From Truepera sp. (GTDB lineage: Bacteria; Deinococcota; Deinococci; Deinococcales; Trueperaceae), in NCBI GenBank assembly GCA_965218435.1, contig CBDCKW010000009.1, forward strand, positions 3,008,001 to 3,072,000: 64,000 nt of DNA. The letters are read 5' to 3'. A model generated the notes under the pieces. It was not told the origin of the DNA and did not search any database. It saw nothing but the letters and a program-made list of their open reading frames with translations. Both the position numbers and the translations under genes were made by a program. Positions 1 through 64,000 of this stretch are shown here, one piece after another (position 1 is the first letter of the stretch; the number at the start of each line of letters is the position of its first letter).

Positions 1-544
1 AAGTCAGCGGCGTTCTAAGTTCGTGGGAAATCGTCGCTAAAAATTCGCTTTTGACCCGGTTCGCCCGTTCCAGCTCACGGTTCTTACGTTCTAACTCGGC
101 TTGGTAGCGCCGGAGGGCGCTCTGCGTACTGCCCTGAACGCTGACGCCGCGCAGCGCCACGAGTTGGGGCACACTGTTGCCGTTGTCGCCTGACTCGAGG
201 GCGCGCGAGGCAAGTTCGGCGGCGACAGATTTACCGCCGCGCAGTGTCACCGTCACCTCTTGCAACCGCAAACCGGCTGCGCCACCTTGCACGCTTATTT
301 GTGTCTCACCTACTTGTGTTTCACCCGGCTCTGAGTCGTTTAGGGCGTCTATCTGAATAAAGTCAGCAAGCCGCCTACCGCTTAGCTCACCGGCTTCATA
401 ACCCAAGTAGTGCGCGAAAGCCTCGTTGACTCGGGTAATTACACCGGCTTCACAGATCGCGGTAGGCTCTAATGTCAGCGCCAGCAGTTGCAACTCAGAT
501 GACAACGCAGCTGCTGTACTCGGTTTTTTCACGCTGTTTACCAC
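1..544 (-). CDS. PAS-domain sensor histidine kinase, N-terminal part (runs off the window start)
   Basis: Not in the ORF track. Manual translation from GTG 544 gives a PAS-like segment (ITRVNEAFAHYLGYEAGELSGRRLADFI), a coiled coil and the HisKA H-box KSEFLATISHELRTPLT at the window edge. Confidence 0.88.
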   Translation of the reverse strand, partial: MVNSVKKPSTAAALSSELQLLALTLEPTAICEAGVITRVNEAFAHYLGYEAGELSGRRLADFIQIDALNDSEPGETQVGETQISVQGGAAGLRLQEVTVTLRGGKSVAAELASRALESGDNGNSVPQLVALRGVSVQGSTQSALRRYQAELERKNRELERANRVKSEFLATISHELRTPLT

Positions 545-861
545 GGCTCACAGCTTAAGAAGCTCGAGCTAACAGGTGCGCCAAGCTGGTGCGGATGAAC
601 CCGGTCCATGAGCTCAGTATAGGCGACCTCAGCCCCGCTACCTAGGTCAAATGACGTAGACCTTTTGGGACCTTTTGGCCGCTTGGTTTGTCGCCCAAAG
701 CAACGTAGCAAGCGGAAGCTGAACGTCCGTGCGGCAGCGTGAGGCTACGGTCTAATCTGGGCGTGCCGACAGGTAAAATACGGCTGGATAAAACCCTGAG
801 AAGAGCGCCTGTCAGATAACTTTTACCGGGGCGTGCTAGCATAAAATCCCGGAGAGGATGA

Positions 862-899
862 CTAGAAGTTATCTCAAAAGCCACTGAGATAGGCTCTAG
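862..899. repeat. CTAG-bounded inverted repeat, probable collapsed MITE related to 49640-49754
   Basis: ctagaagttatctca-aaagccac-tgagataggctctag; both arms match the ends of the element at 49640-49754. Confidence 0.6.
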
Positions 900-908
900 G
901 GTGACCTA

Positions 909-2573
909 ATGCAAACAAACTACATCTTCATCACGGGCGGGGTGGTGTCGTCGCTGGGCAAAGGGATTGCGAGCTCGAGCATCGGCGCACTTTTACGGGC
1001 CAGGGGCTACCGCGTGACCGCCGTAAAAATTGACCCTTACATCAACGTAGACGCCGGGACGATGCGCCCCTACGAACACGGTGAGGTCTTTGTCACGAGC
1101 GACGGGGCCGAGACCGACCTCGATTTAGGGACGTATGAACGCTTTTTAGACGTGCCGATGGGTCGCGCGAACAACGTCACCACCGGACAGGTCTACCTGA
1201 GTGTCATTGAAAAAGAGCGGCGCGGCGAATACCTGTCACAGACCGTGCAGGTCATCCCGCACGTGACTGACGAGATTAAAAGCCGTATTTACGAAGCTGG
1301 CAGAGCAGCCAACGCTGAAATCGTCTTGGTCGAGGTCGGCGGGACGGTCGGCGACATCGAGTCGCTCCCGTTTTTAGAGGCCATCCGGCAGCTCCGGTTT
1401 GAGGTCGGGTCCGAGAGGTGCGTCTACCTGCACGTCACCCTGCTCCCCTTTTTAGGCACCAGCGAAGAGTTTAAGACCAAACCGACGCAGCACTCGGTCG
1501 CCACCCTCCGCAGCGTGGGCGTCCAACCTGACGGCATCATCTTGCGTTCGACCAGCCCCGTACCCGACGAGGTGCGGACCAAAATCGCGCTGTTTACCAA
1601 CGTCGAGGCGAGAGACGTGTTTAACTCGTTTGATACCGAGTTTATCTACGCGGTCCCCGAGATTTTAGAGCAGCAGGGCATCGGGCGGTTTTTAGAGCGG
1701 CGGCTCGGGCTCGAGAAAGGTACCCCCGAACTGCGGGCGTGGCATGAAGCCGTCAGGATTTTGCGCGAACCCGAAAAGCACGTCTCTATCGGCGTCGTCG
1801 GCAAATACGTCGCCATGCCCGACGCTTATCTGAGTTTAATGGAAGCCCTGAAACACGCCGGAATCGCTAACCGTGCCCGTGTGGAGCTGCGCTGGATCAA
1901 CGCTGAAGAAGTCCTCAGCGACGACCTGAGCGCCCTCAGTGGCCTGGACGGGATTTTGGTTCCGGGCGGTTTCGGCGTTCGGGGCATCGAGGGCAAGGTG
2001 CGGGCCGCGACCTACGCCCGTAAAAACGGCGTGCCGTATTTGGGTATCTGTTTGGGAATGCAGGTGGCTGTCATTGAATACGCCCGCAACGTTGCGGGGC
2101 TCACGGCGGCCAATTCAACCGAATTTGACCCCTACACGCCCGAACCGGTGATTGACCTGATGCCTGAACAGCTGGGGCTCGCCGAGATGGGCGGGACGAT
2201 GCGCTTAGGTAACTGGCCGATGGAAGTTGCGCCGGGAACCAAACTTGCGGCGCTGTATGCGGGGCAGCTGGATAAAGCCGGGGTGGTGCTCGAGCGTCAC
2301 CGTCACCGGTTTGAGGTCAACCCGAAGTATGTCGCGCAGCTACAAGAGGCGGGGCTGAGCGTTTCCGGCGTCACCCCGGGGATGCAGGGGCGTGGGGCCG
2401 GGTTGGTCGAAGCGATTGAACTTTCTGAGCATCCGTTTTTTGTCGGCTTACAGTCGCACCCCGAGTTCGGCACCCGGCTCATGCGCGCCTCGCCGCCGTT
2501 TCGGGGGTTCATCGAGGCAGCCGTCACGTATCAAGAAGCGCGTCGAGATCAGGCTGTAGCTGAGAAAGCTTAG
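909..2573 (+). CDS. pyrG: CTP synthase
   Basis: YIFITGGVVSSLGKG, KIDPYINVDAGTM, KTKPTQHSV; glutaminase motifs GICLGMQ, ERHRHR, HPE. Confidence 0.99.
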   Translation: MQTNYIFITGGVVSSLGKGIASSSIGALLRARGYRVTAVKIDPYINVDAGTMRPYEHGEVFVTSDGAETDLDLGTYERFLDVPMGRANNVTTGQVYLSVIEKERRGEYLSQTVQVIPHVTDEIKSRIYEAGRAANAEIVLVEVGGTVGDIESLPFLEAIRQLRFEVGSERCVYLHVTLLPFLGTSEEFKTKPTQHSVATLRSVGVQPDGIILRSTSPVPDEVRTKIALFTNVEARDVFNSFDTEFIYAVPEILEQQGIGRFLERRLGLEKGTPELRAWHEAVRILREPEKHVSIGVVGKYVAMPDAYLSLMEALKHAGIANRARVELRWINAEEVLSDDLSALSGLDGILVPGGFGVRGIEGKVRAATYARKNGVPYLGICLGMQVAVIEYARNVAGLTAANSTEFDPYTPEPVIDLMPEQLGLAEMGGTMRLGNWPMEVAPGTKLAALYAGQLDKAGVVLERHRHRFEVNPKYVAQLQEAGLSVSGVTPGMQGRGAGLVEAIELSEHPFFVGLQSHPEFGTRLMRASPPFRGFIEAAVTYQEARRDQAVAEKA

Positions 2574-2574
2574 C

Positions 2575-3237
2575 GTGAACGTGCTCAACCACAAGTCAAC
2601 GTTGGTCATCGGGTTGGCAGGGGGGACGGGTTCGGGTAAAACGACCGTTTCAGAGGCCATTAGAGAGGCTGCCGGGGCGGGCGAAATCGTCGTGTTACCG
2701 CAAGACGCCTACTACCGCGCCCAGAGCAACGTCCCACCCGAGATTCGTAAAAAGACCAACTACGACGAACCGAGTGCGTTCGATACCGACCTGCTCGTCG
2801 CACACTTAGACGCCCTGTTACGGGGCGAGGCCGTAAAGCGCCCGGTCTACGACTTTACGGCGGACGACCGCGCGGCAGAAACCGTCCGGCTCGAGCCCAA
2901 ACCCGTGATCGTCGTCGAGGGCATCTTGGTGTTGCACGAACCCACGCTACGCGAACGTTTTGACCTCAGCGTATTTGTAGACGCGCCACCCGACGAGCGG
3001 TTTATCCGGAGACTCGAGCGCGACGTAAGCGAACGGGGCCGAAGTGCCGAGAGCGTCATCGAACAGTACCGCCGCAGCGTTAAACCGATGCACGACCTCT
3101 TCGTCGAACCGACCAAAGCACACGCAAACCTGATCGTGCCCGAAGGCGGCAACAACAAGATCGCCTTAGAGGTTTTGAGCACGTTCGTCTCGAGCTTTGT
3201 CGCGTCTGTTAAAAGTTCCACCACCTATGGGCGTTAA
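2575..3237 (+). CDS. udk: uridine kinase
   Basis: IGLAGGTGSGKTT P-loop, QDAYY, PVYDF, RFIRRLERDVSERGR, VKPMHDLFVEPTK. Confidence 0.96.
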   Translation: MNVLNHKSTLVIGLAGGTGSGKTTVSEAIREAAGAGEIVVLPQDAYYRAQSNVPPEIRKKTNYDEPSAFDTDLLVAHLDALLRGEAVKRPVYDFTADDRAAETVRLEPKPVIVVEGILVLHEPTLRERFDLSVFVDAPPDERFIRRLERDVSERGRSAESVIEQYRRSVKPMHDLFVEPTKAHANLIVPEGGNNKIALEVLSTFVSSFVASVKSSTTYGR

Positions 3238-5074
3238 GACCGTTCGGCTGATTTTGGGGGCTATCATCCTGCTGAGCCTGCTCCCCGGCGGACTGCTGGC
3301 GTGGCGGCGCATCCAAACTGAAGACAGCAGCGTCAGCGTCACCTTGCTGCTGGACGAACCCGCGCTGGCGCAGCAAGCCGCTTACGAAGGCGTCACGCCG
3401 TTTGCGCTGGCCACGCGCTATCAAAAGGCGGGGCTGAACGGAATCGCCGTCTATGAAGAGACGTTAGAGACGCTTGCCGAAAAGGGCAAGATTGCTTTGC
3501 TGGAGGGTACCGACGCTCGCGCCGAGGCCCTTTTACGGGGCGAACGGTTAGACCTCCCGCCGAACAGTTTGCTCGTTCGGGCGTTAGAACCCGGCGCACT
3601 TGCGGACGCGCTCACCAAAAACCGCCCGCGTCCGCAGACCATTCAGCTTGCCGGGGTACGCTGGGTCGTCTTTAGTGAACCCAGCGCCAAAGACCGCGCC
3701 GGGGCGCAGCGTCCGGCGGGGCCTGACCGGGCGAAGCTGGAGCGCTACCAAAAGGCAGGCTGGGACGTCGCCTACCGGCCTGTGAACTATCCGAATTTGG
3801 CAGACGTCGGCAGCGACTATCCGAACGTCAGATATCTGATCTACGAGGGGCTCGAGGTCGCCGGCAACCCCGACGAACTGAGCGAAGCCGTTAAGGTGTC
3901 GCAGAACTATCTCACCGGCCTTATCGAAGGCACCGACCAAGCCGGGATGAGAGCCATCAGCAGCAAGGTGCCGCTGGCAAGAGTATTTAGCATCTCGCAA
4001 GAGTGGCTCAATACGCTGCAGCCCCAAACCGTCGCCGACAAATATCTGCTGGCCGCGAGCGAACGCGGTGCGAGGTTACTCTATCTGCGGCCCTACACCG
4101 ATGAGACGGTCGGCGACATGAGGGCGAATACCGAAGCGTTGGTAAGGGCAGTAAGGACAGGCCTCGAGGCCGAAGGTTACCGCATCGGCCCGGTCAAGGC
4201 GCTGTCTTACCGCAGCTCTCCCCTACTCCGCGCTCTGGCAGGCGTCGGCATTTTGGCAGGGCTCGGGATTTTAGGAACGCTCTACCCCGGCACTTGGGGC
4301 GTGCTCGTCGCGTTCGGCGTGCTCGGCCTTGGACTGCTCGCAGGCGGGCTCAGTTGGGACGCGCTGGCGCTCACCGCCGCCCTGAGTTTTCCAGTTTTAG
4401 GGTACGCCCTGTTACCCAACCGCCTCTGGAGTTTGTTCGGCGCAGTCGCTCTAAGTCTCGTCGGGGCGACGCTTTTGGCGGCGGTCGGCAGCGAACGCAA
4501 TACGCTCTTAGCCGTTACGCCTTTTGCCGGGGTTGCCGCGACGCTCGTTGTGCCCCCGGCGCTCTTTCTCTTTTTTGTGATGCTCCGCGAACGTTCCCCG
4601 GCGGCGTGGGTCCGGGACTTTTGGGTACGGCCTGTTCGTCTGGGTGATGTGGCGCTGGTTTTGGTCGCGCTGGTAGGACTTGCCTTCGTCCTTTTGCGGC
4701 GCGGCAACTTTCCCATCATCGGCGCGAGCAACGCAGAGTTAGGGCTCCGGGCGCTCTTGTCGGACTACTTCGCGCGGCCCCGGTTCAAAGAACTGATCGG
4801 GCACCCGCTGGCAGTCGTGGCGCTCTTAAACCCACTTTGGCCTCGCTGGATACGCGGGCTGCTCTTAACGGTCGGGGTGGTAGCGCTCTCGAGCATCGTC
4901 AATTCGTTTAGTCACTACCACACGCCGCTCCTAATCTCGTTTGAACGCACCGTCGTCGCGCTCGTCTTAGGGCTTATGCTAGGCGTATTGCTCAATCTAG
5001 TGGTGCGGGTGGTCGTTCGGTTCGGTGCAAACTGGCTCGGCGCAGCCACTGACAATGGTTCAGGTACACCTTGA
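3227..5074 (+). CDS. DUF5693-family membrane protein (csaB-associated)
   Basis: N-terminal TM, large extracytoplasmic domain, ERGARLLYLRP, multi-TM C-terminus with RPRFKELIGHP and NSFSHYHTPL; start moved to ATG 3227 overlapping the udk end. Confidence 0.8.
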   Translation: MGVKTVRLILGAIILLSLLPGGLLAWRRIQTEDSSVSVTLLLDEPALAQQAAYEGVTPFALATRYQKAGLNGIAVYEETLETLAEKGKIALLEGTDARAEALLRGERLDLPPNSLLVRALEPGALADALTKNRPRPQTIQLAGVRWVVFSEPSAKDRAGAQRPAGPDRAKLERYQKAGWDVAYRPVNYPNLADVGSDYPNVRYLIYEGLEVAGNPDELSEAVKVSQNYLTGLIEGTDQAGMRAISSKVPLARVFSISQEWLNTLQPQTVADKYLLAASERGARLLYLRPYTDETVGDMRANTEALVRAVRTGLEAEGYRIGPVKALSYRSSPLLRALAGVGILAGLGILGTLYPGTWGVLVAFGVLGLGLLAGGLSWDALALTAALSFPVLGYALLPNRLWSLFGAVALSLVGATLLAAVGSERNTLLAVTPFAGVAATLVVPPALFLFFVMLRERSPAAWVRDFWVRPVRLGDVALVLVALVGLAFVLLRRGNFPIIGASNAELGLRALLSDYFARPRFKELIGHPLAVVALLNPLWPRWIRGLLLTVGVVALSSIVNSFSHYHTPLLISFERTVVALVLGLMLGVLLNLVVRVVVRFGANWLGAATDNGSGTP

Positions 5075-6045
5075 AGGTCTTGATAAGTGGCTACTACGGC
5101 TTCGGCAACCTGGGTGATGAGGCGCTGCTCGCGGGTATGTTAGGCGGGCTTACCGCGCAGCAGGTTACGGTGTTGTCGCAAAACCCTAAAGAGACTCGAG
5201 CCCTACACAACGTCGCCGCCACGCACCGCCTCACTGGGCTCTACGAACTTTTGCGGCACGACGCCCTCATCTCCGGCGGCGGCGGCTTGTTGCAAGACAA
5301 GACCAGCACGCGCAGTTTGCAGTATTACCTGGGCGTTATCACCCTCGCTAGACGCCTCGGCAAACGCGTCGTGGTCTACGGCCAATCGGTCGGCCCCTTA
5401 AGCGCGGCGGGAGAGCGGGCGGTCGCCAAGACCTTGTGGGGCTTACCCGTTGCAGTGCGGGACGAACCTTCCCAGGTCCTGCTAGACCGGCTCGGCGTTC
5501 CGGCTGCTTTGGTCGCCGACGCTGCCCTAATGCTGCCTAAACCTGAGGTGAAACCTCGAGCCCACGCCCCGGTACTCCTCATTCCGCGCGGCGGCTTCCC
5601 GGCGGTTACAGACGCATTTATCAAGCTCGCTCGGCGACTTTCTGACGAAGGTGTTCCGGTCGCGGGTTTGGCGCTCCAACCCAGTGAAGATGGTGAGGCA
5701 CTCGAGCACCTTACTAGGGCTGTCCCCTCACTCCGTAGGCTCGAAGCAACTACACCACAGGCCGCTCTAGCAAGGGTCGCCGAAAGCCGTTACACCGTCT
5801 CTGCACGGCTTCACGGACTCATCTTTGCAGCACGCACCGGATGCCCCTTGAGCGGCGTCGCCTACGACCCCAAGGTCGAGGCTTTTTTGACGGCGCTGGG
5901 CCGCCCCGCTCACCCGGTTATGCCCGACCCAGACGTACTCTACGGTGAGATACAGAAGCCCCAAGTTGACATTACAAAGGCAGAGGCGCTGACTATCAGG
6001 GCTGAGAACGGTTTGGGATGGCTGCGAACTCAACTCGGTTGTTGA
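5071..6045 (+). CDS. csaB: polysaccharide pyruvyl transferase CsaB
   Basis: ISGYYGFGNLGDEALL, ISGGGGLLQDKTSTRSLQYY, RLHGLIFA, YDPKV. Confidence 0.93.
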   Translation: MKVLISGYYGFGNLGDEALLAGMLGGLTAQQVTVLSQNPKETRALHNVAATHRLTGLYELLRHDALISGGGGLLQDKTSTRSLQYYLGVITLARRLGKRVVVYGQSVGPLSAAGERAVAKTLWGLPVAVRDEPSQVLLDRLGVPAALVADAALMLPKPEVKPRAHAPVLLIPRGGFPAVTDAFIKLARRLSDEGVPVAGLALQPSEDGEALEHLTRAVPSLRRLEATTPQAALARVAESRYTVSARLHGLIFAARTGCPLSGVAYDPKVEAFLTALGRPAHPVMPDPDVLYGEIQKPQVDITKAEALTIRAENGLGWLRTQLGC

Positions 6046-6095
6046 GACCGGCCCTTTGGGGCATGGCTCGAGTCCTACCAGGCTAAACTGTGAGG

Positions 6096-6878
6096 GTGAA
6101 GCGGTTTTCTCTCGTCGGCATAAAGCTGCTTGTGGGTTTATTTATGGGCCTAGGTGTCAGCTGGGCGCAAGCTGAACCGGCGGCACCTGCTGAACCGGCT
6201 GCACTCAGAGACCTCTTAAACGGCGGTTACTACGCGCTCGCCGCTCAGGTCGAGGGGCCGAGGGCCGTAAAAGGTGCGCCCCGGAGTTCTGAGGCGCACC
6301 TACTTTACGCGCACGCACTTTACTTGGTAGACAGCTTGGAGAACGCTCAAACCCAGCTGGAAAAGGCTAAAACGCTCGCCCAAACCCCGCAGCAGCGGCG
6401 CTCGGTCATCCATTTAGACGCCCTCGTCAGGGCCGCGCAGGGCGACGCCGCACGCGCCACAAAGCTTTTAGAAGGTGTGTTTGGGGCAGCGCCCAGCTAT
6501 CAGGTGGCGATGGATTGGGGTCAGGTAGCGTGGCAAGGGGGCAACTTGAAGGTGGCGCTCCGCGCTTACCGGGCCGCCGCCGCAACGCCTGAAGGTAAAA
6601 CCGAACCGTGGCCGACGCTTAACGTCGCACGGGTACTGTTGCAACAGGGCCGTTATCAAGCGGCGCTAGCTCCCCTCGAGACCACCCTCACCCGCCTCGA
6701 GCAAGACCCCGGCCCGCGACCTTCACCCGCCTACGCCGAAGCCTTTTACCGGCTCGGCCAAGCGCACGAAGCGTTGGGCAGTGTTCAAGAAGCCGTCTCA
6801 AACTACAGCGCCGCGCGTAGCGCCGACCCCGACTACACCCCAGCTACAGACGCGCTGGCACGGCTCAGCGCACCTTAA
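6096..6878 (+). CDS. secreted TPR-repeat protein
   Basis: Signal peptide (..VSWA|Q), Ala-rich TPR helices (AEAFYRLGQAHEALG...A...DP). Start set at GTG 6096, 6 nt after TAAACT; the ORF track starts at 6090. Confidence 0.8.
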   Translation: MKRFSLVGIKLLVGLFMGLGVSWAQAEPAAPAEPAALRDLLNGGYYALAAQVEGPRAVKGAPRSSEAHLLYAHALYLVDSLENAQTQLEKAKTLAQTPQQRRSVIHLDALVRAAQGDAARATKLLEGVFGAAPSYQVAMDWGQVAWQGGNLKVALRAYRAAAATPEGKTEPWPTLNVARVLLQQGRYQAALAPLETTLTRLEQDPGPRPSPAYAEAFYRLGQAHEALGSVQEAVSNYSAARSADPDYTPATDALARLSAP

Positions 6879-6881
6879 CGT

Positions 6882-6911
6882 TAGGTAGAGCATAAATAGG
6901 TAGAGCATAAA
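6882..6911. repeat. perfect 15-bp tandem direct repeat (taggtagagcataaa x2)
   Basis: Read directly, upstream of the Crp/Fnr gene. Confidence 0.85.
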
Positions 6912-7028
6912 AAAGAGCAGATTGTGGGGTTTACCACCCATCTAAACGCCATGTGTGCGTGATACTATACTTTACTGAGTAGCACCCGGCGTGGGGCAAG
7001 ATGGGTGCCAACAGAAGGAGGCCCCGAT

Positions 7029-7706
7029 ATGCTGAGCATCACCGAACACATCTCTGAAGGCGACTGCAACACTCCCGAAGTCGTTCCCAGCACCCTAGCG
7101 CACCCGACCCGGACGCTCGAGCCCAGCGCCATCTTGTACGAAGCAGGCCGTGAGGCGAGTTCACTATACATCGTTAACAGCGGCGTCTTAAAAGCCGTCG
7201 TCCCGACCTCTTTGGGCCGCGACCGTATCGCCGACTTACACGGCCCCGGCGACGTGCTGGGCCTCGCCGCGATTGACGGCGGTACCCACGCCGAAACGGT
7301 GCAGGCCGTTCACGACGCCTGCTTGACCCCGCTCGACCCGCAGCAAGCCCTTAACGACCGGCGTTTGCGCGACTACATCTTCCACAGTATGGCGCGGCAG
7401 CTCCGCCGTAGCCGCGAAGCTATTGACGACGCCGAACTCCCGGTCGGTGCCCGCGTGACCCGCACATTCTTGCGCCTCACCGAGCGTTTCGGGCAAGGAG
7501 CCGACAGCGGCGCAGGCGTCAAGTTACCGCTCGCCCTGACGCACGAAGATTTAGCGTCACTGACGGGTTCATCCCGTGTAACCATCACTCGGATTCTGGG
7601 CGAGTTACGGCAAGAAGGCGCATTGTCCGGGACACGCGGCGTTTATGTGGCGAATCCGAGAAACCTCGAGGCCGCCACCGACAACTACGTCATGCAGGTC
7701 ATCTAG
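7029..7706 (+). CDS. Crp/Fnr family transcriptional regulator
   Basis: cNMP-fold segment (LYIVNSGVLK...GPGDVLG) and HTH LTHEDLASLTGSSRVTITRILGEL; RBS AAGGAGG before ATG 7029. Confidence 0.92.
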   Translation: MLSITEHISEGDCNTPEVVPSTLAHPTRTLEPSAILYEAGREASSLYIVNSGVLKAVVPTSLGRDRIADLHGPGDVLGLAAIDGGTHAETVQAVHDACLTPLDPQQALNDRRLRDYIFHSMARQLRRSREAIDDAELPVGARVTRTFLRLTERFGQGADSGAGVKLPLALTHEDLASLTGSSRVTITRILGELRQEGALSGTRGVYVANPRNLEAATDNYVMQVI

Positions 7707-7722
7707 CAAGCGTAACGACACG

Positions 7723-7761
7723 AGAACGGGCAGCGGTTCAAGTCGCTGCCCGTTCTTTTTT
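7723..7761 (+). terminator. intrinsic terminator between convergent genes
   Basis: agaacgggcagcg-loop-cgctgcccgttct followed by a T-run. Confidence 0.85.
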
Positions 7762-7769
7762 GGTCTTTT

Positions 7770-8474
7770 CTATTTCAAAGCAAAGGTCACCTGTACAGAG
7801 ACTTCTACTGAAAGTTGACCGCTCGAGACCGGCACCGAGCCGCCCCCCGACATCATGCCTCCTTGTGCAAAAGCCGCGTCGTAGTTTCTAGCGTAAACGT
7901 CACCCGGTCGCTGAGTTTCGACAATGCGTTGCACCGCCCCAAGCTTAGCCTGACCGAGTGAGGCGAGTTGTCGGGCTTTTTTACGGGCACTCGTCATCGC
8001 TTGTTCACGGGCTCGGCGCTCGAGTTTCGTTCGAGTAGAAGCGGAAAAATCGTAAACCACATTAGAGATTTCGTTCGCGCCTACCTCGGCACTTTTAGCG
8101 AGCAGTTCACCGAGTTGCGCTGTATTGCGGACGGTCACACTGAGCGTACTAATCACCCGGTAACGCGTCGCCACAAGCTGGTTTTTCCGGTAGATCGGCT
8201 CAGGGTAGACGCTGAAGTTACTCGTACGAACGTCCTTTTCGGCGACACCTGCATCTTTAAGTGCTTGGGTTAGGCTCGAGGCCCTTTCGCTTACTTTAGC
8301 GGTGGCGACCTGAGCGTCAGCATTCAGGATATTTATCCCTGCGTCGAAACTCGCCTCGTCGGGTTCACCGTAGACGGTACCGGTCGCGCTCACCATGACA
8401 CTTTTAGGGACTTGAGCAAAGGTAACGGGCAGCAGTAACGTAAGACATACGAGTAAGAGTTTGGCTGGCTTCAT
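7770..8474 (-). CDS. SIMPL (DUF541/BP26-like) periplasmic protein
   Basis: Signal peptide, VSATGTVYGEPDEA, DVRTSNFSVYP, AREQAMTSARKKARQLA, VSVQVTF. Confidence 0.9.
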   Translation of the reverse strand: MKPAKLLLVCLTLLLPVTFAQVPKSVMVSATGTVYGEPDEASFDAGINILNADAQVATAKVSERASSLTQALKDAGVAEKDVRTSNFSVYPEPIYRKNQLVATRYRVISTLSVTVRNTAQLGELLAKSAEVGANEISNVVYDFSASTRTKLERRAREQAMTSARKKARQLASLGQAKLGAVQRIVETQRPGDVYARNYDAAFAQGGMMSGGGSVPVSSGQLSVEVSVQVTFALK

Positions 8475-8556
8475 AATGTCATCCTTTCGCCTCGAGCCTA
8501 CAAGCTACTAGGCTCGAGATGCTGAGAACTATGCTTAAAAGCCTTTAACAAGCGTT

Positions 8557-9096
8557 TTACTCCAGCTTTGCCTTTACCCGCGCGGCTTGCTGCAAATGCC
8601 TCAGCTCATGCACGGTTACAGCATTGAACGCAGTAAACGCGCTCAGCCGCAAAAACCTCGAGACCGGTGACGAGATAACGATGCGGCTCAGCTCGAGCCC
8701 GTCAGCGAGTTGGGTAAGCTCTAAAAGCTCGTCTTGGAGGCTTAAAAACCGCTCGACAACGCCCGCTTGCGGCTCAGGCAAAAATGTTTTGGGCGTTTTG
8801 AGTTTTAGGTTGGCGTCAGGCGTCAGCGGGCGGACAAACAGCTTACCCACAAAACCAAGCTGAAACGGCCCGCGTCCCTTTTTGTTTTCGGAGGCTTGGA
8901 GCGTAGGTCTCAGCCGAGCCGCGTATTCCTTCCCGGCGATATTAAGGTGCGCCAAACACTCACCGACCAACCAACCCCCGTCCGGCGGCGGTTGCCAGAG
9001 CTGTCCTTCGCTCAGGTCGGCCGTGAGGTGCGTAGCCTCGAGCTTTACGCGCCCCAGCTGCGCCCGCATTTCGTCTAGCTGCAAAGGCAGTTTCAT
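8557..9096 (-). CDS. DinB-family protein
   Basis: P..GGW.VGECLAHL and HELRHLQQA motifs. Confidence 0.87.
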   Translation of the reverse strand: MKLPLQLDEMRAQLGRVKLEATHLTADLSEGQLWQPPPDGGWLVGECLAHLNIAGKEYAARLRPTLQASENKKGRGPFQLGFVGKLFVRPLTPDANLKLKTPKTFLPEPQAGVVERFLSLQDELLELTQLADGLELSRIVISSPVSRFLRLSAFTAFNAVTVHELRHLQQAARVKAKLE

Positions 9097-9120
9097 ACCC
9101 CACTATAGAGAGTTGCAAAG

Positions 9121-9148
9121 AAAAAAAGGAGAGGTCACCCTCCCCTTT
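9121..9148 (-). terminator. intrinsic terminator after the aldehyde dehydrogenase
   Basis: Minus strand: aaaggggagg-gtga-cctctccttt followed by a T-run. Confidence 0.75.
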
Positions 9149-9165
9149 CCGGTCAGCTCAACCCT

Positions 9166-10749
9166 TTAGTCGAACAAGCTTGCGACGTTCACCTCACCCT
9201 GCGGCTCGAGGTACGCCGTGTCCATCTGCGCGAGTTGCAAGGTGCCTGACACGTCGTCGTTGACGCCCTGCCAGTAGGTATAGTTGTCAATCACCCAGAT
9301 GCCCGACTCACGCGTGCCGTTACCCGAACCTTTGGTCCCGCCGAACGGCATGTGCGCTTCAGCGCCGGTTGTCGAATTGTTAATTGAGGTCATCCCGGCC
9401 TCAATCTCTTCTTTGAAGCGGTGCGCCCAGAGCCGGTTATTTGTATAGATGGCCGATGAGAGGCCGTAATCAACCGCGTTCGCCGTCTGAATCGCTTCGT
9501 CAATGCCGTCTACTTTAACCAGGTTGATGGTCGGGCCAAACACTTCGGTCTTAAACTGTTTCATCTCCGGGGTGACGCCCTCCCAAACCGTGGGCCAGCC
9601 GTAAAAGCTCGCCTCCGGGTCGCCGACAAAACCGTCGGGTTTACTTTCCGGCGTAATACGACTTTCGCCGTAAAGGAGCGTTGCCCCGTCCGCTCTGCCC
9701 CAGTCGTAGTGCTCGGCCCAGCGATTGAAAAACCGCTCGTTGATAAAGGGGCCGTAAAGCACGTCGTCAACCTTGTTTGGGTCACCGATTTTCACGTTTT
9801 TGGCAGCCTCGAGAAAGCGCGTCTTGAACTCGTCGTACACGGGCGCGTCAATGATGATATTGCCCGCTGAAGTGCAGCGTTGCCCACCGGTGCCAAACGA
9901 AGCCCAGAGTGCGCCCTGCACGGCGTTGTCCAGGTCAGCGTCGCGCATCACGACCAAGGGATTTTTGCCGCCCAGCTCTAAGGTCGGGTGCAAAAGATTG
10001 CGCCCCGCAACCCCACCAATCTCCCGGCCCACCGCCGTCGAACCGGTAAAGGCAAACTTGTTCAGCAGCCCCTCGTCCATCATCTCGATCAGGTATTCGC
10101 CCGCTGCGTCTTTGCCGCCACCAAAGATGAGGTTTAAGACGCCTGCGGGTAGTCCTGCTTCGTGCATCAATTTGACGAGCGCGTAGGCGCACGCGGGCGC
10201 ATCTTCAGAGGGTTTCCAGACGACCGTATTGCCAGTCAAAAGGGCCGGAATCAGCTTCCACGCCGGAACTGCAACCGGAAAGTTTCCCGCTGTGACAATG
10301 CCTACGACCCCGAGCGGACGGCGATAGGTCAGGAGTTCTTTGTTGGGCATTTCAGACGGCACCGTCTGCCCGTACAAACGGCGGCCTTCGGACTGAAAAA
10401 AGTGACAAGTGTCAATGGCTTCTTGGACGTCGCCACGGGCCTCTTTGAGCGTTTTACCCATCTCACGCGTCGCAAGGCGACTTAAAGACTCTTTTTCGCG
10501 CTCGAGCGCCTTACCAATCGTCCCAATGAGTTCACCCCGAATCGGGGCGGGCGTTTTCGACCAGCTCTTAAAGGCTTTTTGGGCAGTCTGGCACGCTTCT
10601 CTGACCTGCTCTTTGGTCGCTTCGGGAAATTGTCCGATGACATCGGCAAGTTCTGACGAATTACGTGACGCAAACGTTTTGTCGCTGTTGACTTCCTCAC
10701 TACCGATCAGGTTGCCGAACGTTTTAACACTCTCTTTAACTTGTGACAT
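9166..10749 (-). CDS. NAD(P)-dependent aldehyde dehydrogenase
   Basis: AGNFP, WKPSE, FTGST, LELGGKNP, catalytic GQRCTS, EVFGP, PFGG; start at ATG 10749 with GGAGG RBS. Confidence 0.95.
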   Translation of the reverse strand: MSQVKESVKTFGNLIGSEEVNSDKTFASRNSSELADVIGQFPEATKEQVREACQTAQKAFKSWSKTPAPIRGELIGTIGKALEREKESLSRLATREMGKTLKEARGDVQEAIDTCHFFQSEGRRLYGQTVPSEMPNKELLTYRRPLGVVGIVTAGNFPVAVPAWKLIPALLTGNTVVWKPSEDAPACAYALVKLMHEAGLPAGVLNLIFGGGKDAAGEYLIEMMDEGLLNKFAFTGSTAVGREIGGVAGRNLLHPTLELGGKNPLVVMRDADLDNAVQGALWASFGTGGQRCTSAGNIIIDAPVYDEFKTRFLEAAKNVKIGDPNKVDDVLYGPFINERFFNRWAEHYDWGRADGATLLYGESRITPESKPDGFVGDPEASFYGWPTVWEGVTPEMKQFKTEVFGPTINLVKVDGIDEAIQTANAVDYGLSSAIYTNNRLWAHRFKEEIEAGMTSINNSTTGAEAHMPFGGTKGSGNGTRESGIWVIDNYTYWQGVNDDVSGTLQLAQMDTAYLEPQGEVNVASLFD

Positions 10750-10840
10750 ACGTCCTCCACATTCACGCGATGGTATCACATTATGCAGAGCTTTATTCAT
10801 CCGGCATAGACTTTTGCGCGTTGGGCGGGTAAGCTGAACG

Positions 10841-12450
<1,610 letters not shown>

Positions 12451-12452
12451 CG

Positions 12453-12968
12453 ATGACGACAGATGCGACAGGAACGCAGATAGCAACGACTTTGGGGCGT
12501 GACTTTCAAGACTTAGTAGAGGCGCTGCTCAACAATATTCAAAACGTTCTTACAGATTTTCCCGACGAAGTGCTAAATGAAATTCCCGAAGGTCTTACGA
12601 ATAGCCCTTATACTCTGATCTATCATCTGTTGGGCTCGGCGCGTTACTGGATTGGTGAAGTTGTCGGGGGCGGCGCGTCAAACCGTGTACGCGCGGACGA
12701 GTTTCAAGCACAAGGCTCACGGCAAGACCTCGAGCAACGCCTCGAAAATACCCGCGTGGGGCTGGCTTACACGTTTGAGCATTTAGACGAAGCCGACCTG
12801 ACACCGCACCCGGTTGACCTCAGCCGCGGTGTGCTGAGCTGGGGCAGTCTGCCGCCTGAAGGCCGCACGTCAGCTTGGGTGATTGCGCACGACCTGGCAC
12901 ATATGGCTTACCATTTGGGCCAGCTCAGGTTGATGCAGCGCCTGCTCCTAAAAAAGGCAACCCAATGA
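12453..12968 (+). CDS. DinB/DUF664-like protein
   Basis: [17 protein letters not shown] and H...H.AYHLGQ metal triad. Confidence 0.8.
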
Positions 12969-13360
12969 CAGAACGTCAAAATATCGCCAGCGGAACCCCG
13001 TGGGAAGCGCAAGTGGGGTACTCGAGAGCCGTTCGCAGCGGCCCGCACGTGTGGGTTTCGGGGACGACGGCGACGGACGGAAGCGGCACAGTTGTCGGTC
13101 AAGATACCTACACACAAACCGTACAGATTTTGAAAAATATCGGCGTAGCGTTGGCTAAGGCAGGGGCAAAGCTAGACGACGTGGTGCGTACCCGCATCTT
13201 TGTGACCGACATCAAAGACTGGCAAGAGGTAGGGCGGGCGCATAGCGAGGTTTTCGGCAGTGTCCGACCTGCTACAGCGATGGTTGAAGTGAGCGCCCTT
13301 ATTGCCCCGGACATGCTCGTCGAAATCGAAGCTGACGCCTTCATTCAGGGGGAAGCGTGA
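12965..13360 (+). CDS. RidA/YjgF/UK114 family protein
   Basis: [41 protein letters not shown]...[11 protein letters not shown] 12965 overlaps the upstream stop. Confidence 0.93.
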
Positions 13361-14634
13361 CTCGTATACGGATTCAAAACGCTCGTTTGCATGATCTTTA
13401 CGGCGATCACGGCGTCCATGACCTCTACCTTAAAGACGGCTTTATCGAAGGAACTGACTTGGGTGGTGAGGTAGACGAAACCTTTGACGCTGAGGGAAAC
13501 CTCGTCACGCCAGCGTTTATTGACCTGCACGCCCACCTGCGCGAACCGGGGCAAGAGCAAAAAGAAGATTTGGCTTCCGGCCTCGCCGCCGCTGCCGCCG
13601 GGGGTTTTGGCACGGTCGTCTCGATGGCGAACACCACCCCGCCCGTAGATGAACCCAGCACGGTTACGGCGCTGATTGCCAAAGCTGAACGTTTGGGGTT
13701 CTCTCGGCTGCGCCCTGCCGCCACGCTGAGCCGCGGTCTCAAAGGGCTCGAGCTGACCGATTTTGCTGCCCTCAAGGACGCTGGAGCCGTGATGATCACC
13801 GACGACGGCATTCCGGTGCAAGATGGTCATCTGATGCGCCGAGCTTGTGAGTACGCTGCCGAACTCGAGCTGGTCATCCAAACGCACTCCGAAGACCCCG
13901 GTTTACGGCAAAACGGCGTGATGAACGAGGGCGTCGTCTCACAACGGCTCGGTTTACCGGGAAATCCTGTCGCCGCTGAAGCCGCGATGATCTACCGCGA
14001 CTGTGAAATCGCCGCCATGACTGGAGCCAGGGTTCACATCGCGCACGTCTCGTCAAAACGGGGCATGAAAGTGATCGAATTTTTCAAAGCGCAAGGCGCA
14101 CCGATAACTTGCGAGGTGACGCCGCACCATTTGAGCCTAACCGACGCCGTACTGGAAAACTTTGACCCCATCGCCAAAGTTGCGCCACCACTCCGCACCG
14201 CTGAAGACGTAGCGTACTTGCATGACGCCGTAAAACGCGGTGTAGTAGACAGCATCGGCACCGACCACGCACCGCACACCCGCGCTGAAAAAGATCAAGA
14301 TATGGAGAGAGCGCCATTCGGTATCGGTAATATCGAAGTAGCGTTTCCGCTCCTTTATACCGAACTGGTTTTAGGGGACGGGCTGCCGTTAGGGACGCTC
14401 TTAAAACTGCTGCAAAGTGGTCCCACTAAGGTCATGAGCTGGACGCCGCCGAAGCTCGCGCCCGGACAACCTGCAGACGTGGTGGTTCTCGACTTAGAAA
14501 CCGAGCGCCCGGTTAAACCCGAAACCTTTAAGAGTAAAGCCAAGTTCAGCCCCTGGAAGGGTCAGGAGCTTAAAGGCTGGCCGACGCTGACATTGGTACG
14601 CGGTAAGCTTGCGTTTCGGTCAACGTCTGCGTAG
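13357..14634 (+). CDS. pyrC: dihydroorotase
   Basis: [38 protein letters not shown]. Confidence 0.95.
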
Positions 14635-14776
14635 AGCAAGGCGAGATTACTCACATACGTGTGTGTATTTGGTCAACATTAGACCAGCCCCTCTGTGATA
14701 CCCGACAGCGGTGGCGAGATAAGCTCGAGACAGGGACACCATACGTGTAAGAAGCGTTGGGGCGGAACGCAACACC

Positions 14777-15610
14777 TTAACGTTTCAAGTCCGGCTCCGG
14801 GTTCGCCACAAGCGGCGAGTCTGGAGCCGAATAACGAAAAGACCCCGGGGTGCGCCCGGTATCCCGTTTAACGTACCTGCTGAGGTGACTGACAGAGTAG
14901 TAGCCACAAAGCTCGGCGACCTCCTCGAGGCTCAAGTTAGAGTTGCCGATAAGCTCCAAGGCGCGCCTTTGCCGCAGCCCCTGCAGATAAGCCTTCGGGC
15001 TATAACCCCGCAATTTGACGAAGTAAGCTCTCAGGGTTGAGGTCGAAACACCGACTTCGGCGGCTACTTCCGCAACGCTTGGCGACAGGCTGAGCCGCTC
15101 TTCAAACAACCGCTCGGCGCTCTGCACAAGCTGCTCGGCGGCGGTCGGCTCAGGCTCACAGCTTTTACGGCGCAGCGTAAGGTCGAGTTGCCGTAAAAGC
15201 AGCGTGAGCATCTCCGTCCGGTCGAGCGCCCGCCCGCGCCACTCTCGCCGCAACCCGGTAAAGAGCGCGGCTAAGGTGTGCTCCTGATCGTCGCGGTAAA
15301 CCTGCAGCCAAGGGGGTACTGCGTCACACTGCAGATGCATATAAATCTGTTTGTAAGCGGTGAGCGCCAAGTCAAAGTGGGGCGTCTCAGGCGGAATAAC
15401 CAGCAGCATTCCTGGCTGGGTATCGAAGACGTGAGCGTCTACTACGCACCGGATATAACCAGCTTGGTAGTAGATCAGTTCCCAGGCATCGTGCTGGTGA
15501 ACGGGAAAGTTTTGCTGTTGCCCGGCAGTATAGGTACTGACCGTGCTCAGCTGCAGCTCACTCTCTGAAAACGAGGGATAGCCTGGCGATTTGTGCAATT
15601 CACCTGCCAT
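14777..15610 (-). CDS. AraC family regulator (cupin + double HTH)
   Basis: HQHDAWELIYY cupin; VAEVAAEVGVSTSTL and LSLEEVAELCGYYSVSHLSR; divergent from the GH4 gene. Confidence 0.92.
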   Translation of the reverse strand: MAGELHKSPGYPSFSESELQLSTVSTYTAGQQQNFPVHQHDAWELIYYQAGYIRCVVDAHVFDTQPGMLLVIPPETPHFDLALTAYKQIYMHLQCDAVPPWLQVYRDDQEHTLAALFTGLRREWRGRALDRTEMLTLLLRQLDLTLRRKSCEPEPTAAEQLVQSAERLFEERLSLSPSVAEVAAEVGVSTSTLRAYFVKLRGYSPKAYLQGLRQRRALELIGNSNLSLEEVAELCGYYSVSHLSRYVKRDTGRTPGSFRYSAPDSPLVANPEPDLKR

Positions 15611-15786
15611 TTTATGTATTGCCTTTCACGCCTCTTTTCACTAGTATAGACGCAGTTTAACAAAAATTGTTGCGGTGTCTTAACGCACGTCCAGCCTTCT
15701 AAGCGTGTAGCTGGAGGGTTCTCGAGCGTTTAAGGCTCTCGAGAGAACGCAAGCGGCGTTTGCCGGGGGGACACGCGGGGAGGTTT

Positions 15787-17160
15787 ATGGCGAAAATTGC
15801 AATCATCGGAGCGGGTGGCTTCGTCTTTCCGCTCAGACTGATAGGCGACATCCTCAGTTTTAGTGAGCTGCAAGACAGCGAACTGGCGCTTATGGATATT
15901 GACGTAACTACGCTGGCACGTACGACCGGCGCAGCACGGGAACTGGTTGCCCATCACAGCTTAAACACGCGTGTGACTGAGACGACCAACCGCCGGGAAG
16001 CTCTGGACGGGGCGGACTACGTGATCGTGACCTTTCAGGTGGGCGGCCTAAAGGCGTACCGCGCCGACGTCGAGATTCCGCGCCGCTACGGACTCGATCA
16101 GTGCGTCGGCGATACGCTCGGGCCGGGCGGGGTGTTCCGCTTTTTGCGGAGCGTACCTGCGTATTATGAGCTTGCTCAGGACATGCTCGAGCTTTGCCCG
16201 AACGCGCTCCTACTCAACTACGCCAACCCGATGGCCATGAACTGCAGCTATTTGTCCCGGCTCGGCGTTCAAACCGTCGGGCTTTGCCACAGCGTTCAGG
16301 GTACGACCCGGATGCTGGCGGACGCGCTGCAAGTTCCCTACGACGAGGTTGACTACCGCGTCGCCGGGATCAACCATCAAGCCTGGATTTTAGAGTTTAG
16401 ACGCGGCGCAGAAGACCTCTATCCGAGACTCCGGGAAGAGCTGGGGCGGGCGCATCTTAAAGGCGCTTTTACGGGGGAACTCGGGCCCGACTTGGGTGAC
16501 CACAGCGAAGCCCGCAGCGTGTCGTCTTACGAAGGCGGTCAAGAGCGCGTGCGCACGGAAATCATGGCGGCGTTCGGCTATTTTCATACCGAGTCGAGCC
16601 ATCACGCCAGCGAGTACCTGCCCTACTTTCGTAAAGATCAGCAGCTCATCAGCGAGCTGATTCCGGAACGTTGGGACTACTTCGAGGTCTGCTCGAGGCA
16701 TGATGAGGCGGGGCTTAAAGACCTGCTTGAGCGGCTTAAAACAGAGCTGAAACCGTCGCTCGAGTACGGCTCGCAAATTATCCACAGTCTTGAAACCAAC
16801 ACCTCACGCGTTATCTACGGCAACGTCGCTAACAACGGCCTGATTACCAACTTGCCCGAGGGCTGCTGTGTCGAAGTGCCTTGCCTGATTGACGCGGGCG
16901 GCGTTCAACCTACGGCTGTCGGCAAGCTGCCTCCTCAATGTGCGGCGGTCAACCGTACCAACATCAATGTGCAAGAGCTGGCGGTCGAAGCGGCGCTGAC
17001 GGGTAATCTCGAGCACGTCTACCACGCAGTGCAGCTTGATCCTTTAACAGCTTCACTCCTTACCTTAGGTCAGATTCGCGACTTAGTTGACGAGCTGCTG
17101 GGGGCTGAAGCGGCGTGGCTACCGGATTTTGCCAAGCTGCAAAAAGAGGAATTCGCTTGA
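15787..17160 (+). CDS. glycoside hydrolase family 4 (MelA-like alpha-galactosidase), copy 1
   Basis: KIAIIGAGG, GDTLGPGG, LNYANPMA, GLCHS, AGINHQ, TESSHH, GNVAN.GLI.NLP. Confidence 0.9.
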   Translation: MAKIAIIGAGGFVFPLRLIGDILSFSELQDSELALMDIDVTTLARTTGAARELVAHHSLNTRVTETTNRREALDGADYVIVTFQVGGLKAYRADVEIPRRYGLDQCVGDTLGPGGVFRFLRSVPAYYELAQDMLELCPNALLLNYANPMAMNCSYLSRLGVQTVGLCHSVQGTTRMLADALQVPYDEVDYRVAGINHQAWILEFRRGAEDLYPRLREELGRAHLKGAFTGELGPDLGDHSEARSVSSYEGGQERVRTEIMAAFGYFHTESSHHASEYLPYFRKDQQLISELIPERWDYFEVCSRHDEAGLKDLLERLKTELKPSLEYGSQIIHSLETNTSRVIYGNVANNGLITNLPEGCCVEVPCLIDAGGVQPTAVGKLPPQCAAVNRTNINVQELAVEAALTGNLEHVYHAVQLDPLTASLLTLGQIRDLVDELLGAEAAWLPDFAKLQKEEFA

Positions 17161-17283
17161 CACTTTTACCGAACCAGCCTAGAGTTAGGAGCCACACATT
17201 TTTTATCTTGCAGCTTATTTTGCAACGCGGTCAGGTTGTAGCTACTCGTTTTAGCCGCCGGGATTCGGCGAAAGGAGTGTTGT

Positions 17284-19329
17284 ATGAAGCTAATGCGTAG
17301 GTCTTGGTTGCTTTTCGGTGTACTCTCTCTCGGGGTAGGCTTCAGCGCCGCACAAGAAGCCGAACCCGACCCGGCACGCTCGCTGAGCGGCAAGCTGCAA
17401 CTCTCAGACATCGTCGAATACCGCGCGTTTAGTAACTATCAAGAGGCTCCCGAACTTGACGCGATGGTCGAAGCCGGGGACCTCCCGCCCATAGCCGAGC
17501 GACTCCCAAAAGAGCCGCGGGTTATCAAAAAAGCCGAGATGGTTGACGGTTTGGGCGTCTATGGTGGCGTTTGGCGCGACACCTTTGCCGTTCCGACAGT
17601 GAGCTGGAATTGGGGCGTCGCCGGTCAAACTCAAGGCTATTTTGGCATCAACGAAATGGTTCAAGTTCCACTGGTTGACCTTTTTCCGATGTGGATGATG
17701 GCCCAACCGGAACCCGCGCCGCTACTCGCTAAGAGCTGGTCTTGGTCTAAAGACGGTAAAAGCCTCACCATGAAGCTTATCGAAGGCGCTCGGTGGTCGG
17801 ACGGCGTTCCCTTTACCGCCGACGACGTGCTGTTTACGTTTAACGACTATATTTTAGACCCCAATGTTCCGAGCCCCAACGAAGCCGACGCCTGGACGTT
17901 TGGGGGTAAGGTGACGAAGCTCGAGAAGATTGACGATTACACAGTTCGATTTGTTTTCGGCGCGGCGAAACCCTACAGCGCCTTTTACCGGATGGGCTAC
18001 GAACAGTTTTCTATCGTCCCTAAACACGTATTCGCAAAGTTTCATCCCAAATATACCAAAGGCGCAACCTATCAAAAGCTCTTGACCTCCGCCCCACCCC
18101 AAGACCTGCCGCCGGTTACGCTGGGCGCTTTTATCCCGGTGCGTTATCAACCCGGTCAGCAGATGATTTTGGTAAGAAACCCTTACTACTGGCAAGTTGA
18201 CGAAGACGGCAAGCAGCTCCCGTATATCAGCGAGGTCCACTACGCCGAGGCAAGTAGTGGCGAGCAGCGCACCTTTAACCTGATTAACGACACCGGCGAC
18301 CGCGATAACGTCGAGAACCCACAAATCTTTACCCAAATCTTTCAAGCCTCCCAGAAGCCCGACGCTCACTTCAATTTGCGCTTTGAGGGGTTCGGTATCG
18401 GCTACCGGCTCGAGCTCAACTTCGCCGACTTCGGCGCGAAAACGCCTCGAGCCAAGGCCCTGAGAGAGCTGTTTCGCAATCTTAAGTTTCGTGAAGCCCT
18501 CTCCTACGCGGTTGACCGTCAGGGGCTGGCAACAGCAGCCTTCGCCGGTCCATTAACCCAGCCTTGGTACGGGGGATATCCGTCGGCGTCCCCGTATTAC
18601 GATCCGAACTTAGTCAAGACCTTTGAATATAGCCCCGACCAAGCTAAAACGCTGCTCAGCGAGCTAGGGTTTCAAGATACCGATGGGAACGGCCTGCTCA
18701 ACTGGCCCCAGGGAACCCCTACCGCTGGGCAGGACCTGCTCATCGAACTCGTTGCGGCTGCGGATGTGCAAGCTGCGGTCGAAGCGGGACAGGCGCTGGT
18801 TCCACTTTTCCGCAGTGTTGGTATCGATCTGCGGTTCCGGGTTCTGCCTGGACCGACTGTCACAAACTTAGTCAACACCTCCGACTTTGATATGGTCATC
18901 ACGCGTCAAGATGTGCCCACACCGGACGTAAGGCCGGGCTTATACGGACCGGCCAGTGCCGACGAACCCACCTGGCACCAGGCTGGCCCCGAAGGGCGCA
19001 CACTGCTCCCTTTTGAAAAGGAGATGGCGACGCTTATAGACGAGTCTCGCTTCACCACCGACCCGGCTCGCCGTACCGAGATTTTCCACGAGGTTCTTAA
19101 ACTTTCAACTGACAACGTCTACACCATCGGACTCTACGAAGCGCGGCGCGGCTTAGCCGTCAATAAACGCCTTAAAAATATTCCCGACGATTTGCCCACG
19201 TTCCAGTACGAATGGGGGATGGAGAATATGCCGTGGCTTTCGTGGACAGCTGCAGATGAGCAGATCGCCCCGCGCTTTTTGAACCTCATCCCGACACCGA
19301 AAAACTATCAAGCTCGCGCGGGCAACTGA
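17284..19329 (+). CDS. family-5 ABC substrate-binding protein, AgpA-like (alpha-galactoside binding)
   Basis: Signal peptide, YQEAPEL..MVEAGDLPPIAERLPKEP, WSDGVPFTADDV, RNPYYWQVD..G.QLPYI; lies between two GH4 genes. Confidence 0.85.
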   Translation: MKLMRRSWLLFGVLSLGVGFSAAQEAEPDPARSLSGKLQLSDIVEYRAFSNYQEAPELDAMVEAGDLPPIAERLPKEPRVIKKAEMVDGLGVYGGVWRDTFAVPTVSWNWGVAGQTQGYFGINEMVQVPLVDLFPMWMMAQPEPAPLLAKSWSWSKDGKSLTMKLIEGARWSDGVPFTADDVLFTFNDYILDPNVPSPNEADAWTFGGKVTKLEKIDDYTVRFVFGAAKPYSAFYRMGYEQFSIVPKHVFAKFHPKYTKGATYQKLLTSAPPQDLPPVTLGAFIPVRYQPGQQMILVRNPYYWQVDEDGKQLPYISEVHYAEASSGEQRTFNLINDTGDRDNVENPQIFTQIFQASQKPDAHFNLRFEGFGIGYRLELNFADFGAKTPRAKALRELFRNLKFREALSYAVDRQGLATAAFAGPLTQPWYGGYPSASPYYDPNLVKTFEYSPDQAKTLLSELGFQDTDGNGLLNWPQGTPTAGQDLLIELVAAADVQAAVEAGQALVPLFRSVGIDLRFRVLPGPTVTNLVNTSDFDMVITRQDVPTPDVRPGLYGPASADEPTWHQAGPEGRTLLPFEKEMATLIDESRFTTDPARRTEIFHEVLKLSTDNVYTIGLYEARRGLAVNKRLKNIPDDLPTFQYEWGMENMPWLSWTAADEQIAPRFLNLIPTPKNYQARAGN

Positions 19330-19413
19330 GGCGCTGAGGGTGACGGGTATAGGGTGCAGCAGACCGGGTAGAGATTCTGCCCGGTCTCTCCGGAAGGCTC
19401 GAGTGAGTGGGTA

Positions 19414-20409
19414 ATGCTCGGCTTTATCCTTAAAAGGATTGGCTACGCTGTGCCAACTCTCGTTTTAATCAGCTTTTTTTCGTTTCTGATTATCGAACTC
19501 CCACCTGGAGACTATATGACCACGCTGCAAAACACGCTGGTCGCGCAGTCGGGCATGTCTCCAGGGGAGGCGCGCGCGCTGACTAACCGGATGAGGGAAG
19601 AGTACGGCCTCGATAAACCCTTTTTGATACGCTACGGTCAGTGGATCAGTGCTATCGTCACGCGCGGCGACTTCGGCTTTTCTTTCATCTTTCGCCGTCC
19701 GGTGAGCGAGGTGATCTGGCAACGCTTGGGGCTGACCCTGCTCGTCGCCCTTTGCGCCCATGTTCTGTCAGTTGTCAGCGGCGTCCTCATCGGTATCTTT
19801 TCAGCCACCCACCGCAACACCTTTTTTGACCACGCGGCTACCGTACTCGCTTTTTTAGGCTTCTCGGTACCCAACTTTTTCCTAGCACTCGTTATTATGT
19901 ACGTGCTCGCTTTTCACTTTGGTCAGCACGTCGGCGGCTTTTTTAGCCCTGACTACGTGATCGCCCCCTGGAGCTGGGCGCGTCTTGTCGATTTTCTCAA
20001 ACATTTTTGGGTACCTGTTTTGGTCGTCGGACTCGCGGGTACGGCGCGCAACATGCGGGTTATGCGCGGCAACTTACTTGATGTGCTTAACCAGAACTAC
20101 GTGCGCACGGCGCGCGCGAAAGGTCTGTCCAGCAACCGTGTTATCTTTAAGCACGCGGTTCGCAACGCCATTCAGCCCATCGTGATGTACCTTGGGGTGG
20201 CGCTGCCCTTTTTGCTCCAAGGTGAGATCGTAACGAGCGCCGTGCTGAACCTCCCGACGATGGGGCCGGTATTTTTACAGTCGCTGGTCACGCAGGACAT
20301 GTACCTTGCGGGCTCATTTTTGATGTTGCTGGCTGTAGTGCTGGTGATTGGCAACCTGCTGGCAGATATTGCGCTCGTTTGGGTAGATCCGAGAGTAAGT
20401 TATGATTGA
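19414..20409 (+). CDS. ABC transporter permease (OppB/DppB-like)
   Basis: YGLDKP, GDFGFS, YVRTARAKGL, HAVRNA, DPRV. Confidence 0.93.
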   Translation: MLGFILKRIGYAVPTLVLISFFSFLIIELPPGDYMTTLQNTLVAQSGMSPGEARALTNRMREEYGLDKPFLIRYGQWISAIVTRGDFGFSFIFRRPVSEVIWQRLGLTLLVALCAHVLSVVSGVLIGIFSATHRNTFFDHAATVLAFLGFSVPNFFLALVIMYVLAFHFGQHVGGFFSPDYVIAPWSWARLVDFLKHFWVPVLVVGLAGTARNMRVMRGNLLDVLNQNYVRTARAKGLSSNRVIFKHAVRNAIQPIVMYLGVALPFLLQGEIVTSAVLNLPTMGPVFLQSLVTQDMYLAGSFLMLLAVVLVIGNLLADIALVWVDPRVSYD

Positions 20410-21535
20410 CGCCACGAGGATAAAACCGGTTGGGCAGACTGAGCCGAAATTCCAGACCAAAAGCACGTCAACGCTCGCTTTAACCTGGCGACGTTTCCGG
20501 CGAAACACGTTGGCCCAGATAGGCGGGACGTTCGTTGTTCTTCTTTTCTTCATCACCCTTTTTGCTCCCTTCTTTACACCGTATAATCCGACCCAAACAC
20601 AACTAGGTACAGTTTATGTTCCTCCCCAACGCGTTCACTTTTTCGACACCGAAGGGCGGTTTCATCTTCAATCCTTTACTTACGCGCTTGTTCCCGACAT
20701 AGACCCCAATACCTGGGCACGTATTTACCGTGAAGATACCAGCAAGATGTACAGGCTAAACTTTTTTGCCCCTGGTTGGGATTACAAGCTGCTTAACCTT
20801 GTCCCGACAAACCTCCATCTCGTCAGCGTCGAGGAAGGGGGTAGTCTGTTTCTCCTTGGTACCGACAAGATGGGGCGCGACCTCCTCAGCCTGATCATCT
20901 TCGGTGCGCGTATTTCGGTCGGGATCGCAGTTTTTGGCGCACTGGTGAGCGCCTTTTTAGGGTCGGTGATCGGCGCGGCGTCGGGGTATTACGGGGGTAT
21001 CTTCGACAACGTTACCCAGCGAGTCAGTGAACTTCTGCTGAGTTTTCCAACGTTGCCGCTCTTTATGGCGGTGAGCGTAGCGATTCCGGTCGAGTGGCCA
21101 CCGCTCGGTGTGTTTTTCGGCATTATGATGATTTTTGCCCTGTTAGGTTGGCCGACGCTGGCGAGGGAGGTGCGTGGCAAAGTACTGTCTTACCGTGAAG
21201 AAGAGTTTGTCATGGCTGCTCGCGCGGCTGGGGCGACAGGACCTTACATCATCTTCCGCCACATCTTGCCGAACGTGATCAGTCACATTATCGTGATCCT
21301 TACGATCAGTGTACCCGAGCTAATCCTGGCGGAGGGGGCGCTATCGTTTTTGGGCCTTGGCATTCAACCACCGCTAGTGAGCTGGGGCGTCTTGTTACGC
21401 GACGCAACGACGTTAGAGACCCTCGGCCAGAACCCTTGGATCATGCTTCCGGGTGTCGCCATCTTGTTAACCGTCTTAGCTTTTAACTTTCTTGGAGACG
21501 GTTTGCGTGACGCCATCGACGCGACGACCCAATAA
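20402..21535 (+). CDS. ABC transporter permease (OppC/DppC-like)
   Basis: LLGTDKMGRDLLS, EEFVMAARAAGA, RHILPN, LSFLGLG, FNFLGDGLRDA. Confidence 0.93.
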   Translation: MIDATRIKPVGQTEPKFQTKSTSTLALTWRRFRRNTLAQIGGTFVVLLFFITLFAPFFTPYNPTQTQLGTVYVPPQRVHFFDTEGRFHLQSFTYALVPDIDPNTWARIYREDTSKMYRLNFFAPGWDYKLLNLVPTNLHLVSVEEGGSLFLLGTDKMGRDLLSLIIFGARISVGIAVFGALVSAFLGSVIGAASGYYGGIFDNVTQRVSELLLSFPTLPLFMAVSVAIPVEWPPLGVFFGIMMIFALLGWPTLAREVRGKVLSYREEEFVMAARAAGATGPYIIFRHILPNVISHIIVILTISVPELILAEGALSFLGLGIQPPLVSWGVLLRDATTLETLGQNPWIMLPGVAILLTVLAFNFLGDGLRDAIDATTQ

Positions 21536-21581
21536 CAGACAACCCGGCAAAAAGGCAGGGTTGCAGTAAACTAGGAGTCCT

Positions 21582-22997
21582 ATGACTAAAATCACCTTTA
21601 TCGGCGCAGGCAGCACGGTATTTGCCAAAAACCTACTCGGCGACATTCTAAGCTTTCCCGAACTTTCAACTGCAGAGATTGCACTCTTCGATATTGACGC
21701 CGAACGTCTCAAGACGTCGGAAATCGTGGCGCACAAGGTTGCCGACGCACTCGGCGCTAAACCGACTATCACCGCCACGACCGACCGCAATGCTGCGCTA
21801 GACGGCGCAGACTACGCGCTCAATATGATTCAAGTCGGCGGCTACAAACCGAGCACGGTGATTGATTTTGAGATTCCGAAAAAGTACGGGTTACAACAGA
21901 CCATCGGCGATACTTTAGGCATCGGCGGCATCATGCGGGCGCTTAGGACTGTTCCGGTGCTCTTAGAGATGGCCCACGACATGGAGCGGCTTTGCCCCGA
22001 CGTGCTGCATCTGAATTACGTCAACCCGATGGCGATGAACTGTTGGGCGTTAGCCCGAGCCACGCGGATTAAAACCGTTGGACTTTGCCACAGCGTCCAG
22101 GGCACTGCGGGTGAGTTGGCCAAAGACATCGGCGTGCCGGTGGAGGAAATCAACTACCGCGTTGCCGGCATCAACCACGTGGCGTTTTATCTTGAGTTTG
22201 AGCGGGGCGGACAAGATTTATACCCGGAGATTCAGCGTGTGGTAGACGAAGGCCGTGTCCCCGACACGAACCGGGTGCGTTACGAGATGTTTAGACGGTT
22301 GGGCTATTTTGTCACCGAATCTTCAGAGCACTTTTCTGAATATACGCCGTGGTTTATTAAACAGAATCGGCCCGAACTCATTGAAAAGTTTAATATCCCG
22401 ATCGACGAATATTTGCGCCGCTGCGAGTTTCAGCTGCAGAAGTGGGAACAGCTCAGAAATAGGCTCGAGGACCCCACCACCACCTTTAAGGTGCAAGACG
22501 TTCACAGCGAACACACGGACGACTCCCCAACGGACGGCAGCGTCCGTGACGAAGACCGGATGATGGAACAGATGCTCACCATCAAACGCTCGCCCGAGTA
22601 CGGCTCCTTAATTATCCATTCGGTTGAAACAGGACAGCCCAGGGTCGTTTACGGCAACGTCATGAACACCGGCCTGATTGACAACCTACCCGAATGCTGC
22701 GCCGAAGTCCCGTGCGTCGTTGACCAAAACGGCATGCAACCAACCCATATCGGCGCGTTGCCGCCGCAGCTTGCTGCCCTGATGCAAACCAACATCAACG
22801 TGCAGGCTCTGACGGTTGAGGCCATCTTGACCGGCAACAAAGAACATCTCTACCACGCCGCGATGTTTGACCCGCATACGAGCGCCGAGCTGGATTTAGA
22901 GCAGATTCACGACTTGGTGGACGACCTCTTAGAGGCGCACGGCGAGATGATACCTGAAGCGTTTCGCGCTTCAAAACAGCGGGAGTTGGCGCACTAA
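21582..22997 (+). CDS. melA: glycoside hydrolase family 4 alpha-galactosidase, copy 2
   Basis: KITFIGAGSTVF, QTIGDTLGIGGIMRALRT, LNYVNPMAMNCWA, GLCHSVQGT, TESSEHFSEY; close to canonical MelA. Confidence 0.85.
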   Translation: MTKITFIGAGSTVFAKNLLGDILSFPELSTAEIALFDIDAERLKTSEIVAHKVADALGAKPTITATTDRNAALDGADYALNMIQVGGYKPSTVIDFEIPKKYGLQQTIGDTLGIGGIMRALRTVPVLLEMAHDMERLCPDVLHLNYVNPMAMNCWALARATRIKTVGLCHSVQGTAGELAKDIGVPVEEINYRVAGINHVAFYLEFERGGQDLYPEIQRVVDEGRVPDTNRVRYEMFRRLGYFVTESSEHFSEYTPWFIKQNRPELIEKFNIPIDEYLRRCEFQLQKWEQLRNRLEDPTTTFKVQDVHSEHTDDSPTDGSVRDEDRMMEQMLTIKRSPEYGSLIIHSVETGQPRVVYGNVMNTGLIDNLPECCAEVPCVVDQNGMQPTHIGALPPQLAALMQTNINVQALTVEAILTGNKEHLYHAAMFDPHTSAELDLEQIHDLVDDLLEAHGEMIPEAFRASKQRELAH

Positions 22998-23040
22998 CGT
23001 AAATTTTTAGGGTGACAAGCTCCCTCACCCACAGGACAAA

Positions 23041-23130
23041 ATGGTAAAGGTTAAACGCCCGACGAGTTTTGAAGTTGTCCAACTCGCGGGCGTTTCTCGC
23101 ACAACGGTGTCGCCGATACTCAGTAGGACA
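23041..23130 (+). pseudogene. truncated LacI-type HTH remnant
   Basis: MVKVKRPTSFEVVQLAGVSRTTVSPILS matches the LacI N-terminal HTH; similarity then ends and no sugar-binding domain follows. Confidence 0.65.
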
Positions 23131-23293
23131 ACTCACAACAAACAACATGGTGACGTTGCGTTTGCACAGTGTCGCCGTTGGACGCGCTCAGGCTTTCGGC
23201 TCGAAGCCAACAAATCGAGGCCAACAAACCGAGATAGTAATTTAAGCCTAAAACGCAACAGTGTCGCAGTTCGTTTTCACGGTTCAAACCCCA

Positions 23294-23896
23294 CTAAGTA
23301 GGCAGCGCCCACCACACCCACACCGCAGCAACGACCAAAAGCGAACCTATAGGCGAGACAAAGGCCAGGGCGGTTGCCGCAGCAAAAAACACGGTGCCGA
23401 GCTGAGACTTAGAGCCGATTAACATTGACGTCGCATTTTTGGTTTCGCCGGCGTCTTGCACCGCAAGTCTGAGCAGCAAAAACGTCAAACTAATGAGCGC
23501 GCTTATGCCTGCGTACACTGCTGCTGCGACCGGCGCGGCAGGTTCAGTGAGATATGCAGCAACCAGTGAGGTCGGAAACGGCAAAAACGTAACGGTCAAA
23601 AGAAAAAGGCCGTTGAGACGCACCAGGCGCAGCGTCACGACGCGGACGTCTTGCAAAAGCAGGTGATGCCCTATCCAGGCAACCAAAATCGTTCCAAAGG
23701 CCAACACGAAGGCAAAGTACGAAGGCCAGCGCCTCAGTAACGCCGACCAAAGCAGCCCTGGAGAACTGGCGTCAGCAGCACTAGGCACTTTGATGTCGAG
23801 TACGAGCAGCGTGATGAGGATCGCAAAAACGCCGTCACTAAACGCTTCTAAACGCCTCGAGTCCTTAAAGAAAGGGGTATGTCTTCGGCTGGCCAT
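23294..23896 (-). CDS. TMEM175-family (DUF1211) potassium channel
   Basis: RLEAFSDGVFAILITLLVLDIKVP, W..HH, FLPFPT. Confidence 0.92.
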   Translation of the reverse strand: MASRRHTPFFKDSRRLEAFSDGVFAILITLLVLDIKVPSAADASSPGLLWSALLRRWPSYFAFVLAFGTILVAWIGHHLLLQDVRVVTLRLVRLNGLFLLTVTFLPFPTSLVAAYLTEPAAPVAAAVYAGISALISLTFLLLRLAVQDAGETKNATSMLIGSKSQLGTVFFAAATALAFVSPIGSLLVVAAVWVWWALPT

Positions 23897-23948
23897 AGGC
23901 CCTCAGCATAACTGGATAAGCTCGCAAAGGTCCGAAACGGGCTCAGTG

Positions 23949-24149
23949 CAGGGCTTACGCATGTGACAAGGTTTCACCGGCCCAGTAAAGGTAACGTACG
24001 GCTTTCGGTGGCCATGCCAACCTCGGCGTAGCTTCTGCACGTTCAGCGTCGGCGACGTTGGTAGAGAGCAACCTATAAGCTGGTTGACCTTCGACACGCC
24101 GGTGACGGAGACACAAAAACTTCGCCGCAATCCATAGGCGTAAGCCCTG
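23949..24149. mobile_element. MITE-like element, family A, copy 1 (about 200 bp)
   Basis: TIRs cagggcttacgc...gcgtaagccctg; flanking direct repeat ctcagtg (23942-23948 and 24150-24156); second copy at 49360-49555. Confidence 0.85.
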
Positions 24150-24167
24150 CTCAGTGAGTTAGCCCGG

Positions 24168-25532
24168 TCACTCCAAAAGCAGCGATTCAGGCGTTGTAAG
24201 TAACTCGATCAAGTAACTCGTAAACTGCGCCGCCTCCGCCCCGTCAATGATGCGGTGGTCAAACGATAACGACAGATAGAGCATCTGCCGCGCTTCTATA
24301 GAATCGTCGGGCATCACCACCGGGCGCTTTTTGATGCTGTGAACACCTAAAATCGCCGCTTCAGGAACGTTGATAAGCGGGAAGCTGAAAAGCCCACCGA
24401 GCGAACCGATATTGGTAATGCTAAACGTGCCGCCCTTCACGTCTTCAGGGGCGAGTTTGCCGTCTCGAGCTTTCGCCGCGAGCGTATTGACCTCTTGCGC
24501 GACCTCTAAAATGCTCTTTTGGTCTACGTCTTTGATGACCGGGACGACCAAACCTACATCCGTTGCAACCGCTAAGCCCAAGTTGTAAAACCGCTTGAGG
24601 ACAACCTCACTCGAGGCTTCATCAAAGCTCGAGTTCACCACCGGAAACTTTTTCAGCGCCGCCACCGCCGCTTTTATGATAAACGGCAGATACGACAGCC
24701 GAACGCCACGTTTTTCCGCCAGCGGTTTGAGCCGCGCACGCAGCGCGACCAGCTCAGTGGCGTCTACTTCGTCAACGTGTAGGGTGCGCACCGTTTGCAG
24801 GTGTGACGCGACCATCTGGTTGGCAATGGCTCGCCGTAAACCACGAATGGGAACGCGCTCCTCGAGCCCTTCATACCCCGCCGGTGTTTTATAACCGGGT
24901 GCTTTGGGCATACTTGGAGTCGAAGATGTAGCCTGTTCAGCAGCTTTTCTCACGTCGTCTACGCGGATGCGCCCGTTTGGGCCGCTGCCGGAGACGGCAC
25001 CTAGCTCGAGGCCCAACTCGCGGGCGAGTTTGCGCGCCGCCGGAACCGCTACGGGGCGACCATACGGGCCGGATTTGCGCTCAGCTTCACCATTTTGAGT
25101 GTCTTGCCGCATGACCTGATAGACCGGTTCAGCGTGGTCGTCTTTGGACGCCCGGAACAAGCTGCGTGCGTCACCATCGTCTGTATCGTTATCTCCGTCA
25201 TTGGTATCGTCTTCTAGCTCAGCAGGCGGGTCTTGGGCCAGCTCTGCTTTGGGTGACGGCGTTTCTGTCGCACCGGCCGCTTGCTCTCCTATAGCCTCGT
25301 CTGCAAAGCGGGCAATCGGCGCGTGAACTGCGACCACGTCCCCTTCAGCGACGAGCTGCGTCTCTAATACCCCGGCGAACGGGCTCGGCAGCTCGACCGT
25401 GACCTTATCGGTCATTACCTCGACGACCGGCTGGTCTTCTTCGACGTGTTCGCCCTCGGCGACGAGCCATTTGACGATTTCACCTTCGATCACCGACTCG
25501 GCGAGTTCGGGGAGTACGAGTTCTCGGGGCAT
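24168..25532 (-). CDS. dihydrolipoamide acyltransferase (E2), 2-oxoacid dehydrogenase
   Basis: One lipoyl domain (EVMTDKVTVELPSP), E3-binding AVPAARKLARE..GSGPNGRI, catalytic SFDHRIIDG. Confidence 0.95.
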   Translation of the reverse strand: MPRELVLPELAESVIEGEIVKWLVAEGEHVEEDQPVVEVMTDKVTVELPSPFAGVLETQLVAEGDVVAVHAPIARFADEAIGEQAAGATETPSPKAELAQDPPAELEDDTNDGDNDTDDGDARSLFRASKDDHAEPVYQVMRQDTQNGEAERKSGPYGRPVAVPAARKLARELGLELGAVSGSGPNGRIRVDDVRKAAEQATSSTPSMPKAPGYKTPAGYEGLEERVPIRGLRRAIANQMVASHLQTVRTLHVDEVDATELVALRARLKPLAEKRGVRLSYLPFIIKAAVAALKKFPVVNSSFDEASSEVVLKRFYNLGLAVATDVGLVVPVIKDVDQKSILEVAQEVNTLAAKARDGKLAPEDVKGGTFSITNIGSLGGLFSFPLINVPEAAILGVHSIKKRPVVMPDDSIEARQMLYLSLSFDHRIIDGAEAAQFTSYLIELLTTPESLLLE

Positions 25533-25536
25533 AGGG

Positions 25537-26297
25537 TCAGGTTCTCCTTAGTAACCAGATAAAACCGGCGAACGGAAACGTCTCTTCGCCGTCAAAAAAG
25601 GGCTCGAGCTCTTCAGTAAACTTTACTTTGAGCGTTTGGGCTGAGTAACGTCCGCTCGAGCTTGCCGCAACCGCGTTACTCTGCGACATAAGATAAGCTA
25701 CAAAGTCAGCCAAATTAAATGACCAGGTATTTTCGTAAGGTTCTCTGACCACAAACTCAAAGCCAGCTTTTCGGGCATCTTCGTCTGTAAAAGGTGCGCG
25801 GTCTCTGGGCGGTGACAGATGAGCTTCGTAATAACGTTTTAACCACGCCACAAAATTGGCATTTAGATGCTGCTGACCTCTGAAAAAGTTTTCGTATAGG
25901 GCGAGCCAACCGCCCGGACGCAGCACGCGCCGCGCCTCTTGCAAAAACGCGCCACGGTCAAACCAGTGAAACGCGGAGCTGACGGTGATGAGGTCGGCGG
26001 TAGCATCCGCTAGAGGAAGTGATTCTGCTGACGCCTGATAGTAGGTGATACGCGCGTCTTTCGGGGCTATAGAGAGCATTGCTTTAGACGCGTCTATTCC
26101 AATCACACGTTTAGCGACAGCCAGCAGCGCCTGCGTTGACAAGCCCGTACCGCACGCCACGTCTACGGCTAGCTCGAGGGGAGCGCCTAAAAAAAGTTTT
26201 TCTCTAACTCTTTCAATCACCAGCGGATGAAAGTGAGGACGGCCCTGAGCGTAAGCTTCGGCAGTCTCCGAGGTAACAAATGGATTTACGGGGTTCA

Positions 26298-26298
<1 letters not shown>
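25537..26298 (-). CDS. class I SAM-dependent methyltransferase
   Basis: YAQGRP, VDVACGTG, AESLPL, SAFHWFD, EARRVLRPGG. Confidence 0.9.
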
Positions 26299-28498
<2,200 letters not shown>

Positions 28499-29240
28499 TT
28501 ATGCGCCCATAAAGTTGCCGCCAACCGTCCGCTCGAGCAGCTGTCACTCACATCAAGTATACGCTAGCACCCCTGAGCGCGTAAAAAACCCATGCCCCCT
28601 ACCAATTCGGTACACTTTTCGGCGTCAGCTAAAGTTATGAGTGTTTGCTTAGTACAAGACAAAAAACAATTTTACGAGTCTGGAACGGGCTATTGAGCCC
28701 TCTGAAAAGTAGCGTTTATGTTCCCCTAGATTGCTGTCTAAGACAATGTTCAAAGGGGTTTACCCGGTCGTGCTCATGCAGACAAACATCTTCTTGTCTA
28801 GCTTATGCAAAAAAGCACGTTCTGGACAAGGTTGCTAAAAAGTTGTCGTGTGCTCAGGAGCGTTTGTTGAACAGGGCTGACGCATCTTCAAACTGAACCG
28901 AAGGTTTCAGGGGAATTTGCTTTGTTTTCAAAAATCCCTGCTGCGTAAATATCAAAGCGAGGTGCTTTATTCGCCTTCTTCAGCTTGAGAATCGTTTTAT
29001 GGACTTTCAGAACTAGGTCACGCTCAGCCCTGGTTTGTCGGAGGTAGCCCCGGCCCCGCCAGCAAAGTGACAGTTTTGCTCCACACGAGGTTTGTGATGC
29101 GCTCATAGCTTAGAGAACGTGACGGGCCTAAACAGCTCAGGGGACTTTCTCACGCTTTGTTCCCCTTGTTCCCCAGCACTTGCGGGTAATAGCTGCTACC
29201 CGGCACGGGTGCGCTATCATAGGCAGACGAGGAGGCTCAG

Positions 29241-30233
29241 ATGAGAACGAGAAACCCACAGCGCCTGTTGGCCTACGCGCTGATCATTATCGGCGTAATT
29301 ATGCTGGTGTCGCGCATCGGCAGTGCGGACTGGCTCTGGTTGGCACTTATCAGCGCCTTGTTTTTGTTCGGTTACGTGTCGCGGAAAAACTACAACTTTT
29401 TGGTTGCGGGCGGCGTGCTAATGGGTATCGCCGTCGGCACGCTGATCGGCACTGACAGCGGGATGCTCTTAAGCCTCGCCGCCGGATTTTTTGCAATTGA
29501 CCGGATAGAGCCTAAACCCAACCGCTGGGCACTCTACAGCGCAGGGATTTCTGCGGTTCTGGGCGCACTCGTCGCGTTCGGGTCGTTTGGCCTCTTAAGT
29601 TCAACTGCGTTTGCTCTCGCGCTGGTCGCGGTTGGGACCTACTTGCTCTACCGTGAAGGGAATAAACCGGACACGCCCCCGACTAGTACGAGCAGCTATA
29701 CGCCCAGTCCCCCTAGTCAGTCGTCCGCAACCTCACCGATACCGGAACCCTCGAGCGAACCTGCCACGAATACGTCAGCAACGAGTACGCCGGGCAGTGA
29801 AACCGCGCCGCCCCCACCAGCGGCCGAAACCGTGCAACCGTCCCATACCCCCCCTGCCCATACACCCGCTAATGTACCCGGTGGTGCGGCAACGCCCGCT
29901 ACGCCATTAGAAAACCAGCCACTAGAAAACCAGCCGCGACAAGAATCGCCCCAACCACCACCGGAACAGCCCACGCTCTCGGGCGAAGCTGAAACGCGGT
30001 TACGGCGGCTCGAGGCGTGGCGGCGTGAAATCGCCGCGGCTGACGGGGTACCGCCGTATATCGTCTTTTCCAACGACACTCTAGCCAAAATTGCGGCGGC
30101 AAACCCCCGAACGCTGGACGAGTTAGACACCATTAAGGGCGTCGGACCAGTTAAGCTGTCGCGTTACGGCGAAACCGTTTTAGGCGTCTTAAAGGATGAC
30201 CCCGGCGAGGACACTGAAGTTGTGGCAAGCTAG
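29241..30233 (+). CDS. membrane protein with Pro/Thr/Ser-rich linker and C-terminal HRDC domain
   Basis: About 135 aa of hydrophobic helices, low-complexity linker, then LEAWRREIA..DGVPPYIVFSNDTLAKIA...PRTLDELDTIKGVGPVKLSRYG. Confidence 0.85.
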   Translation: MRTRNPQRLLAYALIIIGVIMLVSRIGSADWLWLALISALFLFGYVSRKNYNFLVAGGVLMGIAVGTLIGTDSGMLLSLAAGFFAIDRIEPKPNRWALYSAGISAVLGALVAFGSFGLLSSTAFALALVAVGTYLLYREGNKPDTPPTSTSSYTPSPPSQSSATSPIPEPSSEPATNTSATSTPGSETAPPPPAAETVQPSHTPPAHTPANVPGGAATPATPLENQPLENQPRQESPQPPPEQPTLSGEAETRLRRLEAWRREIAAADGVPPYIVFSNDTLAKIAAANPRTLDELDTIKGVGPVKLSRYGETVLGVLKDDPGEDTEVVAS

Positions 30234-30325
30234 CACGGACGCACAAAAAGCCTGTAGACCTTACCATGACCTACGCAGCGAGCAGCTAGACTAGAGAGAT
30301 AGACACTATCTAAACGGAGGAACTT

Positions 30326-31468
30326 ATGGACACAACGATTCAGCGCGGGCTTGACGGAGTAGTCATTGACACGACTGAAATCTGCAGCATTGACGGAATG
30401 AAAGGCGAGCTGATCTACCGTGGCTACGACGTCCGCGAGTTGGCCGATAAAGCCTCGTTTGAAGAGGTTATTTACCTTTTGTGGAACGGCAAATTACCTA
30501 AAAAAGACGAGCTTGCCGAGTTTCAAGCGTCTTTGCAACCTCACTTCGCCGTACCGGACGAAGTGATTGACGTACTGCGGCACTTTCCCACGAATGAGAG
30601 CCCGATGCACGCGCTGCGTACGGCGGTCTCGATGCTCGCGGCCTCGGACAAAGAGAGCGACGGCGTTGACCTGGATAACGTGCGCCGTATCGGAATCCGG
30701 CTGACCGCCCAGATCATCACCTTGACCGCCGCTTTAGAGCGTATCCGCGACGGACAAGACCCCGTTGCGCCACACCCCGAGCTGTCACTCGCCGCGAACT
30801 TTCTCTATATGACCAATGATGAGATGCCCTCTGAAGCTGCCGTGCGCGTAATGGACGTGGCGCTCGTGTTGCACGCTGAACACGGCTCGAACGCGAGCAC
30901 TTTTGTGGCGCGGGCAACCGCCTCGACCCTGACGGACGTATACAGCGCCATCACCGCCGCTATCGGCTCACTTAAGGGGCCACTGCACGGCGGCGCGAAC
31001 ACTGCCGTGATGCAGATGTTAGAAGAGATCGGCAGCGTCGAAGCGGTCGAAGATTTTGTGATGAACAAACTAGGTCAACCCAAGGCCCGCATCCCCGGTT
31101 TCGGTCACCGCGTCTACCGGGTGCTCGACCCACGCGCGGCGATTTTAGAAGGCGTCGCCGAAAAGCTCGCCGAAGAGTCCGGCGATTCGAAGTGGTTTGA
31201 GATGTCGCAAGAGATGGAGCGCGTGATGGAGCGCGAGATGGACAAACAGGGCAAGCAGGTGCGGCCCAACGTAGACTTCTTTTCGGCGTCGGTCTACCGG
31301 ATGCTCGGCTTTCCCGGCGAGATGTACACGCCGATTTTCGCTGTCGCCCGGACACCGGGGTGGATGGCGCATCTCTTAGAGCAGTACGCCGACAACCGTT
31401 TGATGCGGCCCAAACTCGCGTATGAGGGTGAAAAAGGCAAGACGTTTACGCCTATAGAGGAGCGTTAA
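30326..31468 (+). CDS. gltA: citrate synthase (type I; 2-methylcitrate synthase not excluded)
   Basis: GELIYRGY, HAEHGSNAST, GPLHGGAN, GFGHRVY...DPR, PNVDF. Confidence 0.93.
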   Translation: MDTTIQRGLDGVVIDTTEICSIDGMKGELIYRGYDVRELADKASFEEVIYLLWNGKLPKKDELAEFQASLQPHFAVPDEVIDVLRHFPTNESPMHALRTAVSMLAASDKESDGVDLDNVRRIGIRLTAQIITLTAALERIRDGQDPVAPHPELSLAANFLYMTNDEMPSEAAVRVMDVALVLHAEHGSNASTFVARATASTLTDVYSAITAAIGSLKGPLHGGANTAVMQMLEEIGSVEAVEDFVMNKLGQPKARIPGFGHRVYRVLDPRAAILEGVAEKLAEESGDSKWFEMSQEMERVMEREMDKQGKQVRPNVDFFSASVYRMLGFPGEMYTPIFAVARTPGWMAHLLEQYADNRLMRPKLAYEGEKGKTFTPIEER

Positions 31469-31502
31469 AGCTCCAAAGCGTAACCCCCATAAACCGACCA
31501 GC

Positions 31503-31540
31503 CTACGCCCGACGCAGATTTTACCGTCGGGCGTAGTTTC
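31503..31540 (+). terminator. probable intrinsic terminator after citrate synthase
   Basis: ctacgcccgacg-loop-cgtcgggcgtag-ttt. Confidence 0.65.
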
Positions 31541-31713
31541 GTAGGGACCGGGCTCGAGTCTCCCCGGCAGTAGCGTAAAACGGCTAAGATAGTGAGCGGT
31601 CTTTGACCGCTAGCTTTTACCTCAATTTTTAAGGTATAGTAGCTGGCGACAGTCGTATAGCCGTACCGTAAAACGTACCAAAAACAGCTCGGTGGGCCGG
31701 GAAAGAGGTAAAA

Positions 31714-33504
31714 GTGGCTGTTACACTTCCGCCAAGAGAAGCCAAACGCGAATTTGCCGTCGAGGGCGCGTACCGCTACAACAGCGGGAGCACGCTCCGC
31801 TGGATTTTGTCGCATCTGGGGCGTTACCCGCTCCTGCTCTTTAGTTTCTCCGCCGCCGCGATCTTAACCAACGTGCTCTTTTCCGCCATACCCCGCCTGA
31901 CCGGAACGGCGTTCGACGAGGTGCTTCGGCCCGAACCGAGTGTGCGGCGACTCTTGACGATTGCGCTGATTATCTTGGGCATCGTCTTGGTGCGCGGCGT
32001 CGTAGACATCATCAACAGTTTTTCGGTTGAAACGCTGGGGCAAAGGCTCGAGCGTGACGCCCGCGACGAACTCTACGTGAGCTTACTCGGCAAAAGCCAG
32101 ACGTTTCACAACCGGCAGCGTGTCGGTGACATCATGGCGCGGGCCGGAAACGACGTGCGGCAACTCAATCCGATGATGAACCCCGGTGTGGCCTTATTGT
32201 CCGAATCGATTATCGGCATCATCGTCCCGCTGATTTTTATCGGGGTGCTCGAGCCTGTTCTCCTCATCTCCCCTGTGCTGTTCGTCATCACCTTCGTCTT
32301 CGCGCTCCGGCACTACATGAACCAGCTCGGGCCGGTTTCGTCGGCCTTGCGCAAACGTTTCGGCGTGATGAACGCTGGCTTAAACGAAGCCATCACCGGC
32401 ATCGAGGTCGTCAAAGGGGCGGCACAAGAGGCGCAAGAGAAACGCAAGTTTATCGAAGATGCCAGCCTCTACCGGGACGCGTTCACCGAGCAGGGCAAGG
32501 TACAAGCTCGCTATTTGCCGCTTCTCTTAATCGGTTTAGCTGTCAGCGGAGCGTTCGCGCACGGACTTTATCTGCTCTCCATCGGCCGTATTTCAGTCGG
32601 TGATTTGGTCGCCTACATGGGCCTGATGAGCACCTTGCGCTTTCCGGCGTTTATCTCGATCTTTACCTTTTCGCTCGTGCAGCTCGGGTTTGCAGGGGCC
32701 GAGCGGATTTTAGAACTCATCCGCGAAGACACTGACCTAGACGAAAACACCGCCGGGTACGCCGCGCCGATTGAAGGCGAAATCAGGTTTGAAAACGTGT
32801 CGTTCGGTTACGGCAGCGACAAGCTGAGCCTCCAAGACCTCACCTTTACGGCGTCGCCGGGGCAAACGGTCGCCATCGTCGGGCAGACCGGCTCGGGCAA
32901 AAGCACGTTGACCAAACTCGTCAACCGCGCCTACGACGTCACGAAGGGACGCATCCTGATTGACGGGGTGGACGTGCGGGAGTGGAACCTCGAGGCGCTC
33001 CGCTCGCAAATTTCAGTCATCGAGCAAGACGTGTTTCTTTTCTCGCGCTCGGTCGCGGCCAATATCGCCTTCGGTTTGGGCTCAAAAGCCACGCCCGGGG
33101 CGATCGAAGAAGCCGCTAAAGCAGCCCAAGCCGACGCCTTTATCCGGCACTTTTCGGACGGCTACGATACCGTCATCGGAGAGCGCGGCGTCACCCTTTC
33201 GGGCGGGCAGCGGCAACGGTTGGCGATTGCGCGGGCGCTGCTGACCGACCCCCGGATTCTAATCCTAGACGATTCGACGAGCGCCATAGACAGCGCCACC
33301 GAAGACCAAATTCAGCGGGCGATAGACAAGGTGTTAGACGGCCGCACGACGCTCCTCATCACGCACCGGCTCTCGCAGATTCGGCAAGCCGACAAGATTT
33401 TGGTGCTCCATCAGGGGCACATCGTAGACCAGGGGACGCACGACGAGCTGCTTGGCCGTTGCAGTCTCTACCAGCGTATCTTCGCCCGCTACGAGGAGGA
33501 GTAA
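31714..33504 (+). CDS. ABC exporter half-transporter (TMD-NBD)
   Basis: GQTGSGKS, LSGGQRQR, degenerate Walker B LILDDSTS. Confidence 0.95.
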   Translation: MAVTLPPREAKREFAVEGAYRYNSGSTLRWILSHLGRYPLLLFSFSAAAILTNVLFSAIPRLTGTAFDEVLRPEPSVRRLLTIALIILGIVLVRGVVDIINSFSVETLGQRLERDARDELYVSLLGKSQTFHNRQRVGDIMARAGNDVRQLNPMMNPGVALLSESIIGIIVPLIFIGVLEPVLLISPVLFVITFVFALRHYMNQLGPVSSALRKRFGVMNAGLNEAITGIEVVKGAAQEAQEKRKFIEDASLYRDAFTEQGKVQARYLPLLLIGLAVSGAFAHGLYLLSIGRISVGDLVAYMGLMSTLRFPAFISIFTFSLVQLGFAGAERILELIREDTDLDENTAGYAAPIEGEIRFENVSFGYGSDKLSLQDLTFTASPGQTVAIVGQTGSGKSTLTKLVNRAYDVTKGRILIDGVDVREWNLEALRSQISVIEQDVFLFSRSVAANIAFGLGSKATPGAIEEAAKAAQADAFIRHFSDGYDTVIGERGVTLSGGQRQRLAIARALLTDPRILILDDSTSAIDSATEDQIQRAIDKVLDGRTTLLITHRLSQIRQADKILVLHQGHIVDQGTHDELLGRCSLYQRIFARYEEE

Positions 33505-33507
33505 CGT

Positions 33508-35340
33508 ATGGGTTTTGTGATGGACGGCCTCGGCGCAGAGGCGTACGACCGCAACTATTCGGACCGGCAGCTTTTAGGGCGCATCGCCCGCTACTTTCGC
33601 CCGTTTTTCGGCTTGATGGTCTTTGTTGCCACGACGATCTTGCTCACGGCGGTCATGGACGCGGCGTTTCCAATTCTGATCTCTCGTGGTATTGACGCAC
33701 TCACCACCCAGACGGGCGCGGTTACGGCGCAGTGGCAGAGCACCGTGTGGCTGCTGGCCGCGATTTTCAGCGCGGGCGCACTGTCGTGGGGATTTAACTT
33801 TTTTCGGCAGAGCTACACCGCAAGGGTTGTGGGTGATGTGGTCTTAAACCTCCGCAAAGATGCGTTTGACGCTGTGCTCGAGCGCGATATGTCGTTTTAT
33901 GACGAGTTCTCGACCGGCAAAATCGTCAGCCGCGTCACCTCCGACACGCAAGATTTCGCCACCGTCGTCACGCTGACGCTCAACTTGATGAGCCAGCTTG
34001 TCCAGGTCGTGATCGTCGTCGGGGTGCTGTTTTTTATCAACGCGCAGCTCGCCCTGATTGCGCTTTTAATTGCGCCCTTTATCGTCGCAGCGGCGCTCGC
34101 CTTTCGCCGCGTCGCCCGCAGCACCACGCAGCAGGCGCGGCGCGTCTTGGCTGAGGTCAACGCGAACGTACAGGAGTCGATCACCGGCATTTCAGTCGCC
34201 AAGACGTTTCGGCAAGAAGGCGCGATTTACGGCGAGTTCAGCCGCGTCAACGCGCAGTCGTATGTGCTCAACCTCCGGCAAGGGTTCGTGTTTAGCGGCA
34301 TCTTCCCGGTGCTCGGAACGATTGCCGGGGTCGGGACGGCCTTGGTCGTCTACTTCGGGGGCACGAGCGTGTTACGGGGCAGCGTCACGCCCGGTCAGTG
34401 GTTTTTGTTCGCCGAAAGTATCGCGCTGTTATGGCAACCGTTGACGAGCATCGCGTCGTTTTGGAGTCAGTTTCAGCTCGGGCTCTCAGCGAGTGAGCGG
34501 GTCTTTGCCCTGGTGGACGCGGAGCCGCGTGTGGTGCAGACGGACAACCAAGTTTTACGGGACGTTAAGGGCCGCATCGAGTTCAAAAACCTCGACTTTC
34601 GCTACACCGCGCAGGAGCAGGTTTTGGATCACTTTAACCTGACCATCGAAGCGGGCGAGACAGTCGCACTTGTGGGACATACCGGCGCAGGCAAATCGAG
34701 CCTCGGCAAGTTGGTGGCACGCTTCTACGAGTTTCAGGGAGGCGAGCTGACGATTGACGGACACGATATTCGGACGCTCGAGCTTCCCCCCTACCGTAAA
34801 CACTTAGGCATCGTCCAGCAGACGCCCTTTTTGTTCGGCGGCACGGTGCGCGACAACATCCGTTACGGCACGGCGGACGCTTCGGATGAAGACGTACGGA
34901 AAGTTGCGGGGCGTATCGGCGGCGGCGACTGGTTGGACGCCTTGCCCCAAGGCTTGGACACCGACGTGGGTGAAGCCGGCAAAGGCATCTCGATGGGGCA
35001 GCGGCAGCTCGTGGCGCTCGCCCGGACGCTCTTGCAAAACCCCAGCATCTTGATTTTAGACGAAGCCACCGCGAGTGTTGACCCGCTGACCGAAGCGCAG
35101 ATTCAAGAGGGACTCGAGGTCGTTTTACGGGACCGCACCGCCATCGTGATCGCGCACCGGCTCTCAACGATTCGCTCGGCCGACCGCATCATCGTACTGC
35201 GTGAGGGTGAAGTCATCGAAGAGGGCGACCATAACGGACTGATGACAGCGGGCGGACACTACGCCGAGCTTTACACGACGTACTTTCGGCATCAGTCACC
35301 GGACTATCATCCTGACGACGTTCAACCTTTGACGGCGTAG
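33508..35340 (+). CDS. ABC exporter half-transporter (TMD-NBD), partner subunit
   Basis: GHTGAGKS, ISMGQRQL, LILDEAT, IAHRLST. Confidence 0.95.
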   Translation: MGFVMDGLGAEAYDRNYSDRQLLGRIARYFRPFFGLMVFVATTILLTAVMDAAFPILISRGIDALTTQTGAVTAQWQSTVWLLAAIFSAGALSWGFNFFRQSYTARVVGDVVLNLRKDAFDAVLERDMSFYDEFSTGKIVSRVTSDTQDFATVVTLTLNLMSQLVQVVIVVGVLFFINAQLALIALLIAPFIVAAALAFRRVARSTTQQARRVLAEVNANVQESITGISVAKTFRQEGAIYGEFSRVNAQSYVLNLRQGFVFSGIFPVLGTIAGVGTALVVYFGGTSVLRGSVTPGQWFLFAESIALLWQPLTSIASFWSQFQLGLSASERVFALVDAEPRVVQTDNQVLRDVKGRIEFKNLDFRYTAQEQVLDHFNLTIEAGETVALVGHTGAGKSSLGKLVARFYEFQGGELTIDGHDIRTLELPPYRKHLGIVQQTPFLFGGTVRDNIRYGTADASDEDVRKVAGRIGGGDWLDALPQGLDTDVGEAGKGISMGQRQLVALARTLLQNPSILILDEATASVDPLTEAQIQEGLEVVLRDRTAIVIAHRLSTIRSADRIIVLREGEVIEEGDHNGLMTAGGHYAELYTTYFRHQSPDYHPDDVQPLTA

Positions 35341-35342
35341 AC

Positions 35343-36698
35343 GTGCATGATCCGTATTTGTATCTGGGTCTCGACCTCGGTACGACGAGTGTTTCAGCGG
35401 CAGTGATTGACCTGGAGACGGGTCACGTGCTAAGAACCCAAAGTCTCCCCCATCACGCTGCGATAACGGCCGATATTCCGGGAGCGCATACGCAAGACGC
35501 TGACACGTTGGTCACACAGGCGCAGAGGCTAGTCGCTCCCCTCACAGCTGAGTTCGGCCCCTTTTCCGGCATCGGCGTCACAGGGCAGATGCACGGGATT
35601 TTATATGTAGACGCAGCTGGCCAGGCCGTCAGCCCACTTTTTACGTGGCTTGATAGGCAAGCTGAGGGGAAAAACGAAGGCAAAGGTTATCTCGAGCACT
35701 TCCAAGAAGCCACCGGTGAAGCTGTGCCTACTGGGTATGGCGCAGTGACGCACTTTACCCAACTGCAAAGCGGGCGCATCCCGAAAACCGCCGCGTCGCT
35801 CTGTACCGCCCCCGACTATTTGGTGATGCGACTTTGCGGTTTGACGCACCCACTCACCGACCCGACTTTGGCGCATAGTTTGGGGCTTTTTAGCTTGGAG
35901 CAGCTCTCTTTTAAGGATAAGGTGTGGAAAGAGTTGGGCTCGAGTCCCGTAAAATTTCCGACTGTAAGCGTTCACAGCGTCGTCGCAGGCAGATACGAGG
36001 GCACGCCCGTTGTCACCGCTCTAGGGGACAATCAGGCGAGTTTTATCGGGAGTATAGGCGACCCGGAACGCTCGGTTTTAGTGACTTTAGGCACGAGCGG
36101 GCAAGTCAGTTGTGTAAGTAACGAGCTGAAGTATGCGGACGGACTCGAGACCCGCCCTTTTCCCGACAACCGGTTTTTGCTCGTCGGCGCGAGTTTAACC
36201 GGGGGTAAAGCTTTAGAAATGTTGGCGAACCTGGTAGACGAAATTGCTTATAAGCTGACCGGCGAACATCTTAAAAATCCTTACGGATTGCTCGAGGGCG
36301 ATCCTGCAAACTTGAACCCGCCGCACCTCGAGGTTGACACCCGCTTCGCCGGGTCGCGGAATAAAAGCGCAAAAGCCGGGGCTATCCGTAACCTCACGCT
36401 TGACAATTTTACGTTAGGGTACCTCGCTTACGGCTTTGCTCAGGGCGTCGTAGACGAGCTTTATGCTTTTTGGCAAAGTGGCCTCGAAACAGCAAAGATT
36501 TCTAAGATCGTTGGCAGTGGAAATGTTTTACGCCGAAGCTCTTTAGTAAGGGAGCGGTTGCAGACGACGTTTGGGTTACCGCTTTCGCTGACCCCTTACC
36601 AAGAAGAAGCGGCGGTCGGAGCCGCCATCTACGCCGCGTCAACGGTGCAAAAAGAACCGCTCGAGGCCGTTTCTCAAAAGCTCTTTGCCGACGAATAA
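35343..36698 (+). CDS. FGGY carbohydrate kinase, sedoheptulokinase-like
   Basis: LGLDLGTTS, IGVTGQMHG, ALGDNQASF, LGTSGQVS, GASLTGG. Confidence 0.8.
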   Translation: MHDPYLYLGLDLGTTSVSAAVIDLETGHVLRTQSLPHHAAITADIPGAHTQDADTLVTQAQRLVAPLTAEFGPFSGIGVTGQMHGILYVDAAGQAVSPLFTWLDRQAEGKNEGKGYLEHFQEATGEAVPTGYGAVTHFTQLQSGRIPKTAASLCTAPDYLVMRLCGLTHPLTDPTLAHSLGLFSLEQLSFKDKVWKELGSSPVKFPTVSVHSVVAGRYEGTPVVTALGDNQASFIGSIGDPERSVLVTLGTSGQVSCVSNELKYADGLETRPFPDNRFLLVGASLTGGKALEMLANLVDEIAYKLTGEHLKNPYGLLEGDPANLNPPHLEVDTRFAGSRNKSAKAGAIRNLTLDNFTLGYLAYGFAQGVVDELYAFWQSGLETAKISKIVGSGNVLRRSSLVRERLQTTFGLPLSLTPYQEEAAVGAAIYAASTVQKEPLEAVSQKLFADE

Positions 36699-36704
36699 GT
36701 TGGT

Positions 36705-36768
36705 AAACGAGCAGGTTGAAACGACTGGGTTGAAACGAGCAGGTTGAAGTGACCAGGTCGAAACAACC
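36705..36768. repeat. imperfect 14-bp tandem repeat, about 4.5 copies
   Basis: aaacgagcaggttg / aaacgactgggttg / aaacgagcaggttg / aagtgaccaggtcg / aaacaacc. Confidence 0.8.
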
Positions 36769-36774
36769 GATATC

Positions 36775-38013
36775 TCAAGCAACCCGCTGCACGTCGGTCA
36801 TGACCAACCGGCTTTTGGGAATCGCAGGCAGCCGTGACAAGCTGACGCTCAAATCTTGCGGCGGCACCGTGTAGCGCAGCGAGCTTAAAAACTTGACGGC
36901 CTCTTTCATTAGGGAGATCGTCACCCACTCCCCGGCGCAGCGGTGCCCGAAATGGTGGTCGCCGCCGCCCTGCGAAACGAACGTGTAGGCGCTCCCGTCC
37001 CACTGATAGAACCGCTCGGGCATAAACTTGTCCGGCTCGCCCCAAAGCCGCGCGTCATGATTGGTACCGTAAAGGTCAAGGAGCACCCGCCGACCTTTGG
37101 GAAAGCGGAAGCCGCGCCAAAAAAACGTCTCGCGCACACGCGCCGCCGTAAACGGAAAAAAGGGATAAAAGCGTCTGACTTCTTGCACGAACAGCTCGAG
37201 GTACCCTTCATCACTTTGGACGCGCCTTCGGCACTGCGGATACTGATATAGGGCGAGCGCGGCAAAGGCGATATACCGGGCAATGGCAACAGTTGGCCGC
37301 ACCACGTTAAGGAGCGCGACGGCCGCCTCGTGCTTACTCAGCAGTTCACCGTCAAGCTTGCGGAACGTCGCAATTTTGAAAAGTGCCGACCCTTCGGGGG
37401 TGTGGAGGGTGCCTTTGCGCACCCGTTCAACGAGCCTCGCGGCCCAGGCGTCACCCTGAATCCGGCTCAGCCGCCCCTTAAGGTAACGGAAACCGACAGC
37501 AGCCGGAGCGTCAATCATGGCCGCGAGTTCCAGGGTCCGAAACCCGGCAGCGTTTAGTGGTACCCCGGCCCAGCTGCACGCCGCTTTACACCGTAGCTCC
37601 ATCACTTCCTCAAACAGCACTACGCGGTCTCGGCGGGTCCATTTATCCGCGCAAACGTCCCACTGCTCAGCGGTAAGCTCTACCAGCCGCTGCAGCTCAG
37701 CGGGCGACATAAATGACATATGTAAGGCTTTGAGGTGCCGGTGCGGTGCACCGTCTAACCCCTGCACCCCGCCCGTCCCAAAGAGCGTTTTTTGCAGCCG
37801 CCCCGGTGCCGCGCCTGCCCGGACAAAGTGCGCGGGGTCGTAAAACAGCTCGGCAGCGTCCCGACCAGACAGGCAAATCGTCGGTTCAAACAGCAACCGG
37901 GTTTGAAAGATGTCCGTACCAAGGCGGCGACCCCGTTTAGTGATGAACAGGTAGCCGTCTTTAAGGAGCGCGGACGACGCATCGAAGCTGTAGTCTGAAG
38001 GAATTTTGGGCAT
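36775..38013 (-). CDS. cytochrome P450, CYP152 fatty-acid peroxygenase type
   Basis: QKTLFGTGGVQGLDG, I-helix NVVRP (substrate Arg), EVRRFYPFFP, DLYGTNHD, HRCAGE. Confidence 0.9.
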   Translation of the reverse strand: MPKIPSDYSFDASSALLKDGYLFITKRGRRLGTDIFQTRLLFEPTICLSGRDAAELFYDPAHFVRAGAAPGRLQKTLFGTGGVQGLDGAPHRHLKALHMSFMSPAELQRLVELTAEQWDVCADKWTRRDRVVLFEEVMELRCKAACSWAGVPLNAAGFRTLELAAMIDAPAAVGFRYLKGRLSRIQGDAWAARLVERVRKGTLHTPEGSALFKIATFRKLDGELLSKHEAAVALLNVVRPTVAIARYIAFAALALYQYPQCRRRVQSDEGYLELFVQEVRRFYPFFPFTAARVRETFFWRGFRFPKGRRVLLDLYGTNHDARLWGEPDKFMPERFYQWDGSAYTFVSQGGGDHHFGHRCAGEWVTISLMKEAVKFLSSLRYTVPPQDLSVSLSRLPAIPKSRLVMTDVQRVA

Positions 38014-38265
38014 CCGCCGCCTTTCGCGTACCTTCTATCAACCCGTCAATCATCCGAGAGAGTATAACCGGGTTGCGTTGACTGCTCATATCATCACGTT
38101 CTGGCGTCATGGTTTGAACGTGTAAAAGGTGCTGTTTTCTCTGCACCGGCACCTACTAGCTTCTTTAGGCTAACTTCTTACTTCTCCTTCTTACTTCTCG
38201 CGACCCACTGTCAACAGTCAACGCCTCCGACCGAGTTTAGAAGCTCAGCAGGACCTATGCTCCGT

Positions 38266-38607
38266 CTATGCTTCGTCGCGCCCTTTGACCTCGGCGGGTG
38301 GGTGCGTCGCTTCGACGGCGGTAAACGCCTCTAAAATCTTGTAGGTATGACTGGCCCCTTCTGGGACTAACCACGAGTCACCGGCCTCGAGTCTGACCAT
38401 CTGGCCCTCGAGGTGCAACTCAGCTGTGCCCTCAATCACGTAGCCGACCGTCTCATACTCGCGGCGCTCTTCAGGTTTGGTCTCATCTGCGGGTTCACTG
38501 CGCCAAAGCCGCATCGAAACACCTTTACCCGACGCGAGGTACACCTGCCCCATCTCGCCGTGTGGGGACGTTCTCGAGCTGACTTTTTTAATCGTTGAAT
38601 CTGCCAT
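38266..38607 (-). CDS. cupin domain protein
   Basis: GEMGQVYLASG..VSMRLW, YETVGYVIEG, AGDSWLVPEGASHTY; RBS GGAGG before ATG 38607. Confidence 0.88.
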   Translation of the reverse strand: MADSTIKKVSSRTSPHGEMGQVYLASGKGVSMRLWRSEPADETKPEERREYETVGYVIEGTAELHLEGQMVRLEAGDSWLVPEGASHTYKILEAFTAVEATHPPAEVKGRDEA

Positions 38608-38796
38608 TACAACCTCCTTATACTTCTCAGTTTGAAGCATCAAGCGGCGTGTAAAACATTGACCCGCACACACATTTACCTGTAACTGCTGTTTGCGGGC
38701 CTTTCAGGTAGGTTCTATGCACGACTTGCGACCAAACAAACAGAACGGTAGACGCTAAACTCGCGCAGTCTAAGCTTTAGGGCGGCTTAACGAATG

Positions 38797-39063
38797 CTAG
38801 TGAACTGTAACGACGCGCCAACCGCCGGCCTTTTCCTCTATTTCAAGGGTGAGCATGACTAGCTCGAACGCACTCCATTCGTCCGAATCAAGCGAGCAGT
38901 AGGGCATCTCGAAAAACCCGTCAGCCCCCTCGACCGGAACAAGCTCAAAGGCGTCCAGTTCAGCAGGAAGCGCCACAGTACTAAGCGCAGTGTCAGGCCC
39001 CGTGTTCGGCCTAGTGTCCGGCAACGCGAGCCACACACGCCTCACGCCCAAAAAATCCGACAT
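38797..39063 (-). CDS. hypothetical protein
   Basis: 88-aa acidic ORF with GAGAGG upstream; family not recognised. Confidence 0.5.
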   Translation of the reverse strand: MSDFLGVRRVWLALPDTRPNTGPDTALSTVALPAELDAFELVPVEGADGFFEMPYCSLDSDEWSAFELVMLTLEIEEKAGGWRVVTVH

Positions 39064-39193
39064 GTTGCCTCTCTCAATCTGCCTAAATCAGCTGAATTTT
39101 GAAGGTGTCACGTTTTGTGTGTTTGTGGGCCTGCTTGCCTCTCTCACGAGCTTGCTGCAGTACCATACACAGAACGTGATGCACCGCCAAATT

Positions 39194-39526
39194 TTAGATA
39201 AACATCTTGCGGATTTTACGTTGGGGTGGCCCACTGAGGGCTACGGTAAAGGTATGCTCGAGCTCACACAGGTCTCCGTACAAACCCTTAAGCGTCGGCA
39301 GGTCTGAAAACCTCTCCTCCGCCGCTTGGGTTAACAGCAGTAGTTGGTCCCGGTCGCGGCGATATTGAGACGACTCGACCCACCACCAGTACTTCGGCAG
39401 CAGCGCGTTAAGTTCACCCGCAAGCTGCCCGATGTCGCGCCGGAGCACACGTTTAGCTTCCGTTAAGGCACTTCTGCCGAGCCTGACCTGAGCGTCCACA
39501 GCTGCTTGTTTCATGGTGTCTCTCAT
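39194..39526 (-). CDS. hypothetical protein
   Basis: Helical-looking ORF with a purine-rich RBS before ATG 39526; family not recognised. Confidence 0.5.
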   Translation of the reverse strand: MRDTMKQAAVDAQVRLGRSALTEAKRVLRRDIGQLAGELNALLPKYWWWVESSQYRRDRDQLLLLTQAAEERFSDLPTLKGLYGDLCELEHTFTVALSGPPQRKIRKMFI

Positions 39527-39760
39527 GATTCCCCCCACTACATCTTGTCTTGTACTTTGGTTGATGCCCTTTATCTCGTTCGCTCAAACTGCGCTGCTTA
39601 CCCCTCAGCCAGTATGTTACGAATTACTTACATTATCTTAAAGGCTCTAGCGTTACGAAAAGACACAGTTGTAAGAAAATCGAGGTACATTTGCCCCGGT
39701 AGTTCCAAAAAATAAAACGCGAACGCCGATCATGCCACTTTGCTTGACACCAAAAGGTTC

Positions 39761-39793
39761 GGCCTGTACTGCGTTTCTAAGCAGCTACAGGCC
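39761..39793 (-). terminator. hairpin downstream of the Zn-dependent dehydrogenase
   Basis: ggcctgtactgc...gcagctacaggcc. Confidence 0.5.
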
Positions 39794-39830
39794 GATCGTT
39801 AAGTTTTAGCTGAACTTTTTTAGCTGGACT

Positions 39831-41045
39831 TTAAGCAGGCTCGAGCTCGAGTTCAACCTTGATCCAACCCGGCTCCCGCTCGTCGAACTCCCGGTACGCC
39901 GAAATTGCGTCTTGCATAGGTTCCATCTGGGTCAGGATTTTAACTGGATCAACGACGCCTGAGGCCACCATATCAACCAGTTTGGGAATATATTTGCGGT
40001 GGTTGCAGTTGCCCATTTTCAGCGTCAGGTTTTTGTTCATCGCTTGCCCGATGGGAAACGTCTGCATCGTCGGCGGATAGACCCCGATAATCGAAACGGT
40101 TCCGGCTTTGGCCACGGCTTGCACGGCCCACTCGAGGGCCTGTGAGGGTGCGTCGCCGGGAACCCAGTTGTCACCGTCCGTATTTTGCTCCGGCGCAACC
40201 TGCTCGACTTCGGACTCGAACTGCTGTTCCTCTTGCCCTTCCGGTGCAGCAGGGCCGTGGTCGGCGTGCTGCGCGTCGACGCCTACCGCGTCAATCACCC
40301 GGTCAACCCCGCTGCCGCCGGTCAGCCGCACAATCGTCTCAACCGGGTCTTCTTGATCAAAGTTGATAACCTCAGCGCCCTGTGCTTTGGCCATCTCGAG
40401 GCGGTCTTGATGCCGGTCAACGGCGATGACGCGCCCCGCGCCCAAAAGTTTGGCGCTCAAAATGGCGAACTGGCCGACCGGCCCGCAGCCGAACACCGCG
40501 ACCGTATCCCCGGCTTCGATTTCAGCCATGTCCGCGCCGAAGTAGCCGGTCGGAAAGATGTCCGAGATTAAGATCGCCTGCTCGTCAGCGACGCTATCGG
40601 GCAATTTGACGAGCCCTACGTTAGCGAAAGGCACGCGCACCTTTTCAGCCTGCATCCCGTCGAGGCCGCCCGCCGCTTCTGGCCCGCCGAAAAAGGTCGT
40701 TCCGGCGCGTTTGCCTCCTGGGTTGGCGTTGTCGCACTGTGCGTAGTACCCGGCGCGGCAGTACGAACAGTACCCGCAGCCGACGGTCGAGGGGATGACC
40801 ACGCGGTCACCGATATTTAAGTTCCGCACATCGTCGCCAACCGCTTCAACGACGCCGACCCCTTCGTGACCGACAATCCGGCCCTCTTTCATCCCGGTAA
40901 AGGTGCCGCGCACGAAATGCAGGTCGGTGCCGCAGATGGCGCTCGAGGTCAGCCGCACAACCGCGTCATTGGGGTCTTGGATGGTCGGTTCGGGAACGTC
41001 GTCGAGGCGAATGTCGCCGATACCGTGAAATACAACTGCTTTCAT
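39831..41045 (-). CDS. zinc-dependent alcohol dehydrogenase (FDH-like)
   Basis: AICGTDLH, GHEGVG, CGYCSYC...C, SDIFPTGY, GCGPVG, DAVG. Confidence 0.93.
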   Translation of the reverse strand: MKAVVFHGIGDIRLDDVPEPTIQDPNDAVVRLTSSAICGTDLHFVRGTFTGMKEGRIVGHEGVGVVEAVGDDVRNLNIGDRVVIPSTVGCGYCSYCRAGYYAQCDNANPGGKRAGTTFFGGPEAAGGLDGMQAEKVRVPFANVGLVKLPDSVADEQAILISDIFPTGYFGADMAEIEAGDTVAVFGCGPVGQFAILSAKLLGAGRVIAVDRHQDRLEMAKAQGAEVINFDQEDPVETIVRLTGGSGVDRVIDAVGVDAQHADHGPAAPEGQEEQQFESEVEQVAPEQNTDGDNWVPGDAPSQALEWAVQAVAKAGTVSIIGVYPPTMQTFPIGQAMNKNLTLKMGNCNHRKYIPKLVDMVASGVVDPVKILTQMEPMQDAISAYREFDEREPGWIKVELELEPA

Positions 41046-41424
41046 GATGCTCCTTTTTTAGCTGGGTGATAAGTAACAAACGTAACCGGTCGCAACTCGG
41101 CTCGAACTAATAACGAGCGAGCCACCGCTAAGTTTTTTGTTCAAATATGGTGCGTGGCGTGGTTGATAGAAAAAGTGCCGCGCTGCCCTCGTGCCTAGCT
41201 GCTCCTCCCCTATTCAGGTATAGGTCAAAACGCAGCGCAGAACTTGGGTCTAACGCACGCTGCGCGGGTAAGCCAAAGGCAAACTCAGTGGGTTTAAGGG
41301 GTGCTACTGTCTGCTTTTTTAGTACCTTTTAGGGGAGTAAAGGACGCTGACTTGCTCGAGCTGCTGATTTCTGAATTCTTCTTTGGGCACACTGCCGCCG
41401 CCGCCAGCTGAGTTTAGACCGTTC

Positions 41425-43203
41425 TCAGTTTGCCCCGTAAAGTTCGGTATAAACCGCGTAGTTAAACATCACCCGGCTGACGTACTCGCGGGTCTCGTCG
41501 TGGGTGATGGCCCGGTAAAAGTCAGGGTAAAAATCAGCTGAACTCGTCAGGGACAGGGTCTCTAACAACCGACTAACGTAACCGGGTCCACCGTTATAGG
41601 CCGCAATACTCTCAGGAAGGCTGGCGTCAAACTGAGTGAGCAATTTTGAAAGGTAAAACGCGCCGTAACGGATGTTGTCGGACGCGCGAAAGGGGTCACC
41701 GGGCCTTTCACCCAAAAGTTCAGCCACGTAGTCCCAGGTACTTGGAATCAGTTGCAGCAGCCCTTGGGCACCGGAAAATGAGACCGCGCGGGGGTGAAAG
41801 AGCGATTCTTGCCGCATCACCGCCCAGAGCAGCGCCGGACGCAGGTTATAAGTGCGGGCTTGGGTCAGGACGCTCCCGGCAAAAGCCTGCGGATAGGCTG
41901 CTCGGTAGGTACGACGTGCGCGGCTACCCTTCCGCAGATAGGCGTTCGCGGCTAAGGTACTAGAGCTGAACTCGCCCATCCTTTGTAACGCTTCGGCAAG
42001 CGCCACGGTCGTCGGTTCGTCACGGCTGTGAGACAGTGCCACGAGCAGTTCACCCAAAGCCGCTTCGGGGTCACCGGCCTCCTGAAGCGCCTTTGAAAGC
42101 GCCAGCACCGGCGGCTTGACGCGTTTTAGCCGCCCATTCGGAACCGAAAACGGTTTGCCCCGCAGCAGGCCGAAAAAACTGTCTGCCGGGATGAGGGCGT
42201 CGGCGGCCCCGGCCGTTTTCGTGTCGCCGAGACGCGTTGCCAGTGTGTAGGCGCGGAAGGCCGCGTCGTCACGATAGTCTGAGCTGTCGTCAGCCGAACC
42301 TTGGGCGACCCGCAGATAGAGGGAAACAGCAGCGGAAACCTTACCCTTGGCCTCGAGCAGTCCTGCCGCGTGCCAGAGGCTGGGGTCATCACCGAGCCTC
42401 AGGTACGCCGCCAGCATCTCTGCGGGGTCACCCTCGGCTTCGGCAAGACGAACGTTCGCCTCTTGCGAATTCGGCAGCATAAGAACCAGCGCCTTGGCTT
42501 GTCGGTAACGCCCCAGTGACAAAAGCACCTTGAACTTTCCCGCGAGCGCCTCGGCGTCAGCCGGTTTTCCGAGCAGCCGGTTGTAAACCTTTAGAGCGCG
42601 TGCGTCATCGCCGCTAGCAGCGAGCGCAGGCGCACGTAGTTCGGGCGCGGACACGCCTCTCAGGGCCATGAGCGCCCGTTCGGGTTCACGAGCGTCTAAA
42701 AAAATTCGGGCGCGGGTGCGCGGCTCGAGCTTAAGCCTAGCGAGGCCCTGCGCCGCCTCGGTAAGAGGCAACGCGTTTCCGTAAGCAGCGGCGGCGCGGA
42801 CGCGGGCTCCGGCTTGTTCTGCAAGTCGTCCCAACGTAAGCTGCGCCCGCTTTTGGTCGTCTCTAGCCAGGGGTGAAATAAGACCGAAAGTGAAGACCTG
42901 CCCCAGGTACTCCAGCCGCTCTTTGGCCGGAAGCTTGGTATTACGAGAAAGCCCTAAAAGGGTGCGGTAGCGCAGATAACTCTCCGGGGCCGACACGACA
43001 AACCGTTTGAGCGCACCCGTATCGCCGCGCAGCTCGGCGCGGAAGAGCCGCTTGTAGTCCCTTAAAACGTCCTTTTGGTACGGCACGTTAAACGTCACCG
43101 TAACTTTGGGCAGCGGCAAAGGTAGTGGCCGAAGCAACCAGCCAAGCATTCCCAAAGCCAGCGCAAGTGCTACGAGTAACGAGAGGCGCACCGTTTGACG
43201 CAC
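41425..43203 (-). CDS. soluble lytic transglycosylase (SLT domain)
   Basis: AVMRQESLF, SGAQGLLQLIPST, NIRYGAFYL, AAYNGG, ETREYV. Confidence 0.92.
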   Translation of the reverse strand: MRQTVRLSLLVALALALGMLGWLLRPLPLPLPKVTVTFNVPYQKDVLRDYKRLFRAELRGDTGALKRFVVSAPESYLRYRTLLGLSRNTKLPAKERLEYLGQVFTFGLISPLARDDQKRAQLTLGRLAEQAGARVRAAAAYGNALPLTEAAQGLARLKLEPRTRARIFLDAREPERALMALRGVSAPELRAPALAASGDDARALKVYNRLLGKPADAEALAGKFKVLLSLGRYRQAKALVLMLPNSQEANVRLAEAEGDPAEMLAAYLRLGDDPSLWHAAGLLEAKGKVSAAVSLYLRVAQGSADDSSDYRDDAAFRAYTLATRLGDTKTAGAADALIPADSFFGLLRGKPFSVPNGRLKRVKPPVLALSKALQEAGDPEAALGELLVALSHSRDEPTTVALAEALQRMGEFSSSTLAANAYLRKGSRARRTYRAAYPQAFAGSVLTQARTYNLRPALLWAVMRQESLFHPRAVSFSGAQGLLQLIPSTWDYVAELLGERPGDPFRASDNIRYGAFYLSKLLTQFDASLPESIAAYNGGPGYVSRLLETLSLTSSADFYPDFYRAITHDETREYVSRVMFNYAVYTELYGAN

Positions 43204-43278
43204 AGCTTAGTTTACTCGTTGGTCTATTTGGCGCACCGCTAAAGCTCGTGATAAAGTCACGGGGTAAGGTCGGCGCTG

Positions 43279-43355
43279 GGGCCCTTAGCTCAGTCGGTTA
43301 GAGCAGTTGACTCATAATCAATTGGTCGTTGGTTCAAGTCCAACAGGGCCCACCA
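43279..43355 (+). tRNA. tRNA-Ile2 (anticodon CAT, lysidine-modified)
   Basis: gggccct acceptor stem, ttgac-tcataa-tcaa anticodon arm, ggttcaagtcc T arm, encoded CCA; closely resembles E. coli ileX. Confidence 0.9.
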
Positions 43356-43617
43356 TTTTCTCCCGTGCCGTACGGAAAAACTTCGCCTTAGTCGATTGGT
43401 CGTCAAAAGCGGTGGGCAATAAGTGAAGCTACCAAACCGAAATGACTGAAATCAAGGCAGAACTTTCTAACACGTATAGTCTAGTTAATCTATACAGTTC
43501 AGCACCCAGCTCTAGTGATTGAAGCAAGCTTTAACATCGTACAGGCAGTTGCAGAAGTCTAAGATGGACAGCCGTAAGAACACTGATAAAGCAGGTTTAT
43601 AGACGTGGCGGCGCAGC

Positions 43618-44253
43618 CTAAAGAGGGATGAGCACCACCGGCTCACGGGTTGGAAAGCTGCGTTCAGAAGGCTCGAGGCTTACAGCAAAGGTGCTCCCTA
43701 GAGCGAGCGGACGTTCGGTAAAAAAGGTGTGTCCCTGCCACACGCCGAGGAGCCGCGGAACACCGCCTACAACTTCCCAGGCGTGAAATATCTGGTCTTC
43801 AGCAGGCAAGTTGTCAAAGGCTATAAACAGTCGCCGGTCAGGTAGCCGCACCACGTCACCGACGATCTGGCCGCGCACATCGAGGAGCGGGTCGGCGACA
43901 GCGCCCGGTCTCGAGCGGTACGCCTCGAACTCTTTGCGGACCTCGGCAGGCGGCGCTTGCCCAAGCAGCCAGAGTGCGGCGGCAGCTTTAGCGGCCAACC
44001 CCAGCCCGAGGCCCCAGCGCCAAGCCGGGGTTTTTGAGTCAGCACGAACCTCACTTAGCAGCGCCTCCACCGCACTCGCGGGTTGAGGAACAGGGGTTAA
44101 CGTCATGACCAGCTCGCTCAGGGCGTCTTGGTAGCCGCTGACGACAGCCGCCGCCCCCGGCTGCGCTTCCAGATACGCTTCAACCTCGAGTTCAGCCTCG
44201 GGCGAAAGCGTCCCCAAGGCGTAGGCGACTAAGGTGTCGCCGTCTATCATCAC
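43618..44253 (-). CDS. anti-sigma factor, RskA-like
   Basis: LVAYALGTLSPEAELEVEAYL N-terminus, central TM, C-terminal LP...FHAW...FAVSLEP. Confidence 0.8.
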   Translation of the reverse strand: MMIDGDTLVAYALGTLSPEAELEVEAYLEAQPGAAAVVSGYQDALSELVMTLTPVPQPASAVEALLSEVRADSKTPAWRWGLGLGLAAKAAAALWLLGQAPPAEVRKEFEAYRSRPGAVADPLLDVRGQIVGDVVRLPDRRLFIAFDNLPAEDQIFHAWEVVGGVPRLLGVWQGHTFFTERPLALGSTFAVSLEPSERSFPTREPVVLIPL

Positions 44254-44792
44254 GGTTTCCGCCTTGCTGCGCGGCTCAGCTGCTCTAAAGCAGTGCGCAA
44301 CTCTTGCTTAACCGTTTCTACGGGTTGGCCCGTCAGCTCTGCCAAGGCTTGGTCGGTATAGCCTTGAAAGAAGGCGCACTCCAGCAGGTCATGAGGAGCC
44401 GTGACGCTACGCCCCGGCAAACTCGGGTTCTGTTCAGCCTCGTCTTTGGTATCGTCACCGGTTTGTAAAAACAGTGCTTGATCCTTTGCAACTTGTGGGG
44501 CGGACTCTTGTTCGCGGACGTCTCTGAACAGGCGGTGACTCAGCGTAATCAGCCAAGTTTTCGCACTCGTCTCGTGGGGACTAAAGTCTGCCGCCGCCGC
44601 CCAAGCCTTGACGAACGCAGCCTGAACAGCAGCGTCGGCCTCAGCCGGAGCGTTCAGCATGTGTCTCGCCAGGGCGGTAAGGTGAGGGGCGTAACGACGA
44701 TGAAGTTCGACCAGCGCCTGCTCACTACCTGCAGCCATCTGCAAGACCAGCTGTTCGTCGGAGGTCGTTACTCCGTGATCGTCCCCTGTCAC
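44250..44792 (-). CDS. ECF sigma-70 factor (SigK-like, diverged)
   Basis: SDEQLVLQMAAGSEQALVELHRRY, region-2 KTWLITL, region-4 AFFQGYT..ALAELTGQPVETVK; overlaps the anti-sigma gene. Confidence 0.8.
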   Translation of the reverse strand: MTGDDHGVTTSDEQLVLQMAAGSEQALVELHRRYAPHLTALARHMLNAPAEADAAVQAAFVKAWAAAADFSPHETSAKTWLITLSHRLFRDVREQESAPQVAKDQALFLQTGDDTKDEAEQNPSLPGRSVTAPHDLLECAFFQGYTDQALAELTGQPVETVKQELRTALEQLSRAARRKP

Positions 44793-45272
44793 GTTGTTGT
44801 CAAGGATACGGGTAGAAACGAAATTATGCTAGCTCCGCGCTACATTTTCAGGCGGCGTAAGGCACGCTCATCACTACTCAGTCAAATATTGCAGCCGTTT
44901 ATCTCGAGAAGCGCCGTAAGAGGAACATAGGAAAAGCCTTATAGGAGAAGCACCGAGGTCAGCGTTTTCAACACTGACTGGACCTATCACGACGGTCTAC
45001 GGCTTGCGACTATCAGCAGCTCACTTGAGGAGCTGGCGAAATACAAGCCGGAACAACTTAGGTCGTCCGGTGGGCTGAACAGCTCGAGCAACGAGGCAGT
45101 GCGGCTCGTCGTCAAACGGACACCGGGGATTTTACTGAGGGTTTGGCGTCTGGTCGTGCCCAGGCGTTGAGGTCTTCTTTAGTTTGGAGGCAGTAGTTTT
45201 CGTTTGGCACAAGTAGCATGTGCGTGCCGGTCAGCAGAACTTGGGAGAGCACCGCTGACCGGGCCGTGAGGC

Positions 45273-47036
45273 TCAGTTCTTAGAGAGTTTGCGCCACAAG
45301 TAAGCGCCGCTCAGCATGGGGTTGACGTACGTGCCTTTAAGGTTGGCGCGTTGCACCAAAAAAGGAACGCCTTGCGGCAGCAGCACATAGGTCGAGAGAT
45401 CATACCCGCGTTCGGCAATCTGGCGGTAGAGCTTGACCCGCTCCTGTACATCAAAGCTCGAGCGCGCCCGCTTATCCCACGCGTCAATCTGCTTGTCGGA
45501 AAAATTAATTGAGTTAGCGTAGTAGCCGTCGGTTTGATAAAAGGTGTGCATGTAGTTGTCGGGGTCGGCGAAGTCGGGAATCCAGCCGTTAATCACCACC
45601 GGCAAAAAACCCCGCAGACTCTGGTCTAAAAAGTCGGGCCAGGCGATACCGCGTACCTGCACCTTAAATTTTGGATTTAAGAACTCGAGGTTCGACTTGA
45701 TAATTTCAGCGACCGCTTGATGGGCCTGCGTCCCGCTGCTGTAGGTAATCGTAAACTGAAATCCCTTCTCCCACACCTGACCGTTCCAGGCCGCGCGGCA
45801 GGCTTTTTCGGCAGCGTCTGGGTCGTAGCTGTAGGTCGGCACTTCGGGGTCATAGCCCAGATAAGAGGGCGGCAGCGCCATCGTCAGCTTTTGGCCGTAT
45901 CCCTGAAGTACCTGATCGATATACGCCTCCGGGTCAAACGAATAGTTGATACACTTGCGGACATTTTCGTCGCTAAAAAAGTCCGCCGGAATCCCCCGGC
46001 CGTCAAGTTTGCCCGACCCGAGGCTGGCGTTATTGTCGGCGACGACCGCCTGATTCATAAACACGGCGCTGACCAAAGTTGACGACCAGTTGAGGCTGGG
46101 GTCGGTCGCGGCGTCGCGGACGGTGATTCCAGGTTGACCTTCGACCTGACTGAGGGCGGCGCGCTCGAGGCCCACCACATCGGCGTCGCCTTGTTGCAAC
46201 GCTAAGATACGCGCAGCTTGGTCGTCAACGATCTGAACTTGCACATTTTGAACCTTGGGCGCACCGCCCCAATAATCAGGGAACGCTTCGGCGATCACGC
46301 GGTCGCCGGTCTGCCAGTTGACCAGCTGGTACGCGCCGGTTCCGCTCATATGGTCTTGCAGATAGTGTTGCCGCAAATCGGCCCCGATCCACTCACGCCA
46401 GGTCGCTTCGGTGCCGTCCCACATGCCGTTTTTAACGGCCCACGCTTTGTCAACGATAGACGCGCCGTAAAAGATGGTCTTAGCGAAAAAAGCCGGGTCA
46501 GCTTGCGCCAAGTTGAACTGCACCGTAAAACCGTCCGGCCCGTCAGGGCACGTTACGCTTTGGTCAATTTTTTTGTAAAAGTCGGCGTACTGTTTGTCAG
46601 TTGCGTCGTCGCCGAGTTCAGCCGTCGCGTTGCCGTAGTAGCCGGTTAAGGGCTCCATCAAAATCCAACCGCCTGAATCGGCAGGGTTGACGACGAGCAG
46701 CCGCTTTAAGGAATACTCAACATCCTTGCAGCTAAAGGGATTCCCACTGTGAAATTTAACGTCCTGACGCAAGGTAAAAGTAAACGTCAGGTTGTCGCTC
46801 GAGACTTTGTACGCGGTGGCGAGGCGCGGCTCGTATTCGGTCACGCTCTCACCCTTGTAGCCGTAGAGCGTCTCGTAGACGTTTTCGATAATCTGACCCG
46901 AGGCGATGTCATACGCCTGCGCGGGGTCTAAGGTGTTGACGTCCGCCGTACTTTGAACGATAAAGGTGTCTTGCCTTCCCTGCGCAAGTCCTCCGCTGAG
47001 ACCGAGTGCTAAAAGTGCGAGCAATAGTTTTTTCAC
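45273..47036 (-). CDS. peptide ABC transporter substrate-binding protein (family 5)
   Basis: Signal peptide, TLDPAQAYD, NVYETL, FHSGNPF..KDVEYS, GTGAY, GWIPDFADPDNY. Confidence 0.92.
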   Translation of the reverse strand: MKKLLLALLALGLSGGLAQGRQDTFIVQSTADVNTLDPAQAYDIASGQIIENVYETLYGYKGESVTEYEPRLATAYKVSSDNLTFTFTLRQDVKFHSGNPFSCKDVEYSLKRLLVVNPADSGGWILMEPLTGYYGNATAELGDDATDKQYADFYKKIDQSVTCPDGPDGFTVQFNLAQADPAFFAKTIFYGASIVDKAWAVKNGMWDGTEATWREWIGADLRQHYLQDHMSGTGAYQLVNWQTGDRVIAEAFPDYWGGAPKVQNVQVQIVDDQAARILALQQGDADVVGLERAALSQVEGQPGITVRDAATDPSLNWSSTLVSAVFMNQAVVADNNASLGSGKLDGRGIPADFFSDENVRKCINYSFDPEAYIDQVLQGYGQKLTMALPPSYLGYDPEVPTYSYDPDAAEKACRAAWNGQVWEKGFQFTITYSSGTQAHQAVAEIIKSNLEFLNPKFKVQVRGIAWPDFLDQSLRGFLPVVINGWIPDFADPDNYMHTFYQTDGYYANSINFSDKQIDAWDKRARSSFDVQERVKLYRQIAERGYDLSTYVLLPQGVPFLVQRANLKGTYVNPMLSGAYLWRKLSKN

Positions 47037-47130
47037 GTTTCTCCTTTAAGTAACAAAACGGGTTGTTTAGTCCGACTGAACTACCACTAACCTCCTCTCC
47101 GCCGACGAACGTCCTAGTGCTTGCCTGACT

Positions 47131-48231
47131 CTATAGGGCAAAGCGGTGGTACTTTCGTAAAAGAGCTTGAAGCCGGTCGTGAGGTAGGGCGTAGCGGGTG
47201 TTACCGTTCTGCCCCGTCATGTCTGCGGCCGCGACGAGCGTATTGATGACAGCTTCTTCCGTCGCCTGCACCGTCGCCCGAAAAAGAGGCGTCATCAGGT
47301 CGTTGGGCAACATCGGCGCGGTGACCACGTGGTTATCCGTTGCTGCTAAAGGCGCAGTTGAAAAGGCGACAAAAAGTTCACCACTGCCGTTTTCGGCGAC
47401 GCCGCCGGTTCTAGCCAGGCCCATCGAAACGCGGCGGGCGAGCCGCTTGAGCTGATGCGGCAACAAGGGCGCGTCGGTCGCCACGACCGCGATAATCGAG
47501 CCGTATTCTGAGGGCACGGGAGCTTGACCTGGCTGGCCGTAAGTGGGCAGGAGGTCAGGAATCTCTCGGCCCACCGGGACGCCGGCGACCAGCAGGTCTC
47601 CCCGTTCGCCGAAGTTGGCTTGGACTAGGACGCCTACGCTATACGCGCCGAACTCATCTGGCAGTTGCCTCGAGGCCGTACCGGTGCCGCCCTTAAACCC
47701 GTACAACCCCATCCCCGTGCCGCCGCCGACGTTGCCCTCGGCCACCGGCCCTGAAGACGCACGCTCGAGCGCCTCAAACACGTGCGCTTCTCGGACATGA
47801 AAGCCGTTGATGTCGTTTAGAAAGCCGTCGTAGGTTTCGGCGACCACCGGCAAAAGCCACGGTTGTTTCATGCCGCCTGCCCCAACCGCCCATTTGATCA
47901 CGGCGGCGTGGACCGCGCCGACGCTGTGGGTGTTGGTCATCATGATGGGACCCTCGAGTAACCCCGACTCTTCAACCCACGCCATTCCCGTCATCTCACC
48001 GTTACCGTTGTGCGAGTAGCCACCCGCGAAAACAGGTGTGTCCGCGCCCGCCCTGCCCCTCGGCAAAATGGCAGTCACACCGGTTCGGACGGGGCCTTGG
48101 CCGACGACGAGTTTTCCGTCACCTTCAGTAAGGGTGACGTACCCGACTGCAACCCCGGCAACGTCCGTAATGGCGTTGAGCGGACCCGGCTCACCGTCAA
48201 AAGGAACGCCCAACTCGCGTGCTCTAGGCAT
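47131..48231 (-). CDS. DmpA-family (S58/P1) aminopeptidase
   Basis: GPLNAITDVAGVAVG, NGNGEMTG, PVVAETYDGFLND, GNVGGGTGM, autoprocessing GSII...TDAPL. Confidence 0.92.
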   Translation of the reverse strand: MPRARELGVPFDGEPGPLNAITDVAGVAVGYVTLTEGDGKLVVGQGPVRTGVTAILPRGRAGADTPVFAGGYSHNGNGEMTGMAWVEESGLLEGPIMMTNTHSVGAVHAAVIKWAVGAGGMKQPWLLPVVAETYDGFLNDINGFHVREAHVFEALERASSGPVAEGNVGGGTGMGLYGFKGGTGTASRQLPDEFGAYSVGVLVQANFGERGDLLVAGVPVGREIPDLLPTYGQPGQAPVPSEYGSIIAVVATDAPLLPHQLKRLARRVSMGLARTGGVAENGSGELFVAFSTAPLAATDNHVVTAPMLPNDLMTPLFRATVQATEEAVINTLVAAADMTGQNGNTRYALPHDRLQALLRKYHRFAL

Positions 48232-48337
48232 GAGCTGACGACCTGTCCATGAGCGTACAAACGTCTCTACGACTTAGAACGTCGTCGGCTAGGGTCACCA
48301 TCTTTGCTCCCTTCATTATCTGGGGTTGAACAAACAT

Positions 48338-49186
48338 TTACGGCGAAAACGAGATGCTGCTCGCGTTCATCACCGCTCGGAAGGTGCGGTTAAAGGCGAG
48401 GGCGTCGGAGGCGGTATAGGCGACCGTGCGTTCGCCCGCTCTGGTCACCCCCGGAATATAAAGGCACGGGTCGGCCCTAGCCTGATGATCAAAGTCAATC
48501 TCTACGGAAAAATTTGGCGGGAGTGTCCACGGCTTAGCAGCTTTGGTCCGCTCCACAGCCTCTTCTGCCCCTTCGCGGATGAGCTGCTGTGCCCGCTGCG
48601 GGTGCAGATGAAGGGCGCTGAAGGTCGAGTAGCCTTGTTTTACAACCACGCCTACAAGTTGTTCACCGAGTAAAGCCTGAACCTGCGCGACCGCCTTGTC
48701 GTCGCCGGTGACGAGCGTGACCGGAACCCCGAAATGCCCGGCAACCGCCGCGTTCATCCCGAACTCGCCGGTCGAGTGACCATTCAGACGCACGTCGTTG
48801 ACAAAACCCGTCCAGGTGTGGGCCAGCGGTGCGCCCGGTGTCCCGGCTTTGGCGTGATACCCGACGTAAAAAACGGCGGCGACGCCTTCTTGCACTCCTT
48901 GCACCATACCGAGTTCTTTGTCGCTACCGGTGATAAAGCGAACCTCGGGGTGGAGTTCTTCGGGCACGAGGTTGCGCATCCCGTTGTGCGAATCGTTGAC
49001 GATCACTTCAGCGCCAGCGGCGAGCGCACCTTCTGCGGCGGCGTTGACCTCACGCGTCAGCCGAGTACGCGCCCGCTCGTATTCGGCGGTTGAGGTGTGC
49101 GGCGTGCCGTATTCGGGCGGCGTAACCTGAACCCAATGAGTTACGCCGCACACCCCTTCCATGTCAGCCGAGATAAGAATCTTCAT
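48338..49186 (-). CDS. dppA: M55-family D-aminopeptidase (DppA)
   Basis: MKILISADMEG, VNDSH, GYHAKAG, LAHT, GE.G.NA, VTGDD. Confidence 0.92.
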   Translation of the reverse strand: MKILISADMEGVCGVTHWVQVTPPEYGTPHTSTAEYERARTRLTREVNAAAEGALAAGAEVIVNDSHNGMRNLVPEELHPEVRFITGSDKELGMVQGVQEGVAAVFYVGYHAKAGTPGAPLAHTWTGFVNDVRLNGHSTGEFGMNAAVAGHFGVPVTLVTGDDKAVAQVQALLGEQLVGVVVKQGYSTFSALHLHPQRAQQLIREGAEEAVERTKAAKPWTLPPNFSVEIDFDHQARADPCLYIPGVTRAGERTVAYTASDALAFNRTFRAVMNASSISFSP

Positions 49187-49359
49187 CCGACCTCCCCACT
49201 AATGTCACACGCAAAAAGAGATAGTAGGCCACCTCTCATTGAGACTATACAAAAATGTGCGGTGGTTCTTCAAACAGTGCGGCTTCGGTACCTTAATTCA
49301 TGTTTGAATGACCTGAAACCGGTTGATCTAACGGTTTGACCTAAAACCGGTGCCTCAGT

Positions 49360-49555
49360 CAGGACTTACGCATGTGACAAGGTTTCACCGGCAAAGGTAA
49401 CGTACAGCTTTCGGTGGCACTGCCGACCTTCGCGCAACTTTTGCACTGTCAGTGTTGGCGACGTTGGTAGAAAGAAACCTATAAGCTGGTTGACCCTGAG
49501 CACGGCAGTGACGGAGACACAAAAACTTCGCTGTAATCCATAGGCGTAAGCCCCG
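49360..49555. mobile_element. MITE-like element, family A, copy 2
   Basis: caggacttacgca...ggcgtaagccccg; colinear with 23949-24149 along its length; left flank also ctcagt. Confidence 0.82.
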
Positions 49556-49639
49556 CTAGACGTCTCCGAGCGTCATAACGACGTCAACTTGACGCTCGCG
49601 GAAAGACAGAGGGCTCGAGACGCCCTTTAAGAAAATACA

Positions 49640-49754
49640 CTAGAACCTATCTCAAAAATGGCTTTCTAGCGTGAGAGCGTCCTATCTTACTCGCCTAGCT
49701 CGGTCAAACCCTCACCGGGCTCCGCCCGCCAAGGGTTTTTGAGATGGCTTCTAG
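49640..49754. mobile_element. MITE-like element, family B, CTAG-bounded
   Basis: ctag-aacctatctcaaaaa ... tttttgagatggctt-ctag. Confidence 0.7.
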
Positions 49755-49772
49755 CTACTACTGACGACTAAT

Positions 49773-49802
49773 GCACATACATGTGCGCTAGTGGAGTATG
49801 CT
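49773..49802 (+). promoter_or_regulatory. putative TA operator palindrome and -10 box
   Basis: gcacat-ac-atgtgc followed by tatgct, upstream of the antitoxin. Confidence 0.5.
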
Positions 49803-49819
49803 AACAGTAGAGGTAAACG

Positions 49820-50047
49820 ATGCCCCAACTCCATTTTTACGTCCCTGACGACGTAGCTAAACAGATTCAAGAAAAGGCTAAGGCCAAAAACCTGAGCGTG
49901 TCGAAGTACGTTGCTGAAATGGTGCAGCGTGAAACGCATTCAGGATGGCCTGAAGGTTATTTTGAGCGTGTCGTCGGCAAGTGGCAAGGCGAGCCGCTCG
50001 AGCGGCCCGAAGAGCTACTCACCGAAGAGCAAGACTCTTTTGATTGA
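49820..50047 (+). CDS. antitoxin (ribbon-helix-helix-like, VapB)
   Basis: MPQLHFYVPDDVA...AKAKNLSVSKYVAEMV; immediately upstream of the PIN toxin. Confidence 0.8.
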   Translation: MPQLHFYVPDDVAKQIQEKAKAKNLSVSKYVAEMVQRETHSGWPEGYFERVVGKWQGEPLERPEELLTEEQDSFD

Positions 50048-50071
50048 GCTTTTAGCTGCGCCGCTTACGAG

Positions 50072-50485
50072 ATGACCTATTTGCTCGACGCCAATGCCTG
50101 CGTTCACCTCCTTAACGGCACTTCAGCTTCCCTTTTAGAACGGTTTCGCCGCGAAAGTCCGTCGACTTTACGTATGTCGTCAGTTGTCAAGGCAGAACGG
50201 GCTTTTGGCGCACGCAACTCGAGCCGACCTGCGGAAAACTTACGCCTGATCGCGTCTTTTTGGGAGCCGTTTGAAAGCTTGCCGTTTGACGACCCCTGCG
50301 CAGAGCAGTACGGTCTTATCCGCGCCGAACTCAAACGCCAAGGGCGGTTAATCGGCGCTAACGACATGTTGATTGCGGCTACCGCCCTAGCTCGTGACGT
50401 GACGCTAATCACGCACAACACGCGGGAGTTCGCGCGGGTACCAGGATTAAAGCTCGAGGATTGGGAAACGCCTGCAGGAACGTAA
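50072..50485 (+). CDS. vapC: VapC PIN-domain toxin
   Basis: YLLDAN, VVKAE, LPFD, YGLIRAELKRQGRLIGANDMLIAA, THNTREF.RVPGLKLEDW. Confidence 0.93.
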   Translation: MTYLLDANACVHLLNGTSASLLERFRRESPSTLRMSSVVKAERAFGARNSSRPAENLRLIASFWEPFESLPFDDPCAEQYGLIRAELKRQGRLIGANDMLIAATALARDVTLITHNTREFARVPGLKLEDWETPAGT

Positions 50486-50759
50486 CGACAACGCTGTCGC
50501 CCAAATCATAAGGGCAGCGTTACCAGGACGACTAAGGACTGTGGCACAACAAAGTCAAGACCAGACGACGTTTGCTGCAGCTGCCGGGCGTTTGAACCAT
50601 ACCGTTTGAACAGCAGTGCTTGACTTCTGTGCTCGAGTTCAAATAGGGACAATTTACGCTATCTAAGGCGCAGACATCGTTCTATAATTGAACAACTTTA
50701 TGAGCTTACCGGGCACTTTTCGGCGCAGGGCGAGTTTTAAGCAACTCCCTACATTAGAA

Positions 50760-51089
50760 ATGTGCCGTTTTAGCTCCCCTGCTCGGCTGAGGGTGGCCGC
50801 ATCTACCGGCCTCGTCACGCTGCTTATCGGTTGGCTCGTGGTCGCACTCTTTTTGGCCCCTTATTGGTCGGCGCAGACGAACTTTCCGGGGCATCAGCAT
50901 CCCAAGGGGACACCGCCGCATACGCACAGCATCGAAGCTGTTCTCGGTCACGCCGTTATGGTGGCTGCGGTCACTGCCGTATTCTTCATACTGCAAGCTT
51001 TCGAGTCGCTACTGTTACCACCCGTTTTGTGGCTCGAGCGCACCCTCCCCAAAAGAGCCCACGGGAGCCGCGCGCCACCACTTTTCTAA
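50760..51089 (+). CDS. putative RAPP arrest-motif leader peptide with His-rich loop (start uncertain: 50700 or 50760)
   Basis: Hydrophobic helix, GHQHPKGTPPHTHS, second hydrophobic segment, C-terminal GSRAPPLF-stop; upstream of copC. Confidence 0.7.
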   Translation: MCRFSSPARLRVAASTGLVTLLIGWLVVALFLAPYWSAQTNFPGHQHPKGTPPHTHSIEAVLGHAVMVAAVTAVFFILQAFESLLLPPVLWLERTLPKRAHGSRAPPLF

Positions 51090-51320
51090 ACGCTCGGCAA
51101 TCAGCCCCTGGCAGAGCTTTGCCTTAACGGAGACGAATCCCGTTGCTGTAACGCTTTATAACACCGTCCAGAGCTCATCGCTTGCAGCGAGCATTTCCAC
51201 AAACACGACACTTAAACGATCACGACACTTAATGCAACACTTAATGTGCGTACCCAGCGGCATTTTCTCAACTGAGAGAATTGCCAACCAGCTGACACCT
51301 ATAGCTTTAGAAAGGCACTG

Positions 51321-51752
51321 ATGAAAACACCCCTGCTATGCACGGTTTTGACATGTATTTTGACCCTTGGAACCCTGAGCTTCGCCCACAGCAGCTTGGT
51401 CTCTTCAAGTCCTAAAGACGACAGCACCGTCAAGGAGCGCCCTACTCAGATCAGCATGACGTTTTCCGAAGAGGTCGAACCGCAATTTTCTACCTTTGTG
51501 GTCTACCCGCTCGGTCAAGAAAAAGATCACGAGGCGCTCGAGGAAAAAGCCGACACCCTCTTGCCTCAAGTCCTGAGTAAGCCTGACGGCAACCAAGTGA
51601 ACGCTAAGCTGACGACCCAAGAGGCGAGCGATACCATCACCTTGGCGCTGCCCAAAGACCTGAAACCCGGCAGTTACGCGGTCATGTGGCGGGCACTCTC
51701 CGTTGATACGCATACCGTCCAAGACCTGATGGTGTTCACCTATCAGCCCTGA
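51321..51752 (+). CDS. copC: copper-binding protein CopC
   Basis: Signal peptide cleavage before His (FA|HSSLVSSSP), FSEEVEP.FS, W..LS.DTH. Confidence 0.9.
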   Translation: MKTPLLCTVLTCILTLGTLSFAHSSLVSSSPKDDSTVKERPTQISMTFSEEVEPQFSTFVVYPLGQEKDHEALEEKADTLLPQVLSKPDGNQVNAKLTTQEASDTITLALPKDLKPGSYAVMWRALSVDTHTVQDLMVFTYQP

Positions 51753-51754
51753 GC

Positions 51755-52699
51755 TTGATAGCACTCGCGCTCGTTAAAGCACTGCTTTTGCTAGGAGCCA
51801 TCTTGCTCGTGGGCAGCGGCGTGACGGCGACGATTGTTGCGCCGGAACTGACTATTACGGGACGCGCCTTACGTCGTCGTATCACCTGGGGAGCCGTCGT
51901 AGGCGCAGGGCTGCTTCTGCTCGGCAGTGCGTTCGACCTCGCGCTGACCCTGCTTAATGCGCTGGGTCGGCTTCCCTCTCGTGACCTAACTACCAGCTAT
52001 CTGGGCAGTACCCGTCACGGTCACGCCATCCTCGTGCGGACGGTGTTGGTCGGCTTGGTTTTACTCTTGACGTTCTGGCTTACCCGCCGTCAAAGCCGCC
52101 CTCAAAACCGTCGGCCCTGGCTTATCGGTATTTACCTTGTCGTAAGCTGTTTGCTCCTGGGTACGTTTAGCTATACGAGTCACGCCGCGGCGATGGGCGG
52201 CACCCCACCGCTATTCGCCGATCTCGCCCATTTTGCCGCCGCAACCGTGTGGGCTGGCCCACTTTTTTATCTCGCGCTCGTGCCGGACTGGGGCGAGCCG
52301 TATCAGACCGGTCTACAAATCGCCTTCAAACGCGTATCGTTTATCGGCCTCCTCAGCGTGCTGACGCTTTTTGCCACGGGCATTTATACGACGCTCGTCC
52401 ATCTGCAAGACCCGGCTCGTTTTGCCACCTCGCCTTACGGTTTCGCGCTTTACGCCAAAGTCGCGCTCGTGCTGATCACCGTAGGCTTGGCGACCGCTAA
52501 CCGTTTCTGGTTGTTACCCGCTTTTTTGCGCCGAGGTGCAGTCCGTTTCAAGAGAGCAGTGCGCCTCGAGAGTGTACTGCTCGTAGCGGTCCTGCTTGCC
52601 ACCGGCGTCCTCACCACCAGCGCCCTGCCTCACGGTTCAGGTGAAGCCGATGCGTGGACTAATTTCGTTCACCTCATTCAGATACTTCAGGGAGACTAA
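51755..52699 (+). CDS. copD: CopD-family copper transport membrane protein
   Basis: SHAAA, DLAHFAAATVWAG, TGIY, SPYG..L..K, ANRF, LES. Confidence 0.88.
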   Translation: MIALALVKALLLLGAILLVGSGVTATIVAPELTITGRALRRRITWGAVVGAGLLLLGSAFDLALTLLNALGRLPSRDLTTSYLGSTRHGHAILVRTVLVGLVLLLTFWLTRRQSRPQNRRPWLIGIYLVVSCLLLGTFSYTSHAAAMGGTPPLFADLAHFAAATVWAGPLFYLALVPDWGEPYQTGLQIAFKRVSFIGLLSVLTLFATGIYTTLVHLQDPARFATSPYGFALYAKVALVLITVGLATANRFWLLPAFLRRGAVRFKRAVRLESVLLVAVLLATGVLTTSALPHGSGEADAWTNFVHLIQILQGD

Positions 52700-53665
52700 A
52701 TGCTTAAGTTTGTTTTACCTACACTAGCTGCAACCCTTTTTGCCGCCGCTTCAGCCCAGCAACCCGTAACGGTTACGTTTAACGGGATGGTCGGTGACGC
52801 GCCGATCGCGTGCGGTCAAGACTATCCCAACATCGGCAGCGAGGGGACAACCATCGCCTTTCAAGACGCCCGGATGTACGTCTCGAACCTCCGCCTCATC
52901 AACGCTGCGGGTCAAGAAGTACCGATTAGCCTCGAGCAAGACGGGCTCTGGCAATATGAGAACGTCGCCCTGCTGGACTTTGAAAACGCCACCGGCGGCT
53001 GTAGCGACGTTGGCACCAAAGCCACCAACAACCAGGTCAAAGGCACCGTACCCGAAGGCAACTACGACGGTTTAGTCTTCGATTTAGGTGTCCCTTTCGA
53101 GCTGAACCACGCCGACGCCACGACCGCACCCTCACCGCTCAACGTGTCGTCACTTTTTTGGAGTTGGCAGTACGGGTATAAGTTTGCCCGTATCGAAATT
53201 CTTAAGGCGCAAGTCGCGGGCTCTAATGCACAGGATGAGACGGTGAACGTCAGTAAAGGGAACCAGGCGAGTGCTAAAGCACTGGGTCACGCAGGTGAAA
53301 TGGATATGGGGGACGGCGCAGCCAACGGCTTTTGGCCGATTCACCTAGGCAGCACCGGTTGCACCTCGCCCGCCCCGGTCGTTAGCCCCACCGCTGAGTG
53401 CGCGCGCCCCAACCTGAGCACGGTACGGCTCGAGTCTTTCAATCCCACAAGCGATACGGTGACCTTAGACGTTGCAAGGTTACTTGAAGGCGTTGACGTC
53501 GGCAAGTCGCTCGAACTGGCCCCTCCCGGCTGCATGTCGGGGTTTGACGACCCCGACTGCCCTACCCTTTTCAAAAACCTCGGCTTAGCCCTCGAAACCG
53601 GGAAAGCCACCGCCTCACAAACGCTCTTCCGCGTGACCGGTGGAGGCGCTCGGACAAGCCGTTAG
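52700..53665 (+). CDS. mbnP: MbnP-family copper-binding protein
   Basis: DARMYVSN, WQ..NVALLDFE, FDLGVPFELNH, WxW motif LFWSWQYGYKF, HLGSTGC, C.RPN, GCMS...DPDC. Confidence 0.9.
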   Translation: MLKFVLPTLAATLFAAASAQQPVTVTFNGMVGDAPIACGQDYPNIGSEGTTIAFQDARMYVSNLRLINAAGQEVPISLEQDGLWQYENVALLDFENATGGCSDVGTKATNNQVKGTVPEGNYDGLVFDLGVPFELNHADATTAPSPLNVSSLFWSWQYGYKFARIEILKAQVAGSNAQDETVNVSKGNQASAKALGHAGEMDMGDGAANGFWPIHLGSTGCTSPAPVVSPTAECARPNLSTVRLESFNPTSDTVTLDVARLLEGVDVGKSLELAPPGCMSGFDDPDCPTLFKNLGLALETGKATASQTLFRVTGGGARTSR

Positions 53666-54811
53666 ATGAAACATCTGCTGTTCATTTTGTTCGTTTTGGG
53701 AGGTGTCCTGGCGCTGCTGGGCACCACCTCCCCACCCGAAGCGTCGCCATCCGGGGCGAGTTATGAGTGGGCGCTGCCGACCGGGTTTCCGACGCCTATT
53801 GTCCCCAAAGACAATCCGATGAGTGCTGAAAAGGTCGCGCTGGGCCGTTACCTTTTTTACGACAAGCGGCTTTCAGGTAACGACACCCAAGCGTGCGCGT
53901 CGTGCCACGAGCAAGCCAAGGCGTTTAGTGACGGCAAAACGGTCGCCGTCGGTTCGACGCAAGAGGCGCACCTGCGTAACGCCCAGAGCTTAACCAACGT
54001 CGCCTATAACCCGACCTTGACCTGGGCGAATCCGGGGCTGACGGGGCTCGAGCAACAGGTGCTCATCCCCCTCTTTGGCGAAGGCCCCATCGAACTTGGG
54101 TTAGCCGGTAAAGAAGAACTCGCCCTCGGCGTGTTCAAACAAGACAAGCGGTATCAAAAGCTCTTTAAGGCCGCGTTCCCGAAAGACGCCGACCCTTTTA
54201 CCGTGAGCAACATCGCCAAGGCGCTCGCCTCGTTTAGCCGCACCATCATCTCGGGCGGGTCGCCGTATGACCGGTTTGTCTACAGCGGGGAGCGTAACGC
54301 GCTCTCCCCTTCGGCGATAAGGGGGATGACGCTGTTTTTTTCGGAACGGACCGAATGCCACCACTGTCACGGCGGCTTTAACTTCAGCGATTCGGCGGTT
54401 CACGAGGGTACCGGGTTTCCTGAAACGCCTTTTCACAACACCGGGCTCTACAATTTGGACGGCCTGGGCGCGTATTCGAAAGGCAACCGGGGGCTCTATG
54501 AGATTACCGGCAAACCCGGCGACATGGGCAAGTTTCGCGCCCCTTCGCTCCGCAACGTAGAGCTGACCGCGCCGTACTTTCACGACGGCAGCGCCCGAAC
54601 ACTTGAGGAGGTCGTCAGTTTTTACGAAGCGGGCGGACGTGTTATCAAGACCGGGCCAAATAGGGGCGACGGTCGGCGTAACCCCTACAAGAGCGGGTTT
54701 GTTCAGGGGTTTAAGCTGACCGACCAAGAGCGAACGGATTTGGTCAACTTTCTGAAAAGCCTGACTGACCGCTCCTTGCTTACAAATTCGGCGCTGAGTA
54801 ATCCGTTTTAG
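53666..54811 (+). CDS. mbnH: MbnH-family di-heme enzyme (MauG/bCcP superfamily)
   Basis: W.LP.GFP.P.VP.DNPMS..KV.LGR.LFYD; heme motifs CASCH and CHHCH; FRAPSLRN...TAPY.HDG; follows mbnP. Confidence 0.9.
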   Translation: MKHLLFILFVLGGVLALLGTTSPPEASPSGASYEWALPTGFPTPIVPKDNPMSAEKVALGRYLFYDKRLSGNDTQACASCHEQAKAFSDGKTVAVGSTQEAHLRNAQSLTNVAYNPTLTWANPGLTGLEQQVLIPLFGEGPIELGLAGKEELALGVFKQDKRYQKLFKAAFPKDADPFTVSNIAKALASFSRTIISGGSPYDRFVYSGERNALSPSAIRGMTLFFSERTECHHCHGGFNFSDSAVHEGTGFPETPFHNTGLYNLDGLGAYSKGNRGLYEITGKPGDMGKFRAPSLRNVELTAPYFHDGSARTLEEVVSFYEAGGRVIKTGPNRGDGRRNPYKSGFVQGFKLTDQERTDLVNFLKSLTDRSLLTNSALSNPF

Positions 54812-54818
54812 GCGTCAG

Positions 54819-55040
54819 CTAGGGACGGTAGTTTTCTACCGTCTCCTCGTCTCGTAACCCGACCTCATCAGTATCTTCACCGAACGCTGCCGCCGCGCGG
54901 CGACGGCGCAACAGGTCCCAGTAGCGGTCGAGTTCAATTTGCACTTTGCCTAACGCCTCTTCGTTATCGCCGCCGTCTAATAACTCGTGTTCTTTGGCTA
55001 CCAGGCTCGAGATATGCTCAAACACATCGTCGTTCGTCAT
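54819..55040 (-). CDS. DUF2630-family protein
   Basis: I..LVAKEHEL, LDRYWDLLRRRRA, VENY. Confidence 0.8.
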   Translation of the reverse strand: MTNDDVFEHISSLVAKEHELLDGGDNEEALGKVQIELDRYWDLLRRRRAAAAFGEDTDEVGLRDEETVENYRP

Positions 55041-55135
55041 CGTTTCCCCTTTCTTTAGATTCTAATGCTGTCGGTCTAGTTGGCGTGACGCTTTAAGTAC
55101 ACAAGAGACTCTCTCTTTCTCGTCAGGCCAACAAC

Positions 55136-55167
55136 TTCTGAATTCTGTGTTCTACATTCTGACTTCT
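55136..55167. repeat. heptamer tandem repeat (TTCTnnn)
   Basis: ttctgaa ttctgtg ttctaca ttctgac ttct. Confidence 0.6.
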
Positions 55168-55202
55168 CTCACACCATACGCGGCCAACGCCCCCAACCCT
55201 CT

Positions 55203-55487
55203 TCAAAACATCACTTCGTCAACGTAGCAGTACGCCCACGTTTCACCGGGCTCGAGCGACCGGATAACCAGGTGACCCGACGCTTCAAAGTGCTTTGTCG
55301 CGTGTTTATTTTTTGACGAGTCGCAGCAGCCCACATGCCCGCACGTCATACAGATTCGCAGATGCATCCACGTATCGCCGAGGGCCACGCATTCAGGGCA
55401 GACCCTTTCAGAAGGCGTGTCAACGTCGGTCGTCTGGTCGGTATGGCTACAAACGTCGGTCCCTAGTTGTTCTTGCGTCAGGGTCAT
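55203..55487 (-). CDS. UBP-type zinc finger protein
   Basis: CSH, CPEC, HLRICMTCGHVGCCDSS.NKHATKH, EPGE.W.YCY.D. Confidence 0.9.
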   Translation of the reverse strand: MTLTQEQLGTDVCSHTDQTTDVDTPSERVCPECVALGDTWMHLRICMTCGHVGCCDSSKNKHATKHFEASGHLVIRSLEPGETWAYCYVDEVMF

Positions 55488-55519
55488 AAACTGTCCTTTC
55501 TTGGTACTTAGCTGCTTCT

Positions 55520-57313
55520 TTAGTTGACAGGTTCTGCGCCCGCTTGCCTTTCAAACAGGTCGGTGTACAGCCCGCCTTGTGCCAGCAGCTCGTCGTGCGT
55601 ACCCCGCTCGACAATGCGGCCCTGGTCCAACACGATAATCTGGTCGGCATTGCGGATGGTGTTAAGCCGGTGCGCGATAATCAGCGCGGTGCGGCCGGTT
55701 ATGAGCGTGTCAAACGCTGTTTGAATCAGCGCTTCGGTGCGGGTGTCTATGTTCGCCGTCGCCTCGTCTAAAATCAGGAGTCGGGGATTGGTAAGTAAGG
55801 CCCTGGCAATCGCCAAGAGTTGACGTTGCCCCTGACTAAACGACGCGCCGCGTTCACTTGGAATGCTCTCATACCCTTTCGGCAGCGCCTCGATCACGTC
55901 ATGAATATGTGTCTCTTTTGCTACCGCGATGACCTCCTCTAAAGTAGCGTCAGGGCGGCCAAAACGGATGTTGTTGGCTACGGTATCGGAAAACAGATAG
56001 GCGGTTTGCGGCACGTACCCAACCTGTTTGCGGAGGCTGTAGAGGTCTACGTCACGTACATCAACCCCGTCTACTGTCACAGCGCCGCCCTCCACGTCGT
56101 AGTTGCGGAGCAGCAGGTTGGCTAAGGTCGTTTTGCCTGCCCCCGTTTCGCCGACCAAGGCCACCGTTTGACCGGGTTCGGCCCCAAACGACACCCCTTT
56201 GATGACCTCCTGCCCACCATAGCCAAACGTCACATCCCGGTAGACCACGCGGCCTTCTAAATGCTCGAGCTTTGCGGCGTCCGGCGCGTCGGTGATCTCG
56301 GGCTGGGTGTCAAAGAGTTCAAAGATACGCTCGCTCGCGGCAAACGCGCTCTGCGCTTGGGTGTAGAGGTTGGCGAGCGTCTGGACGGGCCGAAAAAAGC
56401 TCTGCACGTAGTTGAGAAAGGCGACGACGACCCCGACTGTCACCAAACTCTGAAACGCCAGCCAGCCTCCGACCCCGGCAACAATCGCTGTTGCCACCGT
56501 TGAAAGGAGGGTGATCGCCGGTGAAAACGCCGCGGTAATCCGCGCCGCGCGGATGTTGGCGTCGCGGTTTTCGGCGTTGGTGCCGCGAAAGTGTTGGGTG
56601 TTATAGCTCACCCGGTTTAAGAAGGCTTGGGTTTCGCGGATCATCCCGAACTCTTCCCCCAGTTCAGCCGACAAGTCCCCGATCGTCCGGCGGGTCAAAC
56701 GAAACGCGACCCTCGCCCGCCGCGAAAACCACATGGTCATTAGGATCATTACCGGTAAGATCGCTAGCGTCGCCAGCGCCAGCGGCCAGCTCAGCGCGAA
56801 CATCCCGACCACGATCCCGACGAGTCCGAACAGCGGTCCGAGCGACTGCGCTAAACCTTGCCCGAACAAGTTTCCGACGGCGGTCGTATCGTTGACCAGG
56901 CGGCTCATCAAGTCACCCGCGCCCTGTTTGGAAAAAAATGCCAGCGACAGCGTTTGCAGATGCGTAAAGATGTCTTCGCGCATATCGCGGAGCATCCGCT
57001 GCGCGGCTACCCCGATCAGGTAACGCTGCGCCATCAGTGAGGCGAAGCCGAGCAGATACAGGGCGGCCAGCCATACCATCGTCGTTCCGAGCCCCGCGCG
57101 GTCGCCCTTGGTGATAAAGCCGTCGATGGCCCGAGCAATCAGCGCCGGTGCGCCCGCTTGCGAGGCGGCGCTGGCTAAGAGCGCCACGAAGACGCCTGCT
57201 AACAAAAGGCCCTGCTTTTGCAGATAGCGCCGCCAGAGCCGCGCCAACACCTGTAGGTCACTGACGTTACGGGGCGAGTTCGTCTCGGTATCTGGGGCTA
57301 AAGCTCGTCTCAT
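55520..57313 (-). CDS. ABC exporter half-transporter
   Basis: GETGAGKT, FSQGQRQL, LILDEAT, IAHRL. Confidence 0.95.
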   Translation of the reverse strand: MRRALAPDTETNSPRNVSDLQVLARLWRRYLQKQGLLLAGVFVALLASAASQAGAPALIARAIDGFITKGDRAGLGTTMVWLAALYLLGFASLMAQRYLIGVAAQRMLRDMREDIFTHLQTLSLAFFSKQGAGDLMSRLVNDTTAVGNLFGQGLAQSLGPLFGLVGIVVGMFALSWPLALATLAILPVMILMTMWFSRRARVAFRLTRRTIGDLSAELGEEFGMIRETQAFLNRVSYNTQHFRGTNAENRDANIRAARITAAFSPAITLLSTVATAIVAGVGGWLAFQSLVTVGVVVAFLNYVQSFFRPVQTLANLYTQAQSAFAASERIFELFDTQPEITDAPDAAKLEHLEGRVVYRDVTFGYGGQEVIKGVSFGAEPGQTVALVGETGAGKTTLANLLLRNYDVEGGAVTVDGVDVRDVDLYSLRKQVGYVPQTAYLFSDTVANNIRFGRPDATLEEVIAVAKETHIHDVIEALPKGYESIPSERGASFSQGQRQLLAIARALLTNPRLLILDEATANIDTRTEALIQTAFDTLITGRTALIIAHRLNTIRNADQIIVLDQGRIVERGTHDELLAQGGLYTDLFERQAGAEPVN

Positions 57314-57323
57314 ACAGTTTTTC

Positions 57324-59069
57324 TCATAGCGTGACCGGTTCCAGCTGCGACGCCAAAATCTCGTTGTAGATACGGCTGCTGAGGCTCAGCTCTTCGTGCG
57401 TTCCGCGAGCAACGATCTCGCCCCCGTCCAAAATCAAAATCAGGTCGGCCTCGCGGACGCTCCCAATACGCTGCGCCACCACAAACGAGGTGCAGCCATA
57501 AGCGAGCGTTTTGAGCGCCTCTTGAATGCGGTATTCGGTTTCGGCGTCTACCGAACTCGTCGAATCGTCGAAGATTAAAATCGGCGGTTTAAGTAGCAAA
57601 GCCCGAGCAATCGCCACCCGTTGCCGCTGCCCGCCGGAAAGTCCGGCCCCGCGTTCGCCGAGCCTCGTCTCGTACCCGTCCGGTTGCTCCATGATAAAGT
57701 CGTGCGCCTGCGCCGTTTTTGCCGCTGCGATGACCTCAGCCTCCGTGGCGTCCGGTTTACCGAAGGCGATGTTGTCCCGAATCGTGCCGCGCAGCAAGTT
57801 CACGTCTTGCAAAACAACGCCGATCTGCTCCCTTAACGACTCGAGGTCCACGTCACGCACGTTAAATCCGTCTAAGATGACCGATCCGGTCGTCGGGTCG
57901 TAAAAACGTGGAAGCAGGTTGACGATGGCGCTTTTGCCGCTCCCGGTCGCGCCCAAAAGCGCCACCTTTTGACACGGCTCGACCGTAAACGACACACCTC
58001 TAAGCACCTCGGCTTCACTCCCTGGCACGCCACTCCCCGGAAAGTGAAAATGGACGTTTTCAAAGCTCACATGACCGGTCAGACGGGGCAGTTCGGGCGC
58101 GTCCGGTTTTGAGGTAATCTCGGGCGGCGTGTCTAAAATCTCGAAGATACGCGCACCTGAAGCCGTCGAGCGCGCCGCCTGTTGCCCCGCAAAGCCGAGC
58201 TGTACAATAGGTTGGAGCAAAAACCCCAGATAGCTGGTAAACGCGACGAGGAGCCCAAGCGACACCGTGCCGCCAATCACCAGCGAGCCCCCGTACCAGA
58301 GGACGATGACGGTAGCGAGGTTGCCTAAAAAAAAGGTCAGTGGAAATCCGAAAGAGACGAGCCGGACGACCTCTAAGTTCGTCTCATACAGGTCGTCGTT
58401 ACGCGTACGGTAACGCCCCACCTGTCCGGTTTCAGCCGCGAACGCCCGCACCACCTCAGCTCCCGCGATATTTTCCTGCAAAACGGTGTTGAGGTTGCCG
58501 AGCTTTTGCTGCACCACCCGAAAACGCGGCGAAATCAGGCGGATAAAGACGCTAAAAACGGCTGTAATCACCGGCATCAGCGCCAGCGCCGCCAGCGCGA
58601 GTTGCCACGACACTACAAACATAATCACCACCGTGCCGACTAAAGTCAGCACGGCGGCGACAATCTGAAAAAGCCCCTCACCGACGAACAGCTGCGCGTT
58701 TTCTACGTCCGAGGTCGCGCGGGTCACCAGCTGCCCGGTCTGCTGCTGGTCGTAGTACGAAAACGACAACCGCTGGAGCGCACCGAACACGTCGTTACGC
58801 AGGTCAAACGCGACATTTTGCGAGATACTCTGCGCCCAAAACGCGTAAAGGAAGTTCGACACGCCGCCTAAAAGCGCCACACCTAAAAGCAGCAGCGTGA
58901 CGTTTAAGACGGCGCTGGCGTCTTGCGCCGCGATACCCCGGTCAATCAGCCGCCGCAGTAAGAGCGGTACGGCGAGGTTCGCCGCCGTATAGACGATCAG
59001 CGCCCCGAGCGCCCCGAACCAGAGGCGCGGGTAGCTGCTCAGATAGGTGAGTAAACGGCGGAGTGTCAT
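57324..59069 (-). CDS. ABC exporter half-transporter, partner subunit
   Basis: GATGSGKS, LSGGQRQR, degenerate FDDSTS and VAQR. Confidence 0.95.
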   Translation of the reverse strand: MTLRRLLTYLSSYPRLWFGALGALIVYTAANLAVPLLLRRLIDRGIAAQDASAVLNVTLLLLGVALLGGVSNFLYAFWAQSISQNVAFDLRNDVFGALQRLSFSYYDQQQTGQLVTRATSDVENAQLFVGEGLFQIVAAVLTLVGTVVIMFVVSWQLALAALALMPVITAVFSVFIRLISPRFRVVQQKLGNLNTVLQENIAGAEVVRAFAAETGQVGRYRTRNDDLYETNLEVVRLVSFGFPLTFFLGNLATVIVLWYGGSLVIGGTVSLGLLVAFTSYLGFLLQPIVQLGFAGQQAARSTASGARIFEILDTPPEITSKPDAPELPRLTGHVSFENVHFHFPGSGVPGSEAEVLRGVSFTVEPCQKVALLGATGSGKSAIVNLLPRFYDPTTGSVILDGFNVRDVDLESLREQIGVVLQDVNLLRGTIRDNIAFGKPDATEAEVIAAAKTAQAHDFIMEQPDGYETRLGERGAGLSGGQRQRVAIARALLLKPPILIFDDSTSSVDAETEYRIQEALKTLAYGCTSFVVAQRIGSVREADLILILDGGEIVARGTHEELSLSSRIYNEILASQLEPVTL

Positions 59070-59173
59070 TGGCGTGTCAAGTGTCCCCGGTCATCAAGCT
59101 GATGGTATCCCCTCGAGCCCCACCGCCCAGCAGTTCAAGCAGCGACCAAACTTACAGCTCAGCCCAGAGTCCG

Positions 59174-59527
59174 CTAAAGCTCAACGACCTGCTCGAGCCC
59201 CAGCACATCGTCATAACTACGAAAGCCTTTATCTTTTGCCAGATGTTTGCCGTACCCGGCCGACTGCACCAAGCTCTGATAATAGCTGCACACCGCCCGC
59301 TCAAAAGCTTTACGGTTGAGCTTAATTGGAGCGTCAAACTCGCCGACCGTAACGTCGCCCGAGTCGTGAAGCGTATTGACCGGCTCGGTCAGGTCAACGA
59401 ACAAATCTTTATAGCTTCCTTGGTCGTTCTCGAGGTCAAAATGCACGCGCGAGACGGCGTGCGTCTCACTGCCGCCGAGTTCACGGCTGTCTTGGACAAC
59501 TTTGTGGAAGATAACTCTGGTTTTCAC
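59174..59527 (-). CDS. hypothetical protein
   Basis: 117-aa ORF with AAGGGAG RBS before GTG, on the same strand as the ABC pair. Confidence 0.6.
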   Translation of the reverse strand: MKTRVIFHKVVQDSRELGGSETHAVSRVHFDLENDQGSYKDLFVDLTEPVNTLHDSGDVTVGEFDAPIKLNRKAFERAVCSYYQSLVQSAGYGKHLAKDKGFRSYDDVLGLEQVVEL

Positions 59528-59806
59528 GGCAACTCCCTTTTGGTCAATGTAGCAGAACCGGCATGAAACGGGGCGCGAGGCTACCCTTTTTCTTTAATCC
59601 TACGGCACGCGGCGGGTTTGTCAAGTCCATGTTGGTGAGTTTAAGAGCACCTCTACCTTGGCTCCCAAAAATGGCGCGCTCGAGGTTTCTACTGGGTTTT
59701 TACGAGGTTTCTAGGTCTTTGGACGGAGGCGGCTGCGTCTAAGCGCCCCTAGACTTGGGTAATCAGAACCACTGCCCCGACGCTTCCGGGCCGAAAGGAA
59801 TCCGAG

Positions 59807-60571
59807 ATGACGCATAAGACAAAAGACAAGACCCCACGACCCGAACAACCCGTTGCACTGATCACCGGCCCCAGCCGTGGCCTCGGCTTTACCCTCGCCA
59901 ACTTTTTAGCCGCGCAGGGTTATACGCTCATCATCACCGCTCGTAACCCAACCGCGCTGGGGGCCGCCGCCGAAACTTTAAGACGTTATGGCCATCCAGT
60001 GTACGCCCTTCCCGGCGACGTGACCGACCCGGCGCACTGCCGCGCTCTAGGGGAGGTTGTACGTGAAGGCGGGCTCGACCTCCTCGTCAACAACGCGTCC
60101 GACTTGGGTGTCAGTCCACTGCCTGAGCTGGCACAGTATCCCTTAGAACGCTTGGGCAAACTCTTTGATACGAACGTCTTGGCCCCTTTAGGGCTCGTGC
60201 AAGAAACGCTCGAGGCCCTCCGGGTACGCCGCGGACTCGTCGTCAATGTTTCGTCGGACGCTGCTCTCGGCGCGTATCCGGGGTGGGGCGCTTACGGCTC
60301 GAGCAAAGCCGCGCTAGACCTGATGACCCGCACACTCGCCGCAGAACTTGCTGCTGGTACAGATGGTGTAAGCGTCGTGTCGGTTGACCCTGGCGACTTG
60401 CGGACGCAGATGCACCAAGACGCGTTTCCCGGTGAAGACATCAGTGATCGGCCCCTCCCGGAGGTGACGCTGCCCTTTTGGGCGTGGCTTTTGGGTCAAG
60501 ACCCGCGCCGGGTTTCAGGGGGACGTTTTGCAGCCCAGGGCGAACGGTGGGAGCTGCCCCGTGCCGCCTGA
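59807..60571 (+). CDS. short-chain dehydrogenase/reductase
   Basis: ITGPSRGLG, LVNNAS, NVSSDA, YGSSK, VDPGDLRT.MHQ.AFPGEDISDRP. Confidence 0.93.
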   Translation: MTHKTKDKTPRPEQPVALITGPSRGLGFTLANFLAAQGYTLIITARNPTALGAAAETLRRYGHPVYALPGDVTDPAHCRALGEVVREGGLDLLVNNASDLGVSPLPELAQYPLERLGKLFDTNVLAPLGLVQETLEALRVRRGLVVNVSSDAALGAYPGWGAYGSSKAALDLMTRTLAAELAAGTDGVSVVSVDPGDLRTQMHQDAFPGEDISDRPLPEVTLPFWAWLLGQDPRRVSGGRFAAQGERWELPRAA

Positions 60572-61592
60572 GACCCAAGCTCTTAAGGACTCGCTTAATC
60601 AAACGGTTCCCGAAGCGCACGAACCCCCGGAGTTAAGGGGAAGCCTTAGAGACGCCGTGCGCTTACTTATCAGCACGCCGAGCGGCCAGCACCACAGCCG
60701 TTTTACGAACCTCGCTAACTTTTTACGGTCCGGTGACCTGCTCGTCGTTAACCGGAGTGCGACACTAGCGGCAAGCTTGGCAGCTGAGAGTTCTGTAGGG
60801 CACTTCGTCCTCAACCTCTCCTCCGAGTACGGCGGCGGGGTGTGGCTCACTGAGCCGCGCCGAAGCTTTGCTGAACCGGGGCCGCTCTCACTCAACCCCG
60901 GCGACACCTTCACCGCTGCGGGTCTCCACGGAACCTTTTTGCACCCTTATCCCGGCCTGCCGCGCCTTTGGTTCGTTCATTTTGGGGGCGCTATAGGAGC
61001 GGCACTAAAGGAGTATGGTACGCCCATTCGTTACGGTTATATCAACCATTCTTTTCCCCTCGAGACCTATCAAACTATCTTTGCCGATACTCCCGGCAGC
61101 GCCGAAATGCCGTCTGCCGCACGCCCTTTTTCCGAGCGGGTGCTCCGTAGTCTCGAGGCGCGAGGGGTGGCCCTAGCCTCCATCACCCTGCATACCGGCG
61201 TCAGCAGTTTGGACGCCGCAGAGATGAACGGAACGCTCTACCCGGAACCCTTTTGCGTTCCCGCCGAGACGGTCGCGGCTATAGAGCAGGCCAAGGCTGC
61301 AGGCGGGCGCGTCGTCGCAGTCGGCACCACAGTGGTGCGGGCCGTAGAGTCTGCTTTTTATGGCGGCGGACTTCACGCCGCCGAAGGCTTTACCCGCCTT
61401 TATGTGCGGCCTGAACGCGGTGTTTACGTGATAGACGGCCTTATCACCGGGTTTCACGCCCCTGAAGCGAGCCATTTGGAAATGCTCTACGCGCTCGCGG
61501 GCGAGACGCTCATCCGGGACGCCTACGCCGAGGCGTTAGGGGCGGGTTATTTGTGGCACGAGTTCGGCGACAGTCACCTGATTTTGCCCTGA
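60561..61592 (+). CDS. QueA-like protein (S-adenosylmethionine:tRNA ribosyltransferase-isomerase family, atypical)
   Basis: GDLLVVNRS, PIRYGY, YQTIFA..PGSAEMPSAARPFS, TLHTG, VAVGTTVVRAVE, LITGFH.P.ASHL, YLWHEFGDSHLI. Confidence 0.85.
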   Translation: MPPETQALKDSLNQTVPEAHEPPELRGSLRDAVRLLISTPSGQHHSRFTNLANFLRSGDLLVVNRSATLAASLAAESSVGHFVLNLSSEYGGGVWLTEPRRSFAEPGPLSLNPGDTFTAAGLHGTFLHPYPGLPRLWFVHFGGAIGAALKEYGTPIRYGYINHSFPLETYQTIFADTPGSAEMPSAARPFSERVLRSLEARGVALASITLHTGVSSLDAAEMNGTLYPEPFCVPAETVAAIEQAKAAGGRVVAVGTTVVRAVESAFYGGGLHAAEGFTRLYVRPERGVYVIDGLITGFHAPEASHLEMLYALAGETLIRDAYAEALGAGYLWHEFGDSHLILP

Positions 61593-61675
61593 GGGTTAAG
61601 CTTTTTTGTACAAAGGTTGTTAGGTACTAGGTTGAACTACTTTTTCATTCACTAAAGAGTTTTACAGGAGGTTTT

Positions 61676-62089
61676 ATGCAAGGTGATCATCCGGCAGCGA
61701 CAGTTCAAGCTTGGCAAGACGCTGCTAACGCCCAAGCTAAAGGGCGGCTGCTCGAGCTTTCCGACCCTAACATCGAAATCGTCGGCCCACGCGGGTCGGG
61801 CCACGGTCACGAGCTGTTAGAAGCTTGGCTGGCGCGGGCCGGATTCAGCCTCGAGACAAAGCGTATCTTCGCTCAGGGCGACGCGGTGGTCTTGGCACAG
61901 CACGGCGTCTGGCGTTCGCCTGAGACGGGTGAGGTGACCGGTGAGGCAGATTTGGCCTCGAGCTTCCGCGTCGCGGCGGGCCGCGTGACGCAGTTCTCGC
62001 GTTTTGACCGGTTGTCAGAAGCCTTAGAGCAAGCCCAGCTTACCGAAACAGATGAAATCCCCCAAACCGCTCAGCGGCTCACGCTTTGA
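61676..62089 (+). CDS. SnoaL/NTF2-like protein
   Basis: V.AW..A.N, IVGPRGSG.G..LL..W, VV..Q...W, F.V..GRV....R. Confidence 0.8.
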   Translation: MQGDHPAATVQAWQDAANAQAKGRLLELSDPNIEIVGPRGSGHGHELLEAWLARAGFSLETKRIFAQGDAVVLAQHGVWRSPETGEVTGEADLASSFRVAAGRVTQFSRFDRLSEALEQAQLTETDEIPQTAQRLTL

Positions 62090-62110
62090 CGAGTGAGCTA
62101 CAATACCCCT

Positions 62111-62662
62111 ATGGACGCCTCGAGAGGCATATTTCAAGCGAGCGTCGAGGACTACCTCGAGGGTGAAAAAGACGCCGCCGTCAAACACGAATACGTTCGC
62201 GGTGAAGTCTTTGCACTCCCCGGAGCCAGCGACGTGCATAACACCATCGCGCTCAACCTCGCACTCGCGCTGACGCCCGCTGCACGACAAAAAGACTGCC
62301 GCGTATACGCCAGCGATATAAAAGTTCGTGTGGGTGAAATCTTTTACTACCCGGATGTCACGTTCGTTTGCGACGACAGTTCCGACCCCTATTACAAAGA
62401 CAACTCGTGTGTGCTGGTCGAAGTCCTGAGCCCGAGCACCCTGCGTACCGACACGAATGAAAAGCGTTACCACTACTTGGAGCTGCCGAGTCTGAAGTTG
62501 TACCTCTTGGTAGACAGCCGCCGCCGGTTCGTGTGGGGCTACTACCGGACAAAAACGGGCTGGGACGAGCGAGTCTTTACCGAGGGGGAGCGTGTTCCGG
62601 TTCCTTGCGCCGACACTGAGCTGAAGGTGGCGGATATCTATGTCCAAACTCCTTATCGCTAA
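62111..62662 (+). CDS. Uma2 (DUF820) family endonuclease-fold protein
   Basis: KHEYVRGEVFA, HN.I..N, YYPDV, VEVLSPST...D..EK...Y..LPSL..YLLV; ATG 62111 lies 6 nt after TACAAT. Confidence 0.92.
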   Translation: MDASRGIFQASVEDYLEGEKDAAVKHEYVRGEVFALPGASDVHNTIALNLALALTPAARQKDCRVYASDIKVRVGEIFYYPDVTFVCDDSSDPYYKDNSCVLVEVLSPSTLRTDTNEKRYHYLELPSLKLYLLVDSRRRFVWGYYRTKTGWDERVFTEGERVPVPCADTELKVADIYVQTPYR

Positions 62663-62673
62663 CCCTTACAGCC

Positions 62674-63792
62674 GTGGACCGTAACGCCGACGCACCGCTC
62701 GAGCGCCGCTTAGAAGAACTCTCGACGCTCAACGCTATCGGCGACATCTTAAACCGTGAGGCGGATTTTTCTATGGCCCTTAACGAGGCGCTTCGAAAAC
62801 TCGTCGAGTTGCTTTCTCTCCGTTCGGGTTGGGTTTTTTTAACACAGGTGGTTCAGGGTGATATGCATCAGGGAACCTTCGCCGTTGCCAGCACGACGGG
62901 CCTCCCACCGGCACTGAGCGAAGCTGCTAACCAGCCGCTCTGTCACGGGTCGTGTGATTGTCAGTGGCTGTTTCGGCAGGGGCAACTCGATACGGGCGTC
63001 AACATCGTCCGCTGTAGCCGTTTGGAGGCTGCGGTAGGGGACAAAGCGGGGCTCGAGCTGCACGCCAGCGTCCCGCTGCTGGGCCGGTCGGGGCCGGTCG
63101 GAATTCTCAACTTAGCCGCCGCAGGCCGGGAAACGTTCGGCGCGGAAACCCTCGCTTTTTTAACAGCGGTTGGGCGGCAGCTCGGCACAGCCTTTGACCG
63201 GGCCTCACTCCTTGCAGCACGGACCGAAGCGGCGCAGCACCTGGCGGTTTTAGAGGAGCGGCAACGCTTCGCCGCCGAGATGCACGACTCGGTCTCGCAG
63301 CTCCTCTTTGCCGCTGAACTGGCGCTCCAAACGGGCGCGGCGGCGCGGGCCGGAGAGCTTGTCACGGACGCACAAAACGAACTGCGGGCGCTCGTCGAAG
63401 TGCTCCGTCCGGCGGAGCTGCCGGGCGGGTTAAAGGCGGCGCTCATCAGGCTTGCGCAGCGTACCGAAGGCGTCATCCGGGTACAGCTCGAGGCTCACCC
63501 ACCCCCCGGTCTCCTGCCCGGGCACGCCCAAACGCTCTACCGCGCCGCGCAAGAAGGCGTCCATAACGCCCTCAAACACGCCCGCGCAACTCGGCTTTGG
63601 CTCCGCTGTGAGACGGTTTCGGGAAGCGTACGGCTGAGCGTCGAAGACGACGGCGTAGGCGTCCCGGACCCGCTAACCGAAGGGTTCGGCCTCCGCAGTT
63701 TGCGAGGCCGCGCCGAAGCTTTAGGTGGCACTTTAACCTTGACGCGTACGGCAAAGGGAACTCGGCTCGAGCTGGCGGTGCCGCTTGACTAA
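62674..63792 (+). CDS. GAF sensor histidine kinase (YhcY/AirS-like, HisKA_3)
   Basis: GAF with LPPALS...LCHGSCDC...NIVRC; H-box ERQRFAAEMHDSVSQ; QEGVHNALKHA, DDGVG, GFGL. Confidence 0.9.
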   Translation: MDRNADAPLERRLEELSTLNAIGDILNREADFSMALNEALRKLVELLSLRSGWVFLTQVVQGDMHQGTFAVASTTGLPPALSEAANQPLCHGSCDCQWLFRQGQLDTGVNIVRCSRLEAAVGDKAGLELHASVPLLGRSGPVGILNLAAAGRETFGAETLAFLTAVGRQLGTAFDRASLLAARTEAAQHLAVLEERQRFAAEMHDSVSQLLFAAELALQTGAAARAGELVTDAQNELRALVEVLRPAELPGGLKAALIRLAQRTEGVIRVQLEAHPPPGLLPGHAQTLYRAAQEGVHNALKHARATRLWLRCETVSGSVRLSVEDDGVGVPDPLTEGFGLRSLRGRAEALGGTLTLTRTAKGTRLELAVPLD

Positions 63793-64000
63793 ACCCGCAC
63801 GCATCTTACTCGTTGACGACCACCCGATTGTCCGCGAAGGGCTCCGGGCGTACCTGTCGCTGCAGCCGGGGCTCGCCGTCGTCGGTGAGGCTGAGAGCGT
63901 CCCGCAAGCTTTAGCTCTGTTAGAACAGACCAACCCTGATTTGGTCCTTTTGGATGTGCAGCTCGAGGGTCAAAGCGGCTTGTCCCTGTTAGAAACGTTG
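63785..64000 (+). CDS. NarL/LuxR-type response regulator, N-terminal part (runs off the window end)
   Basis: Manual translation from TTG 63785: MTKPARILLVDDHPIVREGLRAYL...VVGEAES...PDLVLLDVQL. Confidence 0.9.
   Translation, partial: MTKPARILLVDDHPIVREGLRAYLSLQPGLAVVGEAESVPQALALLEQTNPDLVLLDVQLEGQSGLSLLETL

Follow-up and report, generated by a model that had tools for sequence, protein, structure and literature searches.

The window, that is, the whole 64-kb stretch of Trueperaceae DNA analysed here (57.6% GC), contains 133 CTCGAG palindromes dispersed, without strand, between positions 194 and 63967, of which 116 are genic, mostly as Leu-Glu CTC-GAG codon pairs, and 17 lie outside genes or at gene edges. 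The over-representation previously read from the sequence alone was confirmed: the first 10 kb, the densest full bin, hold 29 sites, the number that had been counted by eye, the remaining five full bins hold 13-21 each, and all 22 previously given site coordinates that were checked are correct. The observed/expected ratio (O/E) was 6.7 with a zero-order model, 5.4 with an order-2 model and 7.9 with a model in which the motif was masked. It had also been stressed that many sites are intergenic, and all 15 sites cited for this do lie outside gene calls, but coding sites clearly form the majority. For the 58 genes wholly within the window, the counts in the three frames were 83, 5 and 26 as compared to 24.2, 1.0 and 4.0 after synonymous-codon shuffling, and the total of 114 sites exceeded the maximum of 47 reached in 500 shuffles.

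Several unstranded features within the window stand out. At 8491..8518, between two minus-strand genes, two CTCGAG sites form the outer ends of an inverted repeat whose 10-bp arms are perfect, as had been claimed. It is present as a single copy in the genome, with a folding z of -2.1, and no repeated element behind it was found genome-wide; it is likely a hairpin that has co-opted two CTCGAG sites. Upstream of an alpha-galactosidase gene, two intergenic sites lie 17 bp from each other (15721..15743), and two abutting sites (39840..39851) lie within the 3' end of a minus-strand dehydrogenase gene (39831-41045). The longest CTCGAG-free stretch of the window, ~3.06 kb (19404..22463), covers ABC permeases and a second alpha-galactosidase; the longest gap in the chromosome is 5.7 kb.

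Excess of CTCGAG in the genome

With 9,883 occurrences in 4.81 Mb (~2,060 per Mb, or about one per 470 bases), CTCGAG is the commonest hexamer of the genome (order-2 O/E 5.22), and the chromosomal excess over the motif-masked model is ~8-fold (masked O/E 8.25). The other 63 palindromic hexamers showed O/E of 0.02-1.13, CGATCG being depleted (0.15), and all 18 one-mismatch neighbours of CTCGAG fell between 0.59 and 1.14. Since a di-codon-preserving shuffle keeps in-frame sites by construction, a synonymous-codon shuffle was used instead; coding sites exceeded it in all three frames (3.2-, 6.4- and 5.2-fold), and intergenic sites exceeded the masked model 8.1-fold. A functionless artefact of codon pairs or of context-dependent mutation would be in line with the observation that Leu-Glu pairs account for 78% of coding sites and occur 1.25-fold over expectation. 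However, the excess is greater out of frame and between genes, by which the artefact reading is largely refuted, and such an artefact predicts neither the repulsion between sites nor the enrichment on plasmids described below; we regard it as very improbable.

CTCGAG was not enriched at gene starts in the genome. G precedes the motif in 50% of intergenic sites, and the G/C flank is symmetric. Replication-polarised extension of the motif was not found (4,335 vs. 4,295), whereas GGGGAGA, used as a positive control, gave 311:109.

Likeness to highly iterated palindromes and spread across the phylum

The closest known class is HIP1 (GCGATCGC) with the alternate HIPs of cyanobacteria (Elhai, 2015, PMC4390886; Xu et al., 2018, PMC5861425; Rodriguez-Cruz et al., 2026, PMC13756078), for which a density of some 1,000-2,000 copies per Mb of the dominant palindrome is given by Elhai (2015, PMC4390886). 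Like HIP1, CTCGAG is a single dominant palindrome with ~2,000 copies per Mb, genic as well as intergenic, conserved in position and lineage-wide, and the HIP-like character ascribed to it earlier holds, this being a DNA-level palindrome present in all frames. It is not HIP1 proper, the word being CTCGAG and the host a member of Trueperaceae rather than a cyanobacterium, and it differs from HIPs in its fold excess (~8, and 38 in one family, as compared to 15-300), in short-range repulsion without clear 10-90 kb periodicity, and in that no cognate methyltransferase was found in the Trueperaceae genome. Positional conservation was assessed against a congener (G005; 217 orthologues, 4-fold identity 0.55): at conserved Leu-Glu pairs 216 of 272 CTCGAG sites were kept, giving a phi of 0.60 as compared to 0.13-0.40 for 15 control dipeptides in this one genome pair.

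Most of the order to which the genome belongs shares the palindrome: an excess of CTCGAG was observed in Trueperaceae, Meiothermus, Marinithermus, Thermus-like genomes and one family of metagenome-assembled genomes (MAGs; f5), the latter with 60 sites per 10 kb, or one per ~170 bp, and a fold excess of 38. By contrast, Deinococcus-like (f2) genomes deplete the word (masked O/E 0.1 in 80 kb from four genomes). Thermus-like genomes had seemed to have low CTCGAG/GAGCTC and CTCGAG/CTGGAG ratios, but these ratios understate the excess because TCGA is avoided there, and the masked model reversed that reading: in g23 the masked O/E is 4.8 and the CTCGAG context makes up 67% of its TCGA. CTCGAG is a HIP-like palindrome outside cyanobacteria, and Deinococcota offer an independent case of a phenomenon whose reason in cyanobacteria has been unexplained for 30 years. 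No published report of the excess in Deinococcota was found in a search of openly accessible papers; the part of Blow et al. (2016, PMC4752239) considered here reports CTCGAG methylation and a CTCGAG cluster at the origin in Nocardia rather than a genome-wide excess in Deinococcota. XhoI/PaeR7I restriction-modification systems also target CTCGAG, but restriction selects against sites, whereas in the Trueperaceae genome CTCGAG is the only palindromic hexamer strongly favoured.

Methylation and mismatch repair as possible explanations

The sequence-only reading had linked the motif to an orphan methyltransferase, repair bias or a nucleoid protein. CTCGAG might be a methylation mark, as in the Dam system or in the HIP1 effect that depends on DmtC: a solitary methyltransferase would write it, and it would be read during transformation, replication or repair; the writer would here be a specificity-switched methyltransferase A (C9:3672240-3673922, strand not given), the conserved orphan of the genome, or an unrecognised enzyme. 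This is in line with the SMRT-verified solitary m6A enzymes with this target described for M. ruber, M. chliarophilus and Marinithermus hydrothermalis, of the same order as Trueperaceae (M.Mru1279II, M.Mch9957IV and M.Mhy14884I; Blow et al., 2016, PMC4752239). The candidate enzyme is of TaqI type in Marinithermus and of PaeR7I type in M. ruber, a pattern indicating that such enzymes were recruited more than once. Methyltransferase A is syntenic and its sequences group in a clade with support; 42 of the 77 members of the family have it, and in G085 it is interrupted by a cassette encoding an enzyme of PaeR7I type. Contrarily, no orthologue of the enzymes of M. ruber or Marinithermus was detected in the Trueperaceae genome, and the search for an XhoI/PaeR7I-type methyltransferase suggested earlier returned none in it, likewise for TaqI-type; both types, found in 10 and 9 of 131 genomes, respectively, were rejected as its writer. 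A 27% relative in G099 escaped the PaeR7I-type search, which shows that searches of this kind can overlook distant members, and one further search was uninformative because its MT-A70 control matched nowhere. No enzyme of this genome was recognised as cognate, although its D12 enzyme and its two m5C enzymes could have any specificity. Nucleases of the XhoI family were detected in 4 of 131 genomes (one split), none of them the Trueperaceae genome.

Methyltransferase A as the writer was an earlier working reading, demoted by the avoidance of CAGCTG near its restriction-linked relatives. Its closest outside relatives are followed by a nuclease-like gene at 54 of the 67 loci tested, and the 23 closest nuclease-linked loci contain 6 CAGCTG as compared to 64 expected and 94 CTCGAG as compared to 135 expected. 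Trueperaceae A shares 117 of the conserved columns of these relatives and differs in 10, and G005, with a CTCGAG O/E of 5.5, has kept the nuclease (65% identical) beside an A 76% identical to that of the Trueperaceae genome. Judging from these sequences, the family probably acts on CAGCTG; the tempting assignment of A as the writer is thereby corrected as probably wrong, and the proposed orphan-methyltransferase link is unsupported in this genome. Plasmid homologues of A were only 35-40% identical and accompanied by no named nuclease, and PDB sequence searches did not place A. Furthermore, among MutL-negative genomes enrichment was not higher with A than without it (2.5 vs. 3.4), and in f5 no shared methyltransferase was found (five Pfam families, five genomes each; the L114 enzyme occurs in 2 of 131 genomes). 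The methylome of M. silvanus lists five motifs, none of them CTCGAG (SMRT being weak for m5C), and yet 40 kb of its plasmid show an O/E of 4.2, which argues that methylation is unneeded. Nor was an origin cluster of the kind reported for Nocardia found in the Trueperaceae genome: no 500 bp hold more than seven sites, and the density is flat with distance from the skew-inferred origin. Taken together, a methylation mark appears rather improbable.

Alternatively, CTCGAG could be a signal linked to MutS/MutL, serving as a cue to strand or nicking or else generated by a repair ratchet of the Elhai type, and would decay once mismatch repair is lost. In Trueperaceae the CTCGAG/CTGGAG ratio has a median of 8.6 with MutL (n = 32; 26 above 6) and 3.3 without it (n = 46; two above 6), a contrast that is partly compositional, since the MutL-negative stretches have ~70% GC, and that is drawn between kin genomes which are not independent. 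The ratio is better explained by MutL than by methyltransferase A, all masked O/E above 4.5 in the sampled stretches come from genomes having both MutL and AddA, and even spacing would likewise be expected of a repair cue. However, MutL is present in 14 of 14 f2 genomes, where CTCGAG is depleted, f3 genomes without MutL still show an O/E of 4.1, and the densities differ little (16.8 sites per 10 kb with MutL, 13.9 without). The repair bias suggested earlier found no support in the intergenic one-step neighbours either: a Vsr-type signature, in which the C-to-T neighbour would be selectively depleted, is absent, as they lack position-specific depletion (0.77-1.14) and lie within the 5-95% range of all hexamers (0.71-1.35). 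We consider the MutS/MutL reading unlikely.

Mutual repulsion of CTCGAG sites and a proposed role as AddAB signal

The share of Leu-Glu pairs written CTC-GAG rises with distance to the nearest other site, from 0.39 below 25 bp to 0.51 (25-100 bp), 0.54 (100-200 bp), 0.60 (200-400 bp) and 0.61 (above 400 bp), whereas it stays flat near 0.54 in three permutations; among 10 control dicodons, no similar increase was seen at distances above 100 bp. Gaps below 100 bp number 1,384 as compared to 1,482 ± 18 with within-gene and 1,590 ± 22 with genome-wide permutation. CTCGAG sites are thus evenly spaced, repelling one another out to ~400 bp, and are probably maintained by a force that varies with the density of sites nearby. 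Compensatory gain and loss relative to G005 showed a weak trend only (retention 0.76-0.85, gain 0.17-0.26).

We tentatively propose that CTCGAG may act, without need of methylation, as a Chi-like stop signal for AddAB, the Thermus-type helicase-nuclease by which broken or incoming DNA is resected; we consider this possible but give it less than an even chance. Entering at a DNA end, AddAB would degrade the DNA as far as a CTCGAG on either strand and there leave a 3' tail for RecA, and DNA that has a site close to its break would be preferentially retained. From such retention it follows that new sites would spread most where none is nearby and that plasmids and phages would gain by carrying many. 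Rather than being the cause, the CTCGAG methyltransferases of some relatives, which belong to three families without mutual relationship, would secondarily protect against XhoI-type nucleases. Somewhat more doubtful is the fuller claim that Thermus-type AddAB has CTCGAG as its Chi, which would be the first palindrome in this role, read either way without methylation and spread by break-repair drive to a spacing of a few hundred bases. Two small plasmid-like units (C6 and C8) have masked O/E of 16.9 and 14.6, well above the chromosome, and Meiothermus phage MMP17 has 6.0; Thermus phage IN93 shows no enrichment (4 sites vs. 3.1 expected), which counts against the Chi-like reading. As judged by sequence, CTCGAG resembles the Chi sites of AddAB/RecBCD (B. 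subtilis AGCGG; PMC4824097; PDB 3u4q, 4cej) in being a short word over-represented in core DNA and rare in multicopy DNA (1.4 vs. 21.6 per 10 kb), and in that the AddB model of the host matches B. subtilis AddB; it differs in being palindromic, without replication-strand polarity and methylated in some relatives, known Chi sites being described as neither palindromic nor methylated (10.1101/2024.09.10.611283).

The AddAB operon is intact in the Trueperaceae genome, AddA carrying UvrD and PD-(D/E)XK domains and AddB four invariant cysteines (Fe-S AddB). B. subtilis AddB is the best match of the AddB model (E 5e-25; 13% identity), although the protein is ~380 residues shorter, which weakens the Chi-like reading; PDB sequence searches did not place AddB. 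With G053 dropped, AddA was found in 112 of the 130 genomes, including g23, and was missing from 13 of 14 f2 genomes and from G007 (O/E 1.4), so that the supporting co-loss of AddA and CTCGAG amounts to about two events (f2 and G007). Counter to an AddAB signal, neither AddA nor AddB was matched in three of the four g20 MAGs (completeness 85-91%), and yet these three show a 2.8-fold excess (O/E 2.6-3.0), above the 1.9 of their AddA-positive congener. Four AddA-positive, MutL-negative Trueperaceae genomes (G020, G047, G079 and G049) reach only 1.1-1.4 in one 20-kb stretch each, AddA-positive G078 has 2.9 sites per 10 kb, the density in f5 looks beyond any need of a Chi, and in Synechococcus 7002 the HIP1 effect persists after addAB deletion. 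If CTCGAG were the AddAB signal, it would supply the missing Chi of Thermus, for which the literature examined gives no sequence, widen the rule of non-palindromic Chi and offer a simple means of raising transformation, and a highly iterated palindrome would be the footprint of a DNA-end resection enzyme. Deletion of addAB in Thermus is described as raising plasmid transformation ~100-fold (PMC9751324). T. thermophilus is a genetically tractable host with existing addAB mutants, and Deinococcus-like depletion, the density of f5 and relatives differing in AddAB, MutL and methylation provide natural contrasts.

A putative nucleoid or competence protein might also bind CTCGAG, in chromosome organisation or in a preference for self-DNA with spread via biased uptake; no candidate reader emerged from the analysis, and we judge this improbable, to the same degree as a methylation mark. 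A simple periodogram, which is not Xu's method, showed no clear 10-90 kb periodicity (peaks of 9.2 at 72 kb and 9.0 at 11 kb as compared to an expected maximum of 7.6; the highest, 11.8, at 3.4 kb), and close intergenic pairs occur at chance (66 vs. 67.7). Known uptake sequences are longer (9-10 bp), non-palindromic and enriched as terminator repeats, which counts against biased uptake, CTCGAG being a 6-bp palindrome. A bound protein would be in line with the uniform density, the short-range repulsion and the symmetric flank, and HIP1 is reported in the literature to raise cyanobacterial transformation. Moreover, close pairs extend into hairpins in 11 of 66 intergenic cases as compared to 36 of 450 coding ones, and 53 pairs lie 21 bp apart as compared to 19-33 at neighbouring multiples of 3, a possible excess.

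Abundance, spacing and conservation of CTCGAG

CTCGAG occurs 133 times in the window, 29 times in the first 10 kb, as the sequence-only reading had counted (22 of 22 checked coordinates were right), and along the chromosome its density lies between 86 and 131 per 50 kb. With 9,883 copies it is the commonest hexamer of this Truepera genome (G000; 4.81 Mb, the contig carrying the window being 3.94 Mb), with an order-2 observed/expected ratio (O/E) of 5.2 and a chromosomal O/E of 8.25 when the word is masked from the background model (masked O/E). The remaining 63 palindromic hexamers range from 0.02 to 1.13 and its 18 one-mismatch neighbours from 0.59 to 1.14. The core comprises six bases, and the flanking preference is symmetric, 25% of sites having both a preceding G and a following C. 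Near-absent palindromes in G000 are GGCGCC (52 sites), GGGCCC (49), TTTAAA (58) and AGGCCT (93), with O/E of 0.02-0.07.

Across our own calls of 4,646 genes, the coding frames of G000 hold 6,591, 522 and 1,338 sites, namely 3.2-, 6.4- and 5.2-fold above 10 synonymous shuffles, and intergenic sites exceed the masked model 8.1-fold; the excess thus survives the frame and shuffle check proposed earlier and is not a codon effect. In the window alone, 114 sites were found in 58 genes as compared to at most 47 in any of 500 shuffles. All 15 sites named earlier as intergenic lie outside called genes, and the inverted repeat described at 8491-8518 is real and single-copy. Close intergenic pairs occur at chance level (66 vs 67.7), yet 11 of the 66 extend into hairpins. 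The excess is real, and it is highly improbable that an artefact produced it.

Leu-Glu is spelled CTC-GAG in 39% of cases with another site within 25 bp and in 60-61% with the nearest more than 200 bp away; this relation is flat in permutations, none of 10 control dicodons rises comparably past 100 bp, and the short-gap deficit is upheld by within-gene permutation: CTCGAG sites repel each other. In one genome pair sampled over 400 kb (G000 and G005; 217 orthologues), CTCGAG was kept at 216 of 272 conserved Leu-Glu pairs, with a phi of 0.60 against 0.13-0.40 for 15 controls, while four-fold sites were merely 55% identical. Multicopy DNA carries 1.4 sites per 10 kb compared to 21.6. O/E is 16.9 and 14.6 in the two plasmid-like units of G000, 6.0 in phage MMP17 and 1.3 in Thermus phage IN93. 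In the assembly, the plasmid-like contigs C6 and C8 each comprise 1.6-2 units in tandem, the units being 13.0 kb and 10.5 kb long. Taken together, the excess is DNA-level, density-dependent and conserved, and favors resident mobile DNA; binding of the word by a nucleoid or uptake protein is an improbable account of it.

Like highly iterated palindromes (HIP), CTCGAG passes tests of abundance, frame and conservation; it is, however, a different word from HIP1, and no clear 10-90 kb period was seen in its positions in G000. Neither an origin cluster nor enrichment at gene starts was found in G000, and, unlike classical Chi, the word showed no replication polarity there, so it is not classed as Chi. 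The eight longest CTCGAG-free gaps cover transposase-like genes (two), an inferred 23S rRNA (one) and ordinary genes (five). On C9, the contig of the window, GGGGAGA, which we take to be KOPS-like, has a leading-strand skew of 311:109. The skew has its extremes at 3.38 and 1.46 Mb, from which C9 would be a complete chromosome and C5 another replicon.

Distribution among related genomes

The PyrG of G000 has its nearest matches in Trueperaceae (71-77%). CTCGAG was counted in 131 genomes; G053 was left out of our own tallies and no claim depends on it. The excess recurs in relatives, a comparison proposed earlier: the CTCGAG/CTGGAG ratio is above 2 for 70 of 78 Trueperaceae, counting G000, and, among family groups, in 12/12 of f5, 8/13 of f3, 4/13 of f4 and 0/14 of f2. 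A density of 7 or more sites per 10 kb was found in 73 of 78 Trueperaceae, despite sampled GC from about 40 to 74%. Masked O/E in fetched stretches was 38 for f5, 8.2 for G102, 7.9 for G005, 6.9 for G030 and 4.8 for genus group g23, and at the lower end 4.1 for MutL-negative f3, 2.0 for MutL-negative Trueperaceae, 1.4 for G007 and 0.1 for f2. Judging from evidence including TaqI genes and AddA, f2 would correspond to Deinococcus and g23 to Thermus. The f5 genomes (G028, G036, G099, G103, G111, G127 and others) carry 21,883-35,442 CTCGAG each (43-65 per 10 kb), and the reversed word GAGCTC is almost missing from them (3-568).

Literature outside subscription journals and bioRxiv supplements yielded no published CTCGAG excess in Deinococcota; the accessible portion of a study on HIPs (Elhai, 2015; PMC4390886) names neither CTCGAG nor Thermus or Deinococcus, and further comparison was made with portions of Xu (2018; PMC5861425), Rodriguez-Cruz (2026; PMC13756078), PMC4824097 and PMC7448439.

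Methyltransferases and the methyl mark

Active solitary m6A enzymes for CTCGAG are listed for M. ruber, M. chliarophilus and M. hydrothermalis in the portion consulted of Blow et al. (2016; PMC4752239), and the proteins that probably correspond to their locus tags are of PaeR7I and TaqI type. Neither type was found in G000, where the sequence-only reading had proposed an XhoI/PaeR7I-type search. The f5 genomes yielded no methyltransferase common to them; in M. silvanus, plasmid CTCGAG O/E is 4.2 and the word is absent from its five methylation motifs. That CTCGAG serves as a methyl mark is improbable. At L111:814-2040, G030 encodes an M.TaqI orthologue whose name is that of a Marinithermus protein, and no TaqI nuclease gene was seen next to it; Blow et al. 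(2016) give the type II enzyme of that species the target CTCGAG, not TCGA. XhoI-family nucleases at L382-L384 (G038, G105, G026) lie opposite N4/N6-type (SPPY-motif) methyltransferases, not PaeR7I-type ones; in G001 the XhoI gene (L161:8596-9284) is split.

The tie to an orphan methyltransferase fared less well than the HIP-like character of the signal, since the conserved orphan of G000, methyltransferase A (C9:3672240-3673922), points to CAGCTG. The gene for A keeps its place close to dnaG and a glgA-like gene, and 42 of the 77 family members have it. Its specificity was approached via outside homologues at 80 metagenome loci, 67 of them tested for neighbors; omitted were 12 loci, most of them short, and one that was Truepera-like. 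Among the 54 loci with a nuclease-like gene downstream, the 23 closest contain CAGCTG 6 times where 64 were expected, a depletion that no other hexamer comes near (CTCGAG 94 vs 135), and the 31 more distant contain it 46 times against 73. Based on this depletion, on 117 conserved family columns shared by Trueperaceae A (10 differ) and on a nuclease retained beside A in G005, A is probably a CAGCTG enzyme; against this stand the lack of CAGCTG avoidance in G005 (0.92), the separate clade formed by Trueperaceae A and, in G085, the breaking of A by a cassette with a PaeR7I-type enzyme. The interrupted ancestral A lies at L159:6412-16528; the integrase and transposase cassette within it spans about 8 kb and holds a solitary PaeR7I-type methyltransferase. 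A conserved nuclease-like gene lies downstream of the A homologue in 54 of 67 tested loci; its family of about 230 aa, without Pfam match (L290-L369, e.g., L291:3173-3862, and L380 = G005:C8:3369685-3373353), probably constitutes a CAGCTG restriction family not yet named, given the avoidance at the closest loci. G005 has an intact copy of the gene and G012 a remnant; none was found in G000.

Candidate readers of CTCGAG, and gene content of the window

An enzyme scanning from a DNA end and needing one CTCGAG within a few hundred bases would fit all the above properties of the excess, and methylation would be unnecessary. AddAB may be this enzyme, as its absence matches the strongest natural contrast: AddA was found in 112 of 130 genomes and is missing from 13 of 14 f2 genomes, G007 and four fragmented MAGs. 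Four cysteines are invariant in the AddB of G000, whose model (pLDDT 86) finds its best match in B. subtilis AddB. One of the four MAGs has AddB; the other three, of genus group g20, lack both subunits and stay enriched (O/E 2.6-3.0), which weakens a strict link. Due to these exceptions, to weakly enriched AddA-positive genomes, and to known Chi being non-palindromic and the addAB test negative for HIP1 in the consulted portion of 10.1101/2024.09.10.611283, a Chi-like signal read by AddAB is put forward only tentatively. In Thermus, addAB deletion raised plasmid transformation about 100-fold (PMC9751324), and the accessible portions of the two Thermus papers, this one included, name no Chi sequence.

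A link to MutS/MutL is unlikely, although in Trueperaceae, 32 of 78 of which have MutL, the ratio is 8.6 with and 3.3 without it: density hardly follows MutL (16.8 vs 13.9 per 10 kb), and MutL is present in 14 of 14 CTCGAG-depleted f2 genomes. Both the AddAB and the MutL contrasts rest on few events, as kin are not independent.

The window further encodes two alpha-galactosidases on either side of a peptide-type ABC transporter, beside a divergent AraC-like regulator (14777-22997), a CYP152-family fatty-acid peroxygenase (36775-38013), VapC with a short upstream gene (49820-50485) and a CopC-CopD-MbnP-MbnH copper cluster in a single gene run (51321-54811).

Follow-up and report, generated by a model that had tools for sequence, protein, structure and literature searches.

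The window, as we call the whole 64,000-nt stretch of Truepera sp. DNA analysed here, carries a small leader gene ahead of a copC-copD-mbnP-mbnH copper operon. Comparison with its relatives supports the view that the encoded protein is a conserved, membrane-anchored, histidine-bearing RAPP protein that precedes copper genes in Deinococcota. The leader is real, well conserved and mechanistically coherent; we consider it highly probable that it is a translated, cis-acting arrest leader, and probable that its histidine loop senses a metal. What is newly described is that the bases following the RAPP codons are predicted to pair with the Shine-Dalgarno region of copC (P ~0.99), despite the 231-nt gap between the two. 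Towards the whole model, in which copper is the metal, stalling by default keeps the uptake genes on and copper releases the stall, we lean only slightly. The loci show, at the level of sequence, the anatomy of the leader, its conservation, its fixed spacing and its position before copper genes, and RNA folding predicts that the bases around the stop codon pair with the copC Shine-Dalgarno region, a helix that recurs in the family.

Position and anatomy of the leader

The original prediction described an ORF of about 110 aa beginning at position 50760. The frame 50760-51089 is open (109 residues and a stop codon), but the start has to be revised: the Met at 50760 is absent from the closest homologues, whose start codon matches ATG 50700, which suggests that the leader is probably 129 aa long and that the codon at 50760 encodes Met21 (Table 1). 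Other details stood as predicted. The RAPP codons are followed by Leu-Phe-stop, the leader is without any CxxC, and the distance from the last HxH to RAPP, put at about 48 residues, amounts to 47 residues between the last His and the Arg. In the AlphaFold model of the leader, residues 7-37 form a helix, the His loop is ordered (pLDDT >90) and a second helix is present, and a PDB fold search with this model returned no match at E 0.001 or better. A conserved Pro follows the hydrophobic helix, which we take to argue against signal cleavage at this place.

RAPP near a stop codon is common by chance: within the last 14 residues of stop-to-stop frames of at least 70 codons, it occurs in 27 of 24,020 frames of the window genome (AAPP in 36). 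An upstream hydrophobic helix is found in only two of these 27 RAPP frames, namely the window leader and a paralogue in the same genome (G000:C9:2381074). No sigma-70 consensus promoter was detected in 50480-51400 and no operator was found upstream of the leader, where the DNA aligns poorly with that of the one relative compared. Just upstream of the leader (49820-50485) lie a 75-aa ORF, likely coding for an antitoxin, and then a gene for a VapC-family PIN nuclease.

Table 1. Features of the leader locus, with positions in the window.
Feature	Position	Strand	Basis
Leader ORF	50700..51089	+	start position of closest homologues
Hydrophobic helix Val32-Ala53, predicted uncleaved N-in membrane anchor	50793..50858	+	conservation, AlphaFold helix; topology inferred
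HxH-x6-HxH loop (His65, His67, His74, His76), predicted metal site	50892..50927	+	55/63 loci
47-residue spacer	50928..51068	+	family length 44-47; sequence and hydrophobicity unconserved
RAPP, candidate arrest motif	51069..51080	+	arrest known for the motif in other proteins (PMC10951233, PMC12992588)
Predicted anti-Shine-Dalgarno arm, core 51081-51094 across stop codon	51081..51105	+	pair probabilities
Intergenic spacer, 231 nt, C-rich (C-G skew 0.24)	51090..51320	+	composition, promoter/terminator scans
3' helix arm with the purine-rich copC ribosome-binding region, core 51303-51315	51291..51315	+	RNA folding
copC, periplasmic copper-binding protein (ATG at 51321)	51321..51752	+	PF04234, E 5e-21
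copD, membrane protein, putative copper importer	51755..52699	+	PF05425, E 3e-16
mbnP-family copper-binding protein	52700..53665	+	TIGR04052, 292 bits (cut-off 140)
mbnH-family di-haem enzyme	53666..54811	+	TIGR04039, 522 bits (cut-off 363)

Conservation and spread of the family

A profile built from 53 sequences detects the leader family in 51 of 102 Trueperaceae genomes, a tally that includes one unpublished genome (G256) entering this count only; a first profile made from nine close homologues had matched 40 of 95. The wider profile matched 3 of 198 genomes in the other four families of the phylum, all weakly, and on these matches the leader family is not credibly present elsewhere in the phylum. 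Apart from those in G095 and G203, weak profile matches outside the family were rejected as two ABC permease frames and one off-frame match. With a limit of E 0.001, a search against all proteins returned 70 representatives, and the 60 new ones share the plan by eye. The locus set analysed below consists of 68 fetched loci minus four false positives and two cut by contig ends, plus the window, giving 63.

R-x-P-P is present in 63/63 loci (RAPP in 47, RDPP in 7, RGPP in 6 and RSPP in 3) and lies no more than 12 residues from the frame end in 55 of them. HxH-x6-HxH is likewise found in 55 of the 63, referred to here as the His-type loci, and 44, 45, 46 or 47 residues separate it from the Arg in 3, 11, 19 and 22 loci, respectively (n=55; search window 40-50). 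The expectation that HxH...HxH and RAPP would be conserved in relatives is thus borne out, while the spacer sequence between the His loop and RAPP is unconserved across the family. At the conserved positions all six Arg, all four Pro and both His codons are used, and this free synonymous variation points to selection at the protein level. Among the 55 His-type members, 52 have a hydrophobic first helix, and its N-flank contains a median of four K/R and zero D/E. A CxxC occurs in two of the 55, in both far down the spacer and away from the motif position.

In the original prediction the leader was a membrane-inserting, histidine-liganded switch, and a second hydrophobic segment containing His and Met was noted. 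The anchor, the histidines, RAPP, their spacing and the copper context are indeed conserved, and the family lies outside DUF2946 (see below). A role for the His and Met of the second segment is not supported by the comparison: this stretch is hydrophobic in only 30/55 members (19-residue Kyte-Doolittle mean >=1.6), and within the first 25 spacer residues His occurs in 15/55 and Met in 10/55.

The RDPP variant is kept in seven loci (L174-L179 and L083), five of them before NosL-family genes, and provides a natural test of the second residue. In one close homologue, P0009, the spacer is read in another frame and returns to RAPP at its end, reflecting either compensating frameshifts or a sequencing error. 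Among the matches listed, a DNA pattern scan of the genome contigs with a 46-residue spacing gave at least 113, comprising seven known members and 106 that look like chance or off-frame matches; a metagenome scan gave two loci, one of them usable.

Relationship to DUF2946

A scan against DUF2946 (PF11162), suggested together with the original prediction, gave no match for the window protein. More widely, no Pfam or NCBIfam model matches the window protein or the 53 members, with the sole exception of one member (1/53) that matches PF11162 at E 4e-4; the same-genome paralogue, which comes closest to the model, scores 20.4 bits against a cut-off of 23.7. When the family was compared with Deinococcota DUF2946 using hhalign, a value of 49% was obtained over the last 48 columns only, and this fell to 1.4% without the RAPP tail. 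Because the scores lie below the cut-off, the CxxC is missing and the similarity collapses without the tail, the leader family is, by these profile comparisons, not a DUF2946 member. In the global mode of hhalign the last HxH aligns with an HxH just before the CxxC, so that a remote kinship may exist. In the ESM Atlas, the nearest clusters (0.95) consist of proteins without a name, few of which have a known phylum, and a DUF2946 cluster at 0.92, in which 11% of members carry that label, is a lead only.

True DUF2946 genes show the opposite spread, being found in 2 of 69 in Trueperaceae versus 24/103 and 10/61 in two sister families. Their last Cys lies 41-43 residues before the Arg (search window 36-50), and the CxxC-type DUF2946 leaders of the sister families precede the same gene kinds as the His-type leaders (N-termini inspected). 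Three genomes of the window's genus (L056, L060 and L086) have both leader types in series, in the order His leader, 4Fe-4S membrane protein, CxxC DUF2946 leader, Ig-like exported protein, copC and copD.

Genes downstream of the leaders

Pfam and NCBIfam matches together with the coordinates confirm the predicted copC-copD-mbnP-mbnH operon 231 nt downstream of the window leader. With context profiles built from Pfam- or NCBIfam-checked proteins of the leader loci, copC, copD, mbnP or nosL was found on the same strand within 6.5 kb in 38 of the 55 His-type loci (CopC after 30 leaders, CopD after 21, MbnP after 11 and NosL after 5). The other 17 are without all four within 6.5 kb, two of these being cut by contig ends. 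Copper genes or recurring partners, that is, a NapH-like 4Fe-4S membrane protein, YtkA, PepSY and MauG-type proteins, are present in 52/55. No P-type ATPase or multicopper-oxidase motif was detected in up to 8 kb downstream of the 63 loci, and the heavy-metal ATPases of the window genome are encoded away from the leader locus.

Several of these neighbours deserve a short description. Behind 23 of the 55 leaders comes a membrane protein of about 520 aa (e.g. L085:1041-2636, L052:5917-7497) that has a NapH-like 4Fe-4S region but reaches the cut-off of no family; it is a candidate for reducing copper or for donating electrons during uptake. An exported Ig-like protein of 145 aa without a name (e.g. 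L055:1070-1501), which has a His directly after its signal peptide, follows 19/55 leaders and usually adjoins copC. In one genome, a DDE transposase gene (L057:1170-2213) sits between leader and copC and would uncouple the switch. The paralogue in the window genome (G000:C9:2381074-2381415, equal to L085:675-1016) precedes genes for a NapH-like 4Fe-4S membrane protein and a VanY-type peptidase.

Six paralogues from one genus (L183-L188) are His-less; they keep the helix and RAPP and are located before carbonic anhydrase or TrkH genes, and copper genes follow none of them (0/6). As the six are recent kin, they count as about one event. Two of them lie near nitric-oxide-reductase-like genes; pH, CO2 or K+ as their ligand would be guesses. 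In a further paralogue (L078:588-968), two Cys flank an altered His loop and a strong helix over the ribosome-binding site is predicted; it precedes genes for two periplasmic binding proteins and a FecCD permease, an ABC transporter of the iron/B12 type.

A predicted helix links the stall zone to the copC ribosome-binding site

When the RNA from 51030 to 51345 was folded, the bases right after RAPP paired with the purine-rich region before copC (z -2.2). The probabilities of the thirteen core pairs, which join 51081-51094 to 51303-51315, range from 0.91 to 0.99, and those of seven further pairs from 0.64 to 0.74. A ribosome stalled with the Pro codons in its P and A sites would cover most of the 5' arm. 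During a stall at Pro-Pro, this arm is predicted to be beneath the ribosome or at its edge, and since the bases of the stall zone are predicted to pair with the Shine-Dalgarno region of copC, a stalled ribosome would expose this site.

The pairing was assessed in 45 members, that is, 54 loci with a hand-picked start minus nine near-duplicates (9/63 were without a usable start). The stall zone pairs with its own downstream ribosome-binding site with a mean energy of -12.3 kcal/mol, compared with -8.9 (sd 0.40) when partners were swapped and -10.2 (sd 0.37) when the swaps were GC-stratified, and 0/20,000 permutations reach the cognate value. Pro codons match GGAGG in general, which the partner swap takes into account; the members are kin, and the P values for pairing therefore overstate its significance. 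In full folds, at least five bases of the ribosome-binding site are paired to the stall zone in 25/45 members versus 15 of 150 gene pairs of the window genome, and at distances of 200-420 nt in 6/9 members versus 1/40 controls. In 20/45 members no helix is predicted, and when the flanks are lengthened only 16/45, the window included, retain it; the gene-pair control used short flanks only. Blocking the stall zone lowers the cost of opening the ribosome-binding site from 8.3 to 4.0 kcal/mol in the window (a drop of 4.3), while the family median change is only -1.5 kcal/mol. In two close relatives, whose spacers measure 55 and 57 nt, the helix is preserved with G-U changes, and a comparison of L067 with L071 revealed a compensatory change from a C-G to a U-A pair. 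Among CxxC leaders of the phylum the helix is predicted in 9/30, and it is therefore not peculiar to the His type.

The spacer contains more C than G in 37/44 members versus 48% of 346 control spacers, and the same holds for the last 120 nt of the leader in 39/45 members versus 39% in controls. A rho gene is present in the window genome, and together with the C-rich spacer this indicates that Rho polarity may add to the switch. No terminator-like site was found on the + strand within the spacer 51090-51320. Its C/A-rich part (window 51200-51250) contains three near-repeats of about 10 nt, possibly within a Rho loading stretch.

Proposed mechanism and alternatives

We propose that the leader likely acts only during its own synthesis. 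By analogy with ApdA, ApdP and CruR, the ribosome likely stalls at RAPP by default with the first Pro in the P site; in RAPP-type stalls, the P and A sites are known to hold the two Pro codons (PMC10951233; CruR toeprint, PMC12992588). The stalled ribosome would cover the RNA arm predicted to hide the copC ribosome-binding site and so keep copC-copD-mbnP-mbnH translated. Meanwhile, the anchor would insert N-in and so bring the His loop, which is separated from the P site by 50-61 residues, to the outer side of the translocon or just beyond it. The exit tunnel takes up about 30 residues (PMC4571824), so the loop would lie beyond it and, given the length of the translocon channel, at or past the translocon. 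Metal-driven folding of a zinc finger has been shown to release an arrest peptide (PMC4571824). Copper-induced folding of the His loop could in the same manner pull the chain free and release the stall. The ribosome would then finish two codons later, the helix would close and copC translation would fall, with Rho possibly cutting the untranslated message short. We favour this direction, uptake on and copper off, because CopC/CopD alone have been tied to import (PMC8689200), efflux genes are missing from the loci and CruR provides a precedent.

A broader picture can be drawn, which we regard as possible but rather doubtful. A cysteine-free, four-His nascent-chain sensor would read copper outside the cytoplasm, and its release from RAPP would close a long-range helix (up to ~320 nt) over the start of an uptake operon, combining the logic of CruR with the output of CutF. 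In Trueperaceae, this sensor would have taken the slot occupied by CxxC leaders in the sister families, and three genomes have it together with such a CxxC leader in series. Its paralogues would have been re-tuned through the loop, the Cys-bearing one before the iron/B12-type ABC transporter and the His-less ones before carbonic anhydrase and TrkH.

The strongest competitor, although unlikely in our judgement, is the opposite logic, in which secretion frees the chain and copper bound to the His loop prolongs the stall, so that the operon is switched on for sequestration or resistance. CutF works in this manner, being exported, binding periplasmic copper and opening a stem-loop over the next Shine-Dalgarno sequence, and an anchor, an outer metal loop and a helix over the ribosome-binding site are closer to the anatomy of CutF than to that of CruR; copCD is also found in resistance operons (PMC8689200). 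However, none of the 63 loci has a downstream efflux ATPase or multicopper oxidase motif, the heavy-metal ATPases of the genome being elsewhere, and the motif is RAPP as in CruR and not the EF-P-sensitive PPP of CutF.

It is less likely still that the His loop senses Zn, Ni or Co and that the operon serves a wider metal uptake. A four-His site would also suit these metals. The ligand set is His-only, His-only CutF-like clusters adjoin HupE/UreJ (PMC9973294), some loci start with His-rich exported proteins, one of which weakly matches ZrgA, and there is a weak ZIP match at one locus. The frequency of CopC, CopD, MbnP and NosL genes after the leaders and the shared gene kinds behind the CxxC DUF2946 leaders of the sister families speak against this reading. 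We assign a similarly low probability to an output that consists mainly of Rho-dependent termination as in CruR, with the helix being secondary. The excess of C over G, the presence of rho, the members without a predicted helix and the long spacers, which resemble CruR, would all fit; the cognate pairing is, however, specific and survives swaps and GC stratification, Pro-rich coding by itself raises C in the leader, and Rho output and helix can coexist.

Very unlikely, in our view, is that the leader monitors membrane insertion or secretion capacity in the manner of MifM or SecM and times the synthesis of exported proteins, independently of metal. The downstream genes mostly code for exported or membrane proteins, the His-less paralogues retain the helix-plus-RAPP plan and the second hydrophobic stretch of the window leader could pull during insertion; yet this stretch is unconserved, the four His are invariant at a fixed distance, and copper proteins, not Sec/YidC parts, are encoded downstream. 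That the leader is simply a mature copper-binding membrane protein of the operon with an incidental RAPP and helix, as the chance frequency of RAPP and the confidently modelled His loop might suggest, is more improbable again given an R-x-P-P in every locus behind an unconserved spacer of fixed length, the first-gene position and the cognate pairing with the ribosome-binding site.

Comparison with known systems

The original prediction presented the leader as a candidate new copper-sensing switch. This may hold for the family, but not for the class, which is in print in the form of CruR, CutF, the His-only CutF-like clusters, RAPP before copC and SLIV_18480. We found no account of the Trueperaceae leader family in the literature on RAPP, CruR, CutF or DUF2946 copper leaders, though the supplements of PMC9973294 and PMC12992588 could list members, and six short loop motifs are absent from the searched part of the uORF list of PMC12992588. 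In the supplement of the latter, RAPP uORFs are enriched before copC (133 versus 72 for AAPP). The window leader shows the features of the RAPP/RGPP arrest-peptide class, namely a conserved C-terminal motif, a small protein, a localisation signal and a position first in the operon. The RDPP and RSPP variants, found in 10/63 loci, lie outside the arrest motifs tested in those parts of the cited work that are considered here.

In SecM, it is the stalled ribosome that unmasks the Shine-Dalgarno sequence. The leader would share with SecM and with ApdA/ApdP the RAP/P arrest chemistry and the release by pulling (PMC10951233), but those proteins monitor protein localisation and precede sec genes. A likeness also exists to SLIV_18480 from Streptomyces lividans, a membrane-borne arrest peptide that precedes metal genes and for which His ligands are predicted (PMC12992588). 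SLIV_18480 has four predicted TM helices and a 3-His-1-Met site, whereas the family described here has a contiguous HxH-x6-HxH loop and one conserved helix. With a second hydrophobic stretch in only 30/55 members, its assignment as a four-TM RGPP/RAPP leader of the SLIV_18480 type was rejected.

CutF-like leaders have been collected by rules requiring fewer than 150 aa, PP in the last 15 residues and a same-strand neighbour within 1,000 nt (PMC9973294). The window leader, with 129 aa, PP three residues from the end and a neighbour at 231 nt, fits these rules; as regards the cleavable Sec signal of the class, it has one hydrophobic helix with a basic N-flank, and the stem-loop of the class has a computational equivalent in the helix predicted over the copC Shine-Dalgarno region. 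Clusters 14 and 17 of that collection are likewise small, proline-ended leaders predicted to carry His-rich motifs only, but their neighbours are HupE/UreJ (Ni/Co) (PMC9973294). Judging by genomic context, it is unlikely that our family is identical with these clusters. CutF itself, from Rhodobacter capsulatus, is a metal sensor exported during its translation, and when its ribosome stalls, the stem-loop that masks the following Shine-Dalgarno sequence is opened (PMC9973294, bioRxiv 10.1101/2025.02.05.636593); the counterpart of this stem-loop here is a computed helix. CutF differs in its cleaved Sec signal, CxxxC and PPP motif, in that copper prolongs the stall and in its target, a detoxifying oxidase.

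CruR (Bp2923, DUF2946/PF11162) from Bordetella pertussis is the first gene of a copper-uptake operon and combines an export signal, a C-terminal RAPP that follows the metal motif at a distance of about 45 residues (44-47 here) and a long spacer (PMC9426467). Copper releases CruR, and its CxxC-to-RAPP spacing of 45 has been shown to matter (PMC9426467); arrest was demonstrated in PMC12992588, and CruR homologues precede CopC and MbnPH-like genes (PMC9426467). Unlike the leader described here, which has four His, no Cys motif and a predicted Shine-Dalgarno-masking helix, CruR uses CxxC ligands, its export signal is dispensable and its output has been reported as Rho termination. How copper affects the RAPP stall, and in which compartment, is a question shared by CruR and CutF. 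In the Trueperaceae leaders, the predicted metal loop is short, looks soluble and keeps a fixed distance from the stall, the predicted RNA output could be disrupted and restored by point mutations, and there are natural variants that have or lack the His; the coupling of metal and stall is therefore directly testable. If our model is correct, metal-sensing arrest peptides extend to a His-only copper site and to Deinococcota, and the paralogues constitute a natural panel for learning how the ligand of an arrest peptide is set.
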